The notes under the pieces: generated by a model
The model's database searches: none
What the model saw: only the letters and a program-made list of their open reading frames with translations
Told to the model about the DNA's origin: nothing
NCBI GenBank assembly: GCA_035315805.1
Contig: DATFXN010000053.1
Span: 25-64,024 of the forward strand
DNA length: 64,000 bases
From: Chthoniobacterales bacterium
Lineage (GTDB): Bacteria; Verrucomicrobiota; Verrucomicrobiia; Chthoniobacterales; UBA10450
Reading direction: 5' to 3'
Made by a program: the position numbers and the translations under genes
Part shown: in pieces, positions 1-64,000 of the stretch
How the letters are laid out: the number at the start of each line of letters is the position of its first letter
Position numbering within the stretch: the stretch's first letter is position 1

Positions 1-12
1 TTTGGTTAGACC

Positions 13-240
13 TCATGATGTCGCGGGCATGTGAGGTCGACGCGACATTCGCCACCACCAAAAGAGTGCTCCGGTAAGGCCAACCGCTAAACCGACAACC
101 GCGCCGACGATGAGACCACCAAGCGGACCAAGAAAAATAAGATTCTCGTTCGCGCGGACAGCAAAATAGCCGACGGCGACAGCGCCGAGGACAGCGCTCA
201 CCACCGCGGACGGGATCAGGACGAAGAATATTGGCACCAA
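13..240 (-). CDS. small hydrophobic membrane protein; probably the C-terminal part of a longer gene (start at 361) split by an indel in the A6 run 277-282
   Basis: 75-aa ORF (TTG start) made almost entirely of G/A/V/L TM-like segments. The adjacent upstream frame (ATG at 361) encodes MQIVVILLVLAAAALVTLGAILVGSLIF and meets this frame at the homopolymer. Confidence 0.4.
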   Translation of the reverse strand: MVPIFFVLIPSAVVSAVLGAVAVGYFAVRANENLIFLGPLGGLIVGAVVGLAVGLTGALFWWWRMSRRPHMPATS

Positions 241-481
241 AACGCGAGCACGAGATGTCGCCGCAAGAAGGCCACCAAAAAATCAGCGAGCCAACAAGAA
301 TCGCGCCGAGTGTGACAAGAGCCGCGGCTGCGAGAACGAGCAGAATCACGACGATCTGCATGAGGTCTAACGAGACCAAGCTGAGCGAACGCTGACGGGA
401 GCAAGCTGAGCTTCGTGTTTCAGTTTTGAAGTCAAGGAAAGGAAATTTTCGCGCCGGTCAGCGGTTCGCTCCAGCGCTTGG

Positions 482-868
482 TTAAGTGTCTTTGGTGGCA
501 TAATGAGACGCGCCGAGAAAATGAATGGAAACATACGGCTGGTCGCCAACCACCCAACTATCATGTGGCCTCGGCGGAATGTAGAATAGCTCGCCTGCGT
601 GAAGCTCAACTACTGTGCCATCTTGAAAAGCCGCTGTCGCTGTCCCGGACAGCACAAGCCCAACGTGCTCAACAAGGCAGTAGGACGCGCCAACGCTCGG
701 TCCGACATGCTCGCTCCAGCGCCAACCCGGCTGATACGTGGCCCGCCCAATGGTCGTGCCGCCGAGGCGCACAATCTCGAAACGCCCCTTCTCGAATTCG
801 CGAACTTCGTCTGGGGCGTCGAATCGCTTCAGGATTACTTGTAATTCGTTACTGCTCATGCGCTCCAC
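482..868 (-). CDS. cupin-domain protein
   Basis: 128-aa ORF with a cupin-like beta core (..CLVEHVGLVLSGTATAAFQDG..ELFYIPPRPHDSWVVG..). Confidence 0.65.
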   Translation of the reverse strand: MERMSSNELQVILKRFDAPDEVREFEKGRFEIVRLGGTTIGRATYQPGWRWSEHVGPSVGASYCLVEHVGLVLSGTATAAFQDGTVVELHAGELFYIPPRPHDSWVVGDQPYVSIHFLGASHYATKDT

Positions 869-1022
869 ACCTAACGAGAAAGAGACAAGCCACGGCAGGG
901 GATTGTGGCAAACACGCTGAACTTGCCTCGCAATGGGGCCGTTGGCTTCATCGATTGGTTAGGTGCGGGCGTCATTTATTAACGCGGATCTCTGTAGGCA
1001 GATGGAGTTTGTGTGCCACTAA

Positions 1023-1262
1023 TCAAGCACGTCGCTTCGCGACGTTCCTTTTGGCCTGTTCCAAGCTACCGCGTGCTTGTTCGGTTGTCTTACGAAGTCG
1101 CCGACGTGATTCGCGGAGTTGTTTCGTCAGTCTCCGAGAATGGCGTAACGTTTCGTCGACCGTCGGCTTGATTTCCGCAGCTTCGCGGACCACTTCGAGA
1201 GCTTCTTGGGTGAGATCGTCTTTGGGCACGCCTGAATCTCTCGCCGCAACTTGATAAAGCAA
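1023..1262 (-). CDS. hypothetical small basic, helical protein
   Basis: 79-aa ORF only; charged, coiled-coil-like composition; no recognisable domain. Confidence 0.3.
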   Translation of the reverse strand: MLYQVAARDSGVPKDDLTQEALEVVREAAEIKPTVDETLRHSRRLTKQLRESRRRLRKTTEQARGSLEQAKRNVAKRRA

Positions 1263-1492
1263 GCGTCACCTGTGAGGCCGAAGCAAAAGCGGGCGGAGAA
1301 AGTCGTGCGCGAATCAAAACACCAGATCGCAGCGCACTGGCAGAAACAGTCCGAAGAAGTGAAGAGGTTCGTCAACCAGCGTTTCCACAAACCGCATCTA
1401 CAAGGGTTTCCGGCAGCTCTTACGCGCGCGCGACGGAGAGGAAGGGGAAAGCGCTGACGCCATGTTGACGGTAAGGGATGCACCTTGACGCC

Positions 1493-1516
1493 TACGCGCA
1501 CGCGCACGCGCGCGTA
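1493..1516. repeat. 24-nt perfectly alternating pyrimidine-purine tract (TACGCGCACGCGCACGCGCGCGTA), Z-DNA-prone and partly palindromic; second 16-nt tract at 1545-1560
   Basis: read directly from sequence; non-coding DNA 175 bp beyond the tmRNA 3' end. Confidence 0.7.
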
Positions 1517-1690
1517 GTACGTCGGCGAACAACATCAGACAAACCACGTACGCACGCGCAAGAGGCGCAAGAGAACGAGAGTTGCGACCTCAAAAACGTG
1601 GGCAAATCTGGGTGAATTTGGTGGATGTGTTCCTATTGTCGTCCCTACATAAGAGACGTTTGAGTCATAAGTACTTCGAAATAAGGAATC

Positions 1691-2047
1691 TGGAGGCGAG
1701 GGGAATCGAACCCCTGTCCTCGTCGCTTTCGACGCAAACATCTACATGTTTAGCCGGCGTTAAGTTCTGAAGAGCCAACGTTGCACCGACGCACTGCCAG
1801 CTCTCGAGCGTCCGCGATTATCGATCTTACGAATCAGGCGCGGTCGCTCCGCTGATTCGCCAGCCTGCTGTCCACGTTTTCGCCGCCAGCAGGCGTCGCT
1901 GCGAAAACGTCGCGATCAATTAAGCCGCGAGAGCGAGACCTTCGTAGTCTGCGTTTATTGTTTTGGTCCGGTTTTTTACGAGGCCAACGAACCATCCTCG
2001 ACATGCCGCCTGCGCTTCCAACGATGAGTCGAAGCCAGTGCGCCCCC
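1691..2047 (-). ncRNA. ssrA: tmRNA (SsrA), predicted tag ADYEGLALAA
   Basis: The reverse complement starts GGGGGCGCACTGGCTTCGAC and ends GGTTCGATTCCCCTCGCCTCCA. The 7-bp acceptor stem has a G3:U wobble (Ala identity) and a T-arm GGGGTTCGATTCCCC. An internal ORF GCA GAC TAC GAA GGT CTC GCT CTC GCG GCT TAA lies at 1921-1953. CCA is not encoded. Confidence 0.9.
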
Positions 2048-2231
2048 GTAATCTTAAGATACAATGCCGGCCCGTTATCGGCAACCTGGATGCAACGGCT
2101 CAACAGGCCGTCTGGGCTTCTCTGTCATGCAAAATCCGATATGGAAATATCTGAATGTTTTTGTTTGGATCGAGTTCAATGGAGTAACGCATGCGCCGGC
2201 CTATGTTATGTTGATCGCATCTTCTCCAAAC

Positions 2232-3272
2232 ATGGCTGAGTTGTTTCACCAAAATCGCTTACTCAGACCGCGGCCCGCTCTGATAATCGTTTGTCTTGCG
2301 ATAACCGTTTTCCTTGGATGGGTGGATTATCTCACCGGCTACAAACAGACATTCCTCCTGTTTTACCTTGTGCCGATTGGGCTGGGGACTTGGTTCGGCA
2401 ATTTTTGGATAGGCATGTCGATGTCAATTTTAAGCATCGCGGCTTGGATTATCTCCGACCTCGCGGCCGGCGTGCCCAGTGTCGGGTTGTGGAATATCGT
2501 CATGGCCTTCGGCTCCTACGGCGTCTTCACCAGCCTGCTTTCAAAGCTCCGGACGCTCCTGAATGAGCTTGATCAACGGGTCCGCGATCGGACGGCCGCG
2601 CTGAAACGGGAAATGGCAGAGCGTGAACGCCTCGACCAGGAAATTGCCGAAGTTGCTGACCACGAGCGTCGCCGGCTCGGGCAAAACTTACATGACAGTC
2701 TGGGCCAGCATCTCACCGGCACTGCTCTGGCCGCCCAGGTTCTCCGCGAAAAACTTGCTAATCGCGCGGCGACTGAAGTGGAAGAGGCGGACAAAGTGGT
2801 TCGTTACATTGAGGAAGGAATCGATCTAACTCGGAACCTCGCGCGCGGTTTTTTCTCACCGGAGCTTGAAGCCGACGGATTAAACGTTGCGCTGCACGGC
2901 TTGGCGGCAAACATCGCCGAGCGATTCGGAATTCCGTGTACGTTCAATGGGGATGACGCGGTTCATGTCGGCGACGCCACTACGGCGACGCAACTTTACC
3001 ATATTGCTCAGGAAGCGGTGATGAATGCTGTCAAACATGCCGACGCAAGTAAGATCGATATTGAACTTGCGCGAAGAGGCAAAAGACTGACTCTAATGGT
3101 ATCAGATGATGGTCGCGGATTCCCCGAAGAAATTCCCGACCCGCCCGGTCTGGGGCTGCGTTTAATGGGACACGGCGCTGGTTTAATTGGGGGTAAGCTC
3201 TCAATCACCGGTAATCGCGAGCGGGGGACGCTCGTGACGTGCCAATTAAATACCGCCCAGCCTGCTCATTGA
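2232..3272 (+). CDS. sensor histidine kinase, HisKA_3/NarX-type, with N-terminal multi-TM sensor
   Basis: H-box HERRRLGQNLHDSLGQHLTG and HATPase_c motifs (NAVKHA.., DDGRGF, GLGLRLM). The start is set at the internal ATG 2232 because the upstream part of the ORF (from 2064) looks non-coding. Confidence 0.85.
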   Translation: MAELFHQNRLLRPRPALIIVCLAITVFLGWVDYLTGYKQTFLLFYLVPIGLGTWFGNFWIGMSMSILSIAAWIISDLAAGVPSVGLWNIVMAFGSYGVFTSLLSKLRTLLNELDQRVRDRTAALKREMAERERLDQEIAEVADHERRRLGQNLHDSLGQHLTGTALAAQVLREKLANRAATEVEEADKVVRYIEEGIDLTRNLARGFFSPELEADGLNVALHGLAANIAERFGIPCTFNGDDAVHVGDATTATQLYHIAQEAVMNAVKHADASKIDIELARRGKRLTLMVSDDGRGFPEEIPDPPGLGLRLMGHGAGLIGGKLSITGNRERGTLVTCQLNTAQPAH

Positions 3273-3286
3273 AACCTCGAACACTT

Positions 3287-3967
3287 ATGAATCAAAAATC
3301 ATCCAACGATGTAGCCCGGAAGCGGCAAGTTTTCATTGTCGACGACCATCCGCTCGTTCGCGACGGACTCGCAAACCTAATCAACCAGCAAAGCGATCTC
3401 ACGGTTTGCGGCGAAGCGGAGGACTCGCACGGCGCCATCGCCGGAATCGAATCATGTAAGCCGGACGTCGCTTTGATCGATATTTCCCTCAAAAACGAAT
3501 CCGGCCTCGAGCTAGTGAAAACCCTGCAAGGCCGCTTTCCGCAAGTCGCTCTGATTGTCTTGTCGATGCATGACGAAGCGCTCTATGCCGAACGCGCGTT
3601 GCACGCCGGCGCCCGCGGTTACGTGATGAAACGCGAAACGACGAAAAATGTTCTGACCGCGATCCGGCGAGTCGTAGACGGCGATATTTATGTAAGTGAT
3701 CGCGTCGTTAACACAATCACCAAGCGCATGAGTTCACGCAAAGCTGCGGCTGCTGAGCCGGTTGAACGGTTGAGCGATCGGGAGCTGGAAATTTTCCGCT
3801 TGCTCGGTCAGGGACGAACGCCATCGCAAATCGCGGAAGATCTCCGTCTCAGCTTGAAAACGGTGCAGGCCTACTGCGCGCGCGCGAAAGAAAAATTCGG
3901 AGTGACTTCACTCACTGAATTACTGCGCGCCGCTATTCGCTGGGAAGACGCAATGCATGTGAAGTAG
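3287..3967 (+). CDS. response regulator, NarL/FixJ (LuxR HTH) family
   Basis: Receiver domain (VFIVDDHPLVRDGL..DVALIDISL..) plus C-terminal LuxR-type HTH (LSDRELEIFRLLGQGRTPSQIAEDLRLSLKTVQAY). Confidence 0.9.
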   Translation: MNQKSSNDVARKRQVFIVDDHPLVRDGLANLINQQSDLTVCGEAEDSHGAIAGIESCKPDVALIDISLKNESGLELVKTLQGRFPQVALIVLSMHDEALYAERALHAGARGYVMKRETTKNVLTAIRRVVDGDIYVSDRVVNTITKRMSSRKAAAAEPVERLSDRELEIFRLLGQGRTPSQIAEDLRLSLKTVQAYCARAKEKFGVTSLTELLRAAIRWEDAMHVK

Positions 3968-3968
3968 G

Positions 3969-3979
3969 ATGTCGATCTA
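3969..3979 (+). repeat. intergenic copy of the over-represented word (ATGTCGATCTA variant), 2 nt after the response-regulator stop
   Basis: exact string match; see findings. Confidence 0.9.
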
Positions 3980-4002
3980 ACCGCTGACTGCCTGCCGTCG
4001 CT

Positions 4003-4749
4003 TTAGTGAAGGTGGGTCGACCCGACGCGCGCAGGCCGGATGCTTGCAGCTGCGCCTGCGAGATTTCTGGTGGTCGTTGGCAGGTCGCAGAAATTAGCCA
4101 ATCGCTCCAGCATCGCCGGTGGATTTGCCTGAAGTTCTTCAAACTGCACCCGCCGATAATACGGGAAGTCGGCGAGTTGTTCGGCAGCCTTGAGATAGAT
4201 TTGGACTAGCTGAGCGCAGTAATCGAGGTCCGCCAGGTTTGGGGTCGGCGCGTCCCCGGCCGCCTGGAATTTCAATTCGCGTTCTCGAATACTCGATGCC
4301 GCCGCACGCGTGTTGCGGACAACGTGAACAAGGCGCGCCTGGGGAAAAATCTCGAGCCAGGCCGAAGCAAACAATGTTGTGCGCGGTTCTTTCCAACCCC
4401 AGGGCGCTCCGAAATGTAGCCGCGCGCGCAGCCACAGGCCTTTCGGATTTCGGGAGTAGCCAAAAATCCGGCCGAAATCGCACCGGATACTTGTCCGTAG
4501 ATAGGCAACGCAATCCTGCATACCTTCCGCGGTTCCGATCTGTTTCAAAAATGGCTGCGGATTGTGCCAGGCTGCGCCGACCCGTCGCAAATAGTCCTCG
4601 TGTAATTTTTGTAACCCTCGCGGCTCACAGTGGCTGTCCAGCTGCTGACCAATTTGTAGCCCGAGCAGTTCCAGCGCGTGCGCAATGGCGCTCGTGCCCG
4701 AGCGATGCGCGCCGATGATGAGGACCGGCGGATGATGTCGATCTTTCAT
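4003..4749 (-). CDS. sulfotransferase family protein
   Basis: N-terminal PAPS 5'-phosphosulfate-binding loop LIIGAHRSGTSAI; later VVRNTRAAASS (3'-PB-like). Confidence 0.8.
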   Translation of the reverse strand: MKDRHHPPVLIIGAHRSGTSAIAHALELLGLQIGQQLDSHCEPRGLQKLHEDYLRRVGAAWHNPQPFLKQIGTAEGMQDCVAYLRTSIRCDFGRIFGYSRNPKGLWLRARLHFGAPWGWKEPRTTLFASAWLEIFPQARLVHVVRNTRAAASSIRERELKFQAAGDAPTPNLADLDYCAQLVQIYLKAAEQLADFPYYRRVQFEELQANPPAMLERLANFCDLPTTTRNLAGAAASIRPARVGSTHLH

Positions 4750-4761
4750 GCGAAGGCGCGA

Positions 4762-6600
4762 TCAAGCCGTGTAACCCAAGCGCGCGTCCAAATGCTTGAG
4801 CGCGTCGGCGGCAAATGCCTGGTCTTCCGGCGAGAGGTAATCGCGATAGCCGCCCACTCTCCCGCGGCGAACTTTGAACGATTCCGGATTGCGGACATCG
4901 CGTGAGCGCAGAATTTTCGAATCGAACACGCCGGCTGCTTCCAGCCGTTGCATATTGGCAAAGTCGGAGAACTCGAGGGCGTGTTTGAACGCCTCCGGGT
5001 CCGGCGAACTCTCGCCCAGAGTCGCCAGGATCACGCGGAAGTTCTTTTCCGGCGCCGCGCGCAACGATTCATAATGGACCAAGGTAAAATTCTTGCGGCG
5101 GGCAAATTCAGCGAACCAGTTGTTCATAGTTTTGATGATCGACATGATTCCGTAACGGCGGTCACGCAGCAGATCACCGATGCTTTTCTCCTTTAATTCC
5201 TGTGGCGTTTCAGGGGTACGGTGAACGAGCTGCATGTAGAGCGAAACAAATGCGTCTCGTGGGTCCCGCACCATCAGGATGATGCGGGCCCGAGCCAGCT
5301 CACGCGCGGGCACGAGATATTTGCCGCGAATTCGTTCCCAGAACGTCGCCTTCATTCGCTGCTCAGCGAAATCGTGGGAGAAAATCATCCGCGGAATAAT
5401 GGGTTCGTGGTATCGGTCGGGACGAAGCGTAAATGGCAGGCCGGTGCGCTTGCAGAAATAGGCGCAGAGAAAAGTGCGCACCCAGGTGCGCCCGCTTTTC
5501 GGCACCGAGATTACAACGACATCGCCGCCCGAAAGCTCGCGGGCGCGACTGCTCAGGTTCCATCGACCAAAGCTCCGGCGCCCACCCGAATCGGTTGATT
5601 CTCCGGGAATGCGCGCGACTTCCTGGAGAAGCTTCACATAACCCTCGGCGAAACTCTCCAGCGAATAGCGCGTTTCGATCAGTTCGCGTCCGCGGAGGCC
5701 AAAAGTTCTCCGCAGCTCGGCGTTTTGGATCAAACTGCTGAGCGTGTTGACCCAATCGTCCTGGGTTCGGGCCAGAAAACCATTTTCGCCATGAGAGATA
5801 ATCTTGTTGTTGACGCCGACATCAGAGGCGACGACGGCCGTGCCCATACCCATGTATTGCAAAATTTTGTAACCGCATTTGCCGCGGGTCCAAACCGAGT
5901 CCCACAGCGGCATAATGCCGATATCGAAACTGGCGAGGTTCGTTTGCTCGGTCTCCAATCGCCACGGGTCATTTTCGACGTGCACCTGATCGAGTTGAAG
6001 CGGTTTGTCCGAAACAACTTTCAATTTCAGACCGGGAAACTTTTCCGTTAAGCGCTGCAACGCCGGCTGAATGTGCCGGAGGTAAGGGAGACCGTCGCTC
6101 AATCCCACCCAGCCAATCGTTAAGCCCGGGCGATCGAAGTTCGGTTTCAACTGGTAACGGCGAAGGTCGATCGAAGTCGGCAATATAATCGCGCGACAAC
6201 CGCATGCTTCCGCGAAGCAAGCAAGGAAATCGTTGCCCGCCACTACCGCGGTGCAGTGCCGCACCGTTCGCAGGAATTTCTTGAAATCCTTTCCCCGCAA
6301 CGGGCGCCGGTGTTTTTGGTCGCGAAACATCACCGCATCGTCAAAATCGAAAATGATCCGGCGGTTGGCGCTCTGAAGAAGACCCAGCTCGAACTCGTTA
6401 AAACCGATGGTTTTGAAAAGAACGACCACATCGTGCCGGCGGGCTTCTCTCAGAACCCGCAGGCGTTCGGTTACGCTGGAACGCCGAGTCGGAACCACCG
6501 TCGCCTCAACTCCGAGTGCCGCATAATAATCAAGACAATCCCGCAAACGCAGCCGCGTGCTCGGAGCATTGCCATGTTCGACAACACAGAGAATTTTCAT
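4762..6600 (-). CDS. bifunctional GT4-type glycosyltransferase (N-terminal) / sulfotransferase (C-terminal) fusion
   Basis: N-terminal half is GT1/GT4-like (..GKCGYKILQYMGMGTAVVASDVGVNNKIISHGENGFL..). C-terminal half has VISVPKSGRTWVRTFL (5'-PSB) and MVRDPRDAFVSLY (3'-PB). Start taken at MKILCVV (6600). Confidence 0.8.
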   Translation of the reverse strand: MKILCVVEHGNAPSTRLRLRDCLDYYAALGVEATVVPTRRSSVTERLRVLREARRHDVVVLFKTIGFNEFELGLLQSANRRIIFDFDDAVMFRDQKHRRPLRGKDFKKFLRTVRHCTAVVAGNDFLACFAEACGCRAIILPTSIDLRRYQLKPNFDRPGLTIGWVGLSDGLPYLRHIQPALQRLTEKFPGLKLKVVSDKPLQLDQVHVENDPWRLETEQTNLASFDIGIMPLWDSVWTRGKCGYKILQYMGMGTAVVASDVGVNNKIISHGENGFLARTQDDWVNTLSSLIQNAELRRTFGLRGRELIETRYSLESFAEGYVKLLQEVARIPGESTDSGGRRSFGRWNLSSRARELSGGDVVVISVPKSGRTWVRTFLCAYFCKRTGLPFTLRPDRYHEPIIPRMIFSHDFAEQRMKATFWERIRGKYLVPARELARARIILMVRDPRDAFVSLYMQLVHRTPETPQELKEKSIGDLLRDRRYGIMSIIKTMNNWFAEFARRKNFTLVHYESLRAAPEKNFRVILATLGESSPDPEAFKHALEFSDFANMQRLEAAGVFDSKILRSRDVRNPESFKVRRGRVGGYRDYLSPEDQAFAADALKHLDARLGYTA

Positions 6601-6893
6601 TCTTAATCGCTCAGGCGCGACCATACCATTTTTGGGCGGTCTTTGGTAGGGCGCGGCGCTTGCGCCACCTCTCGGTGGCTAAGACCGACATCAGTCGGGC
6701 GGAATGCTTTTGCGCGCCTCGCACGAAACCTGTTAGCTTGTAGGCGGAGAGTGTTGCCTCCGAGAGCGTGTGCTCCGCATGAAATCTAAACCCAGGCTGC
6801 GAAACCGCCAACGTGTCCCGAGCGACGAACTCGAGCTGCTGTATCAAACAATCGGTTCCATCGGCGATTGGGAGTGCCGGCTCCGATTCGGAC

Positions 6894-7781
6894 TTAACGC
6901 AACGGCCGCGCCACCAAAATTCCGGAATCGCTCCGATAGGTGTAGAGATAGGTGGAAAGGCGTGAATCGACGAGCACGCGGCCATAATTGTGCGGAGCCG
7001 ACGCGTGCATGAAATGCAAAACGCCGTCATTCGTTCGCAGCGCCAGTCCGACGTGCGAGGTGGAGTAAAGTCCGCCGCGTTCGTGTGAAACGATTCCGAT
7101 AATGTCGCCGGTTTGCAGTTTCGACTCGATTTTCGCGACGCGGCCCTTGGGGATTTGATAGAGCGGCCGCCTTGAAACGTCCGCTTCCATTCGCGCAAGC
7201 GGCTCAAGCAACGATTTATTGGCCGCCAGATAACGATAATGCCGCCAGCCTGCGCTCATTTCCCGCGCCGAATGCGGTACGCTCTGTCCACCAAGTTTCG
7301 TCGTCAGGTCTTCCACCAATCCGCGCTTGTTGTTGTCGTAGAGCCAGTCCTCCAAATAATGGAGCCGCGAAAGATATTCGCCTGTGCACACGCCGCCGCG
7401 GTAGCGATCGACTTCGACGTAATGGAGAAAATTTTCCGGCGTCCAATTTTCTTCCGGCTCGTTCAACATCCGCGCAAACGCGAGCGACGTTTCGAAAAAC
7501 GTCCAACAATCCAGTCCGTCAAAATTTACCGACGGTGACTCGATCCGATTGTCGATCTCGAGCGTGTACGACTTGTAACGGGTGCCGGTCAGCGCCTGTC
7601 CCACCGCCGCCGTCCGTTGCCCGATCGGCAGCGATTTCCAATCGTTTTCTTTCGCCAGCGAAACCAGTCGATTGAACTGTGGTTCGCCTTTGAAAATTGT
7701 TTTGAACGGCAGCCGCGACTCAAACGCCGTCGCTGTCACGCAAATCAGGAGTATTGGAACAAGAATTCTCCAAGCCCTCAT
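6894..7781 (-). CDS. secreted DUF1460 (AmiA-like amidase/cysteine-peptidase fold) protein
   Basis: Signal peptide MRAWRILVPILLICVTATA; conserved ..VNFDGLDCWTFFETSLAFARML.. recalled from the DUF1460 family. Confidence 0.6.
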   Translation of the reverse strand: MRAWRILVPILLICVTATAFESRLPFKTIFKGEPQFNRLVSLAKENDWKSLPIGQRTAAVGQALTGTRYKSYTLEIDNRIESPSVNFDGLDCWTFFETSLAFARMLNEPEENWTPENFLHYVEVDRYRGGVCTGEYLSRLHYLEDWLYDNNKRGLVEDLTTKLGGQSVPHSAREMSAGWRHYRYLAANKSLLEPLARMEADVSRRPLYQIPKGRVAKIESKLQTGDIIGIVSHERGGLYSTSHVGLALRTNDGVLHFMHASAPHNYGRVLVDSRLSTYLYTYRSDSGILVARPLR

Positions 7782-7895
7782 AGGTCGGAAACTGAAATCG
7801 AAATTTTCCGGTAATCAAGGGCCCTGTACGGGGACGCTGCTAGCGTCCCTCCTGAAAGATTGGGAAAACAAGCTGCTTCTCCCTACAGTTCGGGT

Positions 7896-8906
7896 TTAGC
7901 GTGTAAATCGGTCCCGTAACGAATATGCCCGCGACTTCAGGAATTCTTTCGGCCGCTCCCCACGAATTGGTTTCACGAAATAGCGCAGCGAACGCTGATT
8001 CAAGCGCGGCTCGTAACCAAATTCAGCCATCAAATCCCGGCAGTGCCATTCCACCCAGCCGATTTCGCCTTCGTGTAAATCATTTTCCCATCGACGGACC
8101 GGAGTGGCGCTGACCTCGGCAAACCGGTCTCCGACCGCGGAGTTGCCCGCCCATGGTCGGCCGACTTTTGTCGGACTGAGTACAATGTCAGGGTCGAAAT
8201 TGATTTCGAGATAGTCGCACACCTTTTGCATGGAAATCTTCGGATCGAGCGCGAGATTTTCGTAACCGATGACGAGGCCGGGAATTTCCCGGTTGCGAAT
8301 TTTCTTCGCCAGGTTTGCTGCAGTCTGCCAGTGCGCGACCACGTAGTAAACCGAGAACCGCCGTGTCTTGCGCGTGTGCTCAAGCGCGATCTGCGCGGCG
8401 AGCAACGCGCGCGGGTCGCGCATCGTTAAGAGCAACTTCGCTTTCGGGAAGCGATTGAAGATTTCCGGAACGTAGTTCCGATTGGCCGGAGTCTTTTCGA
8501 CCCAGCGTTTCACCCGTTCGAGTGGAACGCCCACGACTTCGGCGTACGCTTCCATCATCACCACAAGCAAATCGCGGCTTGCGTTCGATGGATCGAACGC
8601 GACGCGCTCGAACGTCTCGAGAAACTTCTTCTTCGGAAATTCGGCGTAGTCCTGCCGACCTCGCATCGCTTGAAACCCGAAGAGAACGTTGGTCCACGAT
8701 TCCTTGGTTAGATAATCGAACTGCGCCCGTCGCCCCCGGTCGCGATATTTCGTCAGCACGGTCGGGAAATACGCCGTGTCCTGCGGCATCACCAGCAACT
8801 CGGGATGACTATCGAGCAGCGACACCAGCAGCGTCGTCCCCGATTTCGCCGCGCCCGCGATGAAGCAAGCGCGCTCGTCGAACGCCAGTTTTTGTGTCGA
8901 ACTCAT
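7896..8906 (-). CDS. sulfotransferase family protein
   Basis: FIAGAAKSGTTLLVSLLDSHPEL (5'-PSB loop) and LLTMRDPRALLAAQI (3'-PB). Start at internal ATG 8906 (MSSTQKLAF..). Confidence 0.8.
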   Translation of the reverse strand: MSSTQKLAFDERACFIAGAAKSGTTLLVSLLDSHPELLVMPQDTAYFPTVLTKYRDRGRRAQFDYLTKESWTNVLFGFQAMRGRQDYAEFPKKKFLETFERVAFDPSNASRDLLVVMMEAYAEVVGVPLERVKRWVEKTPANRNYVPEIFNRFPKAKLLLTMRDPRALLAAQIALEHTRKTRRFSVYYVVAHWQTAANLAKKIRNREIPGLVIGYENLALDPKISMQKVCDYLEINFDPDIVLSPTKVGRPWAGNSAVGDRFAEVSATPVRRWENDLHEGEIGWVEWHCRDLMAEFGYEPRLNQRSLRYFVKPIRGERPKEFLKSRAYSLRDRFTR

Positions 8907-9050
8907 CTTCTGAGGTGGATCGGCCGCTCCGCGGACGATGTTAAATAATGCGGCTTCGCCGCCTAAAATTAGCATCGAGCAAGGGACTGCTCGATCCACC
9001 TTTTCTTACGCCACTTGGCAGGCCCTGCCAAATGTGATCGTTTGTCCGAA

Positions 9051-9743
9051 ATGCCCGACGTTTTGCTTACTAACTCCGCTGTCGCCGACCGCGCTGAAGA
9101 TTTGCTGCCCGAGTATCGCGCAATCATCCAGAAAATTCCGCCCGAAGCCGGCTTTGGCGGAATCTGGGAAAGCGAAATGCTTTTGTTTTACGCAGCGGTA
9201 AAACCTTTCGCGCCGAAGCAGATTCTCGAATCCGGTCGTGCCCGCGGCAAAAGCACGCTTATTCTCGCCCGCTGTTTTCCGGAATCACGAATGATTAGCG
9301 TCGAGTGTGATCGACAATCCGAAAACGCTACCGCCGCGGAAGCGAAATTGAAGAACGAACAGAATGTCGATCTTCTCTACGGCGATTCACGCGAGATTTT
9401 GCCGGGACGATTGCAAGATGGCGATGCAGTCTTGATCGATGGCCCAAAGGACTTTCGCGCGCTTAAGTTGGCTGTCGATTTTCTCCGCACCAAAAAACCG
9501 TGCGCAGTTTTCATTCACGATTTCCGGCCGAATTCGCCTCAGCGAAAATTCGTCGAGCGCAATTTCCCGAGCGCCTTCTTTGGCGACGATCCACTCTTTC
9601 AACACTTCCAAAGTTTGGACGCGGAACGTGATCCGCGCCCAAATCCGCAAAGGCGTTATGGGATCCTCTGTTGCCTGCCCCCGCGGTTGCCGATTTCGTA
9701 TTGGAAACTGCGCTTCCGACTGCTAACTCACGGCAAGGCGTGA
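9051..9743 (+). CDS. class I SAM-dependent methyltransferase-like protein
   Basis: Rossmann-like ILESGRARGKSTLILARCF..VECD..LLYGDSREIL..DAVLIDGPKD (O-methyltransferase/Methyltransf_24-like). Confidence 0.6.
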   Translation: MPDVLLTNSAVADRAEDLLPEYRAIIQKIPPEAGFGGIWESEMLLFYAAVKPFAPKQILESGRARGKSTLILARCFPESRMISVECDRQSENATAAEAKLKNEQNVDLLYGDSREILPGRLQDGDAVLIDGPKDFRALKLAVDFLRTKKPCAVFIHDFRPNSPQRKFVERNFPSAFFGDDPLFQHFQSLDAERDPRPNPQRRYGILCCLPPRLPISYWKLRFRLLTHGKA

Positions 9744-9784
9744 GTGTTTGATTCGCTGCGACACGCTTATATCGTCCCTCGACT

Positions 9785-10729
9785 GTGCCGAATCCTTTTT
9801 CGAGAAAGCGGAAGATAGTTCGCCACGCGCAGCACGCCGCCGCGAAGAAATCGAAGCGCGTTAAGCTGCGGCCGGGGAGCGAATGGACCAAGCGCAATTT
9901 TCTTACTAGCGTTTGGATCCCATCGCTCTTCACGAAACGTTCCGGCACCCGCGCGCGCCCGTTATTTCCAAAAGTGCAGCCTGGGCAGATTTGCATCACC
10001 TGGATCGGTCACGCCTCATTCCTAATTCAAACGCACGATGCGAATGTCCTGATCGATCCGATTTGGTCGATGTGGCTGAGCGTGATCAAGCGGCTGAAGG
10101 AGCCAGGCTTTCACATTCATCATTTGCCGTCGATTGATTTCGTTCTCGTCACCCACGCGCACTTCGATCATCTCGATCGCCGCACGCTGCGTCTCGTCGC
10201 CGCCGACCAACCAATTGTTGTTCCGGTTGGAGTCGGACGTTTGGTGCATCGGCTCGGATTCAACATTGTGCACGAGCTCGACGAATGGCAGACGATCGAG
10301 CTCGGTCCGTTGCGCGTCTCGCTCACGCCGGCGCATCATTGGGGCGCGCGGTTTCTGGCGGATACTCATCGTGGCTTTGGCGGCTTTGTTATTGGCGCGA
10401 ACGGCCCCTCTGTTTTTCATTGCGGCGACACCGCCTACTTCGAAGGTTTCAAGGAAATCGGCGAGCGTCACGACATCGAGATCGCGCTTCTGCCGATCGG
10501 CGCCTACGATCCGCCGCTTGCGCGCGAAGTGCATATGAATCCGGAGGAAGCCGTGCTCGCGTTCAAAGAATTAAATGCCAAGACCCTAGTGCCGATGCAC
10601 TACGGAACATTCCGTCTCGGCTATGAGCCGCTCGAAGAACCGCTTGAGCGTTTGCGCGAGTCCGCCCGTGTTCACGGAATTGAAGACAAAGTGCTCGTTA
10701 TGACCGAAGGAAGGCCGGTCGTTTTATAG
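9785..10729 (+). CDS. MBL-fold metallo-hydrolase
   Basis: ITWIGHASFLIQ..VLVTHAHFDHLD..FHCGDTAY..PMHYGTF motifs; GTG start. Confidence 0.8.
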   Translation: MPNPFSRKRKIVRHAQHAAAKKSKRVKLRPGSEWTKRNFLTSVWIPSLFTKRSGTRARPLFPKVQPGQICITWIGHASFLIQTHDANVLIDPIWSMWLSVIKRLKEPGFHIHHLPSIDFVLVTHAHFDHLDRRTLRLVAADQPIVVPVGVGRLVHRLGFNIVHELDEWQTIELGPLRVSLTPAHHWGARFLADTHRGFGGFVIGANGPSVFHCGDTAYFEGFKEIGERHDIEIALLPIGAYDPPLAREVHMNPEEAVLAFKELNAKTLVPMHYGTFRLGYEPLEEPLERLRESARVHGIEDKVLVMTEGRPVVL

Positions 10730-10733
10730 TGAT

Positions 10734-10800
10734 CAGTGACCTGTGATCAGTGATCGGCAAGAATGGTGAGCCAACATAGTTCACTGGTCACTGGTCACAG
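10734..10800 (+). promoter_or_regulatory. 22-bp imperfect stem-loop enclosing the ATG (10763) of the downstream membrane-protein gene
   Basis: Arm A 10734-10755 (CAGTGACCTGTGATCAGTGATC) pairs with arm B 10779-10800 (GTTCACTGGTCACTGGTCACAG): 18 WC pairs, 1 GU, 3 mismatches. The arms are built from GTGA(C/T)CAGTGA repeats that start at the upstream TAG stop. Confidence 0.55.
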
Positions 10801-12967
10801 ATCCCTTGAGCGACGCGACTGGCTCAGCGCCTTCAGCGCCGGCGCAATCGTTGTCGCATTTTGCCTTCTTCTCCTTTGGCACGATCCGCTCGTTTTTTGG
10901 AACGACGATTACGAGTTGTCGATCTTGCCGGTATTCGCCGATGTCGCGCGTAGTTGGAGCGAAGGTCACTTGCCGCTACTCAGCCCGCACTCGTGGGTCT
11001 GCAACAATCTCGCCGGCGAATTTCAATACGGAACTTTTTCGATTTTTGTTAACGCAGCGGTCGTTCTGATCTGGAAATTTCCGCTCACGTTTCCTCAACA
11101 AGCCGCTGCGCTTTCGATCACGCATCTTTTCGTTCTCGCTGCTGGCGCGTTTCTGCTCGCGCGCGATCGCAAACTTTCGACGCCGTTATCGATCTTCGTC
11201 GCGCTGATCGCGGCGTTGAATGGCTGGATCATTTGCTGGGGCGCGAGCGATTGGTTCGGGGCGCTCGGCGCGTTCGCATGGTTGCCATGGGCGTGGTGGG
11301 GACTCGAACGCGCTCTTGACCGACAACGAGCTCGCTCGCGATTTCTTTGGGCGGCGCCGTTTGTTTATTTCGTCATCACCGGCGGTTTTCCTTATACGGT
11401 TTTGATGCTGGCGCTTTTGATCGTGTGGTTGTCGATCAGATCACTGTTCGAAATGAAAAGTTGGATGTCGATCTTGCCGATGTTGTTCGGCGCTGCACTC
11501 GGTTTTGGATTATCGGCACCAGCGTGGCTGGCGATTTTGGATTATGTCCACGGTTCCGTGCGAGAAGTGCAACCGCCAAACGTGCATTGGCAATGGATCG
11601 TGCCGTGGCGCGCGTTGGCGGGATTGATTTTGCCGTGCTGGACGGTGCAGTGGGCCGATTTTTCGATGCACTATGTTCCGCACACCGCAACTGAGTTGAC
11701 TAACGGGCTGGTTGCGCCGGCCGCGCTCATCGCCGGCTTCATCTGGCGGCCGCGCCTACTGCTGCGCCGAATGAAGTGGGAGCTTTTCTTGCTCTTACTT
11801 GTGCTCCTGCTCTGTATGATCCCCACGGCGGGCGTCTTTCGCTGGAGTTTTCGTTGGCTGCCATTATTCCATCTCGTTCTCGCGCTTTGCGCAGCGAACG
11901 TATTGCAGATGCGACGCGGTTCGCCAACAGCGGCCGCGTCGGTTTTGCTTTTGATTCTTGTCACGATTCCGATGTCGATCTTTGGTGTGGGCGGCGATTA
12001 CGGCCCAACCACGACGTGGATTTATTTTCAAGTCGCGGTTGTCTGGGCCCTTTGCGAGCAGTTTGTCCGGCCGGTTAGGTTTAGTCACTGGCCGCCGGGA
12101 ATCGTTACCTTCACACTCTTGCTTGCAACTTATCTCTGCATTCCACCGAATTGCGGCGTCCCGAAATACCGTTTCAGTCAACAATTACTCGGTCCGGAAC
12201 CGCTGGATCCGCAGCGGCTTTATTTGAGCATTTATCCAGCGCCGGAATCGAATTATCGCGCCGATGAAAAACCGCGACCGATCGGCCAGCTCGTTAGACT
12301 AGGCAGCACATCCATGTGGGCCGGTTTGCATTTCATAAATGGTTACAGTCCGATCTTGCCCGCCGGTGTTGCGCGCGAATTCGATTTTCGGATTCACGGC
12401 GAGATCAATCTGCACGAAGCCGAATATCTTGTCTGGAACCAATCGGGTCCGAACGGCTTGCTCGCCCAGCTCGGTGTCGATGGACTTGTCGTGGCCTGGG
12501 ATTCACGGATCGACCCGGCCCTTGGTCCGGATTGGGAATTTGTCACCTCAAACGGTGAAGCCGCAGTTTATCATCGAATCGGTCAGCCGTTTGAGCGTGT
12601 GCGGTCCGTTCAGTCGATCGATTCGCGTTCAGAAATGAAATTTGCGCTGGCGGCCGTTTCCCAGATCGAAGATTCAAGAAACTACGTCACGTCGCGTGTC
12701 GATGTGCCAAACGATGGGAGACCAGCGCTACTGACTTTTTCGCGACCGTACTTTCGCGGCTACGAAGCGAAGATCGGGAACGAAAAACTTCGCGTCGATT
12801 CCTATCGGGGTTTGTTTCCGATCGTCGAAGTGCCGCCTGGTTCCCATGGGAAACTCACGGTCGTCTACCGGCCGTGGTGGCTCGTTTTTGGCGGGGGATT
12901 GTCGATCTTTTGCGCAGCAATTTGGTTGATCGGATTTCTTGGCGCGATGCGACCGCGCTTCGCATGA
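10763..12967 (+). CDS. large polytopic membrane protein, YfhO/GT-C-like (putative glycosyltransferase)
   Basis: 734-aa ORF with many predicted TM helices and a C-terminal soluble domain; family assignment tentative. Confidence 0.55.
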   Translation: MVSQHSSLVTGHRSLERRDWLSAFSAGAIVVAFCLLLLWHDPLVFWNDDYELSILPVFADVARSWSEGHLPLLSPHSWVCNNLAGEFQYGTFSIFVNAAVVLIWKFPLTFPQQAAALSITHLFVLAAGAFLLARDRKLSTPLSIFVALIAALNGWIICWGASDWFGALGAFAWLPWAWWGLERALDRQRARSRFLWAAPFVYFVITGGFPYTVLMLALLIVWLSIRSLFEMKSWMSILPMLFGAALGFGLSAPAWLAILDYVHGSVREVQPPNVHWQWIVPWRALAGLILPCWTVQWADFSMHYVPHTATELTNGLVAPAALIAGFIWRPRLLLRRMKWELFLLLLVLLLCMIPTAGVFRWSFRWLPLFHLVLALCAANVLQMRRGSPTAAASVLLLILVTIPMSIFGVGGDYGPTTTWIYFQVAVVWALCEQFVRPVRFSHWPPGIVTFTLLLATYLCIPPNCGVPKYRFSQQLLGPEPLDPQRLYLSIYPAPESNYRADEKPRPIGQLVRLGSTSMWAGLHFINGYSPILPAGVAREFDFRIHGEINLHEAEYLVWNQSGPNGLLAQLGVDGLVVAWDSRIDPALGPDWEFVTSNGEAAVYHRIGQPFERVRSVQSIDSRSEMKFALAAVSQIEDSRNYVTSRVDVPNDGRPALLTFSRPYFRGYEAKIGNEKLRVDSYRGLFPIVEVPPGSHGKLTVVYRPWWLVFGGGLSIFCAAIWLIGFLGAMRPRFA

Positions 12968-14589
12968 AGCAGCTTTCCAAAACAACTCTCGAGCGGTGCG
13001 AATTCGCCGCGGCAATTTTGCTCACGCTTCTTTTAATAACATTCCACATCATCTTCTTTTTCCACGCTGGTCCGCTCTGGCGCGATGAAATCAGCAGCCT
13101 CGCCCTTTCGACCAAACCAACTCTGACTGAATTCTGGAAATCGCTGCCGCTCGATCCATTCCCGGCCTCTTATTTTCTTTTGCTGCGAGGCTGGAACGCG
13201 GTTGGTCTCGGCAGCGGTGATCTAGCCGTGCGCGGGCTGGGTCTGGTAATCGGGCTTTCATTGATCGCGGCGTTGTGGTGGAGTTGTTATTTGATCGACA
13301 AATCCGTGCCGCTCTGGCCGCTCGCATTGTTCGGTTTCAGTCCGCTTGCACTCGAAGGGGGCGATTCGGTTCGGTCGTATGGGTTCGGTTTGATCTGGAT
13401 CCTCCTCGCGTTCGGCTTCATCTGGCGGATCGTTTGCGAGCCATCTCGAAGATCGACAATCGCGTTTGCGTCGATCGTTGCGCTTTTGAGCGTGCAATCG
13501 CTCTTTCCCAACGCGCTCATGCTTTTCGCGCTCGGCGCCGGTGCTGCTGTGATCCTGTTGAAACGCCGCGGATGGCTCGAGCTGTCGTTGATCAGCGGCA
13601 TCAGCGGAGTCGCCGCCTTATCTCTTCTCTTCTATCTGCCGATCATTTACGCGACGCGTGATTGGGCGAAAATTATCGCGAACAAAAACGATGTCGGGAG
13701 TGTGCTGGGAGTTGGGCGCGATGCCATTGCTGATGCTGGTACTCTTGCGAAATGGATCTGGTTCGTGCTCGGCGCCGGCTTGCTCGTGTCGTTCTTGTTT
13801 GCACTTTCGGGACGACTCGTTGCGGCTCTTGATCTAAAGCGCGACCGAATGCTGTTTGCAGGCGCGACGCTGTCGGTCGCCATCGGCGCGACGATTGTTT
13901 TTCTTTGCGCGGCGCAGTATTTGATTTTTCCACGCTATTTCTTGCCGGCAATGGCGGTTGCCGCGCTGTGCATTCACTCTTTTTGGAGCGCGCTGCCGAG
14001 TCGAGTCGCGATCCGAGCGACCAGCCTTTTTCTCGCCATCGTCGCTGCGGGGACATCGATTCATCCACTTTATCGGGGCGCCAACATGAGGATGACCAAT
14101 TGCGATCAAATTGCGGCAGCGCTCGAACAACGCGCTAACTCTGAGGACTTGATCGTCGTCACGTCATTTTTGTATGGCGTCAGCTTTCAACGTTACTATC
14201 GCGGCAACGCAACTTGGGTCGCAGTGCCGCAGGTGGCAGATTTCAGTTTGCATCGCTGGGATTTGTTGAAAGAAGCAATGGCGCGGTCAGACCCGGTACT
14301 GCAGTTGTTATCCCGTGCTGAGACTGTTCTCCGCAGCGGCCACAAAGTTTTTCTCGTCGGCAAGCTCGGACCACCGCCCGTCGAACAACCGGAACCGTTT
14401 CCGCCCGCGCCGAAAACGGAGTTCGGGTGGCAGATGGAACCATATCTCGCACAATGGAAATCAGAGCTGACCTATTGGATCGAGCATCACGCCCTTCACG
14501 GAACCAATTTGTCGATCGAAGAAACGCAGTTGGTGAACCCCTTGGAGCACCTGGGCGTGTTCGAGGTCTCCGGTTGGCGTGAACGCTAG
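12964..14589 (+). CDS. GT-C-like polytopic membrane protein (putative glycosyltransferase), paralog A
   Basis: ATGA overlap with the upstream gene. N-terminus has ..FFHAGPLWRDEISSL.. (acidic first-loop motif). About 10 TM helices and a conserved C-terminal domain (TNCDQIAAAL..FQRYYRG..HRWDL..SGHKVFLVGKL). Confidence 0.55.
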   Translation: MKQLSKTTLERCEFAAAILLTLLLITFHIIFFFHAGPLWRDEISSLALSTKPTLTEFWKSLPLDPFPASYFLLLRGWNAVGLGSGDLAVRGLGLVIGLSLIAALWWSCYLIDKSVPLWPLALFGFSPLALEGGDSVRSYGFGLIWILLAFGFIWRIVCEPSRRSTIAFASIVALLSVQSLFPNALMLFALGAGAAVILLKRRGWLELSLISGISGVAALSLLFYLPIIYATRDWAKIIANKNDVGSVLGVGRDAIADAGTLAKWIWFVLGAGLLVSFLFALSGRLVAALDLKRDRMLFAGATLSVAIGATIVFLCAAQYLIFPRYFLPAMAVAALCIHSFWSALPSRVAIRATSLFLAIVAAGTSIHPLYRGANMRMTNCDQIAAALEQRANSEDLIVVTSFLYGVSFQRYYRGNATWVAVPQVADFSLHRWDLLKEAMARSDPVLQLLSRAETVLRSGHKVFLVGKLGPPPVEQPEPFPPAPKTEFGWQMEPYLAQWKSELTYWIEHHALHGTNLSIEETQLVNPLEHLGVFEVSGWRER

Positions 14590-14592
14590 CAA

Positions 14593-16215
14593 GTGAGAGC
14601 TCTCCCCAAACCGTCGGCGCTGACGTCATGTGAATTTTGGGGCGCGATTTTGCTGACGTTGTTTCTGGTGGTTGTGCATACCCGCTTGTTGCTCCATGCC
14701 GGCGGGCTTTGGCGAGACGAGGTCAACAGTTTGTACGTGGCGACAACCCCCACTCTGAAAGACTTTCTTGATTCGCTCGTGTTCGATCCGTTTCCGATCC
14801 TGTTCGTGTCGGTTCTCCGTATCTGGGTTGTCCTCGGCTTGGGAAACAGCGATTTCAGTTTGCGCCTCCTTGGGTTTTTGATCGGAACGTCGCTGGTTGG
14901 CACGGTTTGGCTGAGTTGCCGCTTGATCGGCAAAGAACGGGCGGCGCCGGTTTGGCCACTGGCACTTTTCGCGCTCAATCCGTTGACCATTGTCGAAGGA
15001 GACTCCTTGCGCGGTTATGGCCTCGGGCTAATCGGGATTCTTCTGAGTTTCGCGTTGGTCTGGCGGCTCACATTCCGGCCGTGGCAAACCGGAACGGTTG
15101 TCGCCGCGACCATCGCCGCGTTGATCGCAGTGCAGTCGCTTTACCTGAGCTCGCTCGTCGTGTTCGCGATCTGCGTTGCCGCCGTCGCGGTCGCCGTTAA
15201 ACGAAAGGATTGGGCTCGCGCCCGCGCAATTCTCGCGGTCGGAGCAATTGCAGCGCTTTCTCTGCTTCCCTACGCCGGTATCTTGCGAAGGGCTCACGAA
15301 CAGTTGGCCCTGCAAAGCAATCCCAAAACCGTTGCGGATGAAGCCCGTTCGCTGATGTCGATCTTCGCCTCCGGCAAATCTGGCGTGGCCTATGTCTGGA
15401 TGTTGATCTTCGCCTGCGGCTTGATCCCGCTCCTGCTGCCGCGGTCGCGCCGCTACTTGCTCGCTTGCATCAAGAACCCCAGTGATGAACTGCTGTTCAC
15501 GTTCATCGTCGTAGCGGTTGGCGCGATCGCCACTTTCGGCTTTTTGTTCAGCTCCGGTTTGTCCGGCTCCTCCTACCGGCGGCCGTTGCTGGCGGCAGCC
15601 AGTCTCGCGATCCAGCTTGCTTACACGGGGTTACGGAGAAACCCCAGAGCAGTAGTCGCTAATTTGGTCGGCGTCGGACTAGTGGCCACGACGTTTGTGC
15701 CGGCTGCCTATCATCGCTCGCAAGTCCGGAGGACGAATTGCGATCTGGCGGCGGCGGCGGTTGCCAAAGCCGCTCATGTTGATGATTTCATCGTGGTGAT
15801 GAAGTTTACGCACGCGGTTACGTTTCAGCGTTACTATCACGGGCCGGCCCGGTGGACATCAATCCCGGCGGTTTCGGATCACAAGCAGCACCGCTGGGAC
15901 CTGGCCCGAGCGGCGTTGATGAGCGCTGCTCCAATTCAAGATATTCTTTTGCGGATCGAGCAAGAATTAAGAGCCGGGCACAAAGTTTTCCTGGTCGGAA
16001 AATTTCCTCGGTCGGAGCCGGACCCACTTATTGTCGCGTCTCCAAGTCAAAATCCGTGGCGGCTCGAGTTTTACTTGGACAATTGGCGGAGGCAGGTTGC
16101 GAACCTGCTTAGGCAACATGCCGTTCAATGCGCGCAAATCCCATTGAATCAAACCCAGCCCGTAAATCCAGGCGAGAACGAAGAGCTGTTCGCGTTTTCC
16201 GAATGGCGCGATTAG
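14593..16215 (+). CDS. GT-C-like polytopic membrane protein, paralog B of 12964-14589
   Basis: Same architecture and motifs (LLHAGGLWRDEVNSL; TNCDLAAAAV..FQRYYHG..HRWDL..AGHKVFLVGKF); GTG start 4 nt after the upstream stop. Confidence 0.55.
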   Translation: MRALPKPSALTSCEFWGAILLTLFLVVVHTRLLLHAGGLWRDEVNSLYVATTPTLKDFLDSLVFDPFPILFVSVLRIWVVLGLGNSDFSLRLLGFLIGTSLVGTVWLSCRLIGKERAAPVWPLALFALNPLTIVEGDSLRGYGLGLIGILLSFALVWRLTFRPWQTGTVVAATIAALIAVQSLYLSSLVVFAICVAAVAVAVKRKDWARARAILAVGAIAALSLLPYAGILRRAHEQLALQSNPKTVADEARSLMSIFASGKSGVAYVWMLIFACGLIPLLLPRSRRYLLACIKNPSDELLFTFIVVAVGAIATFGFLFSSGLSGSSYRRPLLAAASLAIQLAYTGLRRNPRAVVANLVGVGLVATTFVPAAYHRSQVRRTNCDLAAAAVAKAAHVDDFIVVMKFTHAVTFQRYYHGPARWTSIPAVSDHKQHRWDLARAALMSAAPIQDILLRIEQELRAGHKVFLVGKFPRSEPDPLIVASPSQNPWRLEFYLDNWRRQVANLLRQHAVQCAQIPLNQTQPVNPGENEELFAFSEWRD

Positions 16216-16235
16216 CTCGCCGCCGCGCCGATCCA

Positions 16236-17771
16236 TCAGCTCGCGACCGTAAAAATTTCCACGGCCTGCTCGACACCTTTGACCATCTGCGGCGGTAGCG
16301 CTCGCAACGACGCAACTCGGTTCAATGCATCCCGCGTCGCTTTGCTGATCAGCAAACTCGTCCCGAGCATTTTGTTCAGCGCTTCGATTCGCGATGCCAC
16401 GTTTACAGTGTTGCCGATCACCGTGAACTCCATTCTTTCCGGCGAGCCAATGCTGCCGACAATCGCGGGACCGGTATTGATTCCGATGCCAATTTGAATC
16501 GCTTCTTCGCCTCGCGCCGCCAGTGCGCTGTTGAATCGCTCCATCGTGCGTTGGATCGAACAGGCTGCCCCCAGCGCCTGGTCGGCGTGGTTCCGGCTAT
16601 TCCTGCCAATCCCGAACAGCGCCATAAAACCGTCGCCGAGAAATTTGTTGATCATGCCGCTGTGTTCGCCTTCGACGGTTTCCACCATCGCGCGCAAGAA
16701 TTCATTCAAAAGCCCGACAGCTTTGGTTGGAGATAAATGCGCCGCGCGAGCTGTGAACGAACGAATGTCAACAAACATGACTGTGATTTCCTGCTCGCTT
16801 CCGCCAAGCCCGGGGTCGCGCGACAAAATTTCCTCGGCCGCTTTGCGGCCGACATGCGCGCCAAAGGTTTGTCGCAGCTGTTCCTTTTCGCGCAAGCCCT
16901 GCACCATCGCGTTGAATTCGCCGATGAGCGATCCGAATTCATCCGCGCGACGCACCGGCACTTCCACGTCGAGGTTGCCGTCGGTCACGGCCTGCGCCGC
17001 TTCGCGCAATTGATTCACCGGTTCGGCCACCGAACGCCCGATCAAGAGAGCAGAGAAGAGCGCGAAGGCGATGCCAATCGCGCCGACAAAAAGACCAAAC
17101 AGTTTCGGGTTAATTCCGGGCGAGGCCGGCGCGAAGATGAGAAGCAACAATGAAGCAATCGGGCAAATGCTGGCCGAAATCGCCCACATCAAGCCACGAG
17201 TTCGGAGCGAGATCGGATGAATTCCTTTCAATCGATCGGGCCGAACGCCCTGAAGCAGCACCGCCAGCAATCCGCGTTGGGCCGCCCATTCGATGACAAA
17301 GAAACTTTGCGTTATTGCGATGAAACCGGAAACGCCGAACGATATTGGAAAGTGCCAGAGAATCTGCGCGATCATCGGCCGCCCAGTGAGTGACAACGAA
17401 ACTAAAAACACGATTGCGCCGAGAAACCAGGCCGCTCCGGAAATCGTCGCGCCGTACCACGGCAAATGGACAACGCGCCGGCGGATTGCCTCCAGGTTGG
17501 AAGCATCAACTTTCTCACCGCGAACAAACCGGTCAAAGGTCGGGCGGACCGAACGAATCAACGAAATCCAAATCGCGAACGCCGCCGGATACGCGATTGC
17601 GTTCCAAAAAATTACCGTCGCAACAAAGCGCTCCTTCAACCCCGCGGCGACCAGCAGTGGATCGACGACGACGCTGTTGTACCAAATGTTGAACGCGCTC
17701 CCGAGCAATTGCGGAATCAGGGGCGCAAGCGCGGTGACGAGCAGCGGGTGTCGCTTCAACGCAGCGTCCAT
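16236..17771 (-). CDS. membrane-bound class III adenylate/guanylate cyclase with HAMP domain
   Basis: Six N-terminal TM helices, a HAMP-like linker, and a cyclase core ITVMFVDIRSFTA..KFLGDGFMALFG..GINTGPAIVGSIGS. Confidence 0.85.
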   Translation of the reverse strand: MDAALKRHPLLVTALAPLIPQLLGSAFNIWYNSVVVDPLLVAAGLKERFVATVIFWNAIAYPAAFAIWISLIRSVRPTFDRFVRGEKVDASNLEAIRRRVVHLPWYGATISGAAWFLGAIVFLVSLSLTGRPMIAQILWHFPISFGVSGFIAITQSFFVIEWAAQRGLLAVLLQGVRPDRLKGIHPISLRTRGLMWAISASICPIASLLLLIFAPASPGINPKLFGLFVGAIGIAFALFSALLIGRSVAEPVNQLREAAQAVTDGNLDVEVPVRRADEFGSLIGEFNAMVQGLREKEQLRQTFGAHVGRKAAEEILSRDPGLGGSEQEITVMFVDIRSFTARAAHLSPTKAVGLLNEFLRAMVETVEGEHSGMINKFLGDGFMALFGIGRNSRNHADQALGAACSIQRTMERFNSALAARGEEAIQIGIGINTGPAIVGSIGSPERMEFTVIGNTVNVASRIEALNKMLGTSLLISKATRDALNRVASLRALPPQMVKGVEQAVEIFTVAS

Positions 17772-18694
17772 GGCTGAAAATAATCGAGCAGAATCAAACG
17801 CCCGGGCAGGTTCCCCTTTTCCTTTTCGCGCGCGAGCGCCGGAAAGTTAGTCATTTTTCCAAAAACAAATCCGCGAGAAAGCGGCCCGAACATGTCGTCC
17901 TGATGACTGGGAAAAATGTAACGCGGCCGCAATCGCGTAACCGCTTCGGCAAATCTCGCGCGGCTATCCGGCAACGCGGCGCCAAGAATGGCAAGATCGA
18001 CATGTCCGATTCGCGAATCGGGTGGAGCGCCGGCCAAGCCACCCGAGTCGATGTAAATTCGTTTGCCGCCCGCTTCAATCACAAACGAGAGCGGTTCGCC
18101 CACGCACCAATCCGATGCTTTGACTGGCCGCTTAAAATTTCCGGGAGCCGGGCATCGGTTGAACGGAATCTTCCCAAAGAACCGATCGTGTTGGGCGGCA
18201 AAGACGCGAATCGCCCATGGTTCGATCGTTCGCACTGATCCCGGGTTCACAATCGCATGTCCGCCCCGGAGCGGACCGAAAGATTTCACCAGATCGATCG
18301 CAGTCGGTCCGGCCACGAAGCGCGCGCCGGTGCGGCCCAACAGATAGGGCATGTCCAGCAAATGATCGAAATGCGCGTGTGTCATGAGCACGGCGTCGAC
18401 CGGCGTGCGAAGATGATTCAAACCTTCGTCCACGCGTTCGCGGTTTGATCTGATTGCTTGATTGAATGCAATCGGCCAAAACCCGACCCGCGTAAAATAG
18501 GGATCGACCAGCAACGCGTGACCGCCTGTTTCGAACTGAAGTCCGTTAACGCCAAGATAAGTGACACGGATCGCGTTTGGCGGAACTGGGGCACTTGGGT
18601 TTCTGTCCGCTACCAGAAAGGACGAATATTTCTCGAGGCCACCACTCGCGACTTCTGCGGTGACCAGCAACAGCCCGCAGAGTACAAGCTTCAT
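17756..18694 (-). CDS. secreted MBL-fold metallo-hydrolase
   Basis: Signal peptide MKLVLCGLLLVTAEVASG; LMTHAHFDHLLD motif. Its stop overlaps the cyclase start by 16 nt. Confidence 0.75.
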   Translation of the reverse strand: MKLVLCGLLLVTAEVASGGLEKYSSFLVADRNPSAPVPPNAIRVTYLGVNGLQFETGGHALLVDPYFTRVGFWPIAFNQAIRSNRERVDEGLNHLRTPVDAVLMTHAHFDHLLDMPYLLGRTGARFVAGPTAIDLVKSFGPLRGGHAIVNPGSVRTIEPWAIRVFAAQHDRFFGKIPFNRCPAPGNFKRPVKASDWCVGEPLSFVIEAGGKRIYIDSGGLAGAPPDSRIGHVDLAILGAALPDSRARFAEAVTRLRPRYIFPSHQDDMFGPLSRGFVFGKMTNFPALAREKEKGNLPGRLILLDYFQPWTLR

Positions 18695-18697
18695 TTC

Positions 18698-19867
18698 TCA
18701 GTACACGTCGCGCTTATAACGCTTCTCAGTCTTGAGTCGCTCGACGTAGGCGTTCGCTGCTTCCACCGATTTACCGCCTTGCTCCTGCACAATCTTGCGT
18801 AACGCAGCATCGACATCCTTCGCCATGCGGCGGGCGTCGCCACAGACAAAGAACTGTGCGCCTTCGCCGTCAATCCATTTCCAAATCTCGGCGGCGTGTT
18901 CGAGCAGCTTGTGCTGGACGTAAATCTTATGCGCCTGATCGCGCGACCAGGCGAGATCTAGCCGCGTCAAAAGTCCGTCGCGAGTGAAGCGTTCCCAATC
19001 TTCCTTGTAGGCGTAATCGCACTTCTCGCGTTGCGCGCCAAAGAAGAGCCAGTTCTTGCCTTTAGCCCCAAGCGCCTGTCGCTCCTGCAAGAATGCGCGG
19101 AACGGCGCGATCCCGGTTCCAGGGCCGATCATGATGAGCGGCGTGTCAGGATCCTCCGGCATGTGAAAATGTTTAGCCGAGCTGGGATAAACCGGTACCG
19201 GAACTTTGTCCGCGCGCTCCGCCAGAAAAGTCGAGCACACCCCTTTTCGCACCCGCCCGCGGCTTTCGTACTGCACGACATCGACAATGAGATGCACGCA
19301 ACTGGCAAAAACGCGCAGACTCGATGCAACCGAATAAAGCCGCGGCTGCAATTTGGTGAGGAGCGCGACAAATTCTGCGGGTGTGAATTTGGCCGAGGGA
19401 TGATCGAGCAAGAAATCGATGACCTCCGCACCCCAAAGATAATTTTCGAGATCGTGTTTGCGGTCCGGGTGCAACAACTCTTTCAACATCGGCGCGGCCA
19501 ACGCGCGTTCGCCAATCGCTTTCAAAAATTTCGGCGTCGGTTGGGTGATTGAGTAATCGCGCAGCAGCGCTTCCCGAAGCGGTTTCGTCGTTTTTGCGGC
19601 CGGCACGGGAGCATCACCTTTCGCGCCCAGCGCCCGAATGATTTCATCGACGAGCACGAGATCATTGGTGGGATAAATCGCCACCGAATCGCCCGGTTCA
19701 AAACTCAATCTCCAGCCGGTCAGGTCGATCTCGAAATGGCGTGTGTCTTTTTCCGAATCGACGGTACTTAGGCGACGATTGACGAGGAGTTTTCCGGGAA
19801 ACGGGTTTTGACGGGTCCATTGCGACGCGGGCGCGGCTGGTTTCGGTGGTGCCGTGACTTCCGACAT
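18698..19867 (-). CDS. CysJ-like FAD/NADPH-binding flavoprotein reductase (FNR-like module, no flavodoxin domain)
   Basis: RLYSVASS, GPGTGIAPFRAF, FFVCGDARRMAKDV, C-terminal ..RDVY, typical of the sulfite reductase alpha / CPR FNR domain. Confidence 0.85.
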   Translation of the reverse strand: MSEVTAPPKPAAPASQWTRQNPFPGKLLVNRRLSTVDSEKDTRHFEIDLTGWRLSFEPGDSVAIYPTNDLVLVDEIIRALGAKGDAPVPAAKTTKPLREALLRDYSITQPTPKFLKAIGERALAAPMLKELLHPDRKHDLENYLWGAEVIDFLLDHPSAKFTPAEFVALLTKLQPRLYSVASSLRVFASCVHLIVDVVQYESRGRVRKGVCSTFLAERADKVPVPVYPSSAKHFHMPEDPDTPLIMIGPGTGIAPFRAFLQERQALGAKGKNWLFFGAQREKCDYAYKEDWERFTRDGLLTRLDLAWSRDQAHKIYVQHKLLEHAAEIWKWIDGEGAQFFVCGDARRMAKDVDAALRKIVQEQGGKSVEAANAYVERLKTEKRYKRDVY

Positions 19868-19918
19868 GGTGACTTCTGTAGCGGCGGTCTATGACCGTCG
19901 CAAATTTTTCTTCAAACG

Positions 19919-19929
19919 ATGTCGATCTA
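19919..19929 (+). repeat. intergenic copy of the word (ATGTCGATCTA variant); overlaps the stop codon of the pseudogene fragment
   Basis: exact string match. Confidence 0.9.
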
Positions 19930-20150
19930 AATACACGTCTCGTTGTAGCGTTTGTCGGCTTTCAGTTTCTCAACATATTTGTTGGTCTGTTCTTCGGTTT
20001 TGCCGCCTTTTTCCTGAATAATCTTCCGAAGCGCGGCGTCGACTATCACAACGGCGTGCTCGTCGGGGCGATTGGCATTAGCGGCGAGGGCGTCCATCAG
20101 AACGACATCGTCGGCGCCTCGGGCACAGACGATTTTTCTCGCGCCAGACG
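19927..20150 (-). pseudogene. 3'-terminal relic of a second cysJ-like gene
   Basis: Minus-strand translation ..KIVCARGADDVVLMDALAANANRPDEHAVVIVDAALRKIIQEKGGKTEEQTNKYVEKLKADKRYNETCI* aligns with the C-terminus of the adjacent intact gene (..FFVCGDARRMAKDVDAALRKIVQEQGGKSVEAANAYVERLKTEKRYKRDVY*), 23/38 identical over the last 38 residues. There is no upstream reading frame. Confidence 0.6.
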
Positions 20151-20225
20151 CGATCCGCTCCGATCAATTCAGTTTCCGCGGGACCCGCCTGCCGTACGCA
20201 AAATTTCCGCGCGATCCGGGAATCT

Positions 20226-20236
20226 AAGATCGACAT
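20226..20236 (-). repeat. intergenic copy of the word (AAGATCGACAT), inverted relative to the copy at 19919
   Basis: exact string match. Confidence 0.9.
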
Positions 20237-20316
20237 CGCCCTCCGTTCGACTCGCTTCGCTCCGTCAGGACAGGCTTGCGTTCGCGCGAATCTCGTGCGC
20301 GTGTTCTCGCGCGCAC

Positions 20317-21732
20317 ATGGCTGAACCGATTGACCGCACCGCCAATCAATATGAGTCACCGGTCGGGCAGCGTCCGGAAATTACCGGAGCGGTAATTCCG
20401 CGGGCGCCGCGTCATGATCCGTATGCCGCGTTTCGTTCGCGCGGCTTCCGGTTTTTCACGACCGGCAATTTATTGTCGCTCACGGGCCGACAAATGCTGG
20501 CCGTCGCGGTCGAGTGGGAAATCTATCGGCGCACCCATTCGGCGACAGCGCTCGGATTGGTCGGACTGGTCTTCGCGATTCCAATCGTCGGGTTGTCGCT
20601 GCCGGCGGGTCATCTGGCTGATCGGGTCAGCCGCAAACATATCGTTCTGATCTCGCAAATTTTTAGCGCGATCACATCTGCGCTGCTGGCCCTCGTTTCG
20701 TGGCTGCATCTCAACATCCCGCAAATATCGATCTTGCGTGCGTGCAATCACGGCCTGAGCGCCGTCGCGGGCCTGTTCGAGCAACATCAGCGAACGTTTC
20801 AATTCAACGATGCGTCGATTCCACTCATCTACTTGTTGCTCTTTCTCGGCGCGATTGCCCGAACATTTTCCTGGGCCGCGCGCAGCTCATTTTTCCCAAC
20901 GCTAATTCCGCGCGACGCTTTCTCGAATGCCGTGACCTGGAACAACAGTGTGTTTCAGATCGGATCGGTTGTCGGACCGGCGTTAAGCGGATTTGTGGTA
21001 GCACACCGCGGTTTTCCAATCGTTTACATGATCGACGCGGTGACAGCGTTCGTATTTTTTCTGCTTGTGCTGCCGGTCCCGCGCGGGCCACAAATTCGCC
21101 GCACCCAGCAGAGCACCTGGCGCAGCTTGGCCGCCGGCGCGAAGTTCGTGTTCAGCAAGAAAGTGATTCTGGCGACGATCACGCTCGATCTCTTCGCTGT
21201 CTTGTTAGGCGGGGCGGTCGCGTTGCTTCCGATTTTTGCCGACCAAATTTTGCACCGCGGGTCGGTTGGGCTCGGTTGGATGCGCGCCGCGCCGGCCATT
21301 GGCGCGTTCGCGATGGCGTTGATCGTCGCTTATTTGCCGCCGATGCGCGACGCAGGCAAAACACTTCTTTGGTGCGTGACCGGTTTTGGAATCGCCACTA
21401 TTATCTTTGGTCTGTCGAAAGCGCTCTGGCTTTCATTGCTGATGTTGTTTCTCGCGGGAGCGCTGGACAGCGTGAGCGTAATTATTCGCGGTTCGATCGT
21501 TCAACTCGTGACGCCCGATGAAATGCGCGGCCGCGTTTCGGCGGTGAACAATATTTTCATTGGCACATCGAACGAGTTCGGCGCCCTCGAGTCCGGACTG
21601 ACGGCCGCGCTGTTTGGTCCAGTGATTTCAGTCGTGGGTGGGGGGATCGGGACGATTCTGGTTGTGATTGGCTCCGCATTTAAGTGGCCGGAGATTCGCA
21701 AGATCGGCGCGCTCGACCGAAATTTGAGGTAA
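20317..21732 (+). CDS. MFS transporter
   Basis: About 12 TM helices; MFS signature-like LPAGHLADRVSRK. Start at the internal ATG (MAEPIDRT..), because the 5' extension of the ORF is antisense to the cysJ relic. Confidence 0.8.
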   Translation: MAEPIDRTANQYESPVGQRPEITGAVIPRAPRHDPYAAFRSRGFRFFTTGNLLSLTGRQMLAVAVEWEIYRRTHSATALGLVGLVFAIPIVGLSLPAGHLADRVSRKHIVLISQIFSAITSALLALVSWLHLNIPQISILRACNHGLSAVAGLFEQHQRTFQFNDASIPLIYLLLFLGAIARTFSWAARSSFFPTLIPRDAFSNAVTWNNSVFQIGSVVGPALSGFVVAHRGFPIVYMIDAVTAFVFFLLVLPVPRGPQIRRTQQSTWRSLAAGAKFVFSKKVILATITLDLFAVLLGGAVALLPIFADQILHRGSVGLGWMRAAPAIGAFAMALIVAYLPPMRDAGKTLLWCVTGFGIATIIFGLSKALWLSLLMLFLAGALDSVSVIIRGSIVQLVTPDEMRGRVSAVNNIFIGTSNEFGALESGLTAALFGPVISVVGGGIGTILVVIGSAFKWPEIRKIGALDRNLR

Positions 21733-21741
21733 GATCGACAT
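21731..21741 (-). repeat. copy of the word overlapping the MFS TAA stop and ending 1 nt before the GTG start of the next gene
   Basis: exact string match (gTAAGATCGACATcGTG). Confidence 0.9.
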
Positions 21742-21742
21742 C

Positions 21743-22537
21743 GTGAAAATCGCGGCTGCTCAGATTTCCTGCGCGCTCGGAGATTTCGATGCGAACCTGC
21801 GGAAGGTTTGTGATTTCGCCGCCCTGGCGAAAAAAACCGAAGCGGAGCTCGTGGTCTTTCCGGAGATGATCGACACCGGTTATTCGATGCCAGTGATTGA
21901 AAAACATGCGAGAAAGTGGAACGAGGGCGCGGCGCCTCAATTGCAAAAAATCGCACGGGAAAATTCTATCCGCATCGTTGCCGGAATTTCGGATCGGGAA
22001 GGCGACTCGATTTTCAATTCGCAGGTCTTGGTGAATTCAAAAGGGGAGATCGTTGCGAAATACCGCAAGACTCATCTCGTTACTGCCGCACCGCTTGACG
22101 AGCGCGTCTGTCTTTCTGCGGGAAACGAATTCGTGACCTGCAAGGTCGGGAACTTCAACGTCGGACTTAGCATCTGTTACGATCTGCGTTTTCCGGAAAT
22201 GGCGCGCACGCTTGTTGTGAAGCACGGCGTGAACGCGATTGTGAATTCTTCTGCGTGGCCCGTCGTGCGCGCAGAGCATTTGCGGATCCTTGGCCTTGCG
22301 CGAGCGGTTGAAAATCAGAGCTACTTCATCATCGCTAATCGCGTCGGGACGGATGATGGGGTCACGTTCTGCGGTTCTTCGCTGGTTGTCGATCCGTCGG
22401 GAAAAATTCTTGCGGCAGCTTCGGCCGATCGCGAAGAACTGATTTACGGCGACATTTCGGACAAGGTCACTTCTGACGTGCGCAAGGTTGTTCGCGCGTT
22501 TGATCATCGCCGGGCCGAGTTGTACAAAGTGAATTGA
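21743..22537 (+). CDS. carbon-nitrogen hydrolase (nitrilase superfamily) protein
   Basis: Glu-Lys-Cys triad context: LVVFPEM, YRKTHL, LSICYDLRFPE. Confidence 0.85.
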   Translation: MKIAAAQISCALGDFDANLRKVCDFAALAKKTEAELVVFPEMIDTGYSMPVIEKHARKWNEGAAPQLQKIARENSIRIVAGISDREGDSIFNSQVLVNSKGEIVAKYRKTHLVTAAPLDERVCLSAGNEFVTCKVGNFNVGLSICYDLRFPEMARTLVVKHGVNAIVNSSAWPVVRAEHLRILGLARAVENQSYFIIANRVGTDDGVTFCGSSLVVDPSGKILAAASADREELIYGDISDKVTSDVRKVVRAFDHRRAELYKVN

Positions 22538-22572
22538 AACCAATGGTGTTCACGGGTGCGATTCAATATTGG

Positions 22573-22953
22573 ATGAAAATCAATCAGATCTGTCTGGCTC
22601 TCGTGCTCGCGGTGGCGCCGTGTTGCTGGGCCGAGGATTCCACCCCGCAACAGGTGTTCGACGCGATGCGCCAAAGTTTTCGGGCCGACAAAGCCAGGGG
22701 TGTGCACGCGAAGTACCAATGGGAACTAAGCGGACCAAATGGCGGCCAATGGTGGATCGATGTCGAGGACGGCACCTATAAAATGGGACACGGCAAGATC
22801 GACAATCCAAGCGTTACCTTCATTACCAGCGACAACGATTGGGTCGCGATGTCGAACGGCAAACTCAAAGGGACCTGGGCATACATGACTGGCCGGCTGA
22901 AAGTACACGGCAGTCAATCGATCGCCCGAAAGCTAGACGAGATTTTCCCTTAG
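22573..22953 (+). CDS. secreted SCP2 sterol-binding-domain protein
   Basis: Signal peptide MKINQICLALVLAVAPCCWA; SCP2-like ..WVAMSNGKLKGTWAYMTGRLKVHGSQSIARKL. Confidence 0.65.
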   Translation: MKINQICLALVLAVAPCCWAEDSTPQQVFDAMRQSFRADKARGVHAKYQWELSGPNGGQWWIDVEDGTYKMGHGKIDNPSVTFITSDNDWVAMSNGKLKGTWAYMTGRLKVHGSQSIARKLDEIFP

Positions 22954-23903
22954 AACTTCGCTTCGACCGCGACTCGACCGTAAGGCGCGGGATCTGACTT
23001 CACGCTCGCTTCGGCGCGGAAGAAATCAAAATCGCGTTCGATCGTGGCGCCGACATCCAGCGTGATGTCGAACGGTTTGAAATGCGAATAAGTCACCTGT
23101 ACGCCGACGCGTTTCTCGCTGTACTGCACCACCGGGTCGTGAACTCGAAGCTTCCGCGCCGGCGTGATGACGTCGTCGGTCCGGTAGCTCTCGTAGAACA
23201 AATTGCCGGCGATACGAAATTCCCAGTCGTCATTTGGATTGTAAACGAGAGCAGGTTTGGGAAAGACGCCTTCGAGTCGGAGATGATCGGTAAAGAGCCA
23301 GATTATTCCGCCGCCCGGGGCCACGACTGGATTTTGGTTAATGGCGCCGCCGGCTCCGATGACGCCAAAAATCTTGTCCTTTTTTAAGGGAAAGGTGACC
23401 CAAACCTTCCAGGGAATGTCAAAGGCATCGCCGTTGGCGTGATCTTCAAAATAAACGCCGGGATCAAGCTCGACCCCCGCGCCGGCATGATCGTGCACGA
23501 TGTATTCGTAGGCGAGGAGCGCGTGAATGGTTTGCAAATGATCGGGTAATCCATTGTTGTCACCTACGAGCAAGCCCGTTGGAGATAAATGATTATGCCC
23601 ATTGTCGCCGCCAAAATCGAACCGCTCATATTCGGCGCCGAGGCGCAAATACCAATTGCCGGTAATCAAGAATCGATGGGAATAGCTAATGTCGTTGTAG
23701 AGCGAGTCGCCGTCCCCGAACTTGCCGTTGTAGTGCTTGAAATCGCTGTTTCCGGTGTAGACGGTCTCGTAGTCAAAGATGTTGAGGTGGTTTGCCTCCT
23801 CGGTCGGGGACGGTGCCGGCTGTAATTCGAGAGCGGGCCCGGCAAACGCGGACGAGACAAGGGTAAGCAAAGCGGCGGTTAAGGCGAGGTAAAGGCGATT
23901 CAT
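22950..23903 (-). CDS. outer-membrane beta-barrel protein
   Basis: Signal peptide MNRLYLALTAALLTLVSSAFA; alternating beta-strand pattern; C-terminal ..VAVEAKF (terminal Phe). Confidence 0.6.
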   Translation of the reverse strand: MNRLYLALTAALLTLVSSAFAGPALELQPAPSPTEEANHLNIFDYETVYTGNSDFKHYNGKFGDGDSLYNDISYSHRFLITGNWYLRLGAEYERFDFGGDNGHNHLSPTGLLVGDNNGLPDHLQTIHALLAYEYIVHDHAGAGVELDPGVYFEDHANGDAFDIPWKVWVTFPLKKDKIFGVIGAGGAINQNPVVAPGGGIIWLFTDHLRLEGVFPKPALVYNPNDDWEFRIAGNLFYESYRTDDVITPARKLRVHDPVVQYSEKRVGVQVTYSHFKPFDITLDVGATIERDFDFFRAEASVKSDPAPYGRVAVEAKF

Positions 23904-23924
23904 AGTTTTTTGGGCGAATGATCG

Positions 23925-23935
23925 TTGTCGATCTT
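23925..23935 (+). repeat. intergenic copy of the word; shares the 16-mer TGTCGATCTTGTATTC with the copy at 55590
   Basis: exact string match, 22 nt upstream of the OMP start. Confidence 0.9.
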
Positions 23936-24051
23936 GTATTCGTATCAGCAAGCCAATCCTCGTGTATCTCATTCCAAATTCTTAAGCAAGGCCAATTTAG
24001 CAAGGCCTGGTCCGACCATTTGGGCCGGCGTTTTTTTGGATTTGACCCCGA

Positions 24052-24789
24052 ATGCTTTCGGGGGTTGACTGGCGTCCGACTTGCTCTAATGTGCACGGCT
24101 CTTTTGTGACAAATCCCCCACTCGCCCTAGCCAACCCGTTCGCCGGAATCGATCAGGGCATCGCCTTTTGGTTTCATAATCACCTGACGACTGCGTTTGT
24201 CAGCGTGCTCCGAGGAATCACTGAGTTCGGCTCGAGCGAATGGATCGCCACCGTTCTTTCGGTCGCCGTCCTGTTTTTTATTTTTAAACGCTGGTGGACC
24301 TCGCTCGTGATCATGGTTGTGGCCGTTCCGGGCGGAATGCTCTTGAACGAGTGGCTGAAACTGCTGGTGCATCGACATCGTCCGTTCGTGGACGGTTGGT
24401 TTGTGGACTGGTCGGGTTACAGCTTTGCCAGCGGTCATACCATTGGCGCTACATTGCTCTATGGTCAGCTCGCTTTGTTCTTAATTCCGGTTGTGAAGAG
24501 TCGCCAGGCTCGCGCATTGGTTCTTTCCGCGGCGACCTTGGTCATTGTGCTCGTCGGCTTCAGCCGCATCGCTCTTGGCGCGCATTACTTGACCGACGTG
24601 ATAGGAGGAATGTTTCTCGGCTCGACTTGGCTGACGTTTTGCGGGTTTGTCTCGCGACCATTTCGGCGAGCTGTTCTGCCGCCGGTTATTGCTGACGCGC
24701 TGCCAGAAGTAGCGCCAGAACTGCTACCGATTCTAGTTCCGGTGGAGACTGAGGTTCCAGTCGTTTCGGCTTCAAATCCGCTGATCTAG
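24052..24789 (+). CDS. PAP2-family (acid/lipid phosphate) phosphatase
   Basis: KLLVHRHRP .. SGH .. SRIALGAHYLTD tripartite PAP2 motif; 5-6 TM helices. Confidence 0.8.
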   Translation: MLSGVDWRPTCSNVHGSFVTNPPLALANPFAGIDQGIAFWFHNHLTTAFVSVLRGITEFGSSEWIATVLSVAVLFFIFKRWWTSLVIMVVAVPGGMLLNEWLKLLVHRHRPFVDGWFVDWSGYSFASGHTIGATLLYGQLALFLIPVVKSRQARALVLSAATLVIVLVGFSRIALGAHYLTDVIGGMFLGSTWLTFCGFVSRPFRRAVLPPVIADALPEVAPELLPILVPVETEVPVVSASNPLI

Positions 24790-24871
24790 CGCTTTCTTTC
24801 CAGCCACGGACGCGCGTAGCGTTTCGTGCTAGCGTCGTGATCGAATCCGGTCACGAACCGGTCTTCGAACA

Positions 24872-25879
24872 ATGAAAGTTCCGAGCAGGGTCCGTTTAAC
24901 TTTTTATCTGCTCGCGTTTGCGGGCGCGACGCTTTTCACAGCATTGCTGATTCGCGAAGGCGCGCCACAAATTGGGAAAGCGGTCGCAACCGCCGGCTGG
25001 GCAATCCTCGGTGTCGTCGCCTACCATTTGTGCGTTCCGGTTTTTCTCGATGCCGTTGCCTGGTGGATTCTTTTTCCGAAAAATGATCGTCTCCCGCTAC
25101 AAAGAATTTTTTGGATGCGTTGGATCGGCGAATCGGTCAGCACCTTAGTACCGTCGGCGGCGGTTGGCGGCGATATCGTTCGCGCTCGTTTGGCGGCGAT
25201 CCACGGAGCGCCGGTGCCCGTCGCGGCCGGGACAGTGCTTGTCGATCTAACGCTCGGCGTTTTCACGCAGGCCACTTTCACCCTGCTCGGAGTAATTCTG
25301 CTCGTTCACGCGACCGGGGAGCGAAGTTTTGTCGGCCCGACCGTGATTGGGACGCTCATCGGCGTTGCCGCAGTCTGTGGATTTTATTTTGTTCAACGTC
25401 TGGGAATGTTTCGTTTTCTTGCTCGCATGATCGCGAAGCTGGCGAATTCGCCCGAGTGGCAATCGCTTGTGCAAGGCGGCGAAACTTTGGACCAAACCGT
25501 GCGTACTCTTTACGCGCGGCGAGACGCCGTGATCGGATGTTGTGTCTGGACAATTCTCTCGCTGATTTTGAATTCCGGAGAAATCTGGATCGCGCTGCGC
25601 GCGCTCAACCTGAACGCGACGATAATGAGTGCGATCATTCTGCAAAGCACCGTGTTGACTGTTCGCAATGTCGCCTTTGCTGTTCCCAGCGGAATCGGCG
25701 TTCAAGAGGGCGGCTACGTTTTTGTCGGGAGTCTTCTCGGAATTCCGGGCGACACAGCTTTCGCGCTGTCTCTGATTGCGAGAGTGCGCGAACTCGGTCT
25801 TGGAATTCCAGGGCTTATTTGCTGGCAACTGATCGAGGGCCGGCGTTTGCTGCGGGCAGGAACTGAACCAGCCTCGTGA
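24872..25879 (+). CDS. flippase-like / lysyl-PG-synthase-TM-domain family membrane protein
   Basis: Eight TM helices; ..SAAVGGDIVRARL.. and ..PSGIGVQEGGYV.. typical of the TIGR00374-type family (recalled). Confidence 0.6.
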   Translation: MKVPSRVRLTFYLLAFAGATLFTALLIREGAPQIGKAVATAGWAILGVVAYHLCVPVFLDAVAWWILFPKNDRLPLQRIFWMRWIGESVSTLVPSAAVGGDIVRARLAAIHGAPVPVAAGTVLVDLTLGVFTQATFTLLGVILLVHATGERSFVGPTVIGTLIGVAAVCGFYFVQRLGMFRFLARMIAKLANSPEWQSLVQGGETLDQTVRTLYARRDAVIGCCVWTILSLILNSGEIWIALRALNLNATIMSAIILQSTVLTVRNVAFAVPSGIGVQEGGYVFVGSLLGIPGDTAFALSLIARVRELGLGIPGLICWQLIEGRRLLRAGTEPAS

Positions 25880-26742
25880 AGTTTTAATTTGGCGATCGCG
25901 CGACTTAAGTTTGCCAGGCGCCGCTTGACCGTGGCCGGGTAGGTGAAATTCGTGCGCACTCCCCACCAGATCCAGGCCAAACCGCCCGGGAGGTCGAGCT
26001 GTTTTCTGAGTTGAACGATTACTTCCCTGTCACCGTAGGCTTCGAGAAACGTCGTCGCGAATGGAATCCAGCATCGGCCGGGCACGGTTCCCACCATGTC
26101 GAGTAGAAAGACAAGCAAATCGTCGGCCTGCCGCGCCGCGGTCGAGAGTTCCTTCTCGTGAACGATCTCAAAATCGATCAGCCGCGCCTGATTCGTGGTC
26201 GAATCGTAAAGAACATTTTGGCTGCTGCCATCGCCGTGCGACCATCGACCGCGGAAGTTATCGCTCCAGAATTGATGGGCGCGCCGGAACTCCGCCGCCG
26301 CCGCCCGCAGCATTCGACGGGTGACTGTGCCGCGCTTCAGATGTTCCCATAAGCTTTCGCCTGGAATTTTCTGGGCAACGACACACCGCTTACCCGAAGC
26401 ATAAGCGCGAAAACGATCGCCGTTGAGCATTCGAAAGCACTTCACTTCCCAGCGCTGCCACTCTTCCACCTTACTCCAAAAACGGATCGGAATGTCGGCG
26501 ACCCGGAAATACAGATTGGTCAGCTCCGACAATTGCTCGGCGTGAAGATTGCGTCGCTTCACCACAAAGGTGCGGCCGCGCTGGACTCTTTCCGAGATTG
26601 AGTTGATCGCGATCGACTCGACCAGTCGTGTCGCCACGTCGGTCAATCCGCTTTGCACGATGCTTTCCACGAACGAAGTGCCGTTGCCAAAAATCCCCAT
26701 TCTCACTTTCTTCTTCGACGGCTTTGACGCGGTTCGCTTCAA
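25714..26742 (-). CDS. Kdo/WaaP-like (protein-kinase-fold) lipopolysaccharide kinase family protein
   Basis: Catalytic loop WSHGDGSSQNVLY and LIDFE. The last ~55 aa are low-complexity and overlap the convergent gene by 166 nt, so the 3' end is doubtful. Confidence 0.55.
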   Translation of the reverse strand: MKRTASKPSKKKVRMGIFGNGTSFVESIVQSGLTDVATRLVESIAINSISERVQRGRTFVVKRRNLHAEQLSELTNLYFRVADIPIRFWSKVEEWQRWEVKCFRMLNGDRFRAYASGKRCVVAQKIPGESLWEHLKRGTVTRRMLRAAAAEFRRAHQFWSDNFRGRWSHGDGSSQNVLYDSTTNQARLIDFEIVHEKELSTAARQADDLLVFLLDMVGTVPGRCWIPFATTFLEAYGDREVIVQLRKQLDLPGGLAWIWWGVRTNFTYPATVKRRLANLSRAIAKLKLHEAGSVPARSKRRPSISCQQISPGIPRPSSRTLAIRDSAKAVSPGIPRRLPTKT

Positions 26743-26758
26743 ACTTCGCCGTTGCAGT

Positions 26759-27511
26759 TCAGACTGTAATCGTCTGTCCGACGTTCATTACGCGTAACTC
26801 ACATTTCACGCCGCGTTTCTTTAATTCTTCCTCGAATGCTTTCGGCGTTCCAGTCAGCACTGGGAACGTAGCATAGTGCATCGGTACTACCGTCTTTGGT
26901 CCTACGAGTTTGACCGCGTCCGCGGCTCGAGCCGTTCCCATTGTGAAATGATCGCCGATGCAAACGAGCATGATGTCGATCTTATTGTAATCGGCGACGC
27001 GTGCGATGTCGGAAAAAAATCCGGTATCGCCGGTATGATAAATGGTTGGACCGTTGCGAATGCCGATGACGAGACCAGTTGGCATGCCCGCGGGAACCGG
27101 CGGGGCATTTTCGTCTTTTCGCACGGTCGATCCATGCCACGCGGGAACAAAACAAACCGTCAACTCGCCATCGAGCAGCATCAGCTCTCCGCCAATGTGA
27201 CCGGTCGTGTCCACGCCTGCCTGATCGCTCGGGTAACCAAGCACGCTCACAACTGCGGCCGACAGGTCGAAGTTCGCAACCAGCTTCGCGCCCGTTTTTT
27301 TACCAATCTCAACCGCATTGCCGACATGATCGGAGTGGCCGTGCGACAGCAAGATAAGATCGACATTCTTGAGCGCCGCCAGTTCCTCCTTGCCTTTGTC
27401 AAAAACAGGATTGGTCAGCCACGGATCAGTTAGAAGAGTTTTTCCGCCCGGCGTGACGATTTTAAAACCGGACTGGCCGTACCAGGTGAGCTGCGTCGGC
27501 ATAACGAGCAT
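26759..27511 (-). CDS. UPF0173-family metal-dependent hydrolase (MBL fold)
   Basis: TWYGQSGFKI..LTDPW..ILLSHGHSDHVGN..PMHYATFP. Confidence 0.85.
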   Translation of the reverse strand: MLVMPTQLTWYGQSGFKIVTPGGKTLLTDPWLTNPVFDKGKEELAALKNVDLILLSHGHSDHVGNAVEIGKKTGAKLVANFDLSAAVVSVLGYPSDQAGVDTTGHIGGELMLLDGELTVCFVPAWHGSTVRKDENAPPVPAGMPTGLVIGIRNGPTIYHTGDTGFFSDIARVADYNKIDIMLVCIGDHFTMGTARAADAVKLVGPKTVVPMHYATFPVLTGTPKAFEEELKKRGVKCELRVMNVGQTITV

Positions 27512-27575
27512 GAAAGCGAAAACCCCGTCACGGGCAACACCGATAATGGCGAACGACGAACGTCAAAGCTCGCAG

Positions 27576-27659
27576 GAATGACGAAATCCGAATGACGAAT
27601 TCCTATCCTACATTCGTCGTTTGAGCATTCGGACTTCCCTTCGGTGTTAGACATTCGTC
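27576..27659. promoter_or_regulatory. cluster of GACGAAT / ATTCGTC repeats in a divergent promoter region
   Basis: GAATGACGAA at 27576 and 27590 (14-bp period); ACATTCGTC at 27610 and 27651; palindrome GACGAAT-N11-ATTCGTC at 27594-27618. Confidence 0.5.
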
Positions 27660-27681
27660 ACTGGTCATTTTAAATAGGCGC

Positions 27682-28305
27682 GTGAATTACGACCAAGCCC
27701 ACAAACATCTTGCGGCGAGCGATCCGCGAATAGCCGCGCTCATCGCCCGCTCGCTGCGTTACAACGTGAAACCGAACGGTCTTATACGCCCTTTCGATGC
27801 GCTGGCCGAATCGATTGCGTATCAGCAGTTGAACGGCAAAGCCGCCGCGACCATCTGGGGCCGTGTTCGTGCAGTTTATCCGGTACAAAAATTTCTCGAC
27901 CCATTGCTGGTTCTCAAAACGCCGGATCGAAAACTGCGCGCCGCCGGTTTGTCGCGCAGCAAGGTGGCGGCGCTAAAGGATCTGGCTGCAAAAACGATTG
28001 ACGGTACAGTGCCGAGCGCGCGAGCAATGGCGAAAATGACCGACGAAGAAATCATTGAGCGGCTGATCACCGTTCGCGGGATCGGGCGTTGGACTGTTGA
28101 GATGCTGCTCCTTTTCGATCTTGGCCGGCCCGACGTCTGGCCGGTCCACGACTACGGGGTGCGCAAAGGGTTCGCGAAAACATTTGGCAAAAGAAAACTT
28201 CCGAAACCGAAAGAGCTGATGAAATTTGGCGAAAGATGGCGGCCACATCGCTCAGTCGCAGCGTGGTATTTCTGGCGTGCGCTGGATGAGCCGGAGAAAA
28301 GTTAA
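27682..28305 (+). CDS. DNA-3-methyladenine glycosylase II-like (HhH-GPD, AlkA family)
   Basis: HhH-GPD core ..LITVRGIGRWTVEMLLLF..PDVWPVHDYGVRKG..; GTG start. Confidence 0.8.
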   Translation: MNYDQAHKHLAASDPRIAALIARSLRYNVKPNGLIRPFDALAESIAYQQLNGKAAATIWGRVRAVYPVQKFLDPLLVLKTPDRKLRAAGLSRSKVAALKDLAAKTIDGTVPSARAMAKMTDEEIIERLITVRGIGRWTVEMLLLFDLGRPDVWPVHDYGVRKGFAKTFGKRKLPKPKELMKFGERWRPHRSVAAWYFWRALDEPEKS

Positions 28306-28316
28306 AAACGTTACAT

Positions 28317-28352
28317 CGTTACAAAGCAAATTCCGTTGTAGCCTTTGTAACG
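28317..28352. repeat. perfect 10-bp inverted repeat CGTTACAAAG-N16-CTTTGTAACG
   Basis: read directly; lies between the alkA-like stop and the next start; no T-run. Confidence 0.6.
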
Positions 28353-28417
28353 TATTCAACCATTTCACTTGCGCGAAGCGTTGACTTTGCGCGCACTGAT
28401 CACTAAAACGCGGGATT

Positions 28418-29308
28418 ATGGCGATGATCCACGTTAATCGGGGCGCAACGAGTCTGGGCGCATTTCCGGAAGAACAGGTTCGCGAAGGCATTCGCGCCGG
28501 CCGCTTTGCTGGAAGCGATCTCGGCTGGAAAGAAGGCATGACCAACTGGCAGCCGCTTTCGCAATTTAGCGAGTTTGCTGGCGATTTTCCGGCAGCGGCT
28601 GCCGCTGGCGCCCCACCTCATCAAACTCCGACTCCAAGCGCTCCTGTGCCAGCCGCGGGATCGACATCGGCGCCGCGAAGCGGTCTGCCTTGGGACGAAC
28701 GCCAGAGCAAAGGGTTGTTTTCGGCATTCATCGAAACACTGCAAGTGGTTCTAACCAGACCGGGCGAGGCGTTCACGACCATGAGGCGCGAAGGTGGTTT
28801 GGGCGAACCGCTGCTCTACGCCGTAATCGGCGGCAGCGTTGGCGGAATCGTCTCGTTTCTTTTCTCGCTTGGCTTTCAGTCCCTTGGTATATTCGGCAAC
28901 CGCCACAACGCCTTCGCAGTGATGGCCGGAATGGGAATTGGCTCGGTATTCTTCATCATTCTGTTACCGCTTCTCATCACCATCGGATTGTTCATCGGTA
29001 GCGCGATTGTGCATCTCTGCTTGATGATTGTCGGGGGCGCTAAGCAAGCATTTGAGACCACTTTCCGGGTGGTCGCCTTTTCTCAAGGCTCGACTGGTCC
29101 GTTGCAGATGATTCCAGTGTGCGGTGGCCTGATCGCCGGAGTGTGGGCCCTCGTACTCAATTGCATCGGACTTGCGCGGGCGCATGAAACCGAGACAGGT
29201 CGCGCAGTTCTGGCCGTCTTGCTGCCGCTGATCGTTTGCTGCGGCGGCGGATTTTTGCTCCTGATGATGTTCGGGGCACTCGGCGCCTGGAGCGCATCGC
29301 AGCACTGA
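28418..29308 (+). CDS. GYF_2 (DUF4339) domain + Yip1-like membrane domain protein
   Basis: N-terminal ..GAFPEEQVREGIRAGRFAGSDLGWKEGMTNWQPLSQF.., Pro/Ala linker, C-terminal five-TM Yip1-like region. Confidence 0.6.
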   Translation: MAMIHVNRGATSLGAFPEEQVREGIRAGRFAGSDLGWKEGMTNWQPLSQFSEFAGDFPAAAAAGAPPHQTPTPSAPVPAAGSTSAPRSGLPWDERQSKGLFSAFIETLQVVLTRPGEAFTTMRREGGLGEPLLYAVIGGSVGGIVSFLFSLGFQSLGIFGNRHNAFAVMAGMGIGSVFFIILLPLLITIGLFIGSAIVHLCLMIVGGAKQAFETTFRVVAFSQGSTGPLQMIPVCGGLIAGVWALVLNCIGLARAHETETGRAVLAVLLPLIVCCGGGFLLLMMFGALGAWSASQH

Positions 29309-29316
29309 CGGACCGG

Positions 29317-29742
29317 ATGCAGGTTTCGCGACAGCGGCTGAATCCAAGCGAAATCGATCACGAGCTTATCTGGCTAAGCATATCGCTCGCGTCGCTCGCA
29401 TTGGCCGCTGGATGGTTCGCACTCCGCTTGCCTTGGCCGCATTGTGTTTTTCTGGCAATTACCGGTCACCCTTGTCTGACCTGCGGCGCGACTCGCGCGG
29501 CCATCGCCTTCTTCCATCTGGATTTCTGGAGCGCCTGGAAATTGAATCCGCTGGTTTTCACAATCCTTTACGGATTGTCGATCTTCGACGCTTACGCTTT
29601 CGCCGTTTTGGTTCTTCGCGCGCCGCGATTGCGCATCGTGCAATTTACCGCTGCGGAAAAAAGTTTTCTCCGGATCGTCGCGCTTGTCGCGCTGCTCTCA
29701 AACTGGATTTATCTGCTCTCGCGGCCGCGGGATTTGTTCTGA
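29317..29742 (+). CDS. DUF2752 membrane protein
   Basis: CVFLAITGHPCLTCGATRA motif; 3-4 TM helices; start at internal ATG 29317. Confidence 0.6.
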   Translation: MQVSRQRLNPSEIDHELIWLSISLASLALAAGWFALRLPWPHCVFLAITGHPCLTCGATRAAIAFFHLDFWSAWKLNPLVFTILYGLSIFDAYAFAVLVLRAPRLRIVQFTAAEKSFLRIVALVALLSNWIYLLSRPRDLF

Positions 29743-30427
29743 ACTGTTTCAAATCAGCCAGTTCGAGTTTTCTTAAGGCACGCCACTGTCCAGGCGGCAA
29801 ATCGCCCAACCCCAGACTTCCAATTCGGACGCGCACCAGCCGTTTCACTTCGTAACCGATCGCGTAAAACATCCGCCTAATTTGCTGATTGATTCCCTGC
29901 CGGAGGACAACTCGCAGTCGCGTCGGCCCGATCGAGTGCAGTCGGGCAATTCGCGCGCGTTGACCGTCCAAAGAGGTGCCTCGCAAAAGTTTCGGCGCCA
30001 GCGCGCGGTCCCATTGTTGATCTAACGTGACCTCGTATTCCTTTTCGATTTTGAATCGTGGATGGGTTAGTCGTTGCGCGAGATCGCCGTCGTTCGTTAG
30101 CAAAAGCAGGCCTTCGCTTTGGGCGTCGAGCCGTCCGATATAAAAAAGGCGGGGGAACCTTGGCGGTAGCAAATCAAAGATCGTGTCCCGCGCGTGCGGA
30201 TCGCTTCGAGTCGAAACAAACCCGGCCGGTTTGTGCAACGCGATCGTCAGCGCTGGCTCGATACGAACGAGCTTACCATCGACTTTGACATGATCGTGTT
30301 CGGTTGGTTGCGCGCTGAAGGTTGTGCAGACGCGGCCATTGATCGTAACCCGGCGGGCAGCGATCAGCTCGTCACATTTTCGACGCGAACCGACTCCGGC
30401 CGCGGCGAGATAACGGTTTAGCCGCAC
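29645..30427 (-). CDS. rluB: 23S rRNA pseudouridine synthase, RsuA/RluB family
   Basis: S4 domain MRLNRYLAAAGVGSRRKCDELI.., catalytic ..YIGRLDAQSEGLLLLTNDG.., basic C-terminal tail. The 3' end overlaps the convergent DUF2752 gene by 98 nt. Confidence 0.85.
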   Translation of the reverse strand: MRLNRYLAAAGVGSRRKCDELIAARRVTINGRVCTTFSAQPTEHDHVKVDGKLVRIEPALTIALHKPAGFVSTRSDPHARDTIFDLLPPRFPRLFYIGRLDAQSEGLLLLTNDGDLAQRLTHPRFKIEKEYEVTLDQQWDRALAPKLLRGTSLDGQRARIARLHSIGPTRLRVVLRQGINQQIRRMFYAIGYEVKRLVRVRIGSLGLGDLPPGQWRALRKLELADLKQFRTNPAAARADKSSLRAARQARRSGENFFPQR

Positions 30428-30502
30428 GTAATTCGTTAATCGAGATTCGTTAAATCATAAACCGTCTGTCCGATTTAACGATTCAACTCTTCTCGTCCGG
30501 AA

Positions 30503-30658
30503 TCAGGCGTCCGGCTTGGTTTTGGGAAGACCGATTACTTTGCGGCCCTCTTTCCACTGGCCGCGTTTTTTGAGTAGCTCGACGCGCTCGAAACGCTTCA
30601 GGACATTGCGTTTCGCAACAATCGTGCTGGCTCCTCTGAGACTTCGATGCTGCGACAT
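30503..30658 (-). CDS. small basic protein (TIGR04137-like, recalled)
   Basis: MSQHRSLRGASTIVAKRNVLKRFERVELLKKRGQWKEGRKVIGLPKTK; an alternative upstream ATG is at 30706. Confidence 0.45.
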   Translation of the reverse strand: MSQHRSLRGASTIVAKRNVLKRFERVELLKKRGQWKEGRKVIGLPKTKPDA

Positions 30659-30753
30659 AAATTCGTTGAAGGGTTGGAGGTGTTGAAGCGGTTGTCGCTC
30701 CGACACGAAAGAGCCAAGAACTTACACAGCTCGGCCCTCTTTTCAATTCGCGA

Positions 30754-32532
30754 TCAGAGCTGATTGCTAAGAACGACGCAGCGCCCCGTGGCCATAACTT
30801 GGTGATAAATGTGAAAGCGGGCGGTTAACATCCGTTGCCAATATGGAATGCGCTCCTGTCTGATGATCAAAAAAATGGTCTGTGGGTCGCCCCAGTGCTG
30901 CAGGATTGCATCCTCGGTGATTGAGACACTCGCGCCGCCGGCGACGTGCATCTCGTCGTTGACCGGCTCGTTCACCAGATAAAATCGACGGTGCAAATAG
31001 AAGACGAGACTGCTCGCGTCATCGAGTTCGCCTTCGTAAACCACCGCATCTTTATCGGTCAGCCGGCTTTCCAAAAAGCGAGCTGCTTCCGCAAGTGAAA
31101 ATTGGGGCGCCATGCGAGCCACGCCATCCGCCAACGAAAGTCCAATAGGGAGCATCGCCGCGGCCATGACGCTCAGGCAAAGTCGTGGCCGATCTTTTAC
31201 CGCCAGGCAGAGCGCAACGATCGACGCCACCATTAGAGAAACGGCGATGACAAGAAACATTGGGCGCAAGATTCCCCATGCTGACTCAGGCAACATTTGT
31301 AACGCGCGCGAGGTTGTCCAACTGCCGTCGAGAGCCGTCTCGCCCTGACTGAGTGGATGGAACCAGAGCACCATTGCGCCGACGCCGATTCCCATCGCAC
31401 CGACAAGTCCCGCGCCTGCGACTTGCCATCGTTGCGCCAGTCTTTCCCAGGCGGTCGCGGCAAAAATCCCGAACGCGCTCCACATGCTCATCGAATAATA
31501 ATCCTGCCGTTGGCCGATGATCAGCAGCGGCAGAAAAACGACCGCCATCCAGACCAGCGGCAGAACTTCGGTAAACTCCAGTTCGCGCGGACGAATGATT
31601 TTTCGCCATGCAAAAATTGCACCAGGAAGCACAGCCATAGACCAGGGGCACCACCAAACCAGATGCATCCAAAGAAATTGGAGCGGCGGAACACCGTTAT
31701 CGTTTCCCGGAACCTGGGAGAAGGAGCGCACGTGTCCCAACCATTCGACCTGTATGAGTTGCCTCAAAAAACCGGGATAATGCAATTCGGTTGCGATGTA
31801 CCAAGGCACAAATAGCACGGCAAAGATCGACATATAACCCCAGTGAAAGAGCTTGCGGAAGCGCAGTCGCGCGTCGCGATAAAGGACCGCCAGAAAAATC
31901 AAAATCGACAGTGGGTAAATCAGGCCGAGCAAGCTTTTGGTCAAACAAGCGAGTGCGCAACAGATCCAAAATCCGAGAAACCAAAAGCTACGACCGCGTC
32001 GTCTTTGATAACCACAGACTCCGCAAAAAATCGCGCCGGTGATAAACGCGCTGAATACCGGCTCGGGCATGATGACGCGCCCGAGCAACGATGTCCCACA
32101 GCAGGAAAGATAGATCAGGCCGGCAAAAAATCCGCGCCAGTAGTCTCGCAATTTTTCGGCAATCAGGAATGTTAGCGCCACGCTCGCGATCGTTGCCAAT
32201 GCGATCGGTAGGCGCGCCGTAGCGGAGTTTATTCCAAAAATCTTGAACGAACCGACAATGAGCCAATAGAGAAGGGGGGGTTTCGGCAAGCGGGGCAAAC
32301 CGTCGTTAGTCGGCAATAGCCACTGGTGGGCTTGAATCATCTCCCGCGCGGCGCCTGCATACTGTCCTTCGGTGTGACTATAGAGATCGCCCCAGCCAAT
32401 CGTGGTCAGATGAAGCAACGCCGCCAGCGCGAGCAATGACCCAAAAAGAGCGTGACGTAATGCCGGCGGCGGTATGGCTGGCGGCTCCAGCAGCGCGTCC
32501 TCAATCGTGAAAGTGCGGGCGCTCGCGGTCAT
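30754..32532 (-). CDS. ArnT/PMT-like GT-C glycosyltransferase (family 39/83)
   Basis: ..[40 protein letters not shown].. followed by ~12 TM helices. Confidence 0.8.
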
Positions 32533-32951
32533 CTTTTGGAGTGATCACTAAACCTCTTCCAATCCTCCGGCAGCCGCACCACTTTCGCATCCGGCATCTG
32601 GACAAGCGCAACCATTTGCCGGCACTCGGCAATTAGAGTTTGATCTCTCGGACGCGTGATTCGAAACGCGCACCAGAACCTCGCGCGCTCGAGTTGGTCT
32701 AGCCACGCTTCGATCACGAGCCGGTCGCCCAGTTTTGCTGCGCGCCGATAATCAATCTCGGTCCGAACGACTGCCGGATATTGTTCCGTCTCTTCCATTT
32801 CGCTTAATCGCAACCCGAGCTCTTCCGCGAGCGCAGTCCGAGCGATCTCGATGAATCGCAAGTAGGCGATGTTGGAAACGACGCCGCCTGAATCGGTGTC
32901 GAAAAACATCACCTGCACTTCGCTACGGACGCGTGGCGGCATGGTGTTCAT
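32529..32951 (-). CDS. acyl-CoA thioesterase, 4HBT/YbgC-like hotdog fold
   Basis: ..[24 protein letters not shown]..; ATGA overlaps with both neighbouring genes. Confidence 0.7.
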
Positions 32952-34846
32952 CGCAAGATCGACATCATGGCGTCTACGACTTCCTGAGTCTCGACTTCTT
33001 TCATGCAGCGGAAGTCGATGGGGCATTGGCGCAGAAAACACGGACTGCATTCGACGTGGTGGCGAATAAGGATGTGCCCGTTGCCGAGCGGACCCGTCAA
33101 CGCCGGTTCAGTCGAGCCGAAGATGGCGACGACGGGCACGCCGAGCAACGCGGCAAGGTGCATTGTCCCGGTGTCGTTGGTCAAAAGAGCGCGGCACTTG
33201 CGCAGTTCATCAATCAACTGGTCTAAAGTCGTCTGGCCGATTCGATTCACGCAATTTTCGCCGAGTGCGGTGGCGATTTTTTCCCCGATGGCTTTATCCC
33301 TGCTGGTCCCGAGCAAAATCCACTTCGCTTTTGGCGCGGAGATCGCCGACGCCGTTTCGGCAAAACGCTCGGCCAACCACTGTTTGGCCGGTCCATACTC
33401 CGCGCCGGGACAAAGACCAAGCGAAGTTTGATGTTTAGTGTTTGAGGTTTGAGGTAAGGAGAAATTGCCGATCTTTGCGGTTACATCGACATCCGCGCCG
33501 CAATCGTTGGCGATTCGCTGGAAACGCATGGCATGATGCTCGGGCGCGGCTGGTTGACTTGGTTCGCGAACGATTTGGTTTAGAAGCCAGCTGCGCGCGT
33601 GTCCGCGATACCCGACTTTCCGCTGAACTGGCCACGCTTCCAAGGCCACGCGCAGAGAATTTGGAAACAAAACCGCAGCATCGAATCTCGCCTGTCGCAC
33701 GATCAGGCGAGTCGCCGCAAAAAGAGATCTGGTCGGGAGCGACAAAATTTCGTCCACTTCCGAAATCAATTTCCACATCGGCGCAATTTTTTCCGGCGCG
33801 AGAATCGTGACATGCGCATCCGGCCGGCCTTTTTTGATCGCGCGCACGGCCGGGACGCTCATGACCGCGTCGCCCAGCCAATTGCTGCTTCGGATGAGAA
33901 TCCGGAACGGTTTCAGTTGTTTCGGTAGCAGATTTTTCGGGATAAAGACGCCGCGCTTGTAACGCACGAGAAGAAAATTCGGGCGCGGCGTTTTCCAGCG
34001 ATTGTGCAGCCAAAAGCCGTCTTCCGGCGCGGCCCGAGTTTGTCTCTCGATTAGCTCATTCGCTTTCGCCGTGATCGCTTCGACTGAGTCGCCTGGTTCA
34101 TCAATGCGTTCGGTGAACTGCATGCGCCAGCGTCCGGGCGCTTCGGTGTAAATGGCGGTCCCGAGCACGGCTGCCGCAGTGCGTTTTGCCAAGAGTGCCG
34201 GCAGCGATGTCGTTGAGGCGAGCTTCCGGAAAAACGGCGCCCAAAGACCCTGATCGCCGGCATGTTGGTCGCTCAGAATGCCGATGCCGTTTCCGCCGCG
34301 CAGCAGTTCGACAGCTTTATGGAAGCCTTCGTTGCGATCAAAGAGTTCGACTCCAGCACGTCCGCGCAATCTGCGGACGTGATTGTCGATGTATCGATTT
34401 TTTAGCGGCTGATAAATGGTGCTGGCGCGGATGTAGGGGAGCACCGCAGGAAACATGAGCGCTTGAGCCTCCCAGTTACCAATGTGACTGAGGATGACCA
34501 CAAGGGGCCGGCCGGCGCGGAGCTCGCGATGCGCTGCGTCCGCATTTTCAATTCGAACATGCGCGCGCGCTTGGCCGAGAGGCATCGCAGCAAGCTTCAA
34601 TCCGGAAAGTAAATTTGCGCCGAGCCGTTGAAAATGGCGGCGGACGAGAGCACGCTTTTCGCGCGGCGATTTTTCCGTGCCGAATGCGATGTCGATGTTA
34701 TGAAATCCGAGTCGCCGGTATTTTCCCAGCAAGAGCCAAGCGCAGAGACCGAGCGCGTTTCCAAGGCCAAACGCAGTCCGCACGGGCAGGAGACCAATCA
34801 TGGCAAAACCTGCGCGATAAATCAGGTAAACGAAGTATTCGAACAT
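32948..34846 (-). CDS. fusion: LpxL/HtrB-like lipid A (lysophospholipid) acyltransferase + GT9 heptosyltransferase (WaaF/WaaC-like)
   Basis: N-terminal ~300 aa are LpxL-like (..LSHIGNWE.., ..GILSDQHAG..). C-terminal ~330 aa are GT9 (ILIRSSNWLGDAVMSVPAVRAIK.., ..LLTNDTGTMHLAALLGVPVVAIFG..). Start at MFEYFVYL (34846). Confidence 0.8.
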   Translation of the reverse strand: MFEYFVYLIYRAGFAMIGLLPVRTAFGLGNALGLCAWLLLGKYRRLGFHNIDIAFGTEKSPREKRALVRRHFQRLGANLLSGLKLAAMPLGQARAHVRIENADAAHRELRAGRPLVVILSHIGNWEAQALMFPAVLPYIRASTIYQPLKNRYIDNHVRRLRGRAGVELFDRNEGFHKAVELLRGGNGIGILSDQHAGDQGLWAPFFRKLASTTSLPALLAKRTAAAVLGTAIYTEAPGRWRMQFTERIDEPGDSVEAITAKANELIERQTRAAPEDGFWLHNRWKTPRPNFLLVRYKRGVFIPKNLLPKQLKPFRILIRSSNWLGDAVMSVPAVRAIKKGRPDAHVTILAPEKIAPMWKLISEVDEILSLPTRSLFAATRLIVRQARFDAAVLFPNSLRVALEAWPVQRKVGYRGHARSWLLNQIVREPSQPAAPEHHAMRFQRIANDCGADVDVTAKIGNFSLPQTSNTKHQTSLGLCPGAEYGPAKQWLAERFAETASAISAPKAKWILLGTSRDKAIGEKIATALGENCVNRIGQTTLDQLIDELRKCRALLTNDTGTMHLAALLGVPVVAIFGSTEPALTGPLGNGHILIRHHVECSPCFLRQCPIDFRCMKEVETQEVVDAMMSILR

Positions 34847-35000
34847 CGACGTGGCAGAGGTTTCCAGCTGTGTTGGCCATAGACAAGATGTCTGGGCCAC
34901 GGCGCGTCCAGCGTAAATTTGCCTGCGCACGGCTGCAATGAATATAATGTGGCGATTCGAGCGGAGCTTCGTTAGGCAGATAAGGGTCCGCCAAACACTG

Positions 35001-35738
35001 ATGAGCAAGAAAGATTTATGGATGGGCCTGAATGAGCACGCACGAAAAGCGCTCAGCCCGCGCGATTACAAAACCGGTTCACTGGTACAACGCATTGCAG
35101 AGTCGGGCGTCGATGCGTCCGAGCTCGCCTCAATTCGGGGCAAATCAGGGTTGAAGGAGGTTTGGATTCCCGGCGTTGAAATTTTTGCCAGAGAAATTCG
35201 TCTGCAACGTCATCGTGGTAGTTTTGGCGAATTGGGCCGCGAGGCGCGGGGGGTTCTCGGCCGGATAAGGCTTTGGCCGAGGCAGTGGTCAGCTGCGCGA
35301 ATGTTCGCGAACACTGCGAAAGGTTTTCATATTCATCCACCGCACATTCCGCCGGATGCTAAGGCAGAGAAATGGCTGCGGCGTTTGTTCATCAATCAAC
35401 CGCAAAACTATTCGCTGCGACCGTACGATCGCGAACAATGGGACATCATGTTTTTCCTCCAAGGTCGTGCGGAAATTTTTCTGCGTGACGTCCGGGCCGG
35501 CCTGCCTGCGCGGAGCATGCATTTTTTTGTCGACGGCGACAATTATCGCAGCCGCAACAATGTCGGCGTCGTGATTCCGCCCGGCGTCGCGCATGCTATT
35601 CGAGCCGAGGGCTCGGAGGATGTGATCATGGTTTACGGCACGAGCACCACGTTTCAGCCGGATTTCGAAGGCCGCATCGCCAGCGAAATCGAAACGGCCG
35701 AGCTGCCCGAGTCTTGGCGAAAATTTTTATCGCTATAG
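35001..35738 (+). CDS. cupin protein related to dTDP-4-dehydrorhamnose 3,5-epimerase (tentative)
   Basis: ..AKGFHIHPP.. and ..VVIPPGVAHAIRAEG.. cupin strands; family assignment from memory. Confidence 0.45.
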   Translation: MSKKDLWMGLNEHARKALSPRDYKTGSLVQRIAESGVDASELASIRGKSGLKEVWIPGVEIFAREIRLQRHRGSFGELGREARGVLGRIRLWPRQWSAARMFANTAKGFHIHPPHIPPDAKAEKWLRRLFINQPQNYSLRPYDREQWDIMFFLQGRAEIFLRDVRAGLPARSMHFFVDGDNYRSRNNVGVVIPPGVAHAIRAEGSEDVIMVYGTSTTFQPDFEGRIASEIETAELPESWRKFLSL

Positions 35739-35799
35739 CGGCGCGCGTGTGAACGTCTGATGAATTGATGCAGCGGTCATAGACCGCCACTACAGTTGA

Positions 35800-36492
35800 T
35801 TGATGAAGCGGCGCTTCCATCCAGCTGAGCTCGAACTGATGGACCGACCGCAGCCGGTCTCGCCCGAACTGGAGCGCGATCTCGAAAACATTCGCGAGCT
35901 CAATCGCTGGTTTGGCAGTTACGCGCTGATTTCGATGTTCCTGAGCCGTTGGATAAAACCCAGTGCGGGCATGCGCATTCTCGATCTTGCGACCGGCTCG
36001 GGCGATATCCCGCGCTTGATCGCCGAGTACGGACGCAAAGTTGGCGCGAACCTTCACATCGACGCGCTGGATCGACAATCGTCGACGCTTGAGATCGCGA
36101 AAAAGCTGAGCGCTCATTATCCAGAAATCACTTTTGTCGAAGGAAACATTTTGGAATGGAGTGCATCCGAACCATGCGACTTGGTGCTGTGCACGATGGC
36201 GCTGCATCATTTCAGCGAGGACGAGGCGGTGCGCGTACTTCGACGTTGTCACGAACAGTCACGAAAGTTTGTGCTCGTCTCCGATTTGCAGCGCAGTTTG
36301 CTCGGCACGATCGGCGTTCACATTTTGACGACAACCATGTTTCGCGAGCGGATGACCAAATACGACGCGCGACTGTCGATGGTGCGTGCATTTTCCTTCG
36401 CCGAAATGAGCCAACTCGCGCGCAGCGCCGGCTGGCGAAATTTTGGGCACAGAAAATTCGCGTTCTCTCGACAGGCGATCTGGCTCGAATAG
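35800..36492 (+). CDS. class I SAM-dependent methyltransferase
   Basis: Motif I RILDLATGSGDIPR; ..LVLCTMALHHF.. Confidence 0.75.
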   Translation: MMKRRFHPAELELMDRPQPVSPELERDLENIRELNRWFGSYALISMFLSRWIKPSAGMRILDLATGSGDIPRLIAEYGRKVGANLHIDALDRQSSTLEIAKKLSAHYPEITFVEGNILEWSASEPCDLVLCTMALHHFSEDEAVRVLRRCHEQSRKFVLVSDLQRSLLGTIGVHILTTTMFRERMTKYDARLSMVRAFSFAEMSQLARSAGWRNFGHRKFAFSRQAIWLE

Positions 36493-36611
36493 CGATTAAA
36501 TTTCCCGGCGCCCAATTTCCTGAAAGAAATTTCAGCTTCGTGCGTAAATCAGATCTGCGGCCAGTAAAGTTCCAATTCGCACGGCGTCCTGGAGTAGTTC
36601 ATGATGGGCAG

Positions 36612-37436
36612 GTGCAAATTGTGGACGCCATTGCCAACGTTCCACGCCAGCGTGCGCGGGCCCGCGTGCTCGTGCCGACGATGGGTGCCTTGCACAAGGG
36701 GCATGAGGAATTGATTAGAGTCGCACGGGAGCGAGCTGGAAGAGACGGTGAAGTTGTGGTCAGCATTTTTGTCAATCCGCTCCAATTCGAGCCGGGAGGC
36801 GATTATGAACGATACCCGCGGCCGGAAAGGGAAGATGAGGAGTTTTGCCGCAAGTTGGATGTCGATCTTCTATTCCGGCCGAGTGTGGCGGAGATGTATC
36901 CGGAAAATAGCTCGGTGTTTGTCGATGAAGCGTTGCTGTCGAGTGTGCTGGAAGGCAAATCGCGTCCAGGACATTTTCGCGGGGTCTGCACGGTGGTGGC
37001 CAAGCTGTTCAACATTTTGCAGCCGAATGCCGCAATCTTTGGACAAAAGGATTTTCAACAACTTGCCATCATTCGTCGCATGGTGCGCGATTTGAATTTC
37101 AAGATCGACATCGCGGCGGTGCCGACCGTACGCGAAGAGGACGGGCTCGCATGCAGTTCTCGGAATGCTTATTTAAACGCCGAAGAGCGAAAGCAGGCCG
37201 CCGTGTTGCGCAAAGCGTTGCGGGCCGCGAAGGATTCTGGAAAGAAATCGGCAAAGGAGATTGTCGATCTTGCTCGCCAAGCAATTAGCGGAGCGCCGCT
37301 GGCACGGATCGATTATGTCGATGTGGTGGATGCCGAGAGTTTGCAGTCGATAGAATCGGTTAAGCCGAACTCACTTCTTGCGGTAGCGGTTTATTTTGGA
37401 AAGACGCGCCTGATCGATAACATTCTTCTCCCGTGA
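36612..37436 (+). CDS. panC: pantoate--beta-alanine ligase
   Basis: VLVPTMGALHKGHEELI, VVSIFVNPLQF, FGQKDFQQL; GTG start chosen at 36612. Confidence 0.9.
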   Translation: MQIVDAIANVPRQRARARVLVPTMGALHKGHEELIRVARERAGRDGEVVVSIFVNPLQFEPGGDYERYPRPEREDEEFCRKLDVDLLFRPSVAEMYPENSSVFVDEALLSSVLEGKSRPGHFRGVCTVVAKLFNILQPNAAIFGQKDFQQLAIIRRMVRDLNFKIDIAAVPTVREEDGLACSSRNAYLNAEERKQAAVLRKALRAAKDSGKKSAKEIVDLARQAISGAPLARIDYVDVVDAESLQSIESVKPNSLLAVAVYFGKTRLIDNILLP

Positions 37437-39028
37437 AGGAATACGATTTCGTTGTGATTGGAAGCGGCATTGCCGGGCTGAGCTTTGCCCTGAAAGCCGC
37501 CAAGCACGGTTCATTGGCGGTGGTCACGAAACGAAAAGGCCCGGACACGAACACAGCGTGGGCGCAGGGCGGGATCGCCTGCGTGACCAGCAATGAGGAC
37601 TCCTTCGAGCTGCACGTGCGCGACACGCTCGAAGCCGGCGCAGGTTTGTGTGACGAAAATGTCGTGCGCACGATTGTGAGTGAAGCGCCGGCGCGGATTC
37701 AGGATTTGGTCGAGCTTGGAGTGCAATTCGACGAGCGCGAAGTCTCCGGTCATCGCGAGTTCGATCTTGGAAAGGAAGGCGGACATTCGAAACGGCGCGT
37801 GCTTCACGTGCGCGATGAGACGGGCAAAGAAATCGAGAACGCGTTGCTGCGGGAGCTCGGCCGTCAATCACATGTCGATCTTTTGGAGAACCATATGGCT
37901 GTCGATTTAATCACGGCGGCCAAGATCGGGCACGCGGCCGAGGATCGTTGCCTGGGCATCTACATTCTTAACGAGAAGACAGCCAAAGTAGAGACGATTC
38001 GTTCGAATCGAATTGTGCTCGCGACCGGCGGGTGCGGGAAAGTTTATCTTTATACTACGAATCCCGATATCGCGACCGGTGACGGCGTGGCGATGGCGTG
38101 GCGTGCGGGCGTGACCATAGCCAATATGGAGTTCATTCAATTTCATCCGACCTGTTTGTTTCACCCGAAGGCGAAATCGTTTTTGATTTCGGAAGCGGTC
38201 CGCGGCGAAGGTGGAATCCTGCGCAACAGTCGCGGCGAAGATTTCATGAAGCGCTACGACCCGCGCGGCTCGCTCGCGCCGCGGGACATTGTCGCGCGGG
38301 CGATTGACGCCGAGATCAAACGTTCTGGGGCGCAATACGTTTTTCTCGATATCACGGAGAAACCAGTGGAGTTTTTACGCGAACGGTTCCCGAACATCTA
38401 CGAGACGTGTTTGCGGTTCGGGATCGACTTGACCAAACAGCCGATTCCGGTGGTGCCGGCGGCGCATTATCAATGCGGCGGAATCAAAACCGACGTGAAC
38501 GGCGCGACCGATTTGCCTGGTTTGTACGCGATCGGCGAGGTTGGTTGCACTGGACTCCACGGCGCGAATCGGTTGGCGAGTAACTCGCTGCTGGAAGGCT
38601 TGGTCGTGGCGCATCGCGCGGTTGAATCGGCAGTGAGATCTCGATCCGTAACGGCGCATCGCGAGATTGCACTGCCGGAATGGGAATCGGGCGACGTGCA
38701 GGATGTCGATGAGCTGGTGGTGATTTACCACAATTGGGACGAAATCCGGCGGTTGATGTGGGATTACGTTGGGATCGTCCGGACGGACAAACGACTGCAG
38801 CGGGCGAGTGCGCGTTTGCGGAACCTCCAGCGCGAGATCCGGGAATTTTATTGGAACTTCAAGGTGTCGGTGGATCTTTTGGAGCTGCGCAATCTGGCGA
38901 CGGTGGCAGCGTTGATTATCGATTCAGCCTTGAGACGCAAGGAAAGCCGCGGATTGCACTACACGCTCGATCATGCTGAAAAAGATGATCGCGAATACGT
39001 CCGGAACACCTTGATTAGCAGAACATAG
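37433..39028 (+). CDS. nadB: L-aspartate oxidase
   Basis: DFVVIGSGIAGLS, WAQGGIA, FIQFHPT, HGANRLASNSLLE; GTGA overlap with panC. Confidence 0.92.
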   Translation: MKEYDFVVIGSGIAGLSFALKAAKHGSLAVVTKRKGPDTNTAWAQGGIACVTSNEDSFELHVRDTLEAGAGLCDENVVRTIVSEAPARIQDLVELGVQFDEREVSGHREFDLGKEGGHSKRRVLHVRDETGKEIENALLRELGRQSHVDLLENHMAVDLITAAKIGHAAEDRCLGIYILNEKTAKVETIRSNRIVLATGGCGKVYLYTTNPDIATGDGVAMAWRAGVTIANMEFIQFHPTCLFHPKAKSFLISEAVRGEGGILRNSRGEDFMKRYDPRGSLAPRDIVARAIDAEIKRSGAQYVFLDITEKPVEFLRERFPNIYETCLRFGIDLTKQPIPVVPAAHYQCGGIKTDVNGATDLPGLYAIGEVGCTGLHGANRLASNSLLEGLVVAHRAVESAVRSRSVTAHREIALPEWESGDVQDVDELVVIYHNWDEIRRLMWDYVGIVRTDKRLQRASARLRNLQREIREFYWNFKVSVDLLELRNLATVAALIIDSALRRKESRGLHYTLDHAEKDDREYVRNTLISRT

Positions 39029-39148
39029 GACGGAACGGATAGTGCTTTAGGAGTTGTAACCGCCACCGGCGCTGGTTTTTCCATAATGAAGAGTGAAAAG
39101 CCTTGCGCGACGTGGAAGAATCGAATAGAAACAGGCCACGCTTTGCCG

Positions 39149-39988
39149 ATGAAACGCAGTCTTGCCCTATTGCTCCTGAGCGGCGCCATCGGTGTTCTAC
39201 GAGCGGAAGAGCAATCGACCTCGCCATATGCGACGGCGGCGGACTTTGCCAAGTATGCAATGAAGCTCCGCGAGCAAGCGCTGCTCAAGGTCGAGCCGCA
39301 GGTTTTCGTGCCGACCAGTTCGCGGCCGGCGATCCAACGATTTCCGTGGCATTCCAACATCGTGACGACGGTATTCTGGATCGGAGAACAAGCCGGCGGA
39401 AATAATCCGGTCCCGAACTTTCGGAGCTCCTGGGATCTGAACTGGCAGGCGAACTACGGCGGTTTTGACAATCCTGAGCGCTCCGAGCGGCGCAGTTACA
39501 TTCCGGTCGCATTCATTCCGAAGCAGAATCCGTTCTATTGCGCATTGCCTTATAACGACGTCACCCATGGTCAATTCAAACCGGAAGCGCCGCTGGTGAT
39601 TCCGTGGTTTAAACAGGCCTACACCGGGCAAGGACAATCGGTTTGCTGGCATCGCTGGATCGCGATCCGCAAAGGCAATCGCACCTGCTACGCGCAATGG
39701 GAAGACTGCGGGCCCTTCCGCACGGACCACTTCCAGTATGTCTTTGGGAACGAAAAACCGAAGCCAAACTTGAATCACGGTGCCGGCCTCGATGTTTCTC
39801 CCGCGGTGCGCGATTACCTTGGGCTGCAACCGACCGACGTGACCGATTGGGAATTCGTGAATACTCAGGACGTGCCCCCCGGGCCATGGCGCAGCTACGG
39901 CGAGAACAACCATTTTGTGATCGCAAGGCGTCAGGCCGAGCAACGTTTGGTGCAGCAGACTGGCAGCACCGGTAACGCCAAGAAATGA
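39149..39988 (+). CDS. secreted hypothetical protein, possible RlpA/expansin-like DPBB fold
   Basis: Signal peptide MKRSLALLLLSGAIGVLRA; ..CYAQWEDCGPF..GAGLDVSPAVRDYLGL.. resembles DPBB proteins (inference). Confidence 0.45.
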   Translation: MKRSLALLLLSGAIGVLRAEEQSTSPYATAADFAKYAMKLREQALLKVEPQVFVPTSSRPAIQRFPWHSNIVTTVFWIGEQAGGNNPVPNFRSSWDLNWQANYGGFDNPERSERRSYIPVAFIPKQNPFYCALPYNDVTHGQFKPEAPLVIPWFKQAYTGQGQSVCWHRWIAIRKGNRTCYAQWEDCGPFRTDHFQYVFGNEKPKPNLNHGAGLDVSPAVRDYLGLQPTDVTDWEFVNTQDVPPGPWRSYGENNHFVIARRQAEQRLVQQTGSTGNAKK

Positions 39989-40012
39989 CCGCGCCCTTCA
40001 CGCGCTGATTTC

Positions 40013-41725
40013 TCAGCCGATGCGCGGTTTCAATTCAATCAGTTTCGTTTGCAATTCCTCTGCGCTTTGCGACCACGGTTGGTAACGCCGCAGCCGGGTC
40101 TGGCAGATTTCGCTCAGACTGCGGATCTTTTTCGCCATGTCCGTGCAGAACGAATCAATAGCGGTGGCGAATTGTTTCTCGAGCATTTGGGTCAACTCAG
40201 TGCCCTTTGGATTTAATTGCCTCTCGTAATCCCGCCGGACTTTCCGGCAATGATTGAAGGCGAGAAAAATCGCAAACGCGGCCGCGACCCCTCCAACAAT
40301 GAGGGTGGCGTGCATCATCAGAGGCGTCTTCGCCAACGCCGCAGCCGATCCTGCGATCACGAGGATCGCTGCGATGACGCGGAGCCAGATTGATGTTTGG
40401 GAAAAAGATCGGGCGAGCTGTTCCTGCAGCGTTTTGCTGGCAAGAATGTCTATAAAAGCGGTTTGAATCGATTCGGAAAGTCCGCGGCGCTGGCCTGCGA
40501 AATCCGGCACACTCTGCCGCGCTTCCTTTTGCAGATCGGCTGACAGTTGATTTTCCAGGAGATCCTGCATTTGTGGCCAGAGCCCGCGCAAATCAGCCTC
40601 CAGAGTTTTGACCGCCCTGTCCATTTCCGGTTGCATTAACTGTCGCAGTTGGTTCTCAATTCTTGTGTGTAACTCCTGGTGTCCGGTCGTCGATCGCCAG
40701 ATCAAGCTGAAGCTGCGCCACCAGCTCAGTTTCTGTCGCAGTAACTGCGCTCGTTCCTTGGTTGTCCCCTCGTAGGCGCGCTCAACTTCGCGCACGAGAG
40801 CGGTTACCTGGCGCAGCATTTGTTCGCGCCGCGTGCCGAGCAGTTCCTCAAGACGATCGAGCACAGCGATGTTGCCGGAAATCTTGTCCACAGTCCCGCG
40901 AATTTCCCGGTTCAAATCTTCTAGGGCAACATGAGTGGCCTGAAACGTCGAGCGCAGTTTCAACATTCGCGGGCTCGATTCGGTGACGATGAAATTAATC
41001 TGCTCTTCCAACGGCGCGAACGCGCTCTGCTCCCAGAGCTTTTCCTTGTCCACACCACTGGTGCGCGCGAGCAACGCTTTGCGCGCCGAGACCGCGAAGA
41101 TCGGCGGGACGAACCCGAGTCGCCGCATCGCCGTATCCTGCAGATGTCGATGGATTACGTCGATTTCCGTCGGCTCGCGCAAATCGATTTGCTGAAGCAC
41201 GAAGATCACGTTCTTGAGCCAGGTTTTTTGCAGGAAATCCAGGAATTCCCAGTTCGATTGCGTCCACGGATTGGCGACCGAGAAAACGAAAAGGACAATG
41301 TCGGTCCGCGGCATGAAATCTTCCGCCACCATTTGATGCTCCTTGACCATCGTGTTGGTTCCGGGTGTATCGACGACGTTGAAATCGCGCAGAAAGGGAA
41401 TTGGCAGATAGCGTTCGGTTAATTTTGAAGAAACTTCTGTTGATTTTTCTTCCGGTCCGAAGCGAAAAATGTAAACGCGATCGGTTGCGGGCAGGACGTC
41501 CACTTTCGCAAATTCGTTGCCGAAAAGCGCGTTGAGCAGCGACGATTTACCCGATTTTACTTCGCCCACGACGACGAAGAGCAATGGTTCGCTGATGTCG
41601 CGCAGCAGCGCTCGTAGCGTATCGAGTTGTTCACTTGGGCGCTGCATTTCCGAAGCGAGCTTGATTACCCTTGCGAGACCGTCTTCAAGCGCGCCTTTGA
41701 GCTGCAAATATCGATCGGCGATCAT
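40013..41725 (-). CDS. bacterial dynamin-like GTPase with C-terminal membrane hairpin
   Basis: G1 VVVGEVKSGKSSLLNALFG, G3 DTPGTN, long helical stalk, hydrophobic hairpin ..IWLRVIAAILVIAGSAAALAKTPLMMHATLIVGGVAAAFAIFLAF.. Confidence 0.8.
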   Translation of the reverse strand: MIADRYLQLKGALEDGLARVIKLASEMQRPSEQLDTLRALLRDISEPLLFVVVGEVKSGKSSLLNALFGNEFAKVDVLPATDRVYIFRFGPEEKSTEVSSKLTERYLPIPFLRDFNVVDTPGTNTMVKEHQMVAEDFMPRTDIVLFVFSVANPWTQSNWEFLDFLQKTWLKNVIFVLQQIDLREPTEIDVIHRHLQDTAMRRLGFVPPIFAVSARKALLARTSGVDKEKLWEQSAFAPLEEQINFIVTESSPRMLKLRSTFQATHVALEDLNREIRGTVDKISGNIAVLDRLEELLGTRREQMLRQVTALVREVERAYEGTTKERAQLLRQKLSWWRSFSLIWRSTTGHQELHTRIENQLRQLMQPEMDRAVKTLEADLRGLWPQMQDLLENQLSADLQKEARQSVPDFAGQRRGLSESIQTAFIDILASKTLQEQLARSFSQTSIWLRVIAAILVIAGSAAALAKTPLMMHATLIVGGVAAAFAIFLAFNHCRKVRRDYERQLNPKGTELTQMLEKQFATAIDSFCTDMAKKIRSLSEICQTRLRRYQPWSQSAEELQTKLIELKPRIG

Positions 41726-41731
41726 GCAACC

Positions 41732-42547
41732 TCAGTCGTGCGGCGTTAGGGAAGAAGATGTCGATGCAGGCGGCGCCGATTTCGGCGATGGCGAGGGCTT
41801 CGGTGGGATAGGCGTTTGCATCGCGATCAATTCCGAGACAGTGACGAATTTGAATCCCTTTGCCTGAAGCTGATTCAATACGCATGGCATCGCCTCAATC
41901 GTGCCGGGGTGAATATCGTGTGCCAGTACGATCGAACCGGGGCGAGTATTTCTGACGATGCGATTACAAACAACGCTCGGCCCCGGCCTTCTCCAATCCA
42001 ATGGATCCACATCCCAAAGCACGATCTTGTAACCAAACTCCTGGTTGATCCATTTTTTTTGGCGAGCGCTGATCGATCCGTACGGCGGCCGCATCAACGT
42101 TGGGCGATTGCCGGTAGCATTTCGAATCGCGTCGTCCGTTCTTCGCACCTGGCCGCGAATTCCTTCATCGGATATTTTAGTCAGATTGGCGTGCGACCAA
42201 GTGTGGTTCGCGACCTCGTGTCCTTCTCGCGCTTCTCGGGCCACGATTTCAGAATTCTCCGCCACGTTTTCGCCGATCACGAAAAAGGTTGCCTTAATGT
42301 GATGGGCCGCGAGCAAATCGAGGAGCTTTGGCGTCAACTTCGCGCTCGGTCCGTCATCGAACGTCACTGCGATGAAGGGACCGTCGACGTGGACCCAGTC
42401 GAAGGTTATCCCGGACTCGGCTGATGCCGGAGGTTTGGATTTTTCGGGGGCTTGCGGCCCAACCGGATCACCGGCGCGAACCGTGACAATTCCAAGTGAA
42501 CCGAGAAAACAAAAAAGAAAAAAACGAACCATGAACATGAATTTCAT
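41732..42547 (-). CDS. secreted polysaccharide deacetylase (NodB homology domain)
   Basis: VAVTFDDGPS, HEVANHTWSH, VLAHD motifs; signal peptide; Pro/Ser-rich tail. Confidence 0.85.
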   Translation of the reverse strand: MKFMFMVRFFLFCFLGSLGIVTVRAGDPVGPQAPEKSKPPASAESGITFDWVHVDGPFIAVTFDDGPSAKLTPKLLDLLAAHHIKATFFVIGENVAENSEIVAREAREGHEVANHTWSHANLTKISDEGIRGQVRRTDDAIRNATGNRPTLMRPPYGSISARQKKWINQEFGYKIVLWDVDPLDWRRPGPSVVCNRIVRNTRPGSIVLAHDIHPGTIEAMPCVLNQLQAKGFKFVTVSELIAMQTPIPPKPSPSPKSAPPASTSSSLTPHD

Positions 42548-42772
42548 ATCCGCGACGAACTTTCGCTGTATCTAGCAAAGGGCGAAGGTAACGCAAGGCG
42601 CGGCCCACGTCGCCGCGGATATCGATCTTGTCTAGGGAAAAATCTGATCCTCATTTTTTTGCCGATTAATAGCATCGTTTGGCAGTCATCCTGCTCCGCA
42701 TCGTTGAGCGATCAGGCATGCTCGCACATAACCTGGTCGAAGAGTTATTTGGGGACTTTCGTAATTCAGGAA

Positions 42773-44662
42773 ATGAGAATACTGCTCGTCGAAGATCACC
42801 CGGAAAGTCGCCGGACTTTGCAGCGGTTGATCGAGCGGCGCGGTCACGAAGTGATCGCGGTCGGCAGTGCAGAGGAAGCCGAAACTGAGTTAGCGAAGGG
42901 AGCATTTCCATTTCTAATTTTGGATTGGATGCTGCCTGGTAAGAGCGGCGTCGAACTCTGCCGGGAGCTGCGCTCCCGGCCGGACGGCGACGAATTTTTC
43001 ATTCTTTTGGTGACGGCGCGAGATGACACGCAGGATCTCGAAGAAGCGCTCGAAGCCGGGGCCAATGATTATCTCGTTAAGCCGCTGGACTCGGCATTAC
43101 TGAAAGTTCGGCTCTCGGTTGCCGAGCGACGCGTTCGGGCCCTGATCGAGCGAAATCAAGCGCGGGCGGAGCTGCGAGAAGCGGTCGGAAAAATGACGGA
43201 CATTTTGGAAAAAACCAGCGACGGTTTTTTCGCTTTGGATGCAGATTGGAAATTTACCTTCGTCAATCGGCAGGCGGAGAAATTGCTCGACCGCCGTCGC
43301 AAGGATTTAATCGGCAGGGATCTTTGGACGGAATTTCCCGAGTCCAACGGCGAACCATTCGAAAAAAATTATCGGCGAGCCATGTCCGAACAAGTTGCGG
43401 TTGAATTCGAAGCGAGCGATGCGAGCGGGCAGGTGTGGTTGGAGATGCTTGCTTATCCGAGCGGTGGTGGCATTTCGGTTTTCCTGCGAGATGTGACGGA
43501 TCGTAAGCGCGTTGAAGCCGAACGTTTGACCACGAGCAAGCTGGAATCACTTGGGACGCTTGCGGGAGGAATTGCCCACGATCTAAACAACATTTTGACG
43601 GTCATTTCCGGTAACATCGGGCTGGCGCAAATCGAAGCTCCGGAGAATTCGGTCAGTCTGCTCTCTTTCTTAACGCGCGCCGGCGAAGCGGCGCAGCAGG
43701 CCGCTCAGCTTTCAAATCAGTTACTGACGTTCTCGAAAGGAGGCGCGCCCCTGAAGCGGATCGCTTCAATTTCCGCTCTGGTCGCTCAAGCCGCCGAATT
43801 TTCACTTCACGGCTCCAACCTTCGCGCTGAGCTCGATATTCCAAGCGATCTTTGGCAGGCTGCAGTCGATCCCGGACAAATCGAGCAGGTGATGAATGCG
43901 CTCATCATTAATGCGCGCGAAGCCATGCCTCGCGGCGGGGCTGTCCGAGTCTCGGCGAGCAATGTCGAGGTTGACGTAAATTCCGAGCTGCCAATTCGGC
44001 CCGGTCGCTACGTTAAAGTGCAAATCGCAGACAACGACGGAGGCATCGACCCGAGGGCGATCACGAAAATTTTTGATCCCTATTTTACAACGAAGCCGGG
44101 AGCGACTGGGCTTGGCTTGTCGATCAGTTACTCGGTGGTGAAAAAACATGGGGGACTCCTTCACCTCGAAAGTACTTCCCCGGCCGGATCGACATTCGCG
44201 TTTTATTTGCCGGCGACTGAGGGCGAACCGCAGACTCTGGAGCCGCCGTTGCCGACCAAGGTTTTCAATTTCAGCCATCAACGGGTTTTGGTTATGGACG
44301 ATGAAGCAGCCATTCGCGACCTGACGTCCGAGTTACTTGGCACACTTGGCTATCAAGTCACAACAGTCCCGGACGGCGCGGAAGCGCTCAAGACCTACGA
44401 GGAGGCTATGCGTTCGGGCGAAAATTTTCAGGCGGTAATCTTAGACGCGACTATTCGCGGCGGTATGGGTGGCGTCGCGACTATTGAGCGGCTGCGCGAC
44501 CTCGACCCGAACGTCACCGCGATCATCTGCAGCGGTTATTCGGACGAAGCAGCGCTCTCGGAGTTTTTGACCTACGGTTTTCGGGCAGCTCTGCCGAAAC
44601 CGTTTACCCGTCACGAACTGGCGAACGTGCTTCGACGCGCGTTCGAATCGGGGAGCGGGTAG
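42773..44662 (+). CDS. hybrid sensor kinase REC-PAS-HisKA-HATPase-REC
   Basis: RILLVEDHP..LDWMLPG (REC), PAS (..FTFVNRQAEKLL..), H-box GGIAHDLNN, GLGLSISY, C-terminal REC (VLVMDDE..). Confidence 0.85.
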   Translation: MRILLVEDHPESRRTLQRLIERRGHEVIAVGSAEEAETELAKGAFPFLILDWMLPGKSGVELCRELRSRPDGDEFFILLVTARDDTQDLEEALEAGANDYLVKPLDSALLKVRLSVAERRVRALIERNQARAELREAVGKMTDILEKTSDGFFALDADWKFTFVNRQAEKLLDRRRKDLIGRDLWTEFPESNGEPFEKNYRRAMSEQVAVEFEASDASGQVWLEMLAYPSGGGISVFLRDVTDRKRVEAERLTTSKLESLGTLAGGIAHDLNNILTVISGNIGLAQIEAPENSVSLLSFLTRAGEAAQQAAQLSNQLLTFSKGGAPLKRIASISALVAQAAEFSLHGSNLRAELDIPSDLWQAAVDPGQIEQVMNALIINAREAMPRGGAVRVSASNVEVDVNSELPIRPGRYVKVQIADNDGGIDPRAITKIFDPYFTTKPGATGLGLSISYSVVKKHGGLLHLESTSPAGSTFAFYLPATEGEPQTLEPPLPTKVFNFSHQRVLVMDDEAAIRDLTSELLGTLGYQVTTVPDGAEALKTYEEAMRSGENFQAVILDATIRGGMGGVATIERLRDLDPNVTAIICSGYSDEAALSEFLTYGFRAALPKPFTRHELANVLRRAFESGSG

Positions 44663-44698
44663 GCCGCTCGACTAAGATTCGACATCCACCCGGCGCGC

Positions 44699-45145
44699 TC
44701 AGCCTTTGCGTACTTTGTCCAATTCCGCGAGGAAGGCCGTAACCCCGCCGCTGTAATAGCCTTCATATCGCCAGATGGTCTTGCCCTCGCCGTCGAGCAA
44801 GAGAAGGGTTGGAAAAGCTGCAATTTGATATTGCTCCGCCAATTGCATGTTTTGCTTCTGTGTCTCGATGCTTAGCGCTTTGCGCCGCGGAAAATCAATC
44901 TCCACTAGCACCAGATTCTTATTGGCGTAATCCTTGAATTGTACTTGGGAAAGGATTGCCCGATCGAGCAGGACACAAAATCCGCACCAATCCGAGCCCG
45001 TAAAGTTGAGCAGCACCAGCTTGTGGCTCGCCTTGGCTTCTTCCTGAGCCTTTTTGTAATCCGTCGTCCAAGGAGAGTCAGCGCGCGCCAGCGTCGTGCA
45101 AAATAATCCAGCCACAAACAGAACGGTCGCGAGCAGTTTTTTCAC
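44699..45145 (-). CDS. secreted thioredoxin-fold protein (CxxC)
   Basis: Signal peptide VKKLLATVLFVAGLF..; LLNFTGSDWCGFCVLL; GTG start. Confidence 0.7.
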   Translation of the reverse strand: MKKLLATVLFVAGLFCTTLARADSPWTTDYKKAQEEAKASHKLVLLNFTGSDWCGFCVLLDRAILSQVQFKDYANKNLVLVEIDFPRRKALSIETQKQNMQLAEQYQIAAFPTLLLLDGEGKTIWRYEGYYSGGVTAFLAELDKVRKG

Positions 45146-45272
45146 ACCGAAACTTCGACCAAGCCGCGTAAATGCGCAAGCGCAGGCCGGCATGAGCCGC
45201 CTACGAGGAGCGCGTCCGCTCGAGCGTTTTCAATCCGCGCCAGTAGCGCGGAGTCAAAATGCAGCGAGTAAC

Positions 45273-45551
45273 TTAACTAATGTGACCCGAGACGAGCTTA
45301 GTCATCTCGAACATGCTGACCTGGCTCTTGCCGTTGAAAACCGGCCGGAGCGTATCGTCCGCATTGATTTGAGTTCGCTTGGTCTTGTCCTGAAGCCCGT
45401 TCTTCTTGATGTAGTCCCAGAGCTTCTTGGTCAGCTCAGAACGCGGCAATGGCTTTGAACCCACAACAGCGGCAAGCTTGTCGTCGGGCTGGACTGGTCT
45501 CATGAAGGCGGGATTGGGTTTGCGTTTTGAAGGAGTCTTGGTTTTCGGCAT
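45273..45551 (-). CDS. SWIB/MDM2-domain protein
   Basis: ..PLPRSELTKKLWDYIKKNGLQDKTKRTQINADDTLRPVF..MFEMTKLVSGH. Confidence 0.85.
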   Translation of the reverse strand: MPKTKTPSKRKPNPAFMRPVQPDDKLAAVVGSKPLPRSELTKKLWDYIKKNGLQDKTKRTQINADDTLRPVFNGKSQVSMFEMTKLVSGHIS

Positions 45552-45617
45552 ACAGGGTGATTAATGCTTCGGCTGCGGCAGAGCAACATTAATTTTCGCC
45601 GGAAATTTTTTTGTTTG

Positions 45618-46769
45618 CTAATTGGCGCGGCGCACTACCACTGCGGCCACATCGTCAGGCGGCGATTCGCTGGCCTCGGGCGCGGCCGCTTTCAACATCA
45701 AATCCAGCAAAGCTCCCGCGCTGGCGGCAAACGGATTGAGCATTCCGGCAAGTTGCGTCGGGGTCGATCGCGGTCCGCCATCTCTCTTGGCGCCAAACAA
45801 TCCGTCGGTGTAAAGAGTGAAGGCGTCGCCCGGCTTCAATTCGAGAATGGTTTCGGCGAAGGATGATTGTTCGACCAACCCCAAAGGCGGCGCAGACGAA
45901 GCAATCGCTTCGGTCCCGCGACCGAATCGAGTGACGAGTAATGGCGGATGACCCGCACCCGCCACGGTCGCTTGCCCGCTTTTCGGGTCCAACACCACGC
46001 ACATCGCGCTCATGAAAGAACGCCCGCTAAAAATCCCCCGCAGATCATTGTTCACTGCTTCCATGATCACGGCCGGCTCTTCGTGTTCTGAATGTCCGTG
46101 GTGAAAGAGAAGTTTGGCCAACGTAGTCATTAAGGCCGCGGAAGCGCCGTGACCCGTCGCGTCGGCGATCCAGAACAACCAGCGACCATTTTTTATCGGG
46201 AGCCAGCCGTAGATATCGCCGCCCACTTCAATCACTGGACGGTAACAGGATGCGATTTCCCATCCGGGAAGTGTTGGCGGTTTTTGTGGAATCAGCGATT
46301 GCTGAGTCAGTCGCGCGGCCGCCAGATCGCGCTCGAGATTTCGGCGCCAGGCTTCCAATTCCTGATTTTGCTGCTGGAGTTGCACCCGCAAAGAATGCAT
46401 GCGCAACTGGCTCTCGATCCGCGCCCGCAGCACTTCGGCGTTGACCGGCTTGGTCACGAAATCATCGGCCCCGGCGTTGAGACACGTGACTTCGCTTTCG
46501 CCATATCCGGTTAGCATGATCACGGGTATTTGAGCGACTGCCGGGTTTGGATCTGCCCGCAATCGTCTCAAGACTGCGGCGCCATCGATTGTCGGCATTT
46601 TGAAATCGAGCAGCAGAATGGCTGGTTGTTTTTCACGAACGAACTGCAACGCGTCGGACGCGCTGTCCATCTCCCGGCAAACGTAACCTGCCGAAGTGAG
46701 CATTCGCGCAAGCAACTTCCGGCTGCTTGCATCGTCGTCGACGATTAGAATTGGTGGGTTAGGCTCCAT
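45618..46769 (-). CDS. response-regulator receiver fused to PP2C/SpoIIE-type phosphatase
   Basis: ILIVDDDASSRKLL..LLLDFKMP (REC); coiled linker; SpoIIE core ..GGDIYGW..IADATGHGASAAL..YTDGL.. Confidence 0.85.
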   Translation of the reverse strand: MEPNPPILIVDDDASSRKLLARMLTSAGYVCREMDSASDALQFVREKQPAILLLDFKMPTIDGAAVLRRLRADPNPAVAQIPVIMLTGYGESEVTCLNAGADDFVTKPVNAEVLRARIESQLRMHSLRVQLQQQNQELEAWRRNLERDLAAARLTQQSLIPQKPPTLPGWEIASCYRPVIEVGGDIYGWLPIKNGRWLFWIADATGHGASAALMTTLAKLLFHHGHSEHEEPAVIMEAVNNDLRGIFSGRSFMSAMCVVLDPKSGQATVAGAGHPPLLVTRFGRGTEAIASSAPPLGLVEQSSFAETILELKPGDAFTLYTDGLFGAKRDGGPRSTPTQLAGMLNPFAASAGALLDLMLKAAAPEASESPPDDVAAVVVRRAN

Positions 46770-46879
46770 CGCTGAGAGTGACTTGGAAATCGCCGTCCGA
46801 TTGGCTCTTGCGAAATAAATTGCGATTCCGAGCAAACTAGCATTGAAATAGAAGCAGTGTAAACTTCGTCCAATAAAAT

Positions 46880-47269
46880 ATGAAATTGTGGCTTTTGCTC
46901 GCGCTACTTACCGGTTTTGTTGCGGCTTGCTCGGAGGAAGGACCGCCGCCAGCCGGTACGCCCCATAGGGTGGCCCGATATCCCGCTGAAACCGGCACGG
47001 AAAACCAGCCTACGCAACAGCCCTTTAATCCAAACGCGCCGCCGGAAAACGAGGAAGCCGCTACGCAACCGTCCGCACCAGCACCGACCACCGCCACGGC
47101 CCCAAAGCCCGCGAAGGGCGATTATCCTTACGGGACGCCCGTACCTGGCAAACCTGGGTTTGTCAAAAGCCCGTATGCTCCCGACCAGGGACTGGTCGAT
47201 GTCCGCGGTTTCCCACCTGGCACCGAAGTTAAGGATCCGTTTACAAATAAGATTTTTCTTGTCCCGTGA
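46880..47269 (+). CDS. Pro-rich lipoprotein
   Basis: Lipobox LLTGFVAAC; Pro-rich linker; C-terminal ..[37 protein letters not shown]. Confidence 0.5.
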
Positions 47270-47334
47270 CCGCAGTTGCGGCGTATGCCAGACGCTAGAT
47301 ACTGAATGCTGCATCCTCTTGTTTTGATTTATTT

Positions 47335-48687
47335 ATGGAGTTGCGCGTAAAACGAGCGCCTCGGATTGAGGCCGAAATCACCGTCCCGGGCGACAAAAGT
47401 ATCTCGCATCGGGCTGCCATCATCGCCGCGCTTTCGAACGGGGTTTGCACCTTGCGCGGCTTTCTTCCGAGTGACGACTGCATGCATACGGTCAATGCGT
47501 TGCGGGCGCTTGGGATCCAGATCGAACAGCTTGAACCCGATGTCCTGATCGTGCACGGAAAGAAGCGAGTGCTGGTCCCGCCTAAAGGAGAAATCGATTG
47601 TGGCGGCTCGGCCACAACTATGCGTCTCCTCGCCGGTTTGCTCGCCGGTCAGACTTTTGAGACGCGTCTGGTTGGAAATCAGTCGCTCAGTCGGCGTCCG
47701 ATGGATCGCGTGATTGAGCCGCTCCGCAAGATGGGCGCGGACATTGTCGCGGAAGGTCCGGAGCAAACGCCGCCGCTACGCATCCGTGGCGGATCTCTGC
47801 GCGGAATTCGTTATCGTTCTCCAATCGCCAGCGCCCAGGTTAAAAGCGCAATTCTCCTCGCGGGTCTTTTCGCCAAAGGAAAAACAACCGTGGACGAGCC
47901 GTTCGCCAGCCGCAATCACACCGAGCTAATGTTCAATTATTTTCTCGTCCGCACGGCAAAGGGGGAAGACGACACCGTCAGCGTTTTCGGCGATCAGATT
48001 CCCGAGTCGCGCGACTTCACTATTCCCGGTGATATTTCGTCCGCGGCGTTCTGGCTCGTCGCGGCCGCAGCGCAAGGGGGCGGCCATTTGCTCGTACGCA
48101 ACATTGGTTTGAACGATACGCGCACGGCGTTGCTTGGCGTTTTGGTTAGAATGGGCGCGCAAGTTCGCGAAGCAGTCGAAGATGTCGATCAATTAGAGCC
48201 GCGCGGCGTGGTCGAAGTGACTGGCGTCCCGCTCAAAGGCACCGCGATTCATGGAAAGGAAATTCCACAATTGATCGACGAATTACCAGTTCTTGCGGTC
48301 GCGGGCGCGCTGGCCAGCGGTACCACCATTATCCGGCACGCAAACGAGCTGCGCGTCAAAGAAACCGATCGCATCGCCGCGATCGCGCACAATTTGCGCG
48401 CCATGGGTGTGCAAGTGATCGAACTCAACGATGGGCTCGAGATTCACGGTCCGGCGCCGTTGCGAGGCGCCCGACTCTCTACTTTCGGCGATCACCGAAT
48501 CGCGATGGCGTTCACCGTAGCTGGTCTTTTCGCGGATGGCGAAACGATCATTCAGGACGCCGCATGTGTTCGTGAATCGTATCCGGGATTCGAGAAGGCC
48601 TTGGACGAATTCGTCAGTCCGAGACGCGTTCGCACGAGCACGCCGGTTATCGGGACGCTTGTCCCCGCTGCGCCTGTCGAAGAATAA
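47335..48687 (+). CDS. aroA: 3-phosphoshikimate 1-carboxyvinyltransferase (EPSP synthase)
   Basis: VPGDKSISHRAAI, ..GNQSLSRRPM.., ..LRVKETDRI.. Confidence 0.92.
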   Translation: MELRVKRAPRIEAEITVPGDKSISHRAAIIAALSNGVCTLRGFLPSDDCMHTVNALRALGIQIEQLEPDVLIVHGKKRVLVPPKGEIDCGGSATTMRLLAGLLAGQTFETRLVGNQSLSRRPMDRVIEPLRKMGADIVAEGPEQTPPLRIRGGSLRGIRYRSPIASAQVKSAILLAGLFAKGKTTVDEPFASRNHTELMFNYFLVRTAKGEDDTVSVFGDQIPESRDFTIPGDISSAAFWLVAAAAQGGGHLLVRNIGLNDTRTALLGVLVRMGAQVREAVEDVDQLEPRGVVEVTGVPLKGTAIHGKEIPQLIDELPVLAVAGALASGTTIIRHANELRVKETDRIAAIAHNLRAMGVQVIELNDGLEIHGPAPLRGARLSTFGDHRIAMAFTVAGLFADGETIIQDAACVRESYPGFEKALDEFVSPRRVRTSTPVIGTLVPAAPVEE

Positions 48688-48748
48688 GCGCGCGCTTGCT
48701 TCCGGACGCCTCCCGCGAAAAACTGCGCTGGTCGCGCACAAGTTGCAG

Positions 48749-49417
48749 ATGCAATCGCCAGATCGACCTCGTGTGATCGCTATCGACGGTCCGGCTGCTT
48801 CCGGGAAAAGCAGTGTCGCCCGTCAGCTCGCAAATCGCCTCGGTTTTATTTACGTGAATTCCGGCGCGATGTATCGCGCTGTTACTTGGACCGTGCTAAA
48901 CCGCGGCGTCGACACTGCGGACAAGCGACAGATTGCCAAACTTATCGCCAGCTCACGGCTGGACGGAACCTTCATCGCCGGTGAGTTTCATCTCTTGATC
49001 GACGAGGTCGACCTAACCGAGCACCTGCATGAAGATCGCGTGAACGCGGAGGTGTCGCTCGTTAGCACTGTGCCGGAAGTTCGCAAGGTTCTCGTGCAAC
49101 GAATGCGCGATTACGCGACCAGGCAGGATCTGGTTATTGAAGGTCGCGACATTGGCTCGGTCGTCTTCCCGGAGACGCCCTACAAATTTTACGTCGACGC
49201 TTCTCCGGAAGTGCGCGTCCAACGCCGCGCGGCACAGGGCCATCGTGACCAAATTGCGCAGCGCGACCGGGCGGATTCCTCACGTGCCGCATCACCACTG
49301 ATTGTCGCCAAAGATGCCGAGGTGATCGACACCTCGCATCTGACGGTCGATGAAGTTGTAGAAGAGATCGTTGCGCGCCTGAGACGCAAAGGCTTCGCTG
49401 CCGATTCGAAATCGTGA
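48749..49417 (+). CDS. cmk: cytidylate kinase
   Basis: VIAIDGPAASGKSSVARQLA..VNSGAMYRA; start at internal ATG. Confidence 0.9.
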   Translation: MQSPDRPRVIAIDGPAASGKSSVARQLANRLGFIYVNSGAMYRAVTWTVLNRGVDTADKRQIAKLIASSRLDGTFIAGEFHLLIDEVDLTEHLHEDRVNAEVSLVSTVPEVRKVLVQRMRDYATRQDLVIEGRDIGSVVFPETPYKFYVDASPEVRVQRRAAQGHRDQIAQRDRADSSRAASPLIVAKDAEVIDTSHLTVDEVVEEIVARLRRKGFAADSKS

Positions 49418-50028
49418 ATTTCTATTACTGGCTCGGCTATCATCTGAGTCGCTGGCTCGCCCGAATATTTTTCAGTTTTCGAATTATTCGTCGCGAACGT
49501 GTCATTCAAACCGGGCCGGTGATTCTGGCGATGAATCACCAGAGTTTTTTCGATCCACCACTGGCCGGGAACGCGTGCGACCGCGCTATTTATTTTCTGG
49601 CAAAGAGATCGCTGATGGATGTCCCGATCCTTGGCTGGCTCCTGCCCAAGCTCAATGTGATTCCGGTCAATTTGGAAGGAAGCGATCGCAGCGCGCTCAA
49701 AGCGTTGATTCGAATTCTGAGTGCCGGGGAATGCGCGCTCGTTTTTCCGGAAGGCTCGCGCACTCCCGACGGTAAGCTCCACCCAGCCCAGCCTGGCGTC
49801 GGCTTGCTGATCGCAAAGACGCGGGCGCCCGTGGTTCCGATGCGGATTTTCGGCGCGTTCGATGCCTGGCCGATTCAGGGCAAAATTCATTTGTGGCGCA
49901 AAATCACTATCGTCGTCGGCGAACCAATCTATTTTTCCGATGTCGAATTTGACAACGGTGGGAAAGATCTTTACCCGCAGCTGGGTCAGCGAGTGATGGA
50001 CGCGATCGCGGCGCTCCAATTGCCCTGA
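49414..50028 (+). CDS. plsC: 1-acyl-sn-glycerol-3-phosphate acyltransferase
   Basis: NHQSFFDP (HX4D) and FPEGSRT motifs; GTGA overlap with cmk. Confidence 0.85.
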   Translation: MNFYYWLGYHLSRWLARIFFSFRIIRRERVIQTGPVILAMNHQSFFDPPLAGNACDRAIYFLAKRSLMDVPILGWLLPKLNVIPVNLEGSDRSALKALIRILSAGECALVFPEGSRTPDGKLHPAQPGVGLLIAKTRAPVVPMRIFGAFDAWPIQGKIHLWRKITIVVGEPIYFSDVEFDNGGKDLYPQLGQRVMDAIAALQLP

Positions 50029-50045
50029 AGAACATTTGCGTGCCT

Positions 50046-50056
50046 AAGATCGACAT
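50046..50056 (-). repeat. intergenic copy of the word (AAGATCGACAT), 18 nt after the plsC stop
   Basis: exact string match. Confidence 0.9.
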
Positions 50057-50070
50057 CGAATAGTATTCTG

Positions 50071-50253
50071 GTGAACCCAGAGCCGAAAATATCCAAGCAT
50101 GTGGGTCGGCTGATGGTCGGGATCGTGATCGGTTTCGCACTGGTCGCGCTTTATGCCAACATTCAAAAACTGCGGCGCGCGGCATTCGAAACGGTCATTT
50201 TCACACCGGGCGGGTCACCCACTCCGACGCCATCGCCCACGTCTACGCGTTGA
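50071..50253 (+). CDS. hypothetical small single-TM protein
   Basis: 60-aa ORF, one TM helix (GRLMVGIVIGFALVALYA), PT-rich tail; GTG start. Confidence 0.3.
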   Translation: MNPEPKISKHVGRLMVGIVIGFALVALYANIQKLRRAAFETVIFTPGGSPTPTPSPTSTR

Positions 50254-50286
50254 ATAACGAGAAGGAAAAGCGGTCTAATCATCGCC

Positions 50287-52056
50287 ATGAAAAGGATATT
50301 TCCCGCCGTGATCGCGCTCTTCGCTTTTGCGTCCTGCCAGAAGGAGCAAACCGAAGCGGAAAAGAACGCCGAGATCGAACGCCAGGTGCAGCAACGGCTG
50401 GCCGCCGAACACCAGGCGCAGCAGCAGCAACAGCTTGACCAACGCCAGGCTGACCTCGACGCGCGCGAAAAAGCGTTGTCAGAAAAACAGAATGCGGCTG
50501 CGGCGAGGCCAAGCCGGCGCGAACGGACTGAATCTGAACCGGCCGAGCCAGGCGCACGCGTCCAAGGCAGGAGCGGGGTGGCAATGGGTTACTCAACCTT
50601 TTACAACAAACTTGAGCCGTTCGGCGCGTGGATCGAGACGAGCGATTATGGTTACGTTTGGCAACCGCGCCAGGCGGAAAGCTCGCGCAGTTGGCGGCCC
50701 TATATGAATGGGCGCTGGGTTTACACCGATGCCGGTTGGACCTGGATTTCCGAAGAGGCATTTGGCTGGGCCACTTATCACTACGGACGTTGGACGCGTT
50801 TGCGCGGCGTCGGTTGGGTCTGGGTTCCCGGAAATGAATGGGCGCCGGCGTGGGTTTCGTGGCGCAAGAGTAACGATTACGTCGGCTGGGCGCCCTTACC
50901 ACCGGAAGCGCGATTCGATCAACGCACCGGCATCCACAATTGGTCCGACAGTTACTACGATATCGGTCCTGACCAATATTGCTTCGTTCCGAGCCGAGAA
51001 TTTGGCACGCAACGGATCGAGACCACGATTGTCCCACCCGAGCGCAATGTGACGATCGTCAATCAAACGACCAACGTCACCAACATCACTTACAACAACA
51101 CGACGATCGTGAACGAGGGTCCGAGTTACGATGAAGTGCGCGCGGTAAGTCGCGAGCCCGTGCAACGACTTCGACTTGAGCGCAACTTGAATGTCGATGT
51201 CGCGGTCGAGCAACCGCGGCCGGTTGTTCGCGGTGAAACCGTCGTTGTGGCTGCGCCGGTGATCGCCGCACCGGTTGTGAGCGAGCGTCCGCCGACAGTA
51301 AAACAAACAATTGCACAGGCCGCGGTCGATCTCGGCTGGGCGGCAATCGCGAATCAGGATGAGGCCAAGAAAGCGCGCGAGAAAATCAAATCGGAAGCGA
51401 CACCGCCCTCGAATGCGCCGGCAAAAAAATTTGTCAAAGCCGCCGCGACAACAAGCACAACGACTCCAGGCACCGAAACGTCCGCAACATCTACTCCCGA
51501 AGCGACTGCGCCTTCGCCAAGATCGAGATCGACAGCGGCCTCGCCAGTGGGCGCATCTACAAAAGGAGCGGCGGCAACCCCAACCCAGGCGGTGACGGAA
51601 CGTCAGCGCGCTCCGGCTCGGGCAACACAAACTCCGGAGCCCTCCGCGACGCCGACTCCAACATCAACCCCTTCGGCTTCCGTGGCCCGAAGCCCGTCGT
51701 TGGCTCCAACGGAAACTGCCATGGCTACGCCAAGAACAAGAGCGGTCGAAACGCCTGAGGCTTCGGCCACAATTACACCACACCCACGGCTGCGCGGCGC
51801 AGAAGACGAAGCGCCATCGGGCACGCGGCCAGAAATGACGCCGCGGGACCATCCCACTTCAACTGCTACACCGTCGCCAAGATCGACATTTTCTCCTTCT
51901 GCTGCCGTCGCCGCGTCGCCGGCTGAGAAACTCTCCAAGAAAGAAAGGAAAGAATTAAACCGCGAAGAAAAGAGGGAATTGAAGCACGAGCGCGGAGAAG
52001 GCGCTCAGCGAACCGAAAGCCCTTCACAGTCACCCTCACCTGAATCCTCTCGCTGA
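50287..52056 (+). CDS. lipoprotein with W/Y-rich DUF6600-like domain and long Pro/Thr/Ser/Ala-rich tail
   Basis: Lipobox ALFAFASC; ..YGYVWQPR..RPYMNGRWVYTDAGWTWISEEAFGWATYHYGRWTRLRGVGWVWVPGNEWAPAWVSWR..; low-complexity C-terminal ~200 aa. Confidence 0.55.
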   Translation: MKRIFPAVIALFAFASCQKEQTEAEKNAEIERQVQQRLAAEHQAQQQQQLDQRQADLDAREKALSEKQNAAAARPSRRERTESEPAEPGARVQGRSGVAMGYSTFYNKLEPFGAWIETSDYGYVWQPRQAESSRSWRPYMNGRWVYTDAGWTWISEEAFGWATYHYGRWTRLRGVGWVWVPGNEWAPAWVSWRKSNDYVGWAPLPPEARFDQRTGIHNWSDSYYDIGPDQYCFVPSREFGTQRIETTIVPPERNVTIVNQTTNVTNITYNNTTIVNEGPSYDEVRAVSREPVQRLRLERNLNVDVAVEQPRPVVRGETVVVAAPVIAAPVVSERPPTVKQTIAQAAVDLGWAAIANQDEAKKAREKIKSEATPPSNAPAKKFVKAAATTSTTTPGTETSATSTPEATAPSPRSRSTAASPVGASTKGAAATPTQAVTERQRAPARATQTPEPSATPTPTSTPSASVARSPSLAPTETAMATPRTRAVETPEASATITPHPRLRGAEDEAPSGTRPEMTPRDHPTSTATPSPRSTFSPSAAVAASPAEKLSKKERKELNREEKRELKHERGEGAQRTESPSQSPSPESSR

Positions 52057-52075
52057 CGCGGTGCAAGCCGCGCGA

Positions 52076-54781
52076 TTATTCGGAACCTGAAGGCGCTTGT
52101 CGCGCTGCCAATTCGCGAGCGTAGGTCAATGTGTCGATCGCATCGACATTTTTATCCCGCCGAATCGCTTTAATCCGCGGAAAACGCAGTGCGAGTCCGC
52201 TTGCATGCCGCGTGCTGGGTTGAATCGAATTGAATGCAACTTCGAGCACGATGTCCGGTTTCACTTCGCGGTAGCGGCCGTCATTGACGATCGTGTTTTG
52301 TTTGAAATGCTCGGTCAATTCTGCGATCTCGACGTCGGTCAATCCGCTGTACGCTTTGCCGATCGGTAAAAGTTCGCCGGTCGATTCATCGCGCACGGCG
52401 AACGTGTAATCGCTCAACACATTGTTGCGTTTCCCGTGTCCGAATTCCGCACCCACGACCACGACGTCGAGCGTGGCCAGTTCTTTCTTCAATTTGAACC
52501 AAAACATTCCCCGCGTGCCTGGCGTGTAGAAACTTTTCGGATCTTTGATCATCAACCCTTCGTTCAAACGGCGCCGCGATTCCTGAAAACGTTCCTCGAT
52601 CTCGGCTGCAGAATGGACTGGCAAGACTTCAGCGATTCGGAACTGCTGCGGAAATTTCAAATCGCGCAACAATTTCCGTCGCTCCATAAGCGCAGTCTTC
52701 AGGAGCGAACGCTCATTCAGCCAAAGCAAATCGAAGGCAACGAACGCGACCGGAACGTCAGCCGACGCTCTCGCGAATAAATCGGCGCTGAAGTCCGATT
52801 TTCGTCCGAGTCGTTTTTGTAAATCGAAGAAGGTCAGTTTGCGTCCTTCTTCGTAGGCGACGATCTCGCCGTCGAGGATAAGATCGACATCGAACTGGCG
52901 CCCTCGCTCGGCCAGCTCCGGAAATTGATCGGTGATCCGGCGCAAATCGCGCGAATAGATTTCGGCGCCTTCGGAGCTGCGATGGAGCTGGGCGCGGATG
53001 CCATCGAACTTGTCTTCGACGAACACGACCTTCGAATGCTGCTCGACGAATCTTTTCCAGATCGCTTCCGCGGTCGGCTCAGGCGTCGCGAGCATGCATT
53101 TAATCGGTCGAAAGATCGACAACTCGGCGCGATCTAGGTGTTTTTCCGACGCAAGCGACGCCGTCGCGCCGATGTCGCCGAGCAACATGTTCGCTTCCCT
53201 GACCTGCTCGATGGGAACTTCGAACGCGCGCGAAATCGCTTCTTCCACCAAGCCTTCACGTAAACCAATGCGGAGATCGCCCGTCAAAATTTTGACGACG
53301 TATTCACCTTCAGGGGCGGACAAATTCGCAAATCGGTTTTGAAGCAGTTCGGTCTTCGCAATTGGTCCCCGGGCGCGATGAAGTTCTTCGAAAAGTTTTC
53401 TCGATTCCAAAATCGAAAATGGTTTTGGAGTTGTGCGGCCGTTGAGCACATCGAACGCGCTTTTGCCGAGATCACCATGGCTCGCCGCGATGCGATGAAA
53501 TTCGGCATCACCGATTTTAGCGGAGACGACCAGGGCTCGATAAATCACCGACCAGCCGACTTGAAGCGTGCGAAGATCGCTTTGCGCAAATGCGCGACCG
53601 GTCAGATAAGTCGCGACGATCCGCAACTGTTCGCTGTTTAGCGTCCGCAAATAATCCGCGAGCAATCGAACCTTCTCGAGCTTCGCGCGCCTTGCGCGGA
53701 TCGATTCGCCAACGCTGGCGAATGTTAAGAATTCTGAATTTGTAGGAGCAGCCGTGCCGGCCGTGTCTTTGTTAGGGACAAGCGAGACGCCTGCCACCAC
53801 AGTCTTTGCCAATTTGAGTTCCATTTGGTTTTCTCCACTCAGTGCCCAGGCGTCGATCCCGCGCTCGCGCAGATCGCGCGCGAACTCGGCGGCGAAGCCG
53901 TGAACTGTGAGCACGCGCTTCGGCTTCACAAGATCGACATAGCGAACGAGATCGTTGTAGTCGGCGTGATCGGAGAGTGGGAATGCGGCGTCGACCTGGT
54001 AGCGATAAATAGCGATCGGCTCCATCGCCCAGCCGCTGATCATCGCCACGCGTCTACGGGGAATGTTGTCGATCATCGGCGAGTGGCTCGCGCTCGGTGG
54101 ACAAATCAGCACCTTGCCGGCGACTTGGTTCTTGTTGTAGCGAACGTATTTGCAAAATGATTGGCCGAATTGCTCGTAAATGCGCGTCATTTGATAAACC
54201 GAGCCATGCAGCATTGGCGTTAACCCCACGCCATCGAGCGAACACAAGATCTCCTGCGCTTTACCCAACGAATAGCCGAGCAACACCGGGACTGTGCCGT
54301 CTTCAATTGCGTCGCGGCAGAACGCTACGATCTGCTCGATCACCTTGTCGGTCGGCGGGAATTGATAACGCGGCAAACCGAACGTGGTTTCCATGATTAG
54401 CGTGCCGGCTTCACGCCATTTGGCGGCTTCGGCCGATTTTCCGCGACGCAATTTGAAATCGCCCGTGTAAAGCAGCGTTTCATCGTTGCTCGTGAGAAAT
54501 AATTGGGCCGAACCGAAAATGTGACCGGCCGGCAGCAGAGTTAGATCGACATCGTGGATATGCCGCTGTTCACCGAATGGAAGTGCGTGCTCGATTCGAG
54601 TCCCCGGCATCCGCGCTTGAAGTAAACGCGCAGTCCGCTCGGAAAGAACGATTTCCTGGTGCGGCGCGATGTGATCGCTGTGGGCGTGCGACACAAAGGC
54701 GAAACGTTTTGGCTCCCAGGGATCGAGCCAGAAGTCGTGCGCCGGAAGATAAACCCCGTGATTATAGCGCACTTCTATCAT
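52076..54781 (-). CDS. fusion: ligase-associated beta-CASP/MBL exonuclease (N-terminal) + ATP-dependent DNA ligase (C-terminal)
   Basis: N-terminus has FVSHAHSDHI, ..LYTGDFKL.., ..SDHADYNDL..TVHG (beta-CASP). C-terminus has the ligase DNA-binding domain, adenylation motif I EDKFDGIRAQL, and an OB domain. Start at MIEVRYNHG (54781), because the upstream 99 codons of the ORF look non-coding. Confidence 0.85.
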   Translation of the reverse strand: MIEVRYNHGVYLPAHDFWLDPWEPKRFAFVSHAHSDHIAPHQEIVLSERTARLLQARMPGTRIEHALPFGEQRHIHDVDLTLLPAGHIFGSAQLFLTSNDETLLYTGDFKLRRGKSAEAAKWREAGTLIMETTFGLPRYQFPPTDKVIEQIVAFCRDAIEDGTVPVLLGYSLGKAQEILCSLDGVGLTPMLHGSVYQMTRIYEQFGQSFCKYVRYNKNQVAGKVLICPPSASHSPMIDNIPRRRVAMISGWAMEPIAIYRYQVDAAFPLSDHADYNDLVRYVDLVKPKRVLTVHGFAAEFARDLRERGIDAWALSGENQMELKLAKTVVAGVSLVPNKDTAGTAAPTNSEFLTFASVGESIRARRAKLEKVRLLADYLRTLNSEQLRIVATYLTGRAFAQSDLRTLQVGWSVIYRALVVSAKIGDAEFHRIAASHGDLGKSAFDVLNGRTTPKPFSILESRKLFEELHRARGPIAKTELLQNRFANLSAPEGEYVVKILTGDLRIGLREGLVEEAISRAFEVPIEQVREANMLLGDIGATASLASEKHLDRAELSIFRPIKCMLATPEPTAEAIWKRFVEQHSKVVFVEDKFDGIRAQLHRSSEGAEIYSRDLRRITDQFPELAERGRQFDVDLILDGEIVAYEEGRKLTFFDLQKRLGRKSDFSADLFARASADVPVAFVAFDLLWLNERSLLKTALMERRKLLRDLKFPQQFRIAEVLPVHSAAEIEERFQESRRRLNEGLMIKDPKSFYTPGTRGMFWFKLKKELATLDVVVVGAEFGHGKRNNVLSDYTFAVRDESTGELLPIGKAYSGLTDVEIAELTEHFKQNTIVNDGRYREVKPDIVLEVAFNSIQPSTRHASGLALRFPRIKAIRRDKNVDAIDTLTYARELAARQAPSGSE

Positions 54782-54939
54782 CACAAAGCTTAACCCTCGG
54801 ATTGAGAGGCTTCCAAATTTCCTAAACAGGATTTGCCCCGATTTCTTACGAACCCCGAATTTCTGGATGCTGTTTACCCTGTTAATCCGGTCTAGTTCCC
54901 GATTGCGCTTTTCGGGGAGAAGAGGTTTCATTGTAAGCG

Positions 54940-55539
54940 ATGCGGTTCCCGGTTTTTTTCCTGGTGGTTGTGGCACTCGGCAGCGTTTTCGGTCGCACCG
55001 AGGAGCAGCCGCGCGTGCTGACGCGGGTAACTCCATTACCGATGGCGTTGAGTGACGATTTTCAATTTCGAAAGACAAAACTTTATCTTTTGACCGAGAC
55101 GGCGCCGGGGCAGGGAAAAACTACTGGCGATCAAGCAACTCGGGGTGGAGGTAAAGGCGGCAAACTTTCGAGCACTGCGCCCTCGAGCAAATCGACCACA
55201 GTTCAGGACGCTTCCATTCGGTTCGAACGACAGTATCGACTTTTTGGCGCGGTCACAAAGCTAGACCTGCGCGAGCGCGTCGGAAATTACTTCGATTTCT
55301 TCTGGAAGGCGCGCCGAAGTGCGGATTTGATGGTGCGCCTAGAATACCGGCAGGAAAAATTGCACGCCCACGTCCAAGCCCAGGAGATTTCCTACCCCAG
55401 TGCGCGCGGCAGTTACAAAACGGAATTCAAAGTCGTGGGAGACGATTACTTCGACGACGGCCCGGTAACAGCGTGGCGTTGTTTGCTGATCGAAAATGGC
55501 CGGATTGTGGCGGAGACGCATTCCTACATGTGGGAGTAG
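54940..55539 (+). CDS. secreted hypothetical protein
   Basis: Signal peptide MRFPVFFLVVVALGSVFG; no recognised domain. Confidence 0.5.
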   Translation: MRFPVFFLVVVALGSVFGRTEEQPRVLTRVTPLPMALSDDFQFRKTKLYLLTETAPGQGKTTGDQATRGGGKGGKLSSTAPSSKSTTVQDASIRFERQYRLFGAVTKLDLRERVGNYFDFFWKARRSADLMVRLEYRQEKLHAHVQAQEISYPSARGSYKTEFKVVGDDYFDDGPVTAWRCLLIENGRIVAETHSYMWE

Positions 55540-55588
55540 GTTTCGACGGGCGCGATTCGTTAATGCCGGGTGCCGTTTGACAGCGCCG

Positions 55589-55599
55589 ATGTCGATCTT
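55589..55599 (+). repeat. intergenic copy of the word, 21 nt upstream of the STAS gene start
   Basis: exact string match (cgATGTCGATCTTGTATTC). Confidence 0.9.
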
Positions 55600-55619
55600 G
55601 TATTCTTAGTTATTCAGCT

Positions 55620-56132
55620 GTGCAGTCAACGATTCTAGTGGGCGTGAATGGACCCGCCGTTTGGGTGCGAGTGGAAGGCAAGGGCAACTTCCTCAACAGT
55701 GGGAGCCTGAAGCAATTCGCGCAAGAGATGGTCAACCGCGGTTATCGCGAGTTTGTCATAGACCTGGAACATTGCGCGATGATGGATTCTACCTTCATGG
55801 GAACAATGGCGGCGGTCGCGCTGCGGTTAAAGGAACTAGGGCAAGGTCATCTTCACATCGTTCACTGTGGCGAGCGCAGCCGCGAACTTCTTTCCGGACT
55901 CGGGCTCGATCAGATTTTCGACATTCGCCCGAATGGCGCGGTCGCTCCGGAATGTGAGCAGATGAAGGAGAACGCGCGCGATGGCGCCGAAGCGGAAAAG
56001 AGAGAGCGGACCGAAACCATGTTGGAAGCGCACGAAGCCCTCTGCGAGGCGGCGCCGGAAAATCTTTCCCGGTTTAAAGACGTTCTCGATTATCTAAAAC
56101 AGGACCTCCATCAAACGACAGCGGGGAAGTAA
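55620..56132 (+). CDS. STAS-domain protein (anti-sigma-factor antagonist-like)
   Basis: ..VRVEGKGNFLNSGSLKQFAQEMVNRGYREFVIDLEHCAMMDSTFMGTMAAV..; GTG start. Confidence 0.7.
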   Translation: MQSTILVGVNGPAVWVRVEGKGNFLNSGSLKQFAQEMVNRGYREFVIDLEHCAMMDSTFMGTMAAVALRLKELGQGHLHIVHCGERSRELLSGLGLDQIFDIRPNGAVAPECEQMKENARDGAEAEKRERTETMLEAHEALCEAAPENLSRFKDVLDYLKQDLHQTTAGK

Positions 56133-57578
56133 TTGGCCACGCTCTCGCCAACTATTCTCTTCTGGCTGCTAATCGGCTGTCTGGCGTTGTGGCTCTACAC
56201 TCTCCTGTGTCAGCGGCGAAGTATTCGCCGATTAGAACGTTCGCAGGAGGAGATCCAGGTCGAAGAAACGCTGGTCTTCGATTTTCTTCATGGCCTCGGT
56301 GAAGCTTTCAGCGACACGATCCGCCCGGGCGACCTCCACCGTTTGATTGTCGAAGGCGCGACCCGGGTTCTCGATGCGCAGGGCGGCGCGCTCTATCTCA
56401 CTGATCGAACTGGGACAAAACTCACACCGGCATTCCTCTCCAAAGGTTGCCCGCCGCTGGTGGATGTGCCAGTGCATATCTTGCAACAAGCCGCAGCCTC
56501 CCCGGCTGCCTTGGAGAGTTTTCTCCAGCTTCACCATATCAGCAGCGGCGAAGGATTGCTCGGTTTCATCTGGCAAACGGCTGCACCGGTTTGCCTAAAT
56601 GAATTTTCGCAAGCGCCGGAGCTGGCCAAGCTGCGCGATAGTTCATTTGGCGCGAGCTCGGTAATGGCGGCGCCGCTTCTCTACGCCAAACAAAACATGG
56701 GCGTGCTCGCGCTCGCCAACAGCCGGTTGGGCTCGCCCTTCTCACAAAACGACTTCTTTGTTTTCAAATCGATCACCGAGCAGTCCGCCTTTGCGCTCTA
56801 CAACGCGATCATTTATTCCGAGGCCAACGAAAAGAAGCGACTCGATCATGACCTCGAAATTGCGCGCGATATTCAGCGAATTTTGCTTCCCGCAGAGGCA
56901 CCGAATGTAAATGGATTTGAGATTAGCGGGATAAATGTGCCGGCACGTCAAGTCAGTGGCGATTATTTTGATTACGTTAAAATCGATGACGAACGGCTCG
57001 GAGTCGCTATCGCGGATGTTTCGGGCAAGGGCGTTCCCGCTTCGCTGATCATGGCGATTTGCCGAAGCGTCCTGCGCAGTCAGGCAGTCGGAAATCCCTC
57101 GCCGGCTGATGTTCTCCAAAAAGTGAACCGCCAACTTTATCCCGATATCAAAGAAGACATGTTCATCAGCATGGCCTATCTGGTTCTCGATCATGCGCGG
57201 GCCGGAGTCACACTCGCGCGCGCCGGACACGATGCGCCGCTCCTTTACAAACAGAGAACGCGGACAGCCGAACCGTTGAAACCGCCAGGGATGGTTGTCG
57301 GCATTGACAGGGGAGACGTGTTCGACAGGTTAACTAGGGATGTCGCGGTGGGGCTCGAGCGCGACGATTGCATCCTTCTTTACACGGATGGAATCACTGA
57401 AGCACTTGATAATGAAGGGAATGAATTTGGATTGCAGCGAACGATCGCCTCGGTTCAATCCAGCGCTAGAGAAGGGGCGCAAACGATCGTGACCCGATTG
57501 ATCGACGATTTGCGAAACTTCGTCGGCTCGACTCCGCAGAACGACGACATCACCCTAATTGCGATCCGAAAAACATGA
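56133..57578 (+). CDS. membrane-anchored GAF + PP2C/SpoIIE phosphatase (RsbU-like)
   Basis: N-terminal TM helix, GAF-like region, SpoIIE core ..QVSGDYFDY..IADVSGKGVPASL..LYTDGITEA..NDDITLIAIRK; TTG start. Confidence 0.8.
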   Translation: MATLSPTILFWLLIGCLALWLYTLLCQRRSIRRLERSQEEIQVEETLVFDFLHGLGEAFSDTIRPGDLHRLIVEGATRVLDAQGGALYLTDRTGTKLTPAFLSKGCPPLVDVPVHILQQAAASPAALESFLQLHHISSGEGLLGFIWQTAAPVCLNEFSQAPELAKLRDSSFGASSVMAAPLLYAKQNMGVLALANSRLGSPFSQNDFFVFKSITEQSAFALYNAIIYSEANEKKRLDHDLEIARDIQRILLPAEAPNVNGFEISGINVPARQVSGDYFDYVKIDDERLGVAIADVSGKGVPASLIMAICRSVLRSQAVGNPSPADVLQKVNRQLYPDIKEDMFISMAYLVLDHARAGVTLARAGHDAPLLYKQRTRTAEPLKPPGMVVGIDRGDVFDRLTRDVAVGLERDDCILLYTDGITEALDNEGNEFGLQRTIASVQSSAREGAQTIVTRLIDDLRNFVGSTPQNDDITLIAIRKT

Positions 57579-58138
57579 AAAAAGTTCCAGTAAACGAAAC
57601 TGACGATCCGCAAAAGCAGTCGAGCGCGGGCCAAAGATCGACACCTTCGGCGCCGGCGCCGGAACAGAGCGATGGCCAGGACGAAGTGGCCAGCATGCAG
57701 GCCGATCTGGACCGATTTCGCGATTTGGCGATGCGGAGCCAGGCTGATTTCGAAAATTACAAGAAGCGCTGCGCTCGCGAAAAAGACGAGGCGATCAAAT
57801 ATGCAAACAAGAGCCTGCTCGAGAAGCTCGTTTCGATTATCGATCACTTCGAGCTGGGGCTGGAGGCTGCTCGCGGGGAAAGCGAGACGTCACCCATTTA
57901 TTCGGGAATGAGCCTGGTGCTCAAACAGCTCCAGGATTTTCTCGCCGAAAACGGTCTGCAGCCGATTGAAGCGGTCGGTCAGAAATTCGATCCTAACCTG
58001 CACGAAGCCATTGCCCACGAGCCGAGCAACGAGGCTCCCGAGGAAGTGGTGATTCGCCAAACTCGCCGCGGCTATCGTTTCAAAGACCGCTTGCTTCGGC
58101 CATCTGCCGTTGTGGTCTCGAGCGGGCCGGCAAAATAA
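57575..58138 (+). CDS. grpE: nucleotide exchange factor GrpE
   Basis: ..RSQADFENYKKR..FDPNLHEAI..GYRFKDRLLRPSAVVV; ATGA overlap with the upstream phosphatase gene. Confidence 0.9.
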   Translation: MKKVPVNETDDPQKQSSAGQRSTPSAPAPEQSDGQDEVASMQADLDRFRDLAMRSQADFENYKKRCAREKDEAIKYANKSLLEKLVSIIDHFELGLEAARGESETSPIYSGMSLVLKQLQDFLAENGLQPIEAVGQKFDPNLHEAIAHEPSNEAPEEVVIRQTRRGYRFKDRLLRPSAVVVSSGPAK

Positions 58139-58156
58139 TTGCTGGTCAATTCAGCA

Positions 58157-59296
58157 ATGGCGACGACAAAAAAGCGCGATTATTACGAGGTTCTCGGAGT
58201 GAGCCGGGGCGCGTCCGCGGAAGAAATCAAGCGCGCTTATCGCAAGCTCGCGATAAAGTTTCATCCCGATAAGAATCCGGACGATTCGCACGCCGAAGAA
58301 AAATTTAAAGAGCTCGGCGAAGCCTACGACGTGTTGATGGATGCGGACAAGCGCGCCGCTTACGATCGCTTCGGGCACGCCGCGTTCGAGCAGGGCGGCG
58401 GCTTTCGCGGAGGTTTTCACGATCCGTTCGATATTTTCCGTGAAGTTTTTAGCGGCGGCGGAATTGGCGGTAGCATCTTCGAAACATTTTTCGGCGGCAT
58501 CGCCGGCCAAGGTGAAGATCGACAACGTGGTGCCGATTTGCGTTACGACATGCAGATCACGCTCGAAGAAGCAGCCTTTGGCGCGGAAAAAGAAATCGAA
58601 GTTCGCAAACTCGACATTTGCGAGAAATGCGGCGGTAGTGGAGCCGAACCGGGATCACGCAGCATCAATTGCCCGGTTTGCTGCGGCCGCGGCCAGGTGA
58701 TCAGCTCACGCGGATTTTTCCAGGTCTCGCAGACTTGTCCGCGTTGCCGCGGTGTTGGCCACATCGTGGAGAAACCATGCCGCAACTGCGACGGCGAAGG
58801 ACGGCGGGAAAAGGCCAGCCGGATAAAATTGAAAATTCCGCCCGGAATTACCGGTAGCTCTCGACTACGCTCTCCGCGCAACGGCGAAGCCGGAATTCGT
58901 GGCGGCCCGCAGGGGGATCTCTACGTCGTGGTCCACGTGCAGGAACACAAAATTTTCCAGCGCGACGAAGATAATTTGTATTGTGAAGTCCCGATTCCGT
59001 TTACGACCGCCACCCTCGGCGGCGAAGTTCCAGTCCCAACATTGGAAGGCAAGGCAAATTTGAAGATCCCCGCCGGAACCCAAAGCGGTCAGGTGTTCAA
59101 GCTTCGCGGCAAAGGCATTGTCCAAGTGAACGGACGCGAGCGCGGGGATTTGCTCGTCCGCGCGATGGTTGAAGTGCCGACGCACCTCAACGCTGAGCAG
59201 CGCGCGAAGCTCCAGGAGTTTGCCGAATTGTGCGGCGAAGAGAACACCCCGCTGGGGAAAAGTTTCTTCGAACGCGCTAAAGAATTTTTCCGCTAA
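58157..59296 (+). CDS. dnaJ: molecular chaperone DnaJ
   Basis: J domain [17 protein letters not shown] region, four CxxCxG zinc-finger repeats. Confidence 0.93.
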
Positions 59297-59365
59297 ATGG
59301 TCTTGCGGAATTCATTTTCGCGCAGCGACTTGCTATTTCCCCCACGCCCTGCCTAAAACGTCGCG

Positions 59366-60131
59366 ATGGCTGACGAAACAACTCCGCCGCCGCCGCTTCC
59401 GACAACACAATCTACGCCGCGCACCGAGCCGCTTGCGATCTGGAGTCTAGTGTTGTCGATCTTGTCGTTTTTCGGCTGTCTTTTTCTTACGGTAATTCCC
59501 GCGATCATTTGCGGGCATGTAGCTCGTTCCAAAATTCGGAAATCAAACGGTGCGCTTCAAGGAATGAATCTTGCGCTCGCGAGTCTGATTGTTGCCTACC
59601 TCCAAATCCCGTTCGGTGTGCTCGGCGGAATCATGCTCGTCGACATGATCAAAAGCGAGCGCGTGCGTTTGCAGGCAGTGGCCGCCGAAAAAAAAGATCC
59701 CGTCCGACGATGGAAAGCTGAAGGTCACGACTTCGGGTTTTTGGGTGAAGCGAACGGATCTTAATCAGAAAGCGTCATTGCAAGCCGCTTACAACAGCAA
59801 GGACATGTACGTGATGGTGCTCAGCGAACCGAAGTCTGCTGTTCCCAACATGACCCTGCAGCAACATCATCAAACGACGCGCGACCACATTTTGAAACAA
59901 ATGACCAATTCATCGGCGACCGAACCGGCGCCGAGCACAATCGATAATCATCCCGCATTGCAAGACGAACTCAGTGGCACCGATCGCGGCAAAAATATTG
60001 TTTTTCTCCACACCACTGTCGACGAGGGCGAGTCTTTCCAGCAAATTCTGGCCTGGACGACGAAGTGGCATTGGGCAAAGCAAAACGGAGAGCTGCGCGA
60101 AGTCACGAACAGTTTTCACGTCGAGAGATAA
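59366..60131 (+). pseudogene. DUF4190-like membrane protein whose C-terminal domain is in another frame after the A8 run at 59688-59695
   Basis: ORF 59366-59764 (..LAIWSLVLSILSFFGCLFLTVIPAIICGHVARSKI..) and ORF 59745-60131 overlap. Removing one A gives the continuous reading ..AVAAEKKIPSDDGKLKVTTSGFWVKRTDLNQ.. Confidence 0.5.
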
Positions 60132-60149
60132 TCTTCGCCCTGCGGTTGC

Positions 60150-60944
60150 ATGCATCGGTTCTATATCGCGCCTGAAAATTGGAATCCCGATGCATTGATT
60201 TTGCGCGGCCTGCAAGCGCATCACGCGCGCGAAGTCTTGCGAATGAAGCGCGGGGAGCGCGCCGTAGTATTCAACGGACGCGGTCGCGAGATCACGGCGG
60301 AGATTGTCGATCTTGCGAAACGCGAGATTCGACTGCGCAAGTTGCAGGAAAACCAAACGCCGCCGTTGCGTGCGCGCATCACACTCGGGCAAGCGATTCC
60401 AAAAGGGAAAAACATGGACCTGATCGTGCAAAAGGCCGTCGAGATCGGCGCGGCGGAGATCGCGCCGCTGATTTCAGAGCGCACGATTGTCGATCTTGAT
60501 AAAAAGGAAGCGGAACAAAAACAGGAAAGGTGGCAGCAGATCGCGATCGAGGCGGCCAAGCAATGCGGACAGAACTGGGTGCCCCAGATTAGCACGCCAC
60601 AGAAGCTGAAAGAATTTTTTTTTGTAGAGGCGCGTGTCCTTATGCGCAGCCTTCCAGATGCGGCTGAGACAGCCGCCACTACACCATTTGACCTTCGTTT
60701 GATCGGATCGCTCCAACCGGATGCGATTCATCTGAAAAAAATTCTCGCCGATTATTCGGCGCAACATCGTGATCGAGCAAAAAGCGTTTTGATGATGGTT
60801 GGACCGGAAGGCGATTTCACTCCGGCCGAACTTGCGCTCGCGAAAAGCAACGGCTGTCTGCCGATTACACTCGGCCCAATAATTTTGCGCGTGGAAACCG
60901 CGGCGATCTATTGCCTCAGCGTGCTTTCTTACGAACTGATGTGA
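60150..60944 (+). CDS. rsmE: 16S rRNA (uracil1498-N3)-methyltransferase
   Basis: MHRFYI.., ..QAIPKGKNMDLIVQKAVEIGA.., ..VGPEGDFTPAE..; contains an internal insertion. Confidence 0.85.
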   Translation: MHRFYIAPENWNPDALILRGLQAHHAREVLRMKRGERAVVFNGRGREITAEIVDLAKREIRLRKLQENQTPPLRARITLGQAIPKGKNMDLIVQKAVEIGAAEIAPLISERTIVDLDKKEAEQKQERWQQIAIEAAKQCGQNWVPQISTPQKLKEFFFVEARVLMRSLPDAAETAATTPFDLRLIGSLQPDAIHLKKILADYSAQHRDRAKSVLMMVGPEGDFTPAELALAKSNGCLPITLGPIILRVETAAIYCLSVLSYELM

Positions 60945-60947
60945 TGA

Positions 60948-61171
60948 TTACTTCTTGCCGCCTCGCTCGCCTTCGAGCTCCAGCGTTACTTTCGAATTCA
61001 GCCGATAGCTTGTAATTTTGCCGGCATGACGGCCGCCGTCATTTCCTTCACGTAGACGGAACGAATGTTGCGCAGCGTCTTGTTCGCTTCTCGGATCGCG
61101 TTCGAGGCTGCGTCTTCCCAGCTCTTCGGCGATTCGGACATCAACTCGATGACTTTAACAACTTTTGCCAT
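60948..61171 (-). pseudogene. dodecin-family protein interrupted by a 1-nt frameshift near 61025-61040
   Basis: Frame 1: MAKVVKVIELMSESPKSWEDAASNAIREANKTLRNIRSVYVKEMTAAV.. stops at 60998. The adjacent frame continues ..HAGKITSYRLNSKVTLELEGERGGKK* to 60948. Together they match the dodecin pattern; neither piece is in the >=60-aa ORF track. Confidence 0.6.
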
Positions 61172-61226
61172 GATCTATTCCTCCATCTTCCCCTTTGAAG
61201 ATCGCACCCGAAACGGCGAGCGGTTC

Positions 61227-61688
61227 TTAATAGATGTACGGGTGCGACAATTCGAAGGCGTTTTGGATCAGTTCGCAACGCGGGTCGCCCTCTTCGGGCA
61301 ACAAAACTTCCACGACATCGAATCGAAACACGATGTCCGGATTATCGAGCAGTCGTAGCCACGCCAACCCACCTTTGGACACGCGAAGCTGCTTTTGTCG
61401 ATCGACTGCTTCGATCGGTCGTCCGAATTCCTCGCCGCCACGCGTTTTTACTTCCACGAACACGAGCGTGTTGCCGTCGCGACAAACGATGTCGATCTCG
61501 CTGCCGCTACGATCTTTAAAATTGCGGTAAAGAATCTTGTAGCCGTGGCTTCGCAAAAATCGCGCGGCCAGTTTCTCTCCGCGCGCCCCGCGACGGAGGT
61601 GTTCAGGCAACGATTCCTTCGAGCGCGAGAAGCGGTTGCGCCACCGGCTCGAAAGAGCGGCGATGAATCGGACAGGGTCCAAATTCAT
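61227..61688 (-). CDS. yraN: YraN-family (UPF0102) endonuclease-like protein
   Basis: ..GEKLAARFLRSHGYKILYRNF..GSEIDIVCRDGNTLVFVEVKTR..; start uncertain and overlaps the rnhB 3' end. Confidence 0.75.
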   Translation of the reverse strand: MNLDPVRFIAALSSRWRNRFSRSKESLPEHLRRGARGEKLAARFLRSHGYKILYRNFKDRSGSEIDIVCRDGNTLVFVEVKTRGGEEFGRPIEAVDRQKQLRVSKGGLAWLRLLDNPDIVFRFDVVEVLLPEEGDPRCELIQNAFELSHPYIY

Positions 61689-62241
61689 GAAGTCTGGAGA
61701 GGTGGAGTTCGGTGCTGTAGCCCTTGTGCTGGTCGAAACAATATTCGGGAAATTGCGTGCAGAAGTCACGCATGATCCGGTCGCGCGTCACTTTCGCGAT
61801 CACGCTCGCCGCCGCGATGGTGAAACTGTAACAATCACCGTCGATGACTGCGGTTTGCGGAAACGGGAATGGAAAAACTGGAAGTCCGTCGATCAAAACG
61901 TGGTCGGGTGGAATGGCGAGTGCACCAAGCGCAATCCGCATGGCTTCGTGGCTCGCTCGCAAAATGTTGATCCGATCGATCTCGAGATGATCGACGACGC
62001 CAACGCCCCAGGCGACGTCGGAATTCGAAACCAGTTCGTCGTAGATATTTTCGCGCAGTTCGGGCGCGAGCTGCTTGGAGTCGTTCAATTTCGGATGCCG
62101 AAATTTTTCCGGTAAAACTACCGCCGCCGCGACCACCGGCCCGGCCAGCGCGCCGCGACCGGCTTCATCAACTCCGGCAATTCGAACGACTCCGGTGGTG
62201 CGCAATTTCTTTTCGTAACGAAATCCGCAGCGCCGATACAT
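61603..62241 (-). CDS. rnhB: ribonuclease HII
   Basis: IAGVDEAGRGALAGPVVAAAV, ..DSKQL.., ..IIAKVTRD.. Confidence 0.9.
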   Translation of the reverse strand: MYRRCGFRYEKKLRTTGVVRIAGVDEAGRGALAGPVVAAAVVLPEKFRHPKLNDSKQLAPELRENIYDELVSNSDVAWGVGVVDHLEIDRINILRASHEAMRIALGALAIPPDHVLIDGLPVFPFPFPQTAVIDGDCYSFTIAAASVIAKVTRDRIMRDFCTQFPEYCFDQHKGYSTELHLSRLHEFGPCPIHRRSFEPVAQPLLALEGIVA

Positions 62242-62243
62242 CT

Positions 62244-62268
62244 GCGCAAATCTTCAGCAGATTTGCGC
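62244..62268 (-). other. 10-bp stem / 5-nt loop hairpin ending 2 nt upstream of the rnhB start codon
   Basis: GCGCAAATCT-tcagc-AGATTTGCGC read directly. Confidence 0.55.
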
Positions 62269-62270
62269 GA

Positions 62271-62329
62271 AGTGACAAGTGACATGTAACCAGAAAAAAT
62301 CAGAGCGGCGACGCTCGTCACTTGTCACT
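62271..62329. repeat. perfect 13-bp inverted repeat AGTGACAAGTGAC-N33-GTCACTTGTCACT, related to the GTGAC-type arms at 10734-10800
   Basis: Read directly. The right arm runs into the palindrome ACTGATCAGT (62327-62336), which contains the rplS stop codon. Confidence 0.65.
62294..62316 (-). terminator. putative rho-independent terminator of rplS
   Basis: Minus strand reads GAGCG-tcgc-CGCTC followed by TGATTTTTT; short 5-bp GC stem inside the larger inverted repeat. Confidence 0.5.
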
Positions 62330-62331
62330 GA

Positions 62332-62673
62332 TCAGTCTCTTACGGTCGTCGCTTCTTTGCCCTTGCGGCGCCGGAGAAAATTCAACTTCGCGCGACGTGC
62401 TTTGCCTTCGGTCTCGATCTCGATCTTGGCGATGCGCGGCGAATTGAGCGGAAAAACGCGTTCGACTCCTTCGCCGTAAGAAATGCGGCGCACGGTGAAC
62501 GTTTCATTTAAGCCGCGACCTTTGCGAGCGATGACGACCCCGGAAAAGATTTGGATTCGCTCCTTATCTCCCTCAACCACGCGAGTATGTACGCGGACGC
62601 TGTCGCCAACTTTGAAATTAGTACCGTCGCCCTTTTGCTGCTCTTTTTCGATGAGATCGAGAATGCGATTCAT
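62332..62673 (-). CDS. rplS: 50S ribosomal protein L19
   Basis: ..[60 protein letters not shown].. Confidence 0.93.
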
Positions 62674-62849
62674 AACGTTGCCTTCGGGTATCGGGAGGGA
62701 GCGAGACTTTGCAGCAGATCAGGAAAATTGCAAACCGATGATGAAATTTAGCGAATTAACGAGTTAAAGATTCAACGATTGGAAATTAAGAGATCGTGGA
62801 ATCTCTGAATCGCTAAATCGTTAAATTGAGATATCTTGGGCGCTCGATC

Positions 62850-62923
<74 letters not shown>

Positions 62924-63100
62924 ATATCTCTGAAAATGCAGTTTTACTACAACGCAATCGGATACGCGAAGCATCGCAGCCCTTCGCATGATGTTGTGAT
63001 TCGTGTTTATTAAGACACTGGCAACGTGGTCAACCGTCTTTCCGGCGTTGACTCGCTTGGCCATTGCGCCGATAGCAATAAGTAACAGAAGGGGTTAATC

Positions 63101-63361
63101 ATGCATCTGTTAATTCGTCACAAAGTCTCTGATTTCGCTAAATGGAAGCCGGTCTACGACGGGCACCTGTCGGCGCGGCAGAAGGCTGGACTAAAGGAGG
63201 AACATCTTTTCCGCAACGCCGACGACCCAAATGAAGTGTTGCTTCTTTTCTCGGTGGAAGATTTCGATAAGGCGAAAGCATTCATTGCTTCGGACGATGT
63301 GCGCCAGACCATGGAGAGGGCCGGAGTAAGCGACAAGCCAGACGTTTTTTTTCTTAAATAG
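63101..63361 (+). CDS. small ABM/Dabb-fold-like protein (tentative)
   Basis: 86-aa ORF MHLLIRHKVSDFAKWKPVYDGH..EVLLLFSVEDFDKAKAFIASDD..; ferredoxin-like pattern. Confidence 0.4.
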   Translation: MHLLIRHKVSDFAKWKPVYDGHLSARQKAGLKEEHLFRNADDPNEVLLLFSVEDFDKAKAFIASDDVRQTMERAGVSDKPDVFFLK

Positions 63362-63362
63362 C

Positions 63363-63383
63363 GGCTTATCTCTTTCTCGTTAG
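63363..63383 (+). repeat. 21-nt direct repeat GGCTTATCTCTTTCTCGTTAG (copy 1)
   Basis: 20/21 identical to 63860-63880; each copy lies a few nt upstream of an ORF start. Confidence 0.7.
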
Positions 63384-63392
63384 GCCGACTCG

Positions 63393-63791
63393 GTGAGCAG
63401 CGATGTATCTAACTCTCCCGGTGCGGAGCGCGTTCTATTGTGCCGAGGACTCAGTGGATTCCTTCTTTGGTGTGCACCGTGGATTGTCTTTGCGCTGGGC
63501 TTTGGTGCACCGCCTTGGTTGAAAACGATTTTGTGGTCAACGTCGCTTGCAGTCATGGGCGTAGCGTGTCTAATCAATGCTGTTCGATGCGGTCGGGTTC
63601 ACTGCCGCTTTACAGGGCCATTTTTCATCCTCTGCGCTGTTATTTCACTCAGTTACGGTCTCGGGCTTCTGCCGCTTGGACCGTCCGGGTGGAAGTGGAT
63701 CGGCGTCGGGACAATCATTGGCGCTCTGGCCCTTTGTTGCATTCCGGAACTGTTTTTCGGCCGCTATCGACGAAACGGCTCAGCGGTCTAA
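63393..63791 (+). CDS. Cys-rich four-TM membrane protein, unknown function
   Basis: 132-aa ORF, four hydrophobic segments; GTG start. Confidence 0.4.
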   Translation: MSSDVSNSPGAERVLLCRGLSGFLLWCAPWIVFALGFGAPPWLKTILWSTSLAVMGVACLINAVRCGRVHCRFTGPFFILCAVISLSYGLGLLPLGPSGWKWIGVGTIIGALALCCIPELFFGRYRRNGSAV

Positions 63792-63859
63792 CCAATCGAT
63801 GAAGCCAACGCGCCCCTGAGCGCATGAACTCAAGCGTGCTTGCCACGAACCCCGCCGTT

Positions 63860-63880
63860 GGCTTATCTCTGTCTCGTTAG
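63860..63880 (+). repeat. 21-nt direct repeat GGCTTATCTCTGTCTCGTTAG (copy 2)
   Basis: see copy 1; followed by an ATG at 63885 that opens an ORF running to the window end. Confidence 0.7.
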
Positions 63881-64000
63881 ACGTATGCGCTCCGCCGTAT
63901 CGAGTCGTCGCACTTGTAGGGCTCACGGCGTGGCTCGCTTACAAGCGTTCACGTCAGGGTTCCGAGACTGTTCAAGGCATCCACGCACGCCGGCGGTTAG

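Follow-up and report, generated by a model that had tools for sequence, protein, structure and literature searches.

The 64 kb window analysed here (the whole stretch of 64,000 nucleotides) derives from a soil Chthoniobacterales lineage and carries, among other genes, panC, nadB, grpE, dnaJ, rsmE, MBL-fold genes and an MBL-ligase fusion gene. Scattered through these genes and the DNA between them is the 10-mer TGTCGATCTT, which a pattern search of both strands found in 33 exact copies, 17 on the plus and 16 on the minus strand (Table 1). An earlier note on this DNA had listed these 33 coordinates, all of which proved correct on re-search, together with four TGTCGATCTA variants (3969/3970, 19919/19920, 25239/25240 and 54542) that were likewise recovered. 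Its estimate of about 20 further one-mismatch variants was close to our count of 22 beyond the four, giving 26 in all compared with 6.4 expected, and the variant at 1819 indeed falls within the tmRNA gene (1688-2047, minus strand). The 734 aa ORF 10763-12967, which carries several copies, had no family match.

Table 1. Copies of TGTCGATCTT and its one-mismatch variants in the window, with genic context, encoded residues and state in relatives
Position	Strand	Form	Context	Relatives
3970..3979	+	variant TGTCGATCTA	intergenic	
4736..4745	+	exact	antisense in sulfotransferase gene 4003-4749(-)	
9365..9374	+	exact	sense, ..VDL, methyltransferase-like gene 9015-9743	
10917..10926	+	exact	sense, LSIL, ORF 10763-12967	
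11466..11475	+	exact	sense, MSIL, ORF 10763-12967	
11973..11982	+	exact	sense, MSIF, ORF 10763-12967	
12900..12909	+	exact	overlap of ORFs 10763-12967 and 12874-14589	
13449..13458	-	exact	antisense in ORF 12874-14589	
15356..15365	+	exact	sense, MSIF, ORF 14593-16215	
17993..18002	-	exact	sense, ..VDL, MBL-fold gene 17756-18694(-)	
19920..19929	+	variant TGTCGATCTA		
20226..20235	-	exact	antisense in MFS transporter gene 19891-21732	
21731..21740	-	exact	spans stop of 19891-21732 and spacer ahead of 21743	
22795..22804	-	exact	antisense in SCP2 gene 22534-22953	
23926..23935	+	exact	antisense in ORF 22950-23972(-)	
25240..25249	+	variant TGTCGATCTA		
26974..26983	+	exact	antisense in MBL-fold gene 26759-27511(-)	
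27356..27365	-	exact	sense, ..VDL, MBL-fold gene 26759-27511(-)	
29576..29585	+	exact	between called genes 28418-29308 and 29645-30427	
31823..31832	-	exact	sense, MSIF, PMT-family glycosyltransferase gene 30754-32532(-)	
32955..32964	-	exact	sense, MSIL, 3' end of lipid A acyltransferase/heptosyltransferase gene 32948-35008(-)	
36860..36869	+	exact	sense, DVDL, panC	encode G-V-D-L/F by other codons
37101..37110	-	exact	antisense in panC	exact in L126; one mismatch in L016, L154, L001, L004
37262..37271	+	exact	sense, IVDL, panC	exact in L006, L001; one mismatch in L016
37873..37882	+	exact	sense, HVDL, nadB	exact in L154
50046..50055	-	exact	intergenic	exact in L085, L109, L087, L123 and word-poor L136
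51879..51888	-	exact	antisense in DUF6600 gene 50287-52056	
52880..52889	-	exact	sense, DVDL, MBL-ligase fusion gene	see text
53112..53121	-	exact	sense, LSIF, ligase gene	exact in 9/11 word-bearing partners shown
53930..53939	-	exact	sense, YVDL, ligase gene	exact in 11/11 word-bearing partners shown
54542..54551	-	variant TGTCGATCTA	ligase gene	
55590..55599	+	exact	intergenic, upstream of STAS gene 55620	kept in several word-bearing partners
57634..57643	-	exact	antisense in grpE	
58515..58524	-	exact	antisense in dnaJ	exact in 10/10 aligned word-bearing partners
59454..59463	+	exact	sense, LSIL, DUF4190 gene	
60305..60314	+	exact	sense, IVDL, rsmE	
60488..60497	+	exact	sense, IVDL, rsmE	
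1819+, 3051-, 5135-, 6681-, 7550+, 9473+, 11187+, 13787+, 15401+, 20726+, 21866-	as given	22 further one-mismatch variants (span 1819..62427, leftmost base and strand), first half		
28113+, 31901-, 33466+, 34690+, 35979+, 42620+, 51519-, 51525-, 54067+, 61490+, 62418+	as given	the same, second half		

TGTCGATCTT is by a wide margin the commonest 10-mer of the window, with a density of 0.52 per kb (ca. one copy per 2 kb). Across 100 dinucleotide shuffles of the window the expectation was 0.15 copies and the maximum one, while a codon-usage model predicts 0.2 copies. Markov models, proposed beforehand as a check on the count and applied within the window, gave expectations of 0.19, 0.26, 0.39, 0.56 and 2.5 copies for orders 1 to 5, the order 5 figure being inflated by the word's own copies. 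The excess over chance is thus about 100-200-fold (33 vs 0.15-0.4 expected). Directly 5' of the core, the reported preference for A (20 copies) or T (12) was seen again with G in the one other copy, and the reported leaning of the 3' base to G amounts to 14 of 33. At -2, 19 copies have G and 10 have A. Each of the 33 copies of GTCGATCTT has T directly 5', meaning an absolute T at word position 1, and the full form of the word can be written G-W-TGTCGATCTT (10-12 bases). It contains GATC and TCGA. Outside the G at -2 and the A/T at -1, the flanks are random and carry no further information, nor was any hairpin found.

Between 29 and 30 of the 33 copies fall within genes, and the copies occupy five of the six reading frames in addition to intergenic DNA. 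The sense to antisense ratio of genic copies (20:10) is what codon cost predicts (1.8:1), and frame usage tracks codon cost rather than position. Neither half of the window showed strand polarity, and the copies are not evenly spaced (coefficient of variation 1.25); one 12 kb stretch is devoid of copies. Taken with the codon model and with the ungapped substitutions at orthologous sites described below, the random flanks and the spread over frames and intergenic DNA agree with the earlier note in identifying a DNA-level word and not a mobile element or protein repeat.

Some 50 related soil contigs share the word, with densities of 0.2-1.2 copies per kb; over the 83 kb of these contigs that find no alignment in the window the figure is 0.29 per kb. 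Between word-bearing pairs at 70-75% identity, 63% of orthologous sites were exact compared with 5.8% for control 10-mer windows. In word-free genomes only 0.9% were exact, the differences being 1-6 ungapped mismatches, and just 3 of 2,782 aligned sites were fully gapped. The codons at site 52880 read VDL in genomes that bear the word, and in the majority of word-free relatives (L147, L149 and L152 among them) the sequence is GGAGGAGCTG, which gives ..EEL. Copies of TGTCGATCTT came about through point substitutions in ordinary coding sequence, and at least one of these origins entailed an amino-acid change. In word-poor lineages nested in the clade, one-mismatch relics number 0.27-0.41 per kb where the background is 0.09-0.12, a 3-4-fold excess, and they represent decay after loss. 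Since word-bearing genomes keep their sites, word-free ones differ by substitutions and nested word-poor lineages hold relics, the word is, judging from these comparisons, old and under active maintenance and has been lost repeatedly.

Other lineages of Verrucomicrobiota bear different words, GCCTAACGA and TTCTAACAA, which are unrelated in sequence to TGTCGATCTT and to which the term dialect, in the sense of a change of 1-2 bases, does not apply. For the former, 37 copies of CCTAACGA were counted in 21.6 kb of contig L008, and 60% of the L008 sites are common to L007. Neither word has a palindromic methylation site. Such unrelated alternatives are as compatible with a specificity factor that can be swapped as with a drifting receptor.

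The best explanation, to which we give about even confidence, is that G-W-TGTCGATCTT marks the genome of its lineage as self, serving uptake or self-recognition in the manner of DUS and USS. ComP, a receptor, is specific to Neisseriaceae. DUS and USS exceed expectation roughly 100-450-fold, a range in which the ratios of 33 to 0.15-0.4 would appear to lie. The DUS of Neisseriaceae is AT-GCCGTCTGAA and the USS of Pasteurellaceae AAGTGCGGT, jointly called DUES. TGTCGATCTT resembles these 9-12-mers (properties in part after PMC1939737, PMC3630211, PMC2817400) in being non-palindromic, in its at least 100-fold excess and in its density of about 0.5-1 copy per kb. It further resembles them in lying on both strands without polarity with genic copies in the least costly frames, in its origin by point mutation, in being kept at orthologous positions by related species and in being lineage-specific with other words elsewhere. 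The likeness to DUS, USS and HIP1 drawn in the earlier note is upheld in fold excess, density, lack of polarity, orthologous conservation, lineage restriction and the existence of other words. However, TGTCGATCTT belongs to another phylum (Verrucomicrobiota, in uncultured soil Chthoniobacterales) and its sequence is unrelated. It also lacks the inverted pairs at gene ends or terminators that are a feature of DUS and the AT-rich flanking segments of USS, and where DUS dialects differ by 1-2 bases, the alternative words of Verrucomicrobiota are unrelated sequences. Literature searches turned up neither an account of natural transformation for Verrucomicrobia nor, in line with what had been claimed, a published description of such a word there; DUS-like words, which a few bacteria use to recognise the DNA of their own species, are as far as these searches show undescribed in this phylum.

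Under the uptake reading, a sequence-specific double-stranded-DNA receptor of the import apparatus would favour fragments carrying G-W-TGTCGATCTT, and imported same-species DNA would swap into the chromosome by homologous recombination. Alleles gaining the word by point mutation would therefore be over-transmitted and mutated copies repaired (molecular drive, possibly with selection), so that copies could accumulate wherever the encoded protein tolerates them and would decay by mutation once the reader was lost. The reader would presumably be a DNA-uptake receptor and these bacteria transformable, and the copies would probably be maintained by drive rather than by selection on each site. A search of the 64 kb window for competence, pilus, DNA-receptor, restriction-modification and recombination-initiation genes found none; the lack of competence, pilus and receptor genes there speaks against this reading, as do the missing accounts of transformation.

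Strong positional conservation is equally expected under selection on individual sites, for example protein-binding sites. The copies could form a dense array of targets for a chromosomal protein that binds this sequence and serves replication control, segregation, nucleoid organisation or a similar task, with purifying selection per site and decay once the protein is lost. In favour of such an array are specificity that is exact over 10-12 bp, indifference to orientation, very strong positional conservation among genomes bearing the word next to decay in others, and the keeping of intergenic copies. We nevertheless consider it rather unlikely, because copies within coding sequence cost amino-acid changes (site 52880), spacing is irregular including the 12 kb gap, and codon cost governs frame usage. 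In addition, close lineages have no word or an unrelated one, which one would not expect if the role were essential and architectural. We know of no nucleoid protein with thousands of letter-perfect 10-12-mers inside coding sequence at amino-acid cost.

The word could also be Chi-like, or mark DNA as self in some other way, for a translocating helicase-nuclease or a defence system that would spare marked DNA or send it to recombination and thereby select many copies; this appears distinctly unlikely. Like Chi (RecBCD/AddAB) and polar words such as KOPS, TGTCGATCTT is a short, over-represented DNA word scattered through genes, and its lineage restriction, active maintenance and repeated loss, next to relatives with unrelated words, are what swappable specificity systems would show. 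Repair genes are present in the window (MBL-ligase fusion, HhH-GPD glycosylase and RNase HII), although all are ordinary housekeeping genes. Known Chi and KOPS-type words are functional and 5-8 nt long, show only a few-fold excess and are strongly co-oriented with replication, whereas TGTCGATCTT has 10-12 nt, an excess of ca. 100-200-fold and an orientation of 17:16 without polarity over 64 kb.

Very improbable, in our judgement, is the proposal that TGTCGATCTT is the product of sequence-specific biased repair or methylation-linked conversion in the style of very-short-patch repair, as once proposed for HIP1, in which near-matches are turned into the word and no function is needed. GATC and TCGA within the word, the surplus of one-mismatch variants and a decay after loss that suits a process which can be switched off are all consistent with it. 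HIP1 (GCGATCGC), the nearest GATC-containing analogue, is methylase-linked, and like it TGTCGATCTT is hyper-abundant and kept across orthologues. HIP1, though, is a palindromic, quasi-periodic 8-mer found phylum-wide, while TGTCGATCTT is an asymmetric 10-12-mer of one clade of an order with irregular spacing. A repair activity reading 11-12 bp with an absolute T at position 1 would be required, and to our knowledge none reads 11-12 bp; the absence of a palindromic methylation site from GCCTAACGA and TTCTAACAA also speaks against conversion. HIP1 is reported to be over-represented 15-300-fold (PMC5861425), and recent work on HIP1 itself favours a role in DNA uptake, with the proposal that it acts as an uptake sequence dependent on methylation (bioRxiv 10.64898/2026.06.24.733823).

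Finally, nothing beyond the repetition itself, a short sequence at high copy number, recalls REP, BIME or MITE repeats, which are extragenic, form hairpins, have longer conserved units and arrive by insertion, and we regard the chance of a mobile element, protein-coding repeat, compositional quirk or assembly artefact as negligible, given the random flanks, the ungapped substitutions, the five reading frames plus intergenic copies, the dinucleotide, Markov and codon models that all expect less than one copy except at order 5, and the recurrence of the same sites in independent assemblies from several projects.

The word TGTCGATCTT is by far the commonest 10-mer of the window. Counted on both strands it occurs 33 times in 64 kb (0.52 copies per kb), with 17 copies on the forward and 16 on the reverse strand. 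A re-search of the window recovered every position assigned to it in the earlier note, including four TGTCGATCTA variants, and bore out its presence on both strands. In 100 dinucleotide-preserving shuffles of the window, 0.15 copies were expected and the maximum was one. Markov models predicted 0.19-0.56 copies at orders 1 to 4 and 2.5 copies at order 5, the latter figure being contaminated by the copies themselves. The ratio of observed to expected counts is far from 1, with an excess of ca. 100-200-fold. One-mismatch variants were also enriched in the window (26 compared with 6.4 expected).

The shorter form GTCGATCTT likewise has 33 copies, every one with a T directly before it. Alignment of the copies with 25 bases on either side showed A (20) or T (12) at position -1 and a weak preference for G at +1 (14/33), both as previously described, and additionally G (19) or A (10) at -2. 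No other flank position was conserved. As the flanks are flat past -2/-1, the unit is G-W-TGTCGATCTT (W, A or T), spanning 10-12 bp and lacking any longer surrounding element. The word is asymmetric, with the internal GATC and TCGA as its only palindromic parts. Based on gene calls made here and checked against Pfam, by which the window is 83-88% coding and 12-17% non-coding, 29-30 of the 33 copies are intragenic and four lie outside called genes, one of them straddling a stop codon. Inspection of the flanks revealed no inverted partner at the copies outside called genes.

Copies occur in five of six reading frames and yield the peptides xVDL, (M/L)SI(F/L), KID, (K/Q/E)DR and xRST. A model based on codon usage in the genes of the window predicted 0.2 coding copies, and each frame in use was enriched 70- to 1,700-fold. 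The sixth, unused frame requires Cys-Arg(CGA)-Ser, for which the expectation is 0.001. Sense and antisense copies stand at 20:10 compared with 1.8:1 predicted by the codon-cost model, which frame usage also matches. A transcription-strand signal was therefore rejected. Orientation shows no polarity along the window (10:7 in the first half, 7:9 in the second), where GC skew is weak. Spacing is irregular (coefficient of variation 1.25), in line with the absence of periodicity reported before. The longest interval without an exact copy, 12.2 kb at 37883-50045, is marginally unusual (P about 0.03) and does contain one-mismatch variants, for example at 42620. A foreign island was not supported for this interval, given its GC content of 0.55-0.57, its housekeeping genes and its synteny with L016, a related genome.

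Several sources of the word can be excluded. Composition and codon usage would account for 0.15-2.5 copies based on shuffles, Markov models of orders 1-5 and the codon model, compared with the 33 observed. A protein motif or repeat is incompatible with different peptides from five frames and with intergenic copies. A mobile element does not agree with random flanks and with orthologous sites that differ by substitutions rather than indels. REP- or MITE-type dispersed elements have a longer unit, hairpin potential, extragenic placement and insertion polymorphism, and TGTCGATCTT failed all of these tests, being mostly intragenic and without a longer conserved unit. An artefact is likewise excluded. 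The view of the earlier note that this is a DNA-level word, neither a mobile element nor a protein repeat, thus stands.

The best relatives of the window's NadB were found in MAGs labelled Verrucomicrobia, Spartobacteria or Chthoniobacterales (76-90% amino-acid identity). The closest, L016 (90%), is syntenic with the window over 21 kb (L016 1-21590, window 28096-49082) at a DNA identity of only 70-73%. An identical copy of a window protein was seen only on short soil contigs (0.9-2.1 kb) from two JGI metagenome samples. The GC content of the window is 55.9%, and a published Candidatus Udaeobacter MAG has 3.22 Mb and 55.2% GC (PMC7343977). GC content, soil origin and relatives of the lineage fit the globally abundant Candidatus Udaeobacter, a tentative placement that we infer from these three features.

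With the ligase of the window as query, a metagenome scan gave 80 soil contigs. Of these, ca. 50 bear TGTCGATCTT at 0.2-1.2 copies per kb, for example 16 copies in the 18.9 kb of L130 and 13 in the 22.8 kb of L133. The word is almost absent from a large sister clade (L141-L162) and from two small nested groups. We looked for a substitute word in the word-free sister-clade contigs and found none. The comparison covers up to 10 kb on each side of two loci in the relatives and 64 kb of the source genome. Within word-bearing contigs, 83 kb that do not align to the window hold 24 copies (0.29 per kb, compared with 0.53 per kb in the aligned part), so enrichment extends beyond the genes of the window, and density may be lower in less conserved DNA. 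Numbers of gains and losses are approximate because the ligase tree was built from one gene by neighbour joining and rooted at its midpoint. No drift of the word into dialects was seen inside the clade, where every word-bearing lineage has the same canonical 10-mer as its dominant form.

To follow individual sites, the word sites of each word-bearing genome were mapped onto its BLAST partners, with all 10-base windows of the same alignments as controls. Among word-bearing partners, all ten bases matched at 63% of sites in the 70-75% identity bin compared with 5.8% of controls, and 72% compared with 10% in the 75-80% bin, a very large effect obtained from phylogenetically non-independent genome pairs. 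In word-free partners at the same divergence, 0.9% of word sites were exact. There, sites differed by 1-6 substitutions in ungapped alignment, and only 3 of 2,782 were fully gapped. Partners in the window's own site table are only 72-80% identical overall. The copy at 53930 is letter-perfect in 11/11 word-bearing partners shown, that at 58515 in 10/10 aligned there and that at 53112 in 9/11 shown, and in word-free partners nearly all window sites are a few bases off. At the panC and nadB sites, relatives encode the same or similar peptides via other codons. At 52880, word-bearing genomes encode ..VDL and most word-free genomes ..EEL, indicating that the word overrode the protein sequence there.

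Word-poor lineages nested among the carriers (L104, L117, L115 and L120; L016, L006 and L001-L004; L134-L148) hold 0.04-0.09 exact copies per kb and 0.27-0.41 one-mismatch copies per kb. The word-free clade and distant Verrucomicrobiota set the background for one-mismatch copies at 0.09-0.12 per kb. The surplus one-mismatch copies are relics of decayed words. Site conservation together with these relics indicates that TGTCGATCTT is old, that many lineages have maintained it through selection or an active process and that it has been repeatedly lost. L016 holds only two exact words and many one-off forms (TGTCGATC followed by CT, TG, TA or TC) and looks like a lineage with a decaying word.

Other Verrucomicrobiota carry other words. 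A second hyper-abundant word, GCCTAACGA, is unrelated to TGTCGATCTT and occurs on both strands of three Chthoniobacterales-like genomes. Its form CCTAACGA has 37 copies in 21.6 kb of L008 (1-21593; 1.9 expected, ca. one per 580 bp), 18 copies in L007 (1-14590) and 12 copies in L002 (1-21593; 0.37 expected). Sites of L008 are exact in L007 in 60% of cases compared with 12% of controls. Only 1/11 is exact in L002, which thus accumulated GCCTAACGA at other positions. The NadB of L002 is 82% identical to that of the window, yet TGTCGATCTT is wholly absent from L002. A weaker third word, TTCTAACAA, was found in two Akkermansiaceae MAGs, L052 (1-21554) and L064 (1-17380), with 8-10 copies compared with 0.4-0.7 expected. 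Counted as T-TCTAACA-A (TCTAACAA/TGTTAGAA), it has 7-10 copies compared with 0.4-0.8 expected. It has a CTAAC core in common with GCCTAACGA, which hints at related specificities. Hyper-abundant words restricted to particular lineages thus seem to recur within this phylum. In a Candidatus Auribacterota MAG (L069, 1800-7300), ACGCCGACGG occurs 21 times on one strand only, with many spacings that are multiples of 6-12 bp. This looks like a coding tandem repeat rather than a dispersed word and is unrelated.

The closest counterparts of TGTCGATCTT are the uptake sequences of Neisseriaceae and Pasteurellaceae (DUS and USS). DUS and USS are short and non-palindromic, over-represented ca. 100-fold or more and spread genome-wide at about one copy per kb. 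TGTCGATCTT resembles them in being asymmetric and 10-12 bp long, in its ca. 100-200-fold excess and in its density of about one copy per 2 kb. It is likewise indifferent to orientation, placed according to coding cost and present in intergenic DNA. It also arises by point substitution, is retained over long periods, decays after loss and has other words as counterparts in other lineages. Missing from TGTCGATCTT are two extras of these families, namely the inverted pairs that act as terminators in DUS and the AT-rich, helically phased flanks of USS. The earlier note had drawn the parallel to DUS, USS and cyanobacterial HIP1. It holds for DUS and USS in the features that can be read from sequence and does not extend to those extras or to the form of HIP1, a palindromic octamer with cognate orphan methyltransferases, since TGTCGATCTT is no palindrome. 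Because of the matching features, we regard a DUS/USS-like tag for uptake or self-recognition as the leading reading and give it about even confidence. Judged by its genomic pattern, TGTCGATCTT is like DUS and USS in every respect visible from sequence. As uptake sequences are defined by the preference of competent cells for DNA bearing them, it is a candidate rather than a proven case. In this reading, it would be read by a DNA-uptake receptor, the carrier bacteria would be transformable and molecular drive would maintain the copies. In Neisseria, ComP is the sequence-specific DNA receptor. Pfam and NCBIfam searches of the ca. 50 window genes gave no competence, pilus, restriction-modification or RecBCD/AddAB-type genes and no match for ComEC, DprA, ComEA, type IV pilus or a ComP-like receptor. 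The absence of import genes says little because the window is ca. 2% of the genome.

Among the alternatives, a chromosomal protein that binds densely arrayed sites would accord with the observed site conservation. Such an array appears rather unlikely in view of the irregular spacing, the coding cost and the sister lineages that readily dispense with the word. Chi and polar architecture words (KOPS, AIMS) are 5-8 nt long, modestly over-represented and strongly co-oriented with replication, and were rejected since TGTCGATCTT differs in all three properties over the 64 kb of the window. A signal read by a nuclease, either Chi-like or as a self-marker, is improbable on the same grounds of word length, fold excess and absent polarity. 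Least probable is a sequence-specific biased repair or methylation-linked process, for which the GATC within TGTCGATCTT is reminiscent of HIP1 but which would demand a repair activity specific for 11-12 bp and is at odds with the lack of a palindromic core in GCCTAACGA and TTCTAACAA.

The three words taken together also allow a bolder reading, which we consider doubtful, namely a new Verrucomicrobiota DNA self-recognition system with exchangeable specificity. On this view, close lineages may exchange one 9-12-mer for another of unrelated sequence (TGTCGATCTT, GCCTAACGA, TTCTAACAA) or give up the tag entirely. Instead of a ComP-type pilin, the reader could for instance be a new import receptor, a gene-transfer-agent packaging signal or a nuclease self-marker, and the words would then be the trace left in genomes by a mechanism without a characterised counterpart.

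Full-text literature searches found no published description of TGTCGATCTT and none of uptake sequences or competence in Verrucomicrobia or Udaeobacter, in agreement with the earlier note, which knew of no equivalent in this group. We know of no cultured word-bearing strain. Firm cases of uptake-like words are known from only two families of proteobacteria. Neisseriaceae and Pasteurellaceae are the only carriers named in the papers retrieved (bioRxiv 10.1101/2025.10.24.684340, PMC1939737). Cyanobacterial HIP1 is a recent candidate, having now itself been proposed to act in methylation-dependent uptake (bioRxiv 10.64898/2026.06.24.733823). If TGTCGATCTT serves in uptake, it would be a third or fourth independent case, located in uncultured soil Chthoniobacterales, and sequence-biased DNA exchange within species would be at work in a major soil lineage. 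With a reader other than an uptake receptor, the word would instead indicate a recognition system of a new class that acts genome-wide. Lineages with the word, lineages that have lost it and lineages with another one exist side by side and form a natural experiment in which phylogenetic profiling could find the reader gene. The word is also an obvious addition to donor DNA in transformation attempts and a species-group barcode for contig binning and for assigning mobile elements and viruses to hosts.

In case of viruses, IMG/VR was scanned with a 15-base pattern (14 fixed bases), and 115 of the 120 loci listed hold only the seeded copy. Two viral contigs, L244 (IMGVR_UViG_3300041809_000086) and L266 (IMGVR_UViG_3300036781_000818), have three exact words each in 11-12 kb, which is above chance, and the other 118 viral contigs among the matches listed have one or two each. 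Both may represent phages that infect word-bearing hosts or pieces of prophages from such hosts. The GC content of L266 is 67%, unlike that of the window.

Annotated features of the window
Feature	Position	Strand	Remark
tmRNA gene	1688-2047	-	163.9 bits
Cluster of three sulfotransferase-family genes (one fused to glycosyltransferase) and an AmiA-like amidase gene	4003-8999
Three consecutive large ORFs (734, 571 and 540 aa)	10763-16215	+
panC ORF (426 aa)	36156-37436	+	Pantoate ligase domain at residues 162-423 only
Genes for dynamin-like GTPase, hybrid histidine kinase, aroA, cmk, plsC-like	37883-50045		Conserved housekeeping/signalling genes; longest gap between exact words
Fusion of N-terminal metallo-beta-lactamase/RMMBL nuclease-like part and complete ATP-dependent DNA ligase (N, adenylation and C domains), 1000 aa	52076-55078	-
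tRNA gene	62850-62923	+

The nuclease-ligase fusion gene holds three exact words and two variants. Its match in many relatives begins near residue 84-100, so its N-terminus is variable. The first ca. 160 residues of the panC ORF match nothing and may be an extension, a fusion or the result of a start codon called too far upstream. No Pfam or NCBIfam match was obtained for the three consecutive large ORFs, which contain seven exact words and lie in a region of strongly negative AT skew (down to -0.24). An overlap of 94 bases between the first two of these ORFs contains one copy of TGTCGATCTT. The sulfotransferase cluster suggests a locus for a sulfated envelope polysaccharide. The one-mismatch variant TATCGATCTT at 1819 falls within the tmRNA gene.

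Follow-up and report, generated by a model that had tools for sequence, protein, structure and literature searches.

A sulfotransferase-glycosyltransferase unit within a possible mosaic of envelope-related gene modules in a soil Chthoniobacterales bacterium

Does a block of genes in which three sulfotransferase (ST) domains occur next to glycosyltransferases encode one pathway for a sulfated, possibly methylated surface glycan or glycolipid, as a preliminary description proposed, or several neighboring functions? This question is raised by positions 4003-16215 of a 64,000-nucleotide stretch of DNA (the window) from a soil Verrucomicrobium of the order Chthoniobacterales. The gene content and coordinates of this block matched those first described. 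With Pfam matches above thresholds, it encodes three ST domains, one of which is fused to a GT4-like glycosyltransferase, and it further contains a DUF1460/AmiA-like amidase, a Methyltransf_24 enzyme, a metallo-beta-lactamase (MBL) hydrolase and three polytopic proteins.

Among the genes on the minus strand, ST-A (4003-4749, 248 aa; Sulfotransfer_3, E = 6.4e-18) carries the 5'-PSB motif GAHRSGTS at 4690-4713, and ST-C (7896-8906; Sulfotransfer_3, E = 1.5e-23) carries AAKSGTT at 8832-8852. The ST-C open reading frame extends to 8999; a start at 8906 is likely because homologs measure 334-339 aa. The third ST domain belongs to a GT4::ST fusion gene (4762-6624, minus strand), which probably starts at Met9 (6600) since its homologs have 612 aa. 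The GT4-like (GT-B) domain of the fusion (about aa 1-335; 5596-6600) matches Glyco_trans_1_4 (3.8e-11) and Glycos_transf_1 (1.9e-7), confirming the GT4 assignment of the preliminary description, and shows the family motifs PSTRLR, FDFDDAVMF and RGKCGYKILQYMG; a canonical GT4 E-x7-E was not recognized by eye in this domain. The ST domain (about aa 351-612; 4762-5550; Sulfotransfer_1, 1.6e-18) is conserved in an alignment with relatives and includes PKSGRTW (5482-5502), SHD with the catalytic His, RDPRD..S and RRGRVGGY. All three PAPS-type ST domains thus exceeded the HMM thresholds, and the 5'-PSB loops and 3'-PB segments reported for them could be located. No transmembrane (TM) segments were found in ST-A, ST-C or the fusion, and the three STs are very divergent from one another (best pairwise E = 0.002). 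The label "carbohydrate" sulfotransferase is an inference; the sequence of the fused ST is similar to cytosolic SULTs, and that of ST-C to tyrosylprotein sulfotransferases.

The fusion is kept in more than 50 clusters (90% identity clustering) that are 74-92% identical to the query, and all of the clusters with names belong to the Chthoniobacterales. One relative (P0055, locus L093) has the opposite domain order, ST-GT4, implying a second, independent fusion; in more distant relatives ST and GT4 are separate genes. Orthologs of ST-A flank the fusion in five loci (L001, L003, L008, L061 and L093); the ST-C ortholog is missing from the L001 block; in L093, where ST-C, ST::GT4 and ST-A are contiguous, it lies immediately beside the ST-GT4 fusion. 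That three mutually very divergent STs occur within 5 kb, and are once more contiguous in a relative after rearrangement, is beyond chance. The comparative data point to the three STs and the GT4 as the core of the block, as these stay together across rearrangement and two fusion orders, even though part of this conservation reflects shared ancestry because all genomes carrying the ST/GT4 unit are related Verrucomicrobia.

The NarL-type kinase/regulator pair reported immediately upstream was also found. According to a hydropathy scan, the histidine kinase (2232-3272, plus strand; HisKA_3, 1.4e-10; HATPase_c, 1.3e-13), whose open reading frame opens at 2064 with Met57 at 2232, has about four TM segments and lacks a large periplasmic domain. 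The NarL/GerE-type response regulator (3239-3967, plus strand; Response_reg, 4.8e-25; GerE, 7e-14) is convergent with ST-A across a 35-nt gap. In relatives, the kinase adjoins the ST/GT4 genes in L001, L003 and the P0097 context and the response regulator does so in L008 and L061; the two-component system stays beside these genes even where the GT4 is inverted relative to it. No such pair was found within 10 kb of the unit in L093.

The assignments of three further genes held up. The DUF1460/AmiA-like protein (6894-7781, minus strand; PF07313, 2.4e-33), described as secreted, has an N-terminal hydrophobic, signal-like segment in a hydropathy scan and matches the PDB entries 2p1g (2.5e-23) and 4h4j (2.3e-16). 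Its Pfam family is N-acetylmuramoyl-L-alanine amidase-like, and the protein is probably a peptidoglycan enzyme that would stand outside the sulfation chemistry. Divergent from ST-C is a class I SAM methyltransferase gene (9015-9743, plus strand; Methyltransf_24, PF13578, 5.1e-7), the product of which matches the O-methyltransferase 2gpy (1.4e-5). The cytoplasmic MBL-fold hydrolase (9785-10729, plus strand; Lactamase_B_2, 1.8e-39) contains the metal motif THAHFDH, and its nearest solved relative is human NAPE-PLD (4qn9, E = 2.1e-32 over residues 64-301).

The MBL gene heads a plus-strand string that continues with the three membrane protein genes, which had been described as consecutive GT-C/YfhO-like proteins. 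None of the three has a Pfam match at threshold, so the GT-C/YfhO label cannot be read from HMMs; part of it was nevertheless supported by other evidence. For the 541-aa protein (12964-14589), which has an invariant loop-1 motif G-x-x-W-R-D-E (13075-13089) and falls in no Pfam family, as do 120 homologs, the AF2 model (pLDDT 92.8, pTM 0.91) predicts a GT-C fold with confidence, the top 32 Foldseek matches all being GT-C enzymes (DPY19, 1.2e-7; ArnT, 3.3e-6; PglB, AglB, Pmt4 and ALG9). The same fold follows by paralogy for the predicted 540-aa protein (14593-16215, LWRDE at 14707-14721), which is 37% identical to the 541-aa protein and shares its alignment invariants. This second copy is variable, in that relatives carry either a single copy or the other copy type. 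An invariant N-D-D-Y follows TM1 in the 734-aa protein (10763-12967), which also has a beta-rich domain outside the cytoplasm and, C-terminally, a TM helix. Its own YfhO match is below threshold (13.9 bits) and its AF2 model is poor (pLDDT 49); it is a putative, divergent YfhO-like GT-C protein through its orthologs, 25 of 25 of which match PF09586 at E ≤ 0.1 (best 4.6e-15), as does one of ten distant representatives (YfhO, 3.8e-15).

The arrangement of these genes was less regular than the two divergent operons with 4-nt overlaps or gaps first described. The plus-strand string is tight (ATGA overlap at 12964-12967; 3-nt gap at 14589/14593), and the fusion gene is followed by ST-A after 12 nt, but the minus strand also has gaps of 114 nt and 293 nt, both filled by other genes in relatives. 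Two divergent operons are too simple a picture, as the relatives' blocks are broken up by other genes, including one on the opposite strand. As had been stated, PAPS-synthesis genes are absent from the window: no Pfam match to such genes was obtained among its open reading frames of at least 200 aa, no APS-kinase or ATP-sulfurylase motif was found in it, and a tblastn search against it with an approximate CysC sequence gave no match. Moreover, Pfam searches found no Wzx/Wzy, flippase, export, priming transferase or GT2 polyprenyl-phosphate sugar synthase genes in the cluster and, with polymerization, export and priming genes missing, it is not a classical surface-polysaccharide cluster. Elsewhere, at 30.7-35 kb, the window encodes a fusion of a lipid A acyltransferase with a GT9 as well as an ArnT-like PMT.

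We favor, with some reserve, the reading that the block is a mosaic of neighboring envelope-related modules rather than one pathway. ST-C, GT4::ST and ST-A would form the first module, the STs of which probably help to make a heavily sulfated sugar attached to a molecule of the cell envelope. Its proteins, all cytoplasmic, would use PAPS supplied by genes elsewhere in the genome; the GT4 domain would transfer a sugar from a nucleotide sugar to a membrane-anchored acceptor, most likely an LPS-core-type or other lipid-linked oligosaccharide, and the fused ST and the two stand-alone STs could place up to three sulfate esters on that sugar or its neighbors, yielding a strongly anionic glycoconjugate. 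The NarL-type system probably regulates this module. The NAPE-PLD-like MBL, the YfhO-like protein and one or two GT-C paralogs would form the second module, a separate periplasmic-face glycosylation unit, with GT-C enzymes that may use polyprenyl-phosphate sugars made elsewhere. The large membrane glycosyltransferases beside the STs are real, but seem to belong to a separate module next to it, and the DUF1460 amidase and the methyltransferase are neighbors with uncertain links.

By comparison, it seems unlikely that all eleven genes form one pathway, with cytoplasmic assembly of a sulfated, methylated glycan or glycolipid and its completion or transfer at the periplasmic face by the three GT-C/YfhO enzymes. 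The whole block is indeed co-linear in nine species-level genome loci and in metagenome contigs, and the full block, confined to about ten close Chthoniobacterales, keeps the GT-C string adjacent, which makes a functional link conceivable; the close spacing of the plus-strand string also fits, and a distant GT4 locus, L089, likewise joins GT4s, Methyltransf_24, a GT2, a small EamA-type protein and a large DUF6798 membrane protein. However, synteny in these full-block relatives extends equally to an unrelated adenylate cyclase, and other genes split the relatives' blocks, namely those for an ABC transporter, a porin and a PAS kinase, an IS element, and a 5-FTHF cyclo-ligase gene on the opposite strand that lies between the methyltransferase and MBL genes. 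L093 keeps the three STs and the GT4 with no MT24, MBL, YfhO or GT-C gene within 10 kb and with its DUF1460 gene about 7.6 kb away, and among about 67 distant GT-C loci, which span many phyla, there is not one with an ST within 10 kb or with an MT24, MBL or YfhO homolog nearby. The missing GT2 synthase, flippase, Wzx/Wzy and priming transferase also argue against a single pathway, a proposal supported only for its ST/GT4 core.

Even for the ST/GT4 unit, other products can be envisaged. A soluble sulfated glycoside, such as a compatible solute or secreted signal comparable to trehalose-2-sulfate or sulfotrehalose, would suit proteins that are all soluble and cytoplasmic, a cluster without export and polymerization genes, a membrane-sensing kinase that could respond to osmotic or desiccation stress, and a fused ST most like small-molecule SULTs (SULT2A1/2B1 and plant SOT16/18 among PDB sequences, about 1e-6). 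We regard this as improbable: the NCBIfam matches of the GT4 domain to trehalose synthase, sucrose-phosphate synthase, MshA and BshA are weak, far under cut-offs and confined to the generic C-terminal half, whereas its best PDB glycosyltransferase matches, PglA and PimA, use lipid-linked acceptors. In addition, all three stand-alone GT4 homologs (52, 47 and 42% identity) lie in LPS-core/O-antigen-type loci, surrounded by GT9 heptosyltransferases, additional GT4s and methyltransferases, with a Wzy_C O-antigen-ligase-type gene in two of the three. We give least credence to STs without a common substrate, with ST-C as a peptide or protein tyrosine sulfotransferase, ST-A as a small-molecule enzyme and clustering as inherited gene order. 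The nearest solved sequences to ST-C are TPST1/2 (2e-10), and the divergence of the STs, the L001 block without ST-C and the relatedness of all carriers are compatible with this, but PF13469, which includes TPST, is broad and the similarity therefore unspecific. Moreover, no precursor-peptide or secretion genes were found near the STs, the three genes are directly contiguous in L093 despite rearrangement, and two independent fusions couple at least the GT4/ST pair. Because the three STs and the GT4 persist together in this way, a sulfated glycoconjugate is a reasonable product for the favored first module. The best guess, by analogy, is a sulfated LPS-core-type or lipid-linked glycan, given the heptosyltransferase/O-antigen-ligase loci of the stand-alone GT4 relatives and the lack of Wzx/Wzy, export and priming genes, with the LPS-core link drawn from three contexts of homologs only 42-52% identical, all without an ST.

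Among known systems, LPS core loci, with GT9 heptosyltransferases, GT4 core transferases and a WaaL-type ligase, contain the stand-alone genes most closely related to the GT4 domain, but lack STs, and at least about 17 kb separate the ST/GT4 module from the GT9/lipid A genes of the window itself. NodH, NoeE, LpsS and Stf0 of rhizobia and mycobacteria act in the cytoplasm and use PAPS to sulfate a sugar carried by a lipid-anchored or lipo-oligosaccharide molecule, and ST-C has a weak N-terminal NCBIfam match to NoeE (1.5e-6, far under cut-off); these are single stand-alone STs, whereas the window has three STs, one of them glycosyltransferase-fused, without significant full-length similarity to them. 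The synechan (xss) cluster of Synechocystis sp. PCC 6803 combines several PF00685/PF13469 STs with eight glycosyltransferases, Wzx, Wzy and PCP genes and a controlling two-component system, and its product is a secreted polymer (PMC8205485). The window likewise has STs of different subfamilies with a glycosyltransferase and a two-component system, but the glycosyltransferase is a single cytoplasmic one, in a GT::ST fusion, polymerization and export genes are absent, and a NarL-type pair takes the place of XssS/R/Q. Finally, in three-component systems such as CsbB/GtcA/YfhO of Bacillus and ArnC/ArnEF/ArnT, GT-C/YfhO-type enzymes use polyprenyl-phosphate sugars to decorate envelope polymers at the outer face (PMC11898649). 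Structures of ArnT, PglB and PMT are matched by the 541-aa model; unlike these systems, however, the cluster lacks both a GT2 lipid-sugar synthase and a small flippase, its two paralogs fall outside the Pfam GT-C families, its 734-aa protein falls under the YfhO threshold, and the conserved partner is a NAPE-PLD-like MBL.

All three sulfotransferase domains of the block at 4003-16215 passed the Pfam gathering threshold and thus belong to the PAPS-dependent sulfotransferase superfamily. ST-A, a stand-alone enzyme encoded on the reverse strand at 4003-4749, matched Sulfotransfer_3 (E 6.4e-18, 66.2 bits; cut-off 27) and carries the 5'-phosphosulfate loop GAHRSGTS and the 3'-phosphate segment VVRNTRAAASS. 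The second stand-alone enzyme, ST-C (7896-8999, reverse strand), matched the same family (E 1.5e-23, 84.6 bits; cut-off 27) and contains AAKSGTT and MRDPRALLAA; judged by the lengths of its homologs, its start is probably at 8906. The third domain is part of a 620-aa ORF (4762-6624, reverse strand), in which GT4-type C-terminal domains are followed by Sulfotransfer_1 (1.6e-18, 67.5 bits; cut-off 22). Its PKSGRTW and VRDPRDAFVS motifs, located by coordinates like those of the other two enzymes, are conserved across the alignment of fusion homologs (A3), and an SHD motif, with the predicted catalytic histidine, and an RRGRVGGY motif also lie within this domain. Since the best pairwise comparison among the three domains gave an E-value of only 0.002, they are not recent duplicates; all three, as well as the GT4 domain, are cytoplasmic. 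The ORF map and Pfam scans therefore reproduced the gene list and coordinates of the preliminary description, and the three PAPS-loop peptides that it had reported were recovered at their exact positions, with HMM support for each domain.

The start of the fusion was set, again from homolog lengths, at Met9 (6600), giving a protein of 612 aa. Its GT4 C-terminal domain matched Glyco_trans_1_4 (3.8e-11, 43.9 bits; cut-off 27) and Glycos_transf_1 (1.9e-7, 31.2 bits; cut-off 26.4), the GT4 N-terminal half had no Pfam match, and RGKCGYKILQYMG is conserved in the family at the position expected for the canonical E-x7-E motif (alignment A3). In the same alignment, a relative's protein, P0055 (locus L093, 10001-11824), has the same two domains in the reverse order, sulfotransferase then GT4, and more distant relatives encode them as separate genes, which suggests that this domain pair was fused twice, independently. 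In a further relative's protein (P0108, locus L006), the sulfotransferase domain is joined to a different N-terminal domain without assignment. Sulfotransferase-containing glycan loci are of a known kind; literature searches found no description of a bacterial glycosyltransferase-sulfotransferase fusion and no paper on sulfotransferases in Chthoniobacter or its relatives. Substrates are known for only a few of the bacterial enzymes that sulfate carbohydrates.

Only 12 nt lie between ST-A and the fusion, and the two genes are neighbours wherever the available sequence extends far enough to tell. In L093, an ortholog of ST-C (54-60%) adjoins the fusion and an ortholog of ST-A (53%) directly follows it; the methyltransferase, metallo-beta-lactamase (MBL), YfhO-like, GT-C and two-component system genes were all absent within 10 kb. 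What is conserved as a functional unit is therefore a set of three distinct sulfotransferases and one GT4-like glycosyltransferase, a compact arrangement of four domains in three genes (module 1). In relatives, homologs of the fused sulfotransferase domain are repeatedly found beside an NMT1/SsuA-type ABC importer that is not present in the window (L001, L003, L006, L091, L093 and the context of P0097), and the AmiA-like gene, HPr and a porin of phosphate or alginate type are often close by as well; in one relative's context, AmiA, NMT1, ABC, permease and sulfotransferase genes follow one another on the same strand, the last of them starting after a gap of 8 nt. The window has lost this transporter, leaving the 293-nt gap at 6601-6893, and the proximity of importer and sulfotransferase may indicate a link to sulfur supply or to an imported substrate.

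Among the other genes of the block, the one at 6894-7781 (reverse strand) encodes a DUF1460/AmiA-like protein (PF07313, E 2.4e-33, 115.8 bits; cut-off 27; PDB 2p1g and 4h4j) with an N-terminal hydrophobic segment and the features of a secreted NlpC-P60-type amidase. On the forward strand, a Methyltransf_24 enzyme (9015-9743) and a Lactamase_B_2 MBL (9785-10729; E 1.8e-39) precede three polytopic proteins, the last of which ends at 16215. The methyltransferase and MBL genes are only 41 nt apart (9743-9785), and in L003, L001 and the P0097 context they are split by a 5-FTHF cyclo-ligase gene on the opposite strand; ORF 9511-9999 on the reverse strand, considered as this ligase, had no Pfam match and the gene is thus absent from the window. 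The closest solved relative of the MBL is human NAPE-PLD (E 2.1e-32), a lipid phosphodiesterase, and in every close relative the MBL gene lies ahead of the YfhO-like gene. The spacer between the two (10729-10762) contains two copies of GTGATCAGTGA; in L008-L012, L018 and L021, this spacer is 50-170 nt long and forms a hairpin from short heptamers, repeated in tandem and differing between lineages, and the complements of these heptamers (e.g., CACAGAT repeats ... ATCTGTG repeats; CGCCGAA ... GGGCGTT), which could be a REP-like element or a terminator.

Pfam matches to HisKA_3 and to receiver and GerE domains confirmed that the kinase and regulator genes beside the block (2232-3967) are a NarL-type two-component system, as previously described. 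The kinase has about four transmembrane segments and no large sensor domain, and its long start at 2064 is unlikely since a tmRNA gene (1688-2047, reverse strand; Rfam 163.9 bits; tag peptide ADYEGLALAA) lies directly upstream; apart from this tmRNA, the Rfam scan found only one tRNA, with no riboswitch near the cluster. The pair is still adjacent in a relative whose GT4 gene has the opposite orientation with respect to it, and is missing next to the unit in L093; regulation of module 1 by this pair is plausible but not established.

By the names attached to homologs, the source of the window belongs to the Chthoniobacterales, phylum Verrucomicrobiota. The block had been proposed to serve a single route to a sulfated, possibly methylated, surface glycan, with neighbourhood conservation as one check. 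The full co-linear block (GT4-sulfotransferase fusion, AmiA-like, ST-C, methyltransferase, MBL, YfhO-like and GT-C genes) was indeed kept in nine species-representative genome loci, all from Chthoniobacterales or Verrucomicrobia, as well as in three metagenome contexts. However, a HAMP-adenylate/guanylate cyclase gene (16236-17771, reverse strand), convergent with the last GT-C gene and used as a control for background synteny, is conserved to the same extent as the block (syntenic in L007, L010, L012 and L018), and PMSR and TrmB genes upstream of the block are also conserved in two relatives. Conservation of the neighbourhood was therefore rejected as proof of a single pathway. Moreover, none of approximately 67 GT-C loci outside the close clade had a sulfotransferase, methyltransferase, MBL, AmiA or YfhO-like homolog within 10 kb (tblastn, phmmer), and two annotated distant GT-C loci had neighbourhoods that were unrelated or rich in GT-C genes. 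In relatives, the block is also broken up by an NMT1-type ABC transporter, by porin, PAS kinase and HPr genes, or by an IS element, and the second GT-C copy is variable. Taken together, GT-C genes without sulfotransferases, co-conserved flanks, interruptions and the variable second copy disfavour a single pathway: a sulfated glycoconjugate made by three sulfotransferases and GT4 stands as a good hypothesis, whereas the comparative data do not support a place in the same route for the GT-C, MBL, methyltransferase and amidase genes. Operons could not be defined from promoter and terminator counts in 1600-18000 (1 promoter compared to 6.1 in shuffled sequence; 29 terminators compared to 25.1).

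The 541-aa and 540-aa proteins (12964-14589 and 14593-16215) are paralogs with 37% identity; the start of the former at 12964, corrected from homolog lengths, overlaps the stop codon of the preceding gene in an ATGA. Neither had a Pfam or NCBIfam match, although cut-offs were relaxed as far as E<=10 or E<=0.1; precomputed Pfam domains were likewise missing from all of the 120 listed homologs of this family, and a profile search of the family (alignment A1) against PDB sequences found nothing meaningful; the two proteins thus fall outside the described families (PMT, PMT_2, YfhO, ArnT-like, etc.). In an alignment of 35 sequences (32-70% identity), W39-R40-D41-E42 is invariant just after TM1, which places conserved acidic residues in the first extracytoplasmic loop, as in GT-C enzymes. 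When an AlphaFold2 model of the 541-aa protein built on this alignment (pLDDT 92.8, pTM 0.91) was compared with PDB structures by Foldseek, the top 32 matches were all GT-C enzymes (TM-score approximately 0.45-0.5, E-values as low as 1.2e-7), including DPY19, ArnT, PglB, AglB, Pmt4, ALG3/9/12, Emb, AftA/B and PimE. The GT-C label of the preliminary description is therefore borne out by the predicted fold, which confirms a GT-C architecture for a family without a Pfam model. The WRDE motif served as the search pattern that retrieved 117 confirmed genome loci of this family, whose loop G-x-x-W-R-D-E is invariant; they come from Verrucomicrobiota, Acidobacteriota, Planctomycetota, Rokubacteria, Myxococcota, Desulfobacterota, Eisenbacteria, Binatia and others, and the modeled fold makes the WRDE proteins a candidate new glycosyltransferase family. 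Members were found even in Bifidobacteriaceae MAGs and often occur as tandem copies or beside other GT-C genes (e.g., L088).

The 734-aa protein (10763-12967) matched the YfhO family PF09586 over its C-terminal part only (13.9 bits, E 0.018), below the gathering threshold of 28.5 bits, whereas all 25 of its orthologs matched at E<=0.1 (best 4.6e-15); among ten distant representatives, one matched (3.8e-15, over the transmembrane region). The window protein is therefore classed as a divergent YfhO relative rather than a clear member. A model from a shallow alignment (70-79% identity) reached a pLDDT of only 49, too low for its Foldseek search (no match at E<=0.001) to be interpreted, and comparing the profile of this family (alignment A2) with the sequences in the PDB gave no meaningful match. 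Comparison with the 541-aa family by hhalign gave a probability of 3.5%, so that sequence does not appear to support homology between the two membrane-protein families.

The linkage in one protein of a nucleotide-sugar glycosyltransferase and a PAPS-type sulfotransferase speaks for sulfation of the sugar that is transferred, or of the one next to it, and the two further sulfotransferases suggest multiple sulfate esters. Stand-alone homologs of the GT4 domain (52, 47 and 42% identity) were found in three loci, each among GT9 heptosyltransferases, further GT4s and methyltransferases, and two of the three have a Wzy_C O-antigen-ligase-type gene. Within the window, an envelope-lipid gene group (24052-35008) includes a PAP2 phosphatase (24052-24789), an LPG_synthase_TM protein (24872-25879) and, approximately 15-19 kb downstream of the cluster, an ArnT/PMT-like GT-C gene (30754-32532, reverse strand) and a lipid A acyltransferase-GT9 heptosyltransferase fusion (32948-35008, reverse strand). 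A sulfated LPS-core-type or other lipid-linked glycan is the favoured product, with low confidence in the specific acceptor. A soluble sulfated glycoside and non-glycan substrates remain rivals to this product, given that by sequence the fused domain is closest to cytosolic SULTs and ST-C to tyrosylprotein sulfotransferases. A RaxST-like tyrosine-sulfation system for ST-C was, however, given low weight, as peptide and secretion genes are absent nearby and ST-C adjoins the sulfotransferase-GT4 gene in L093. Elsewhere in the window, a 1000-aa protein (52076-55078, reverse strand) combines in one polypeptide two ligase-associated damage-response components, an N-terminal part resembling MBL/RMMBL exonucleases and a complete ATP-dependent DNA ligase.

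Few bacteria are as abundant in soil as the Chthoniobacterales, and module 1 offers a testable starting point in the search for a new sulfated envelope molecule in this dominant, poorly cultured lineage; the sulfation hypothesis can be tested without the GT-C genes. A sulfated LPS or glycolipid, if this is indeed what the module makes, would matter for the charge of the envelope, for metal binding and desiccation tolerance, and for how phosphorus is economised in soil. A joint reading, speculative and rather improbable as a whole, is that ST-C, the fusion and ST-A sulfate a single sugar of an LPS core or other lipid-anchored glycan at two or three positions, giving a polysulfated envelope glycolipid whose negative charge would come from sulfate instead of phosphate or uronate, under membrane-sensing two-component control, and that independently the WRDE proteins would represent a new, widespread GT-C family.

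As had been reported, the window lacks PAPS-synthesis genes: none was matched by Pfam among ORFs of at least 200 aa, and neither APS kinase nor ATP sulfurylase was found by motif search and tblastn (with an approximate CysC query). A check of ORFs from 1-22.5 kb and of the rest of the window found no priming phosphoglycosyltransferase, flippase or ABC exporter, polymerase, co-polymerase or outer-membrane export protein among the Pfam-assigned ORFs. A classical EPS/CPS cluster was rejected, as Wzx, Wzy, PCP, OPX and priming genes are missing, and without a priming transferase, flippase, polymerase and exporter in the cluster, a secreted polymer such as synechan (PMC8205485) is unlikely. Three-component GT-C systems have an adjacent GT2 polyprenyl-phosphate sugar synthase and a small GtrA/ArnE-type flippase, whereas the cluster described here has neither; Glycos_transf_2 and GtrA/EamA had no match among the window ORFs tested (outside the cluster, at least 200 aa). 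By analogy with the CsbB/GtcA/YfhO and ArnT systems (PMC11898649), the GT-C proteins would nevertheless be expected to transfer sugars from polyprenyl-phosphate donors at the outer face of the inner membrane.
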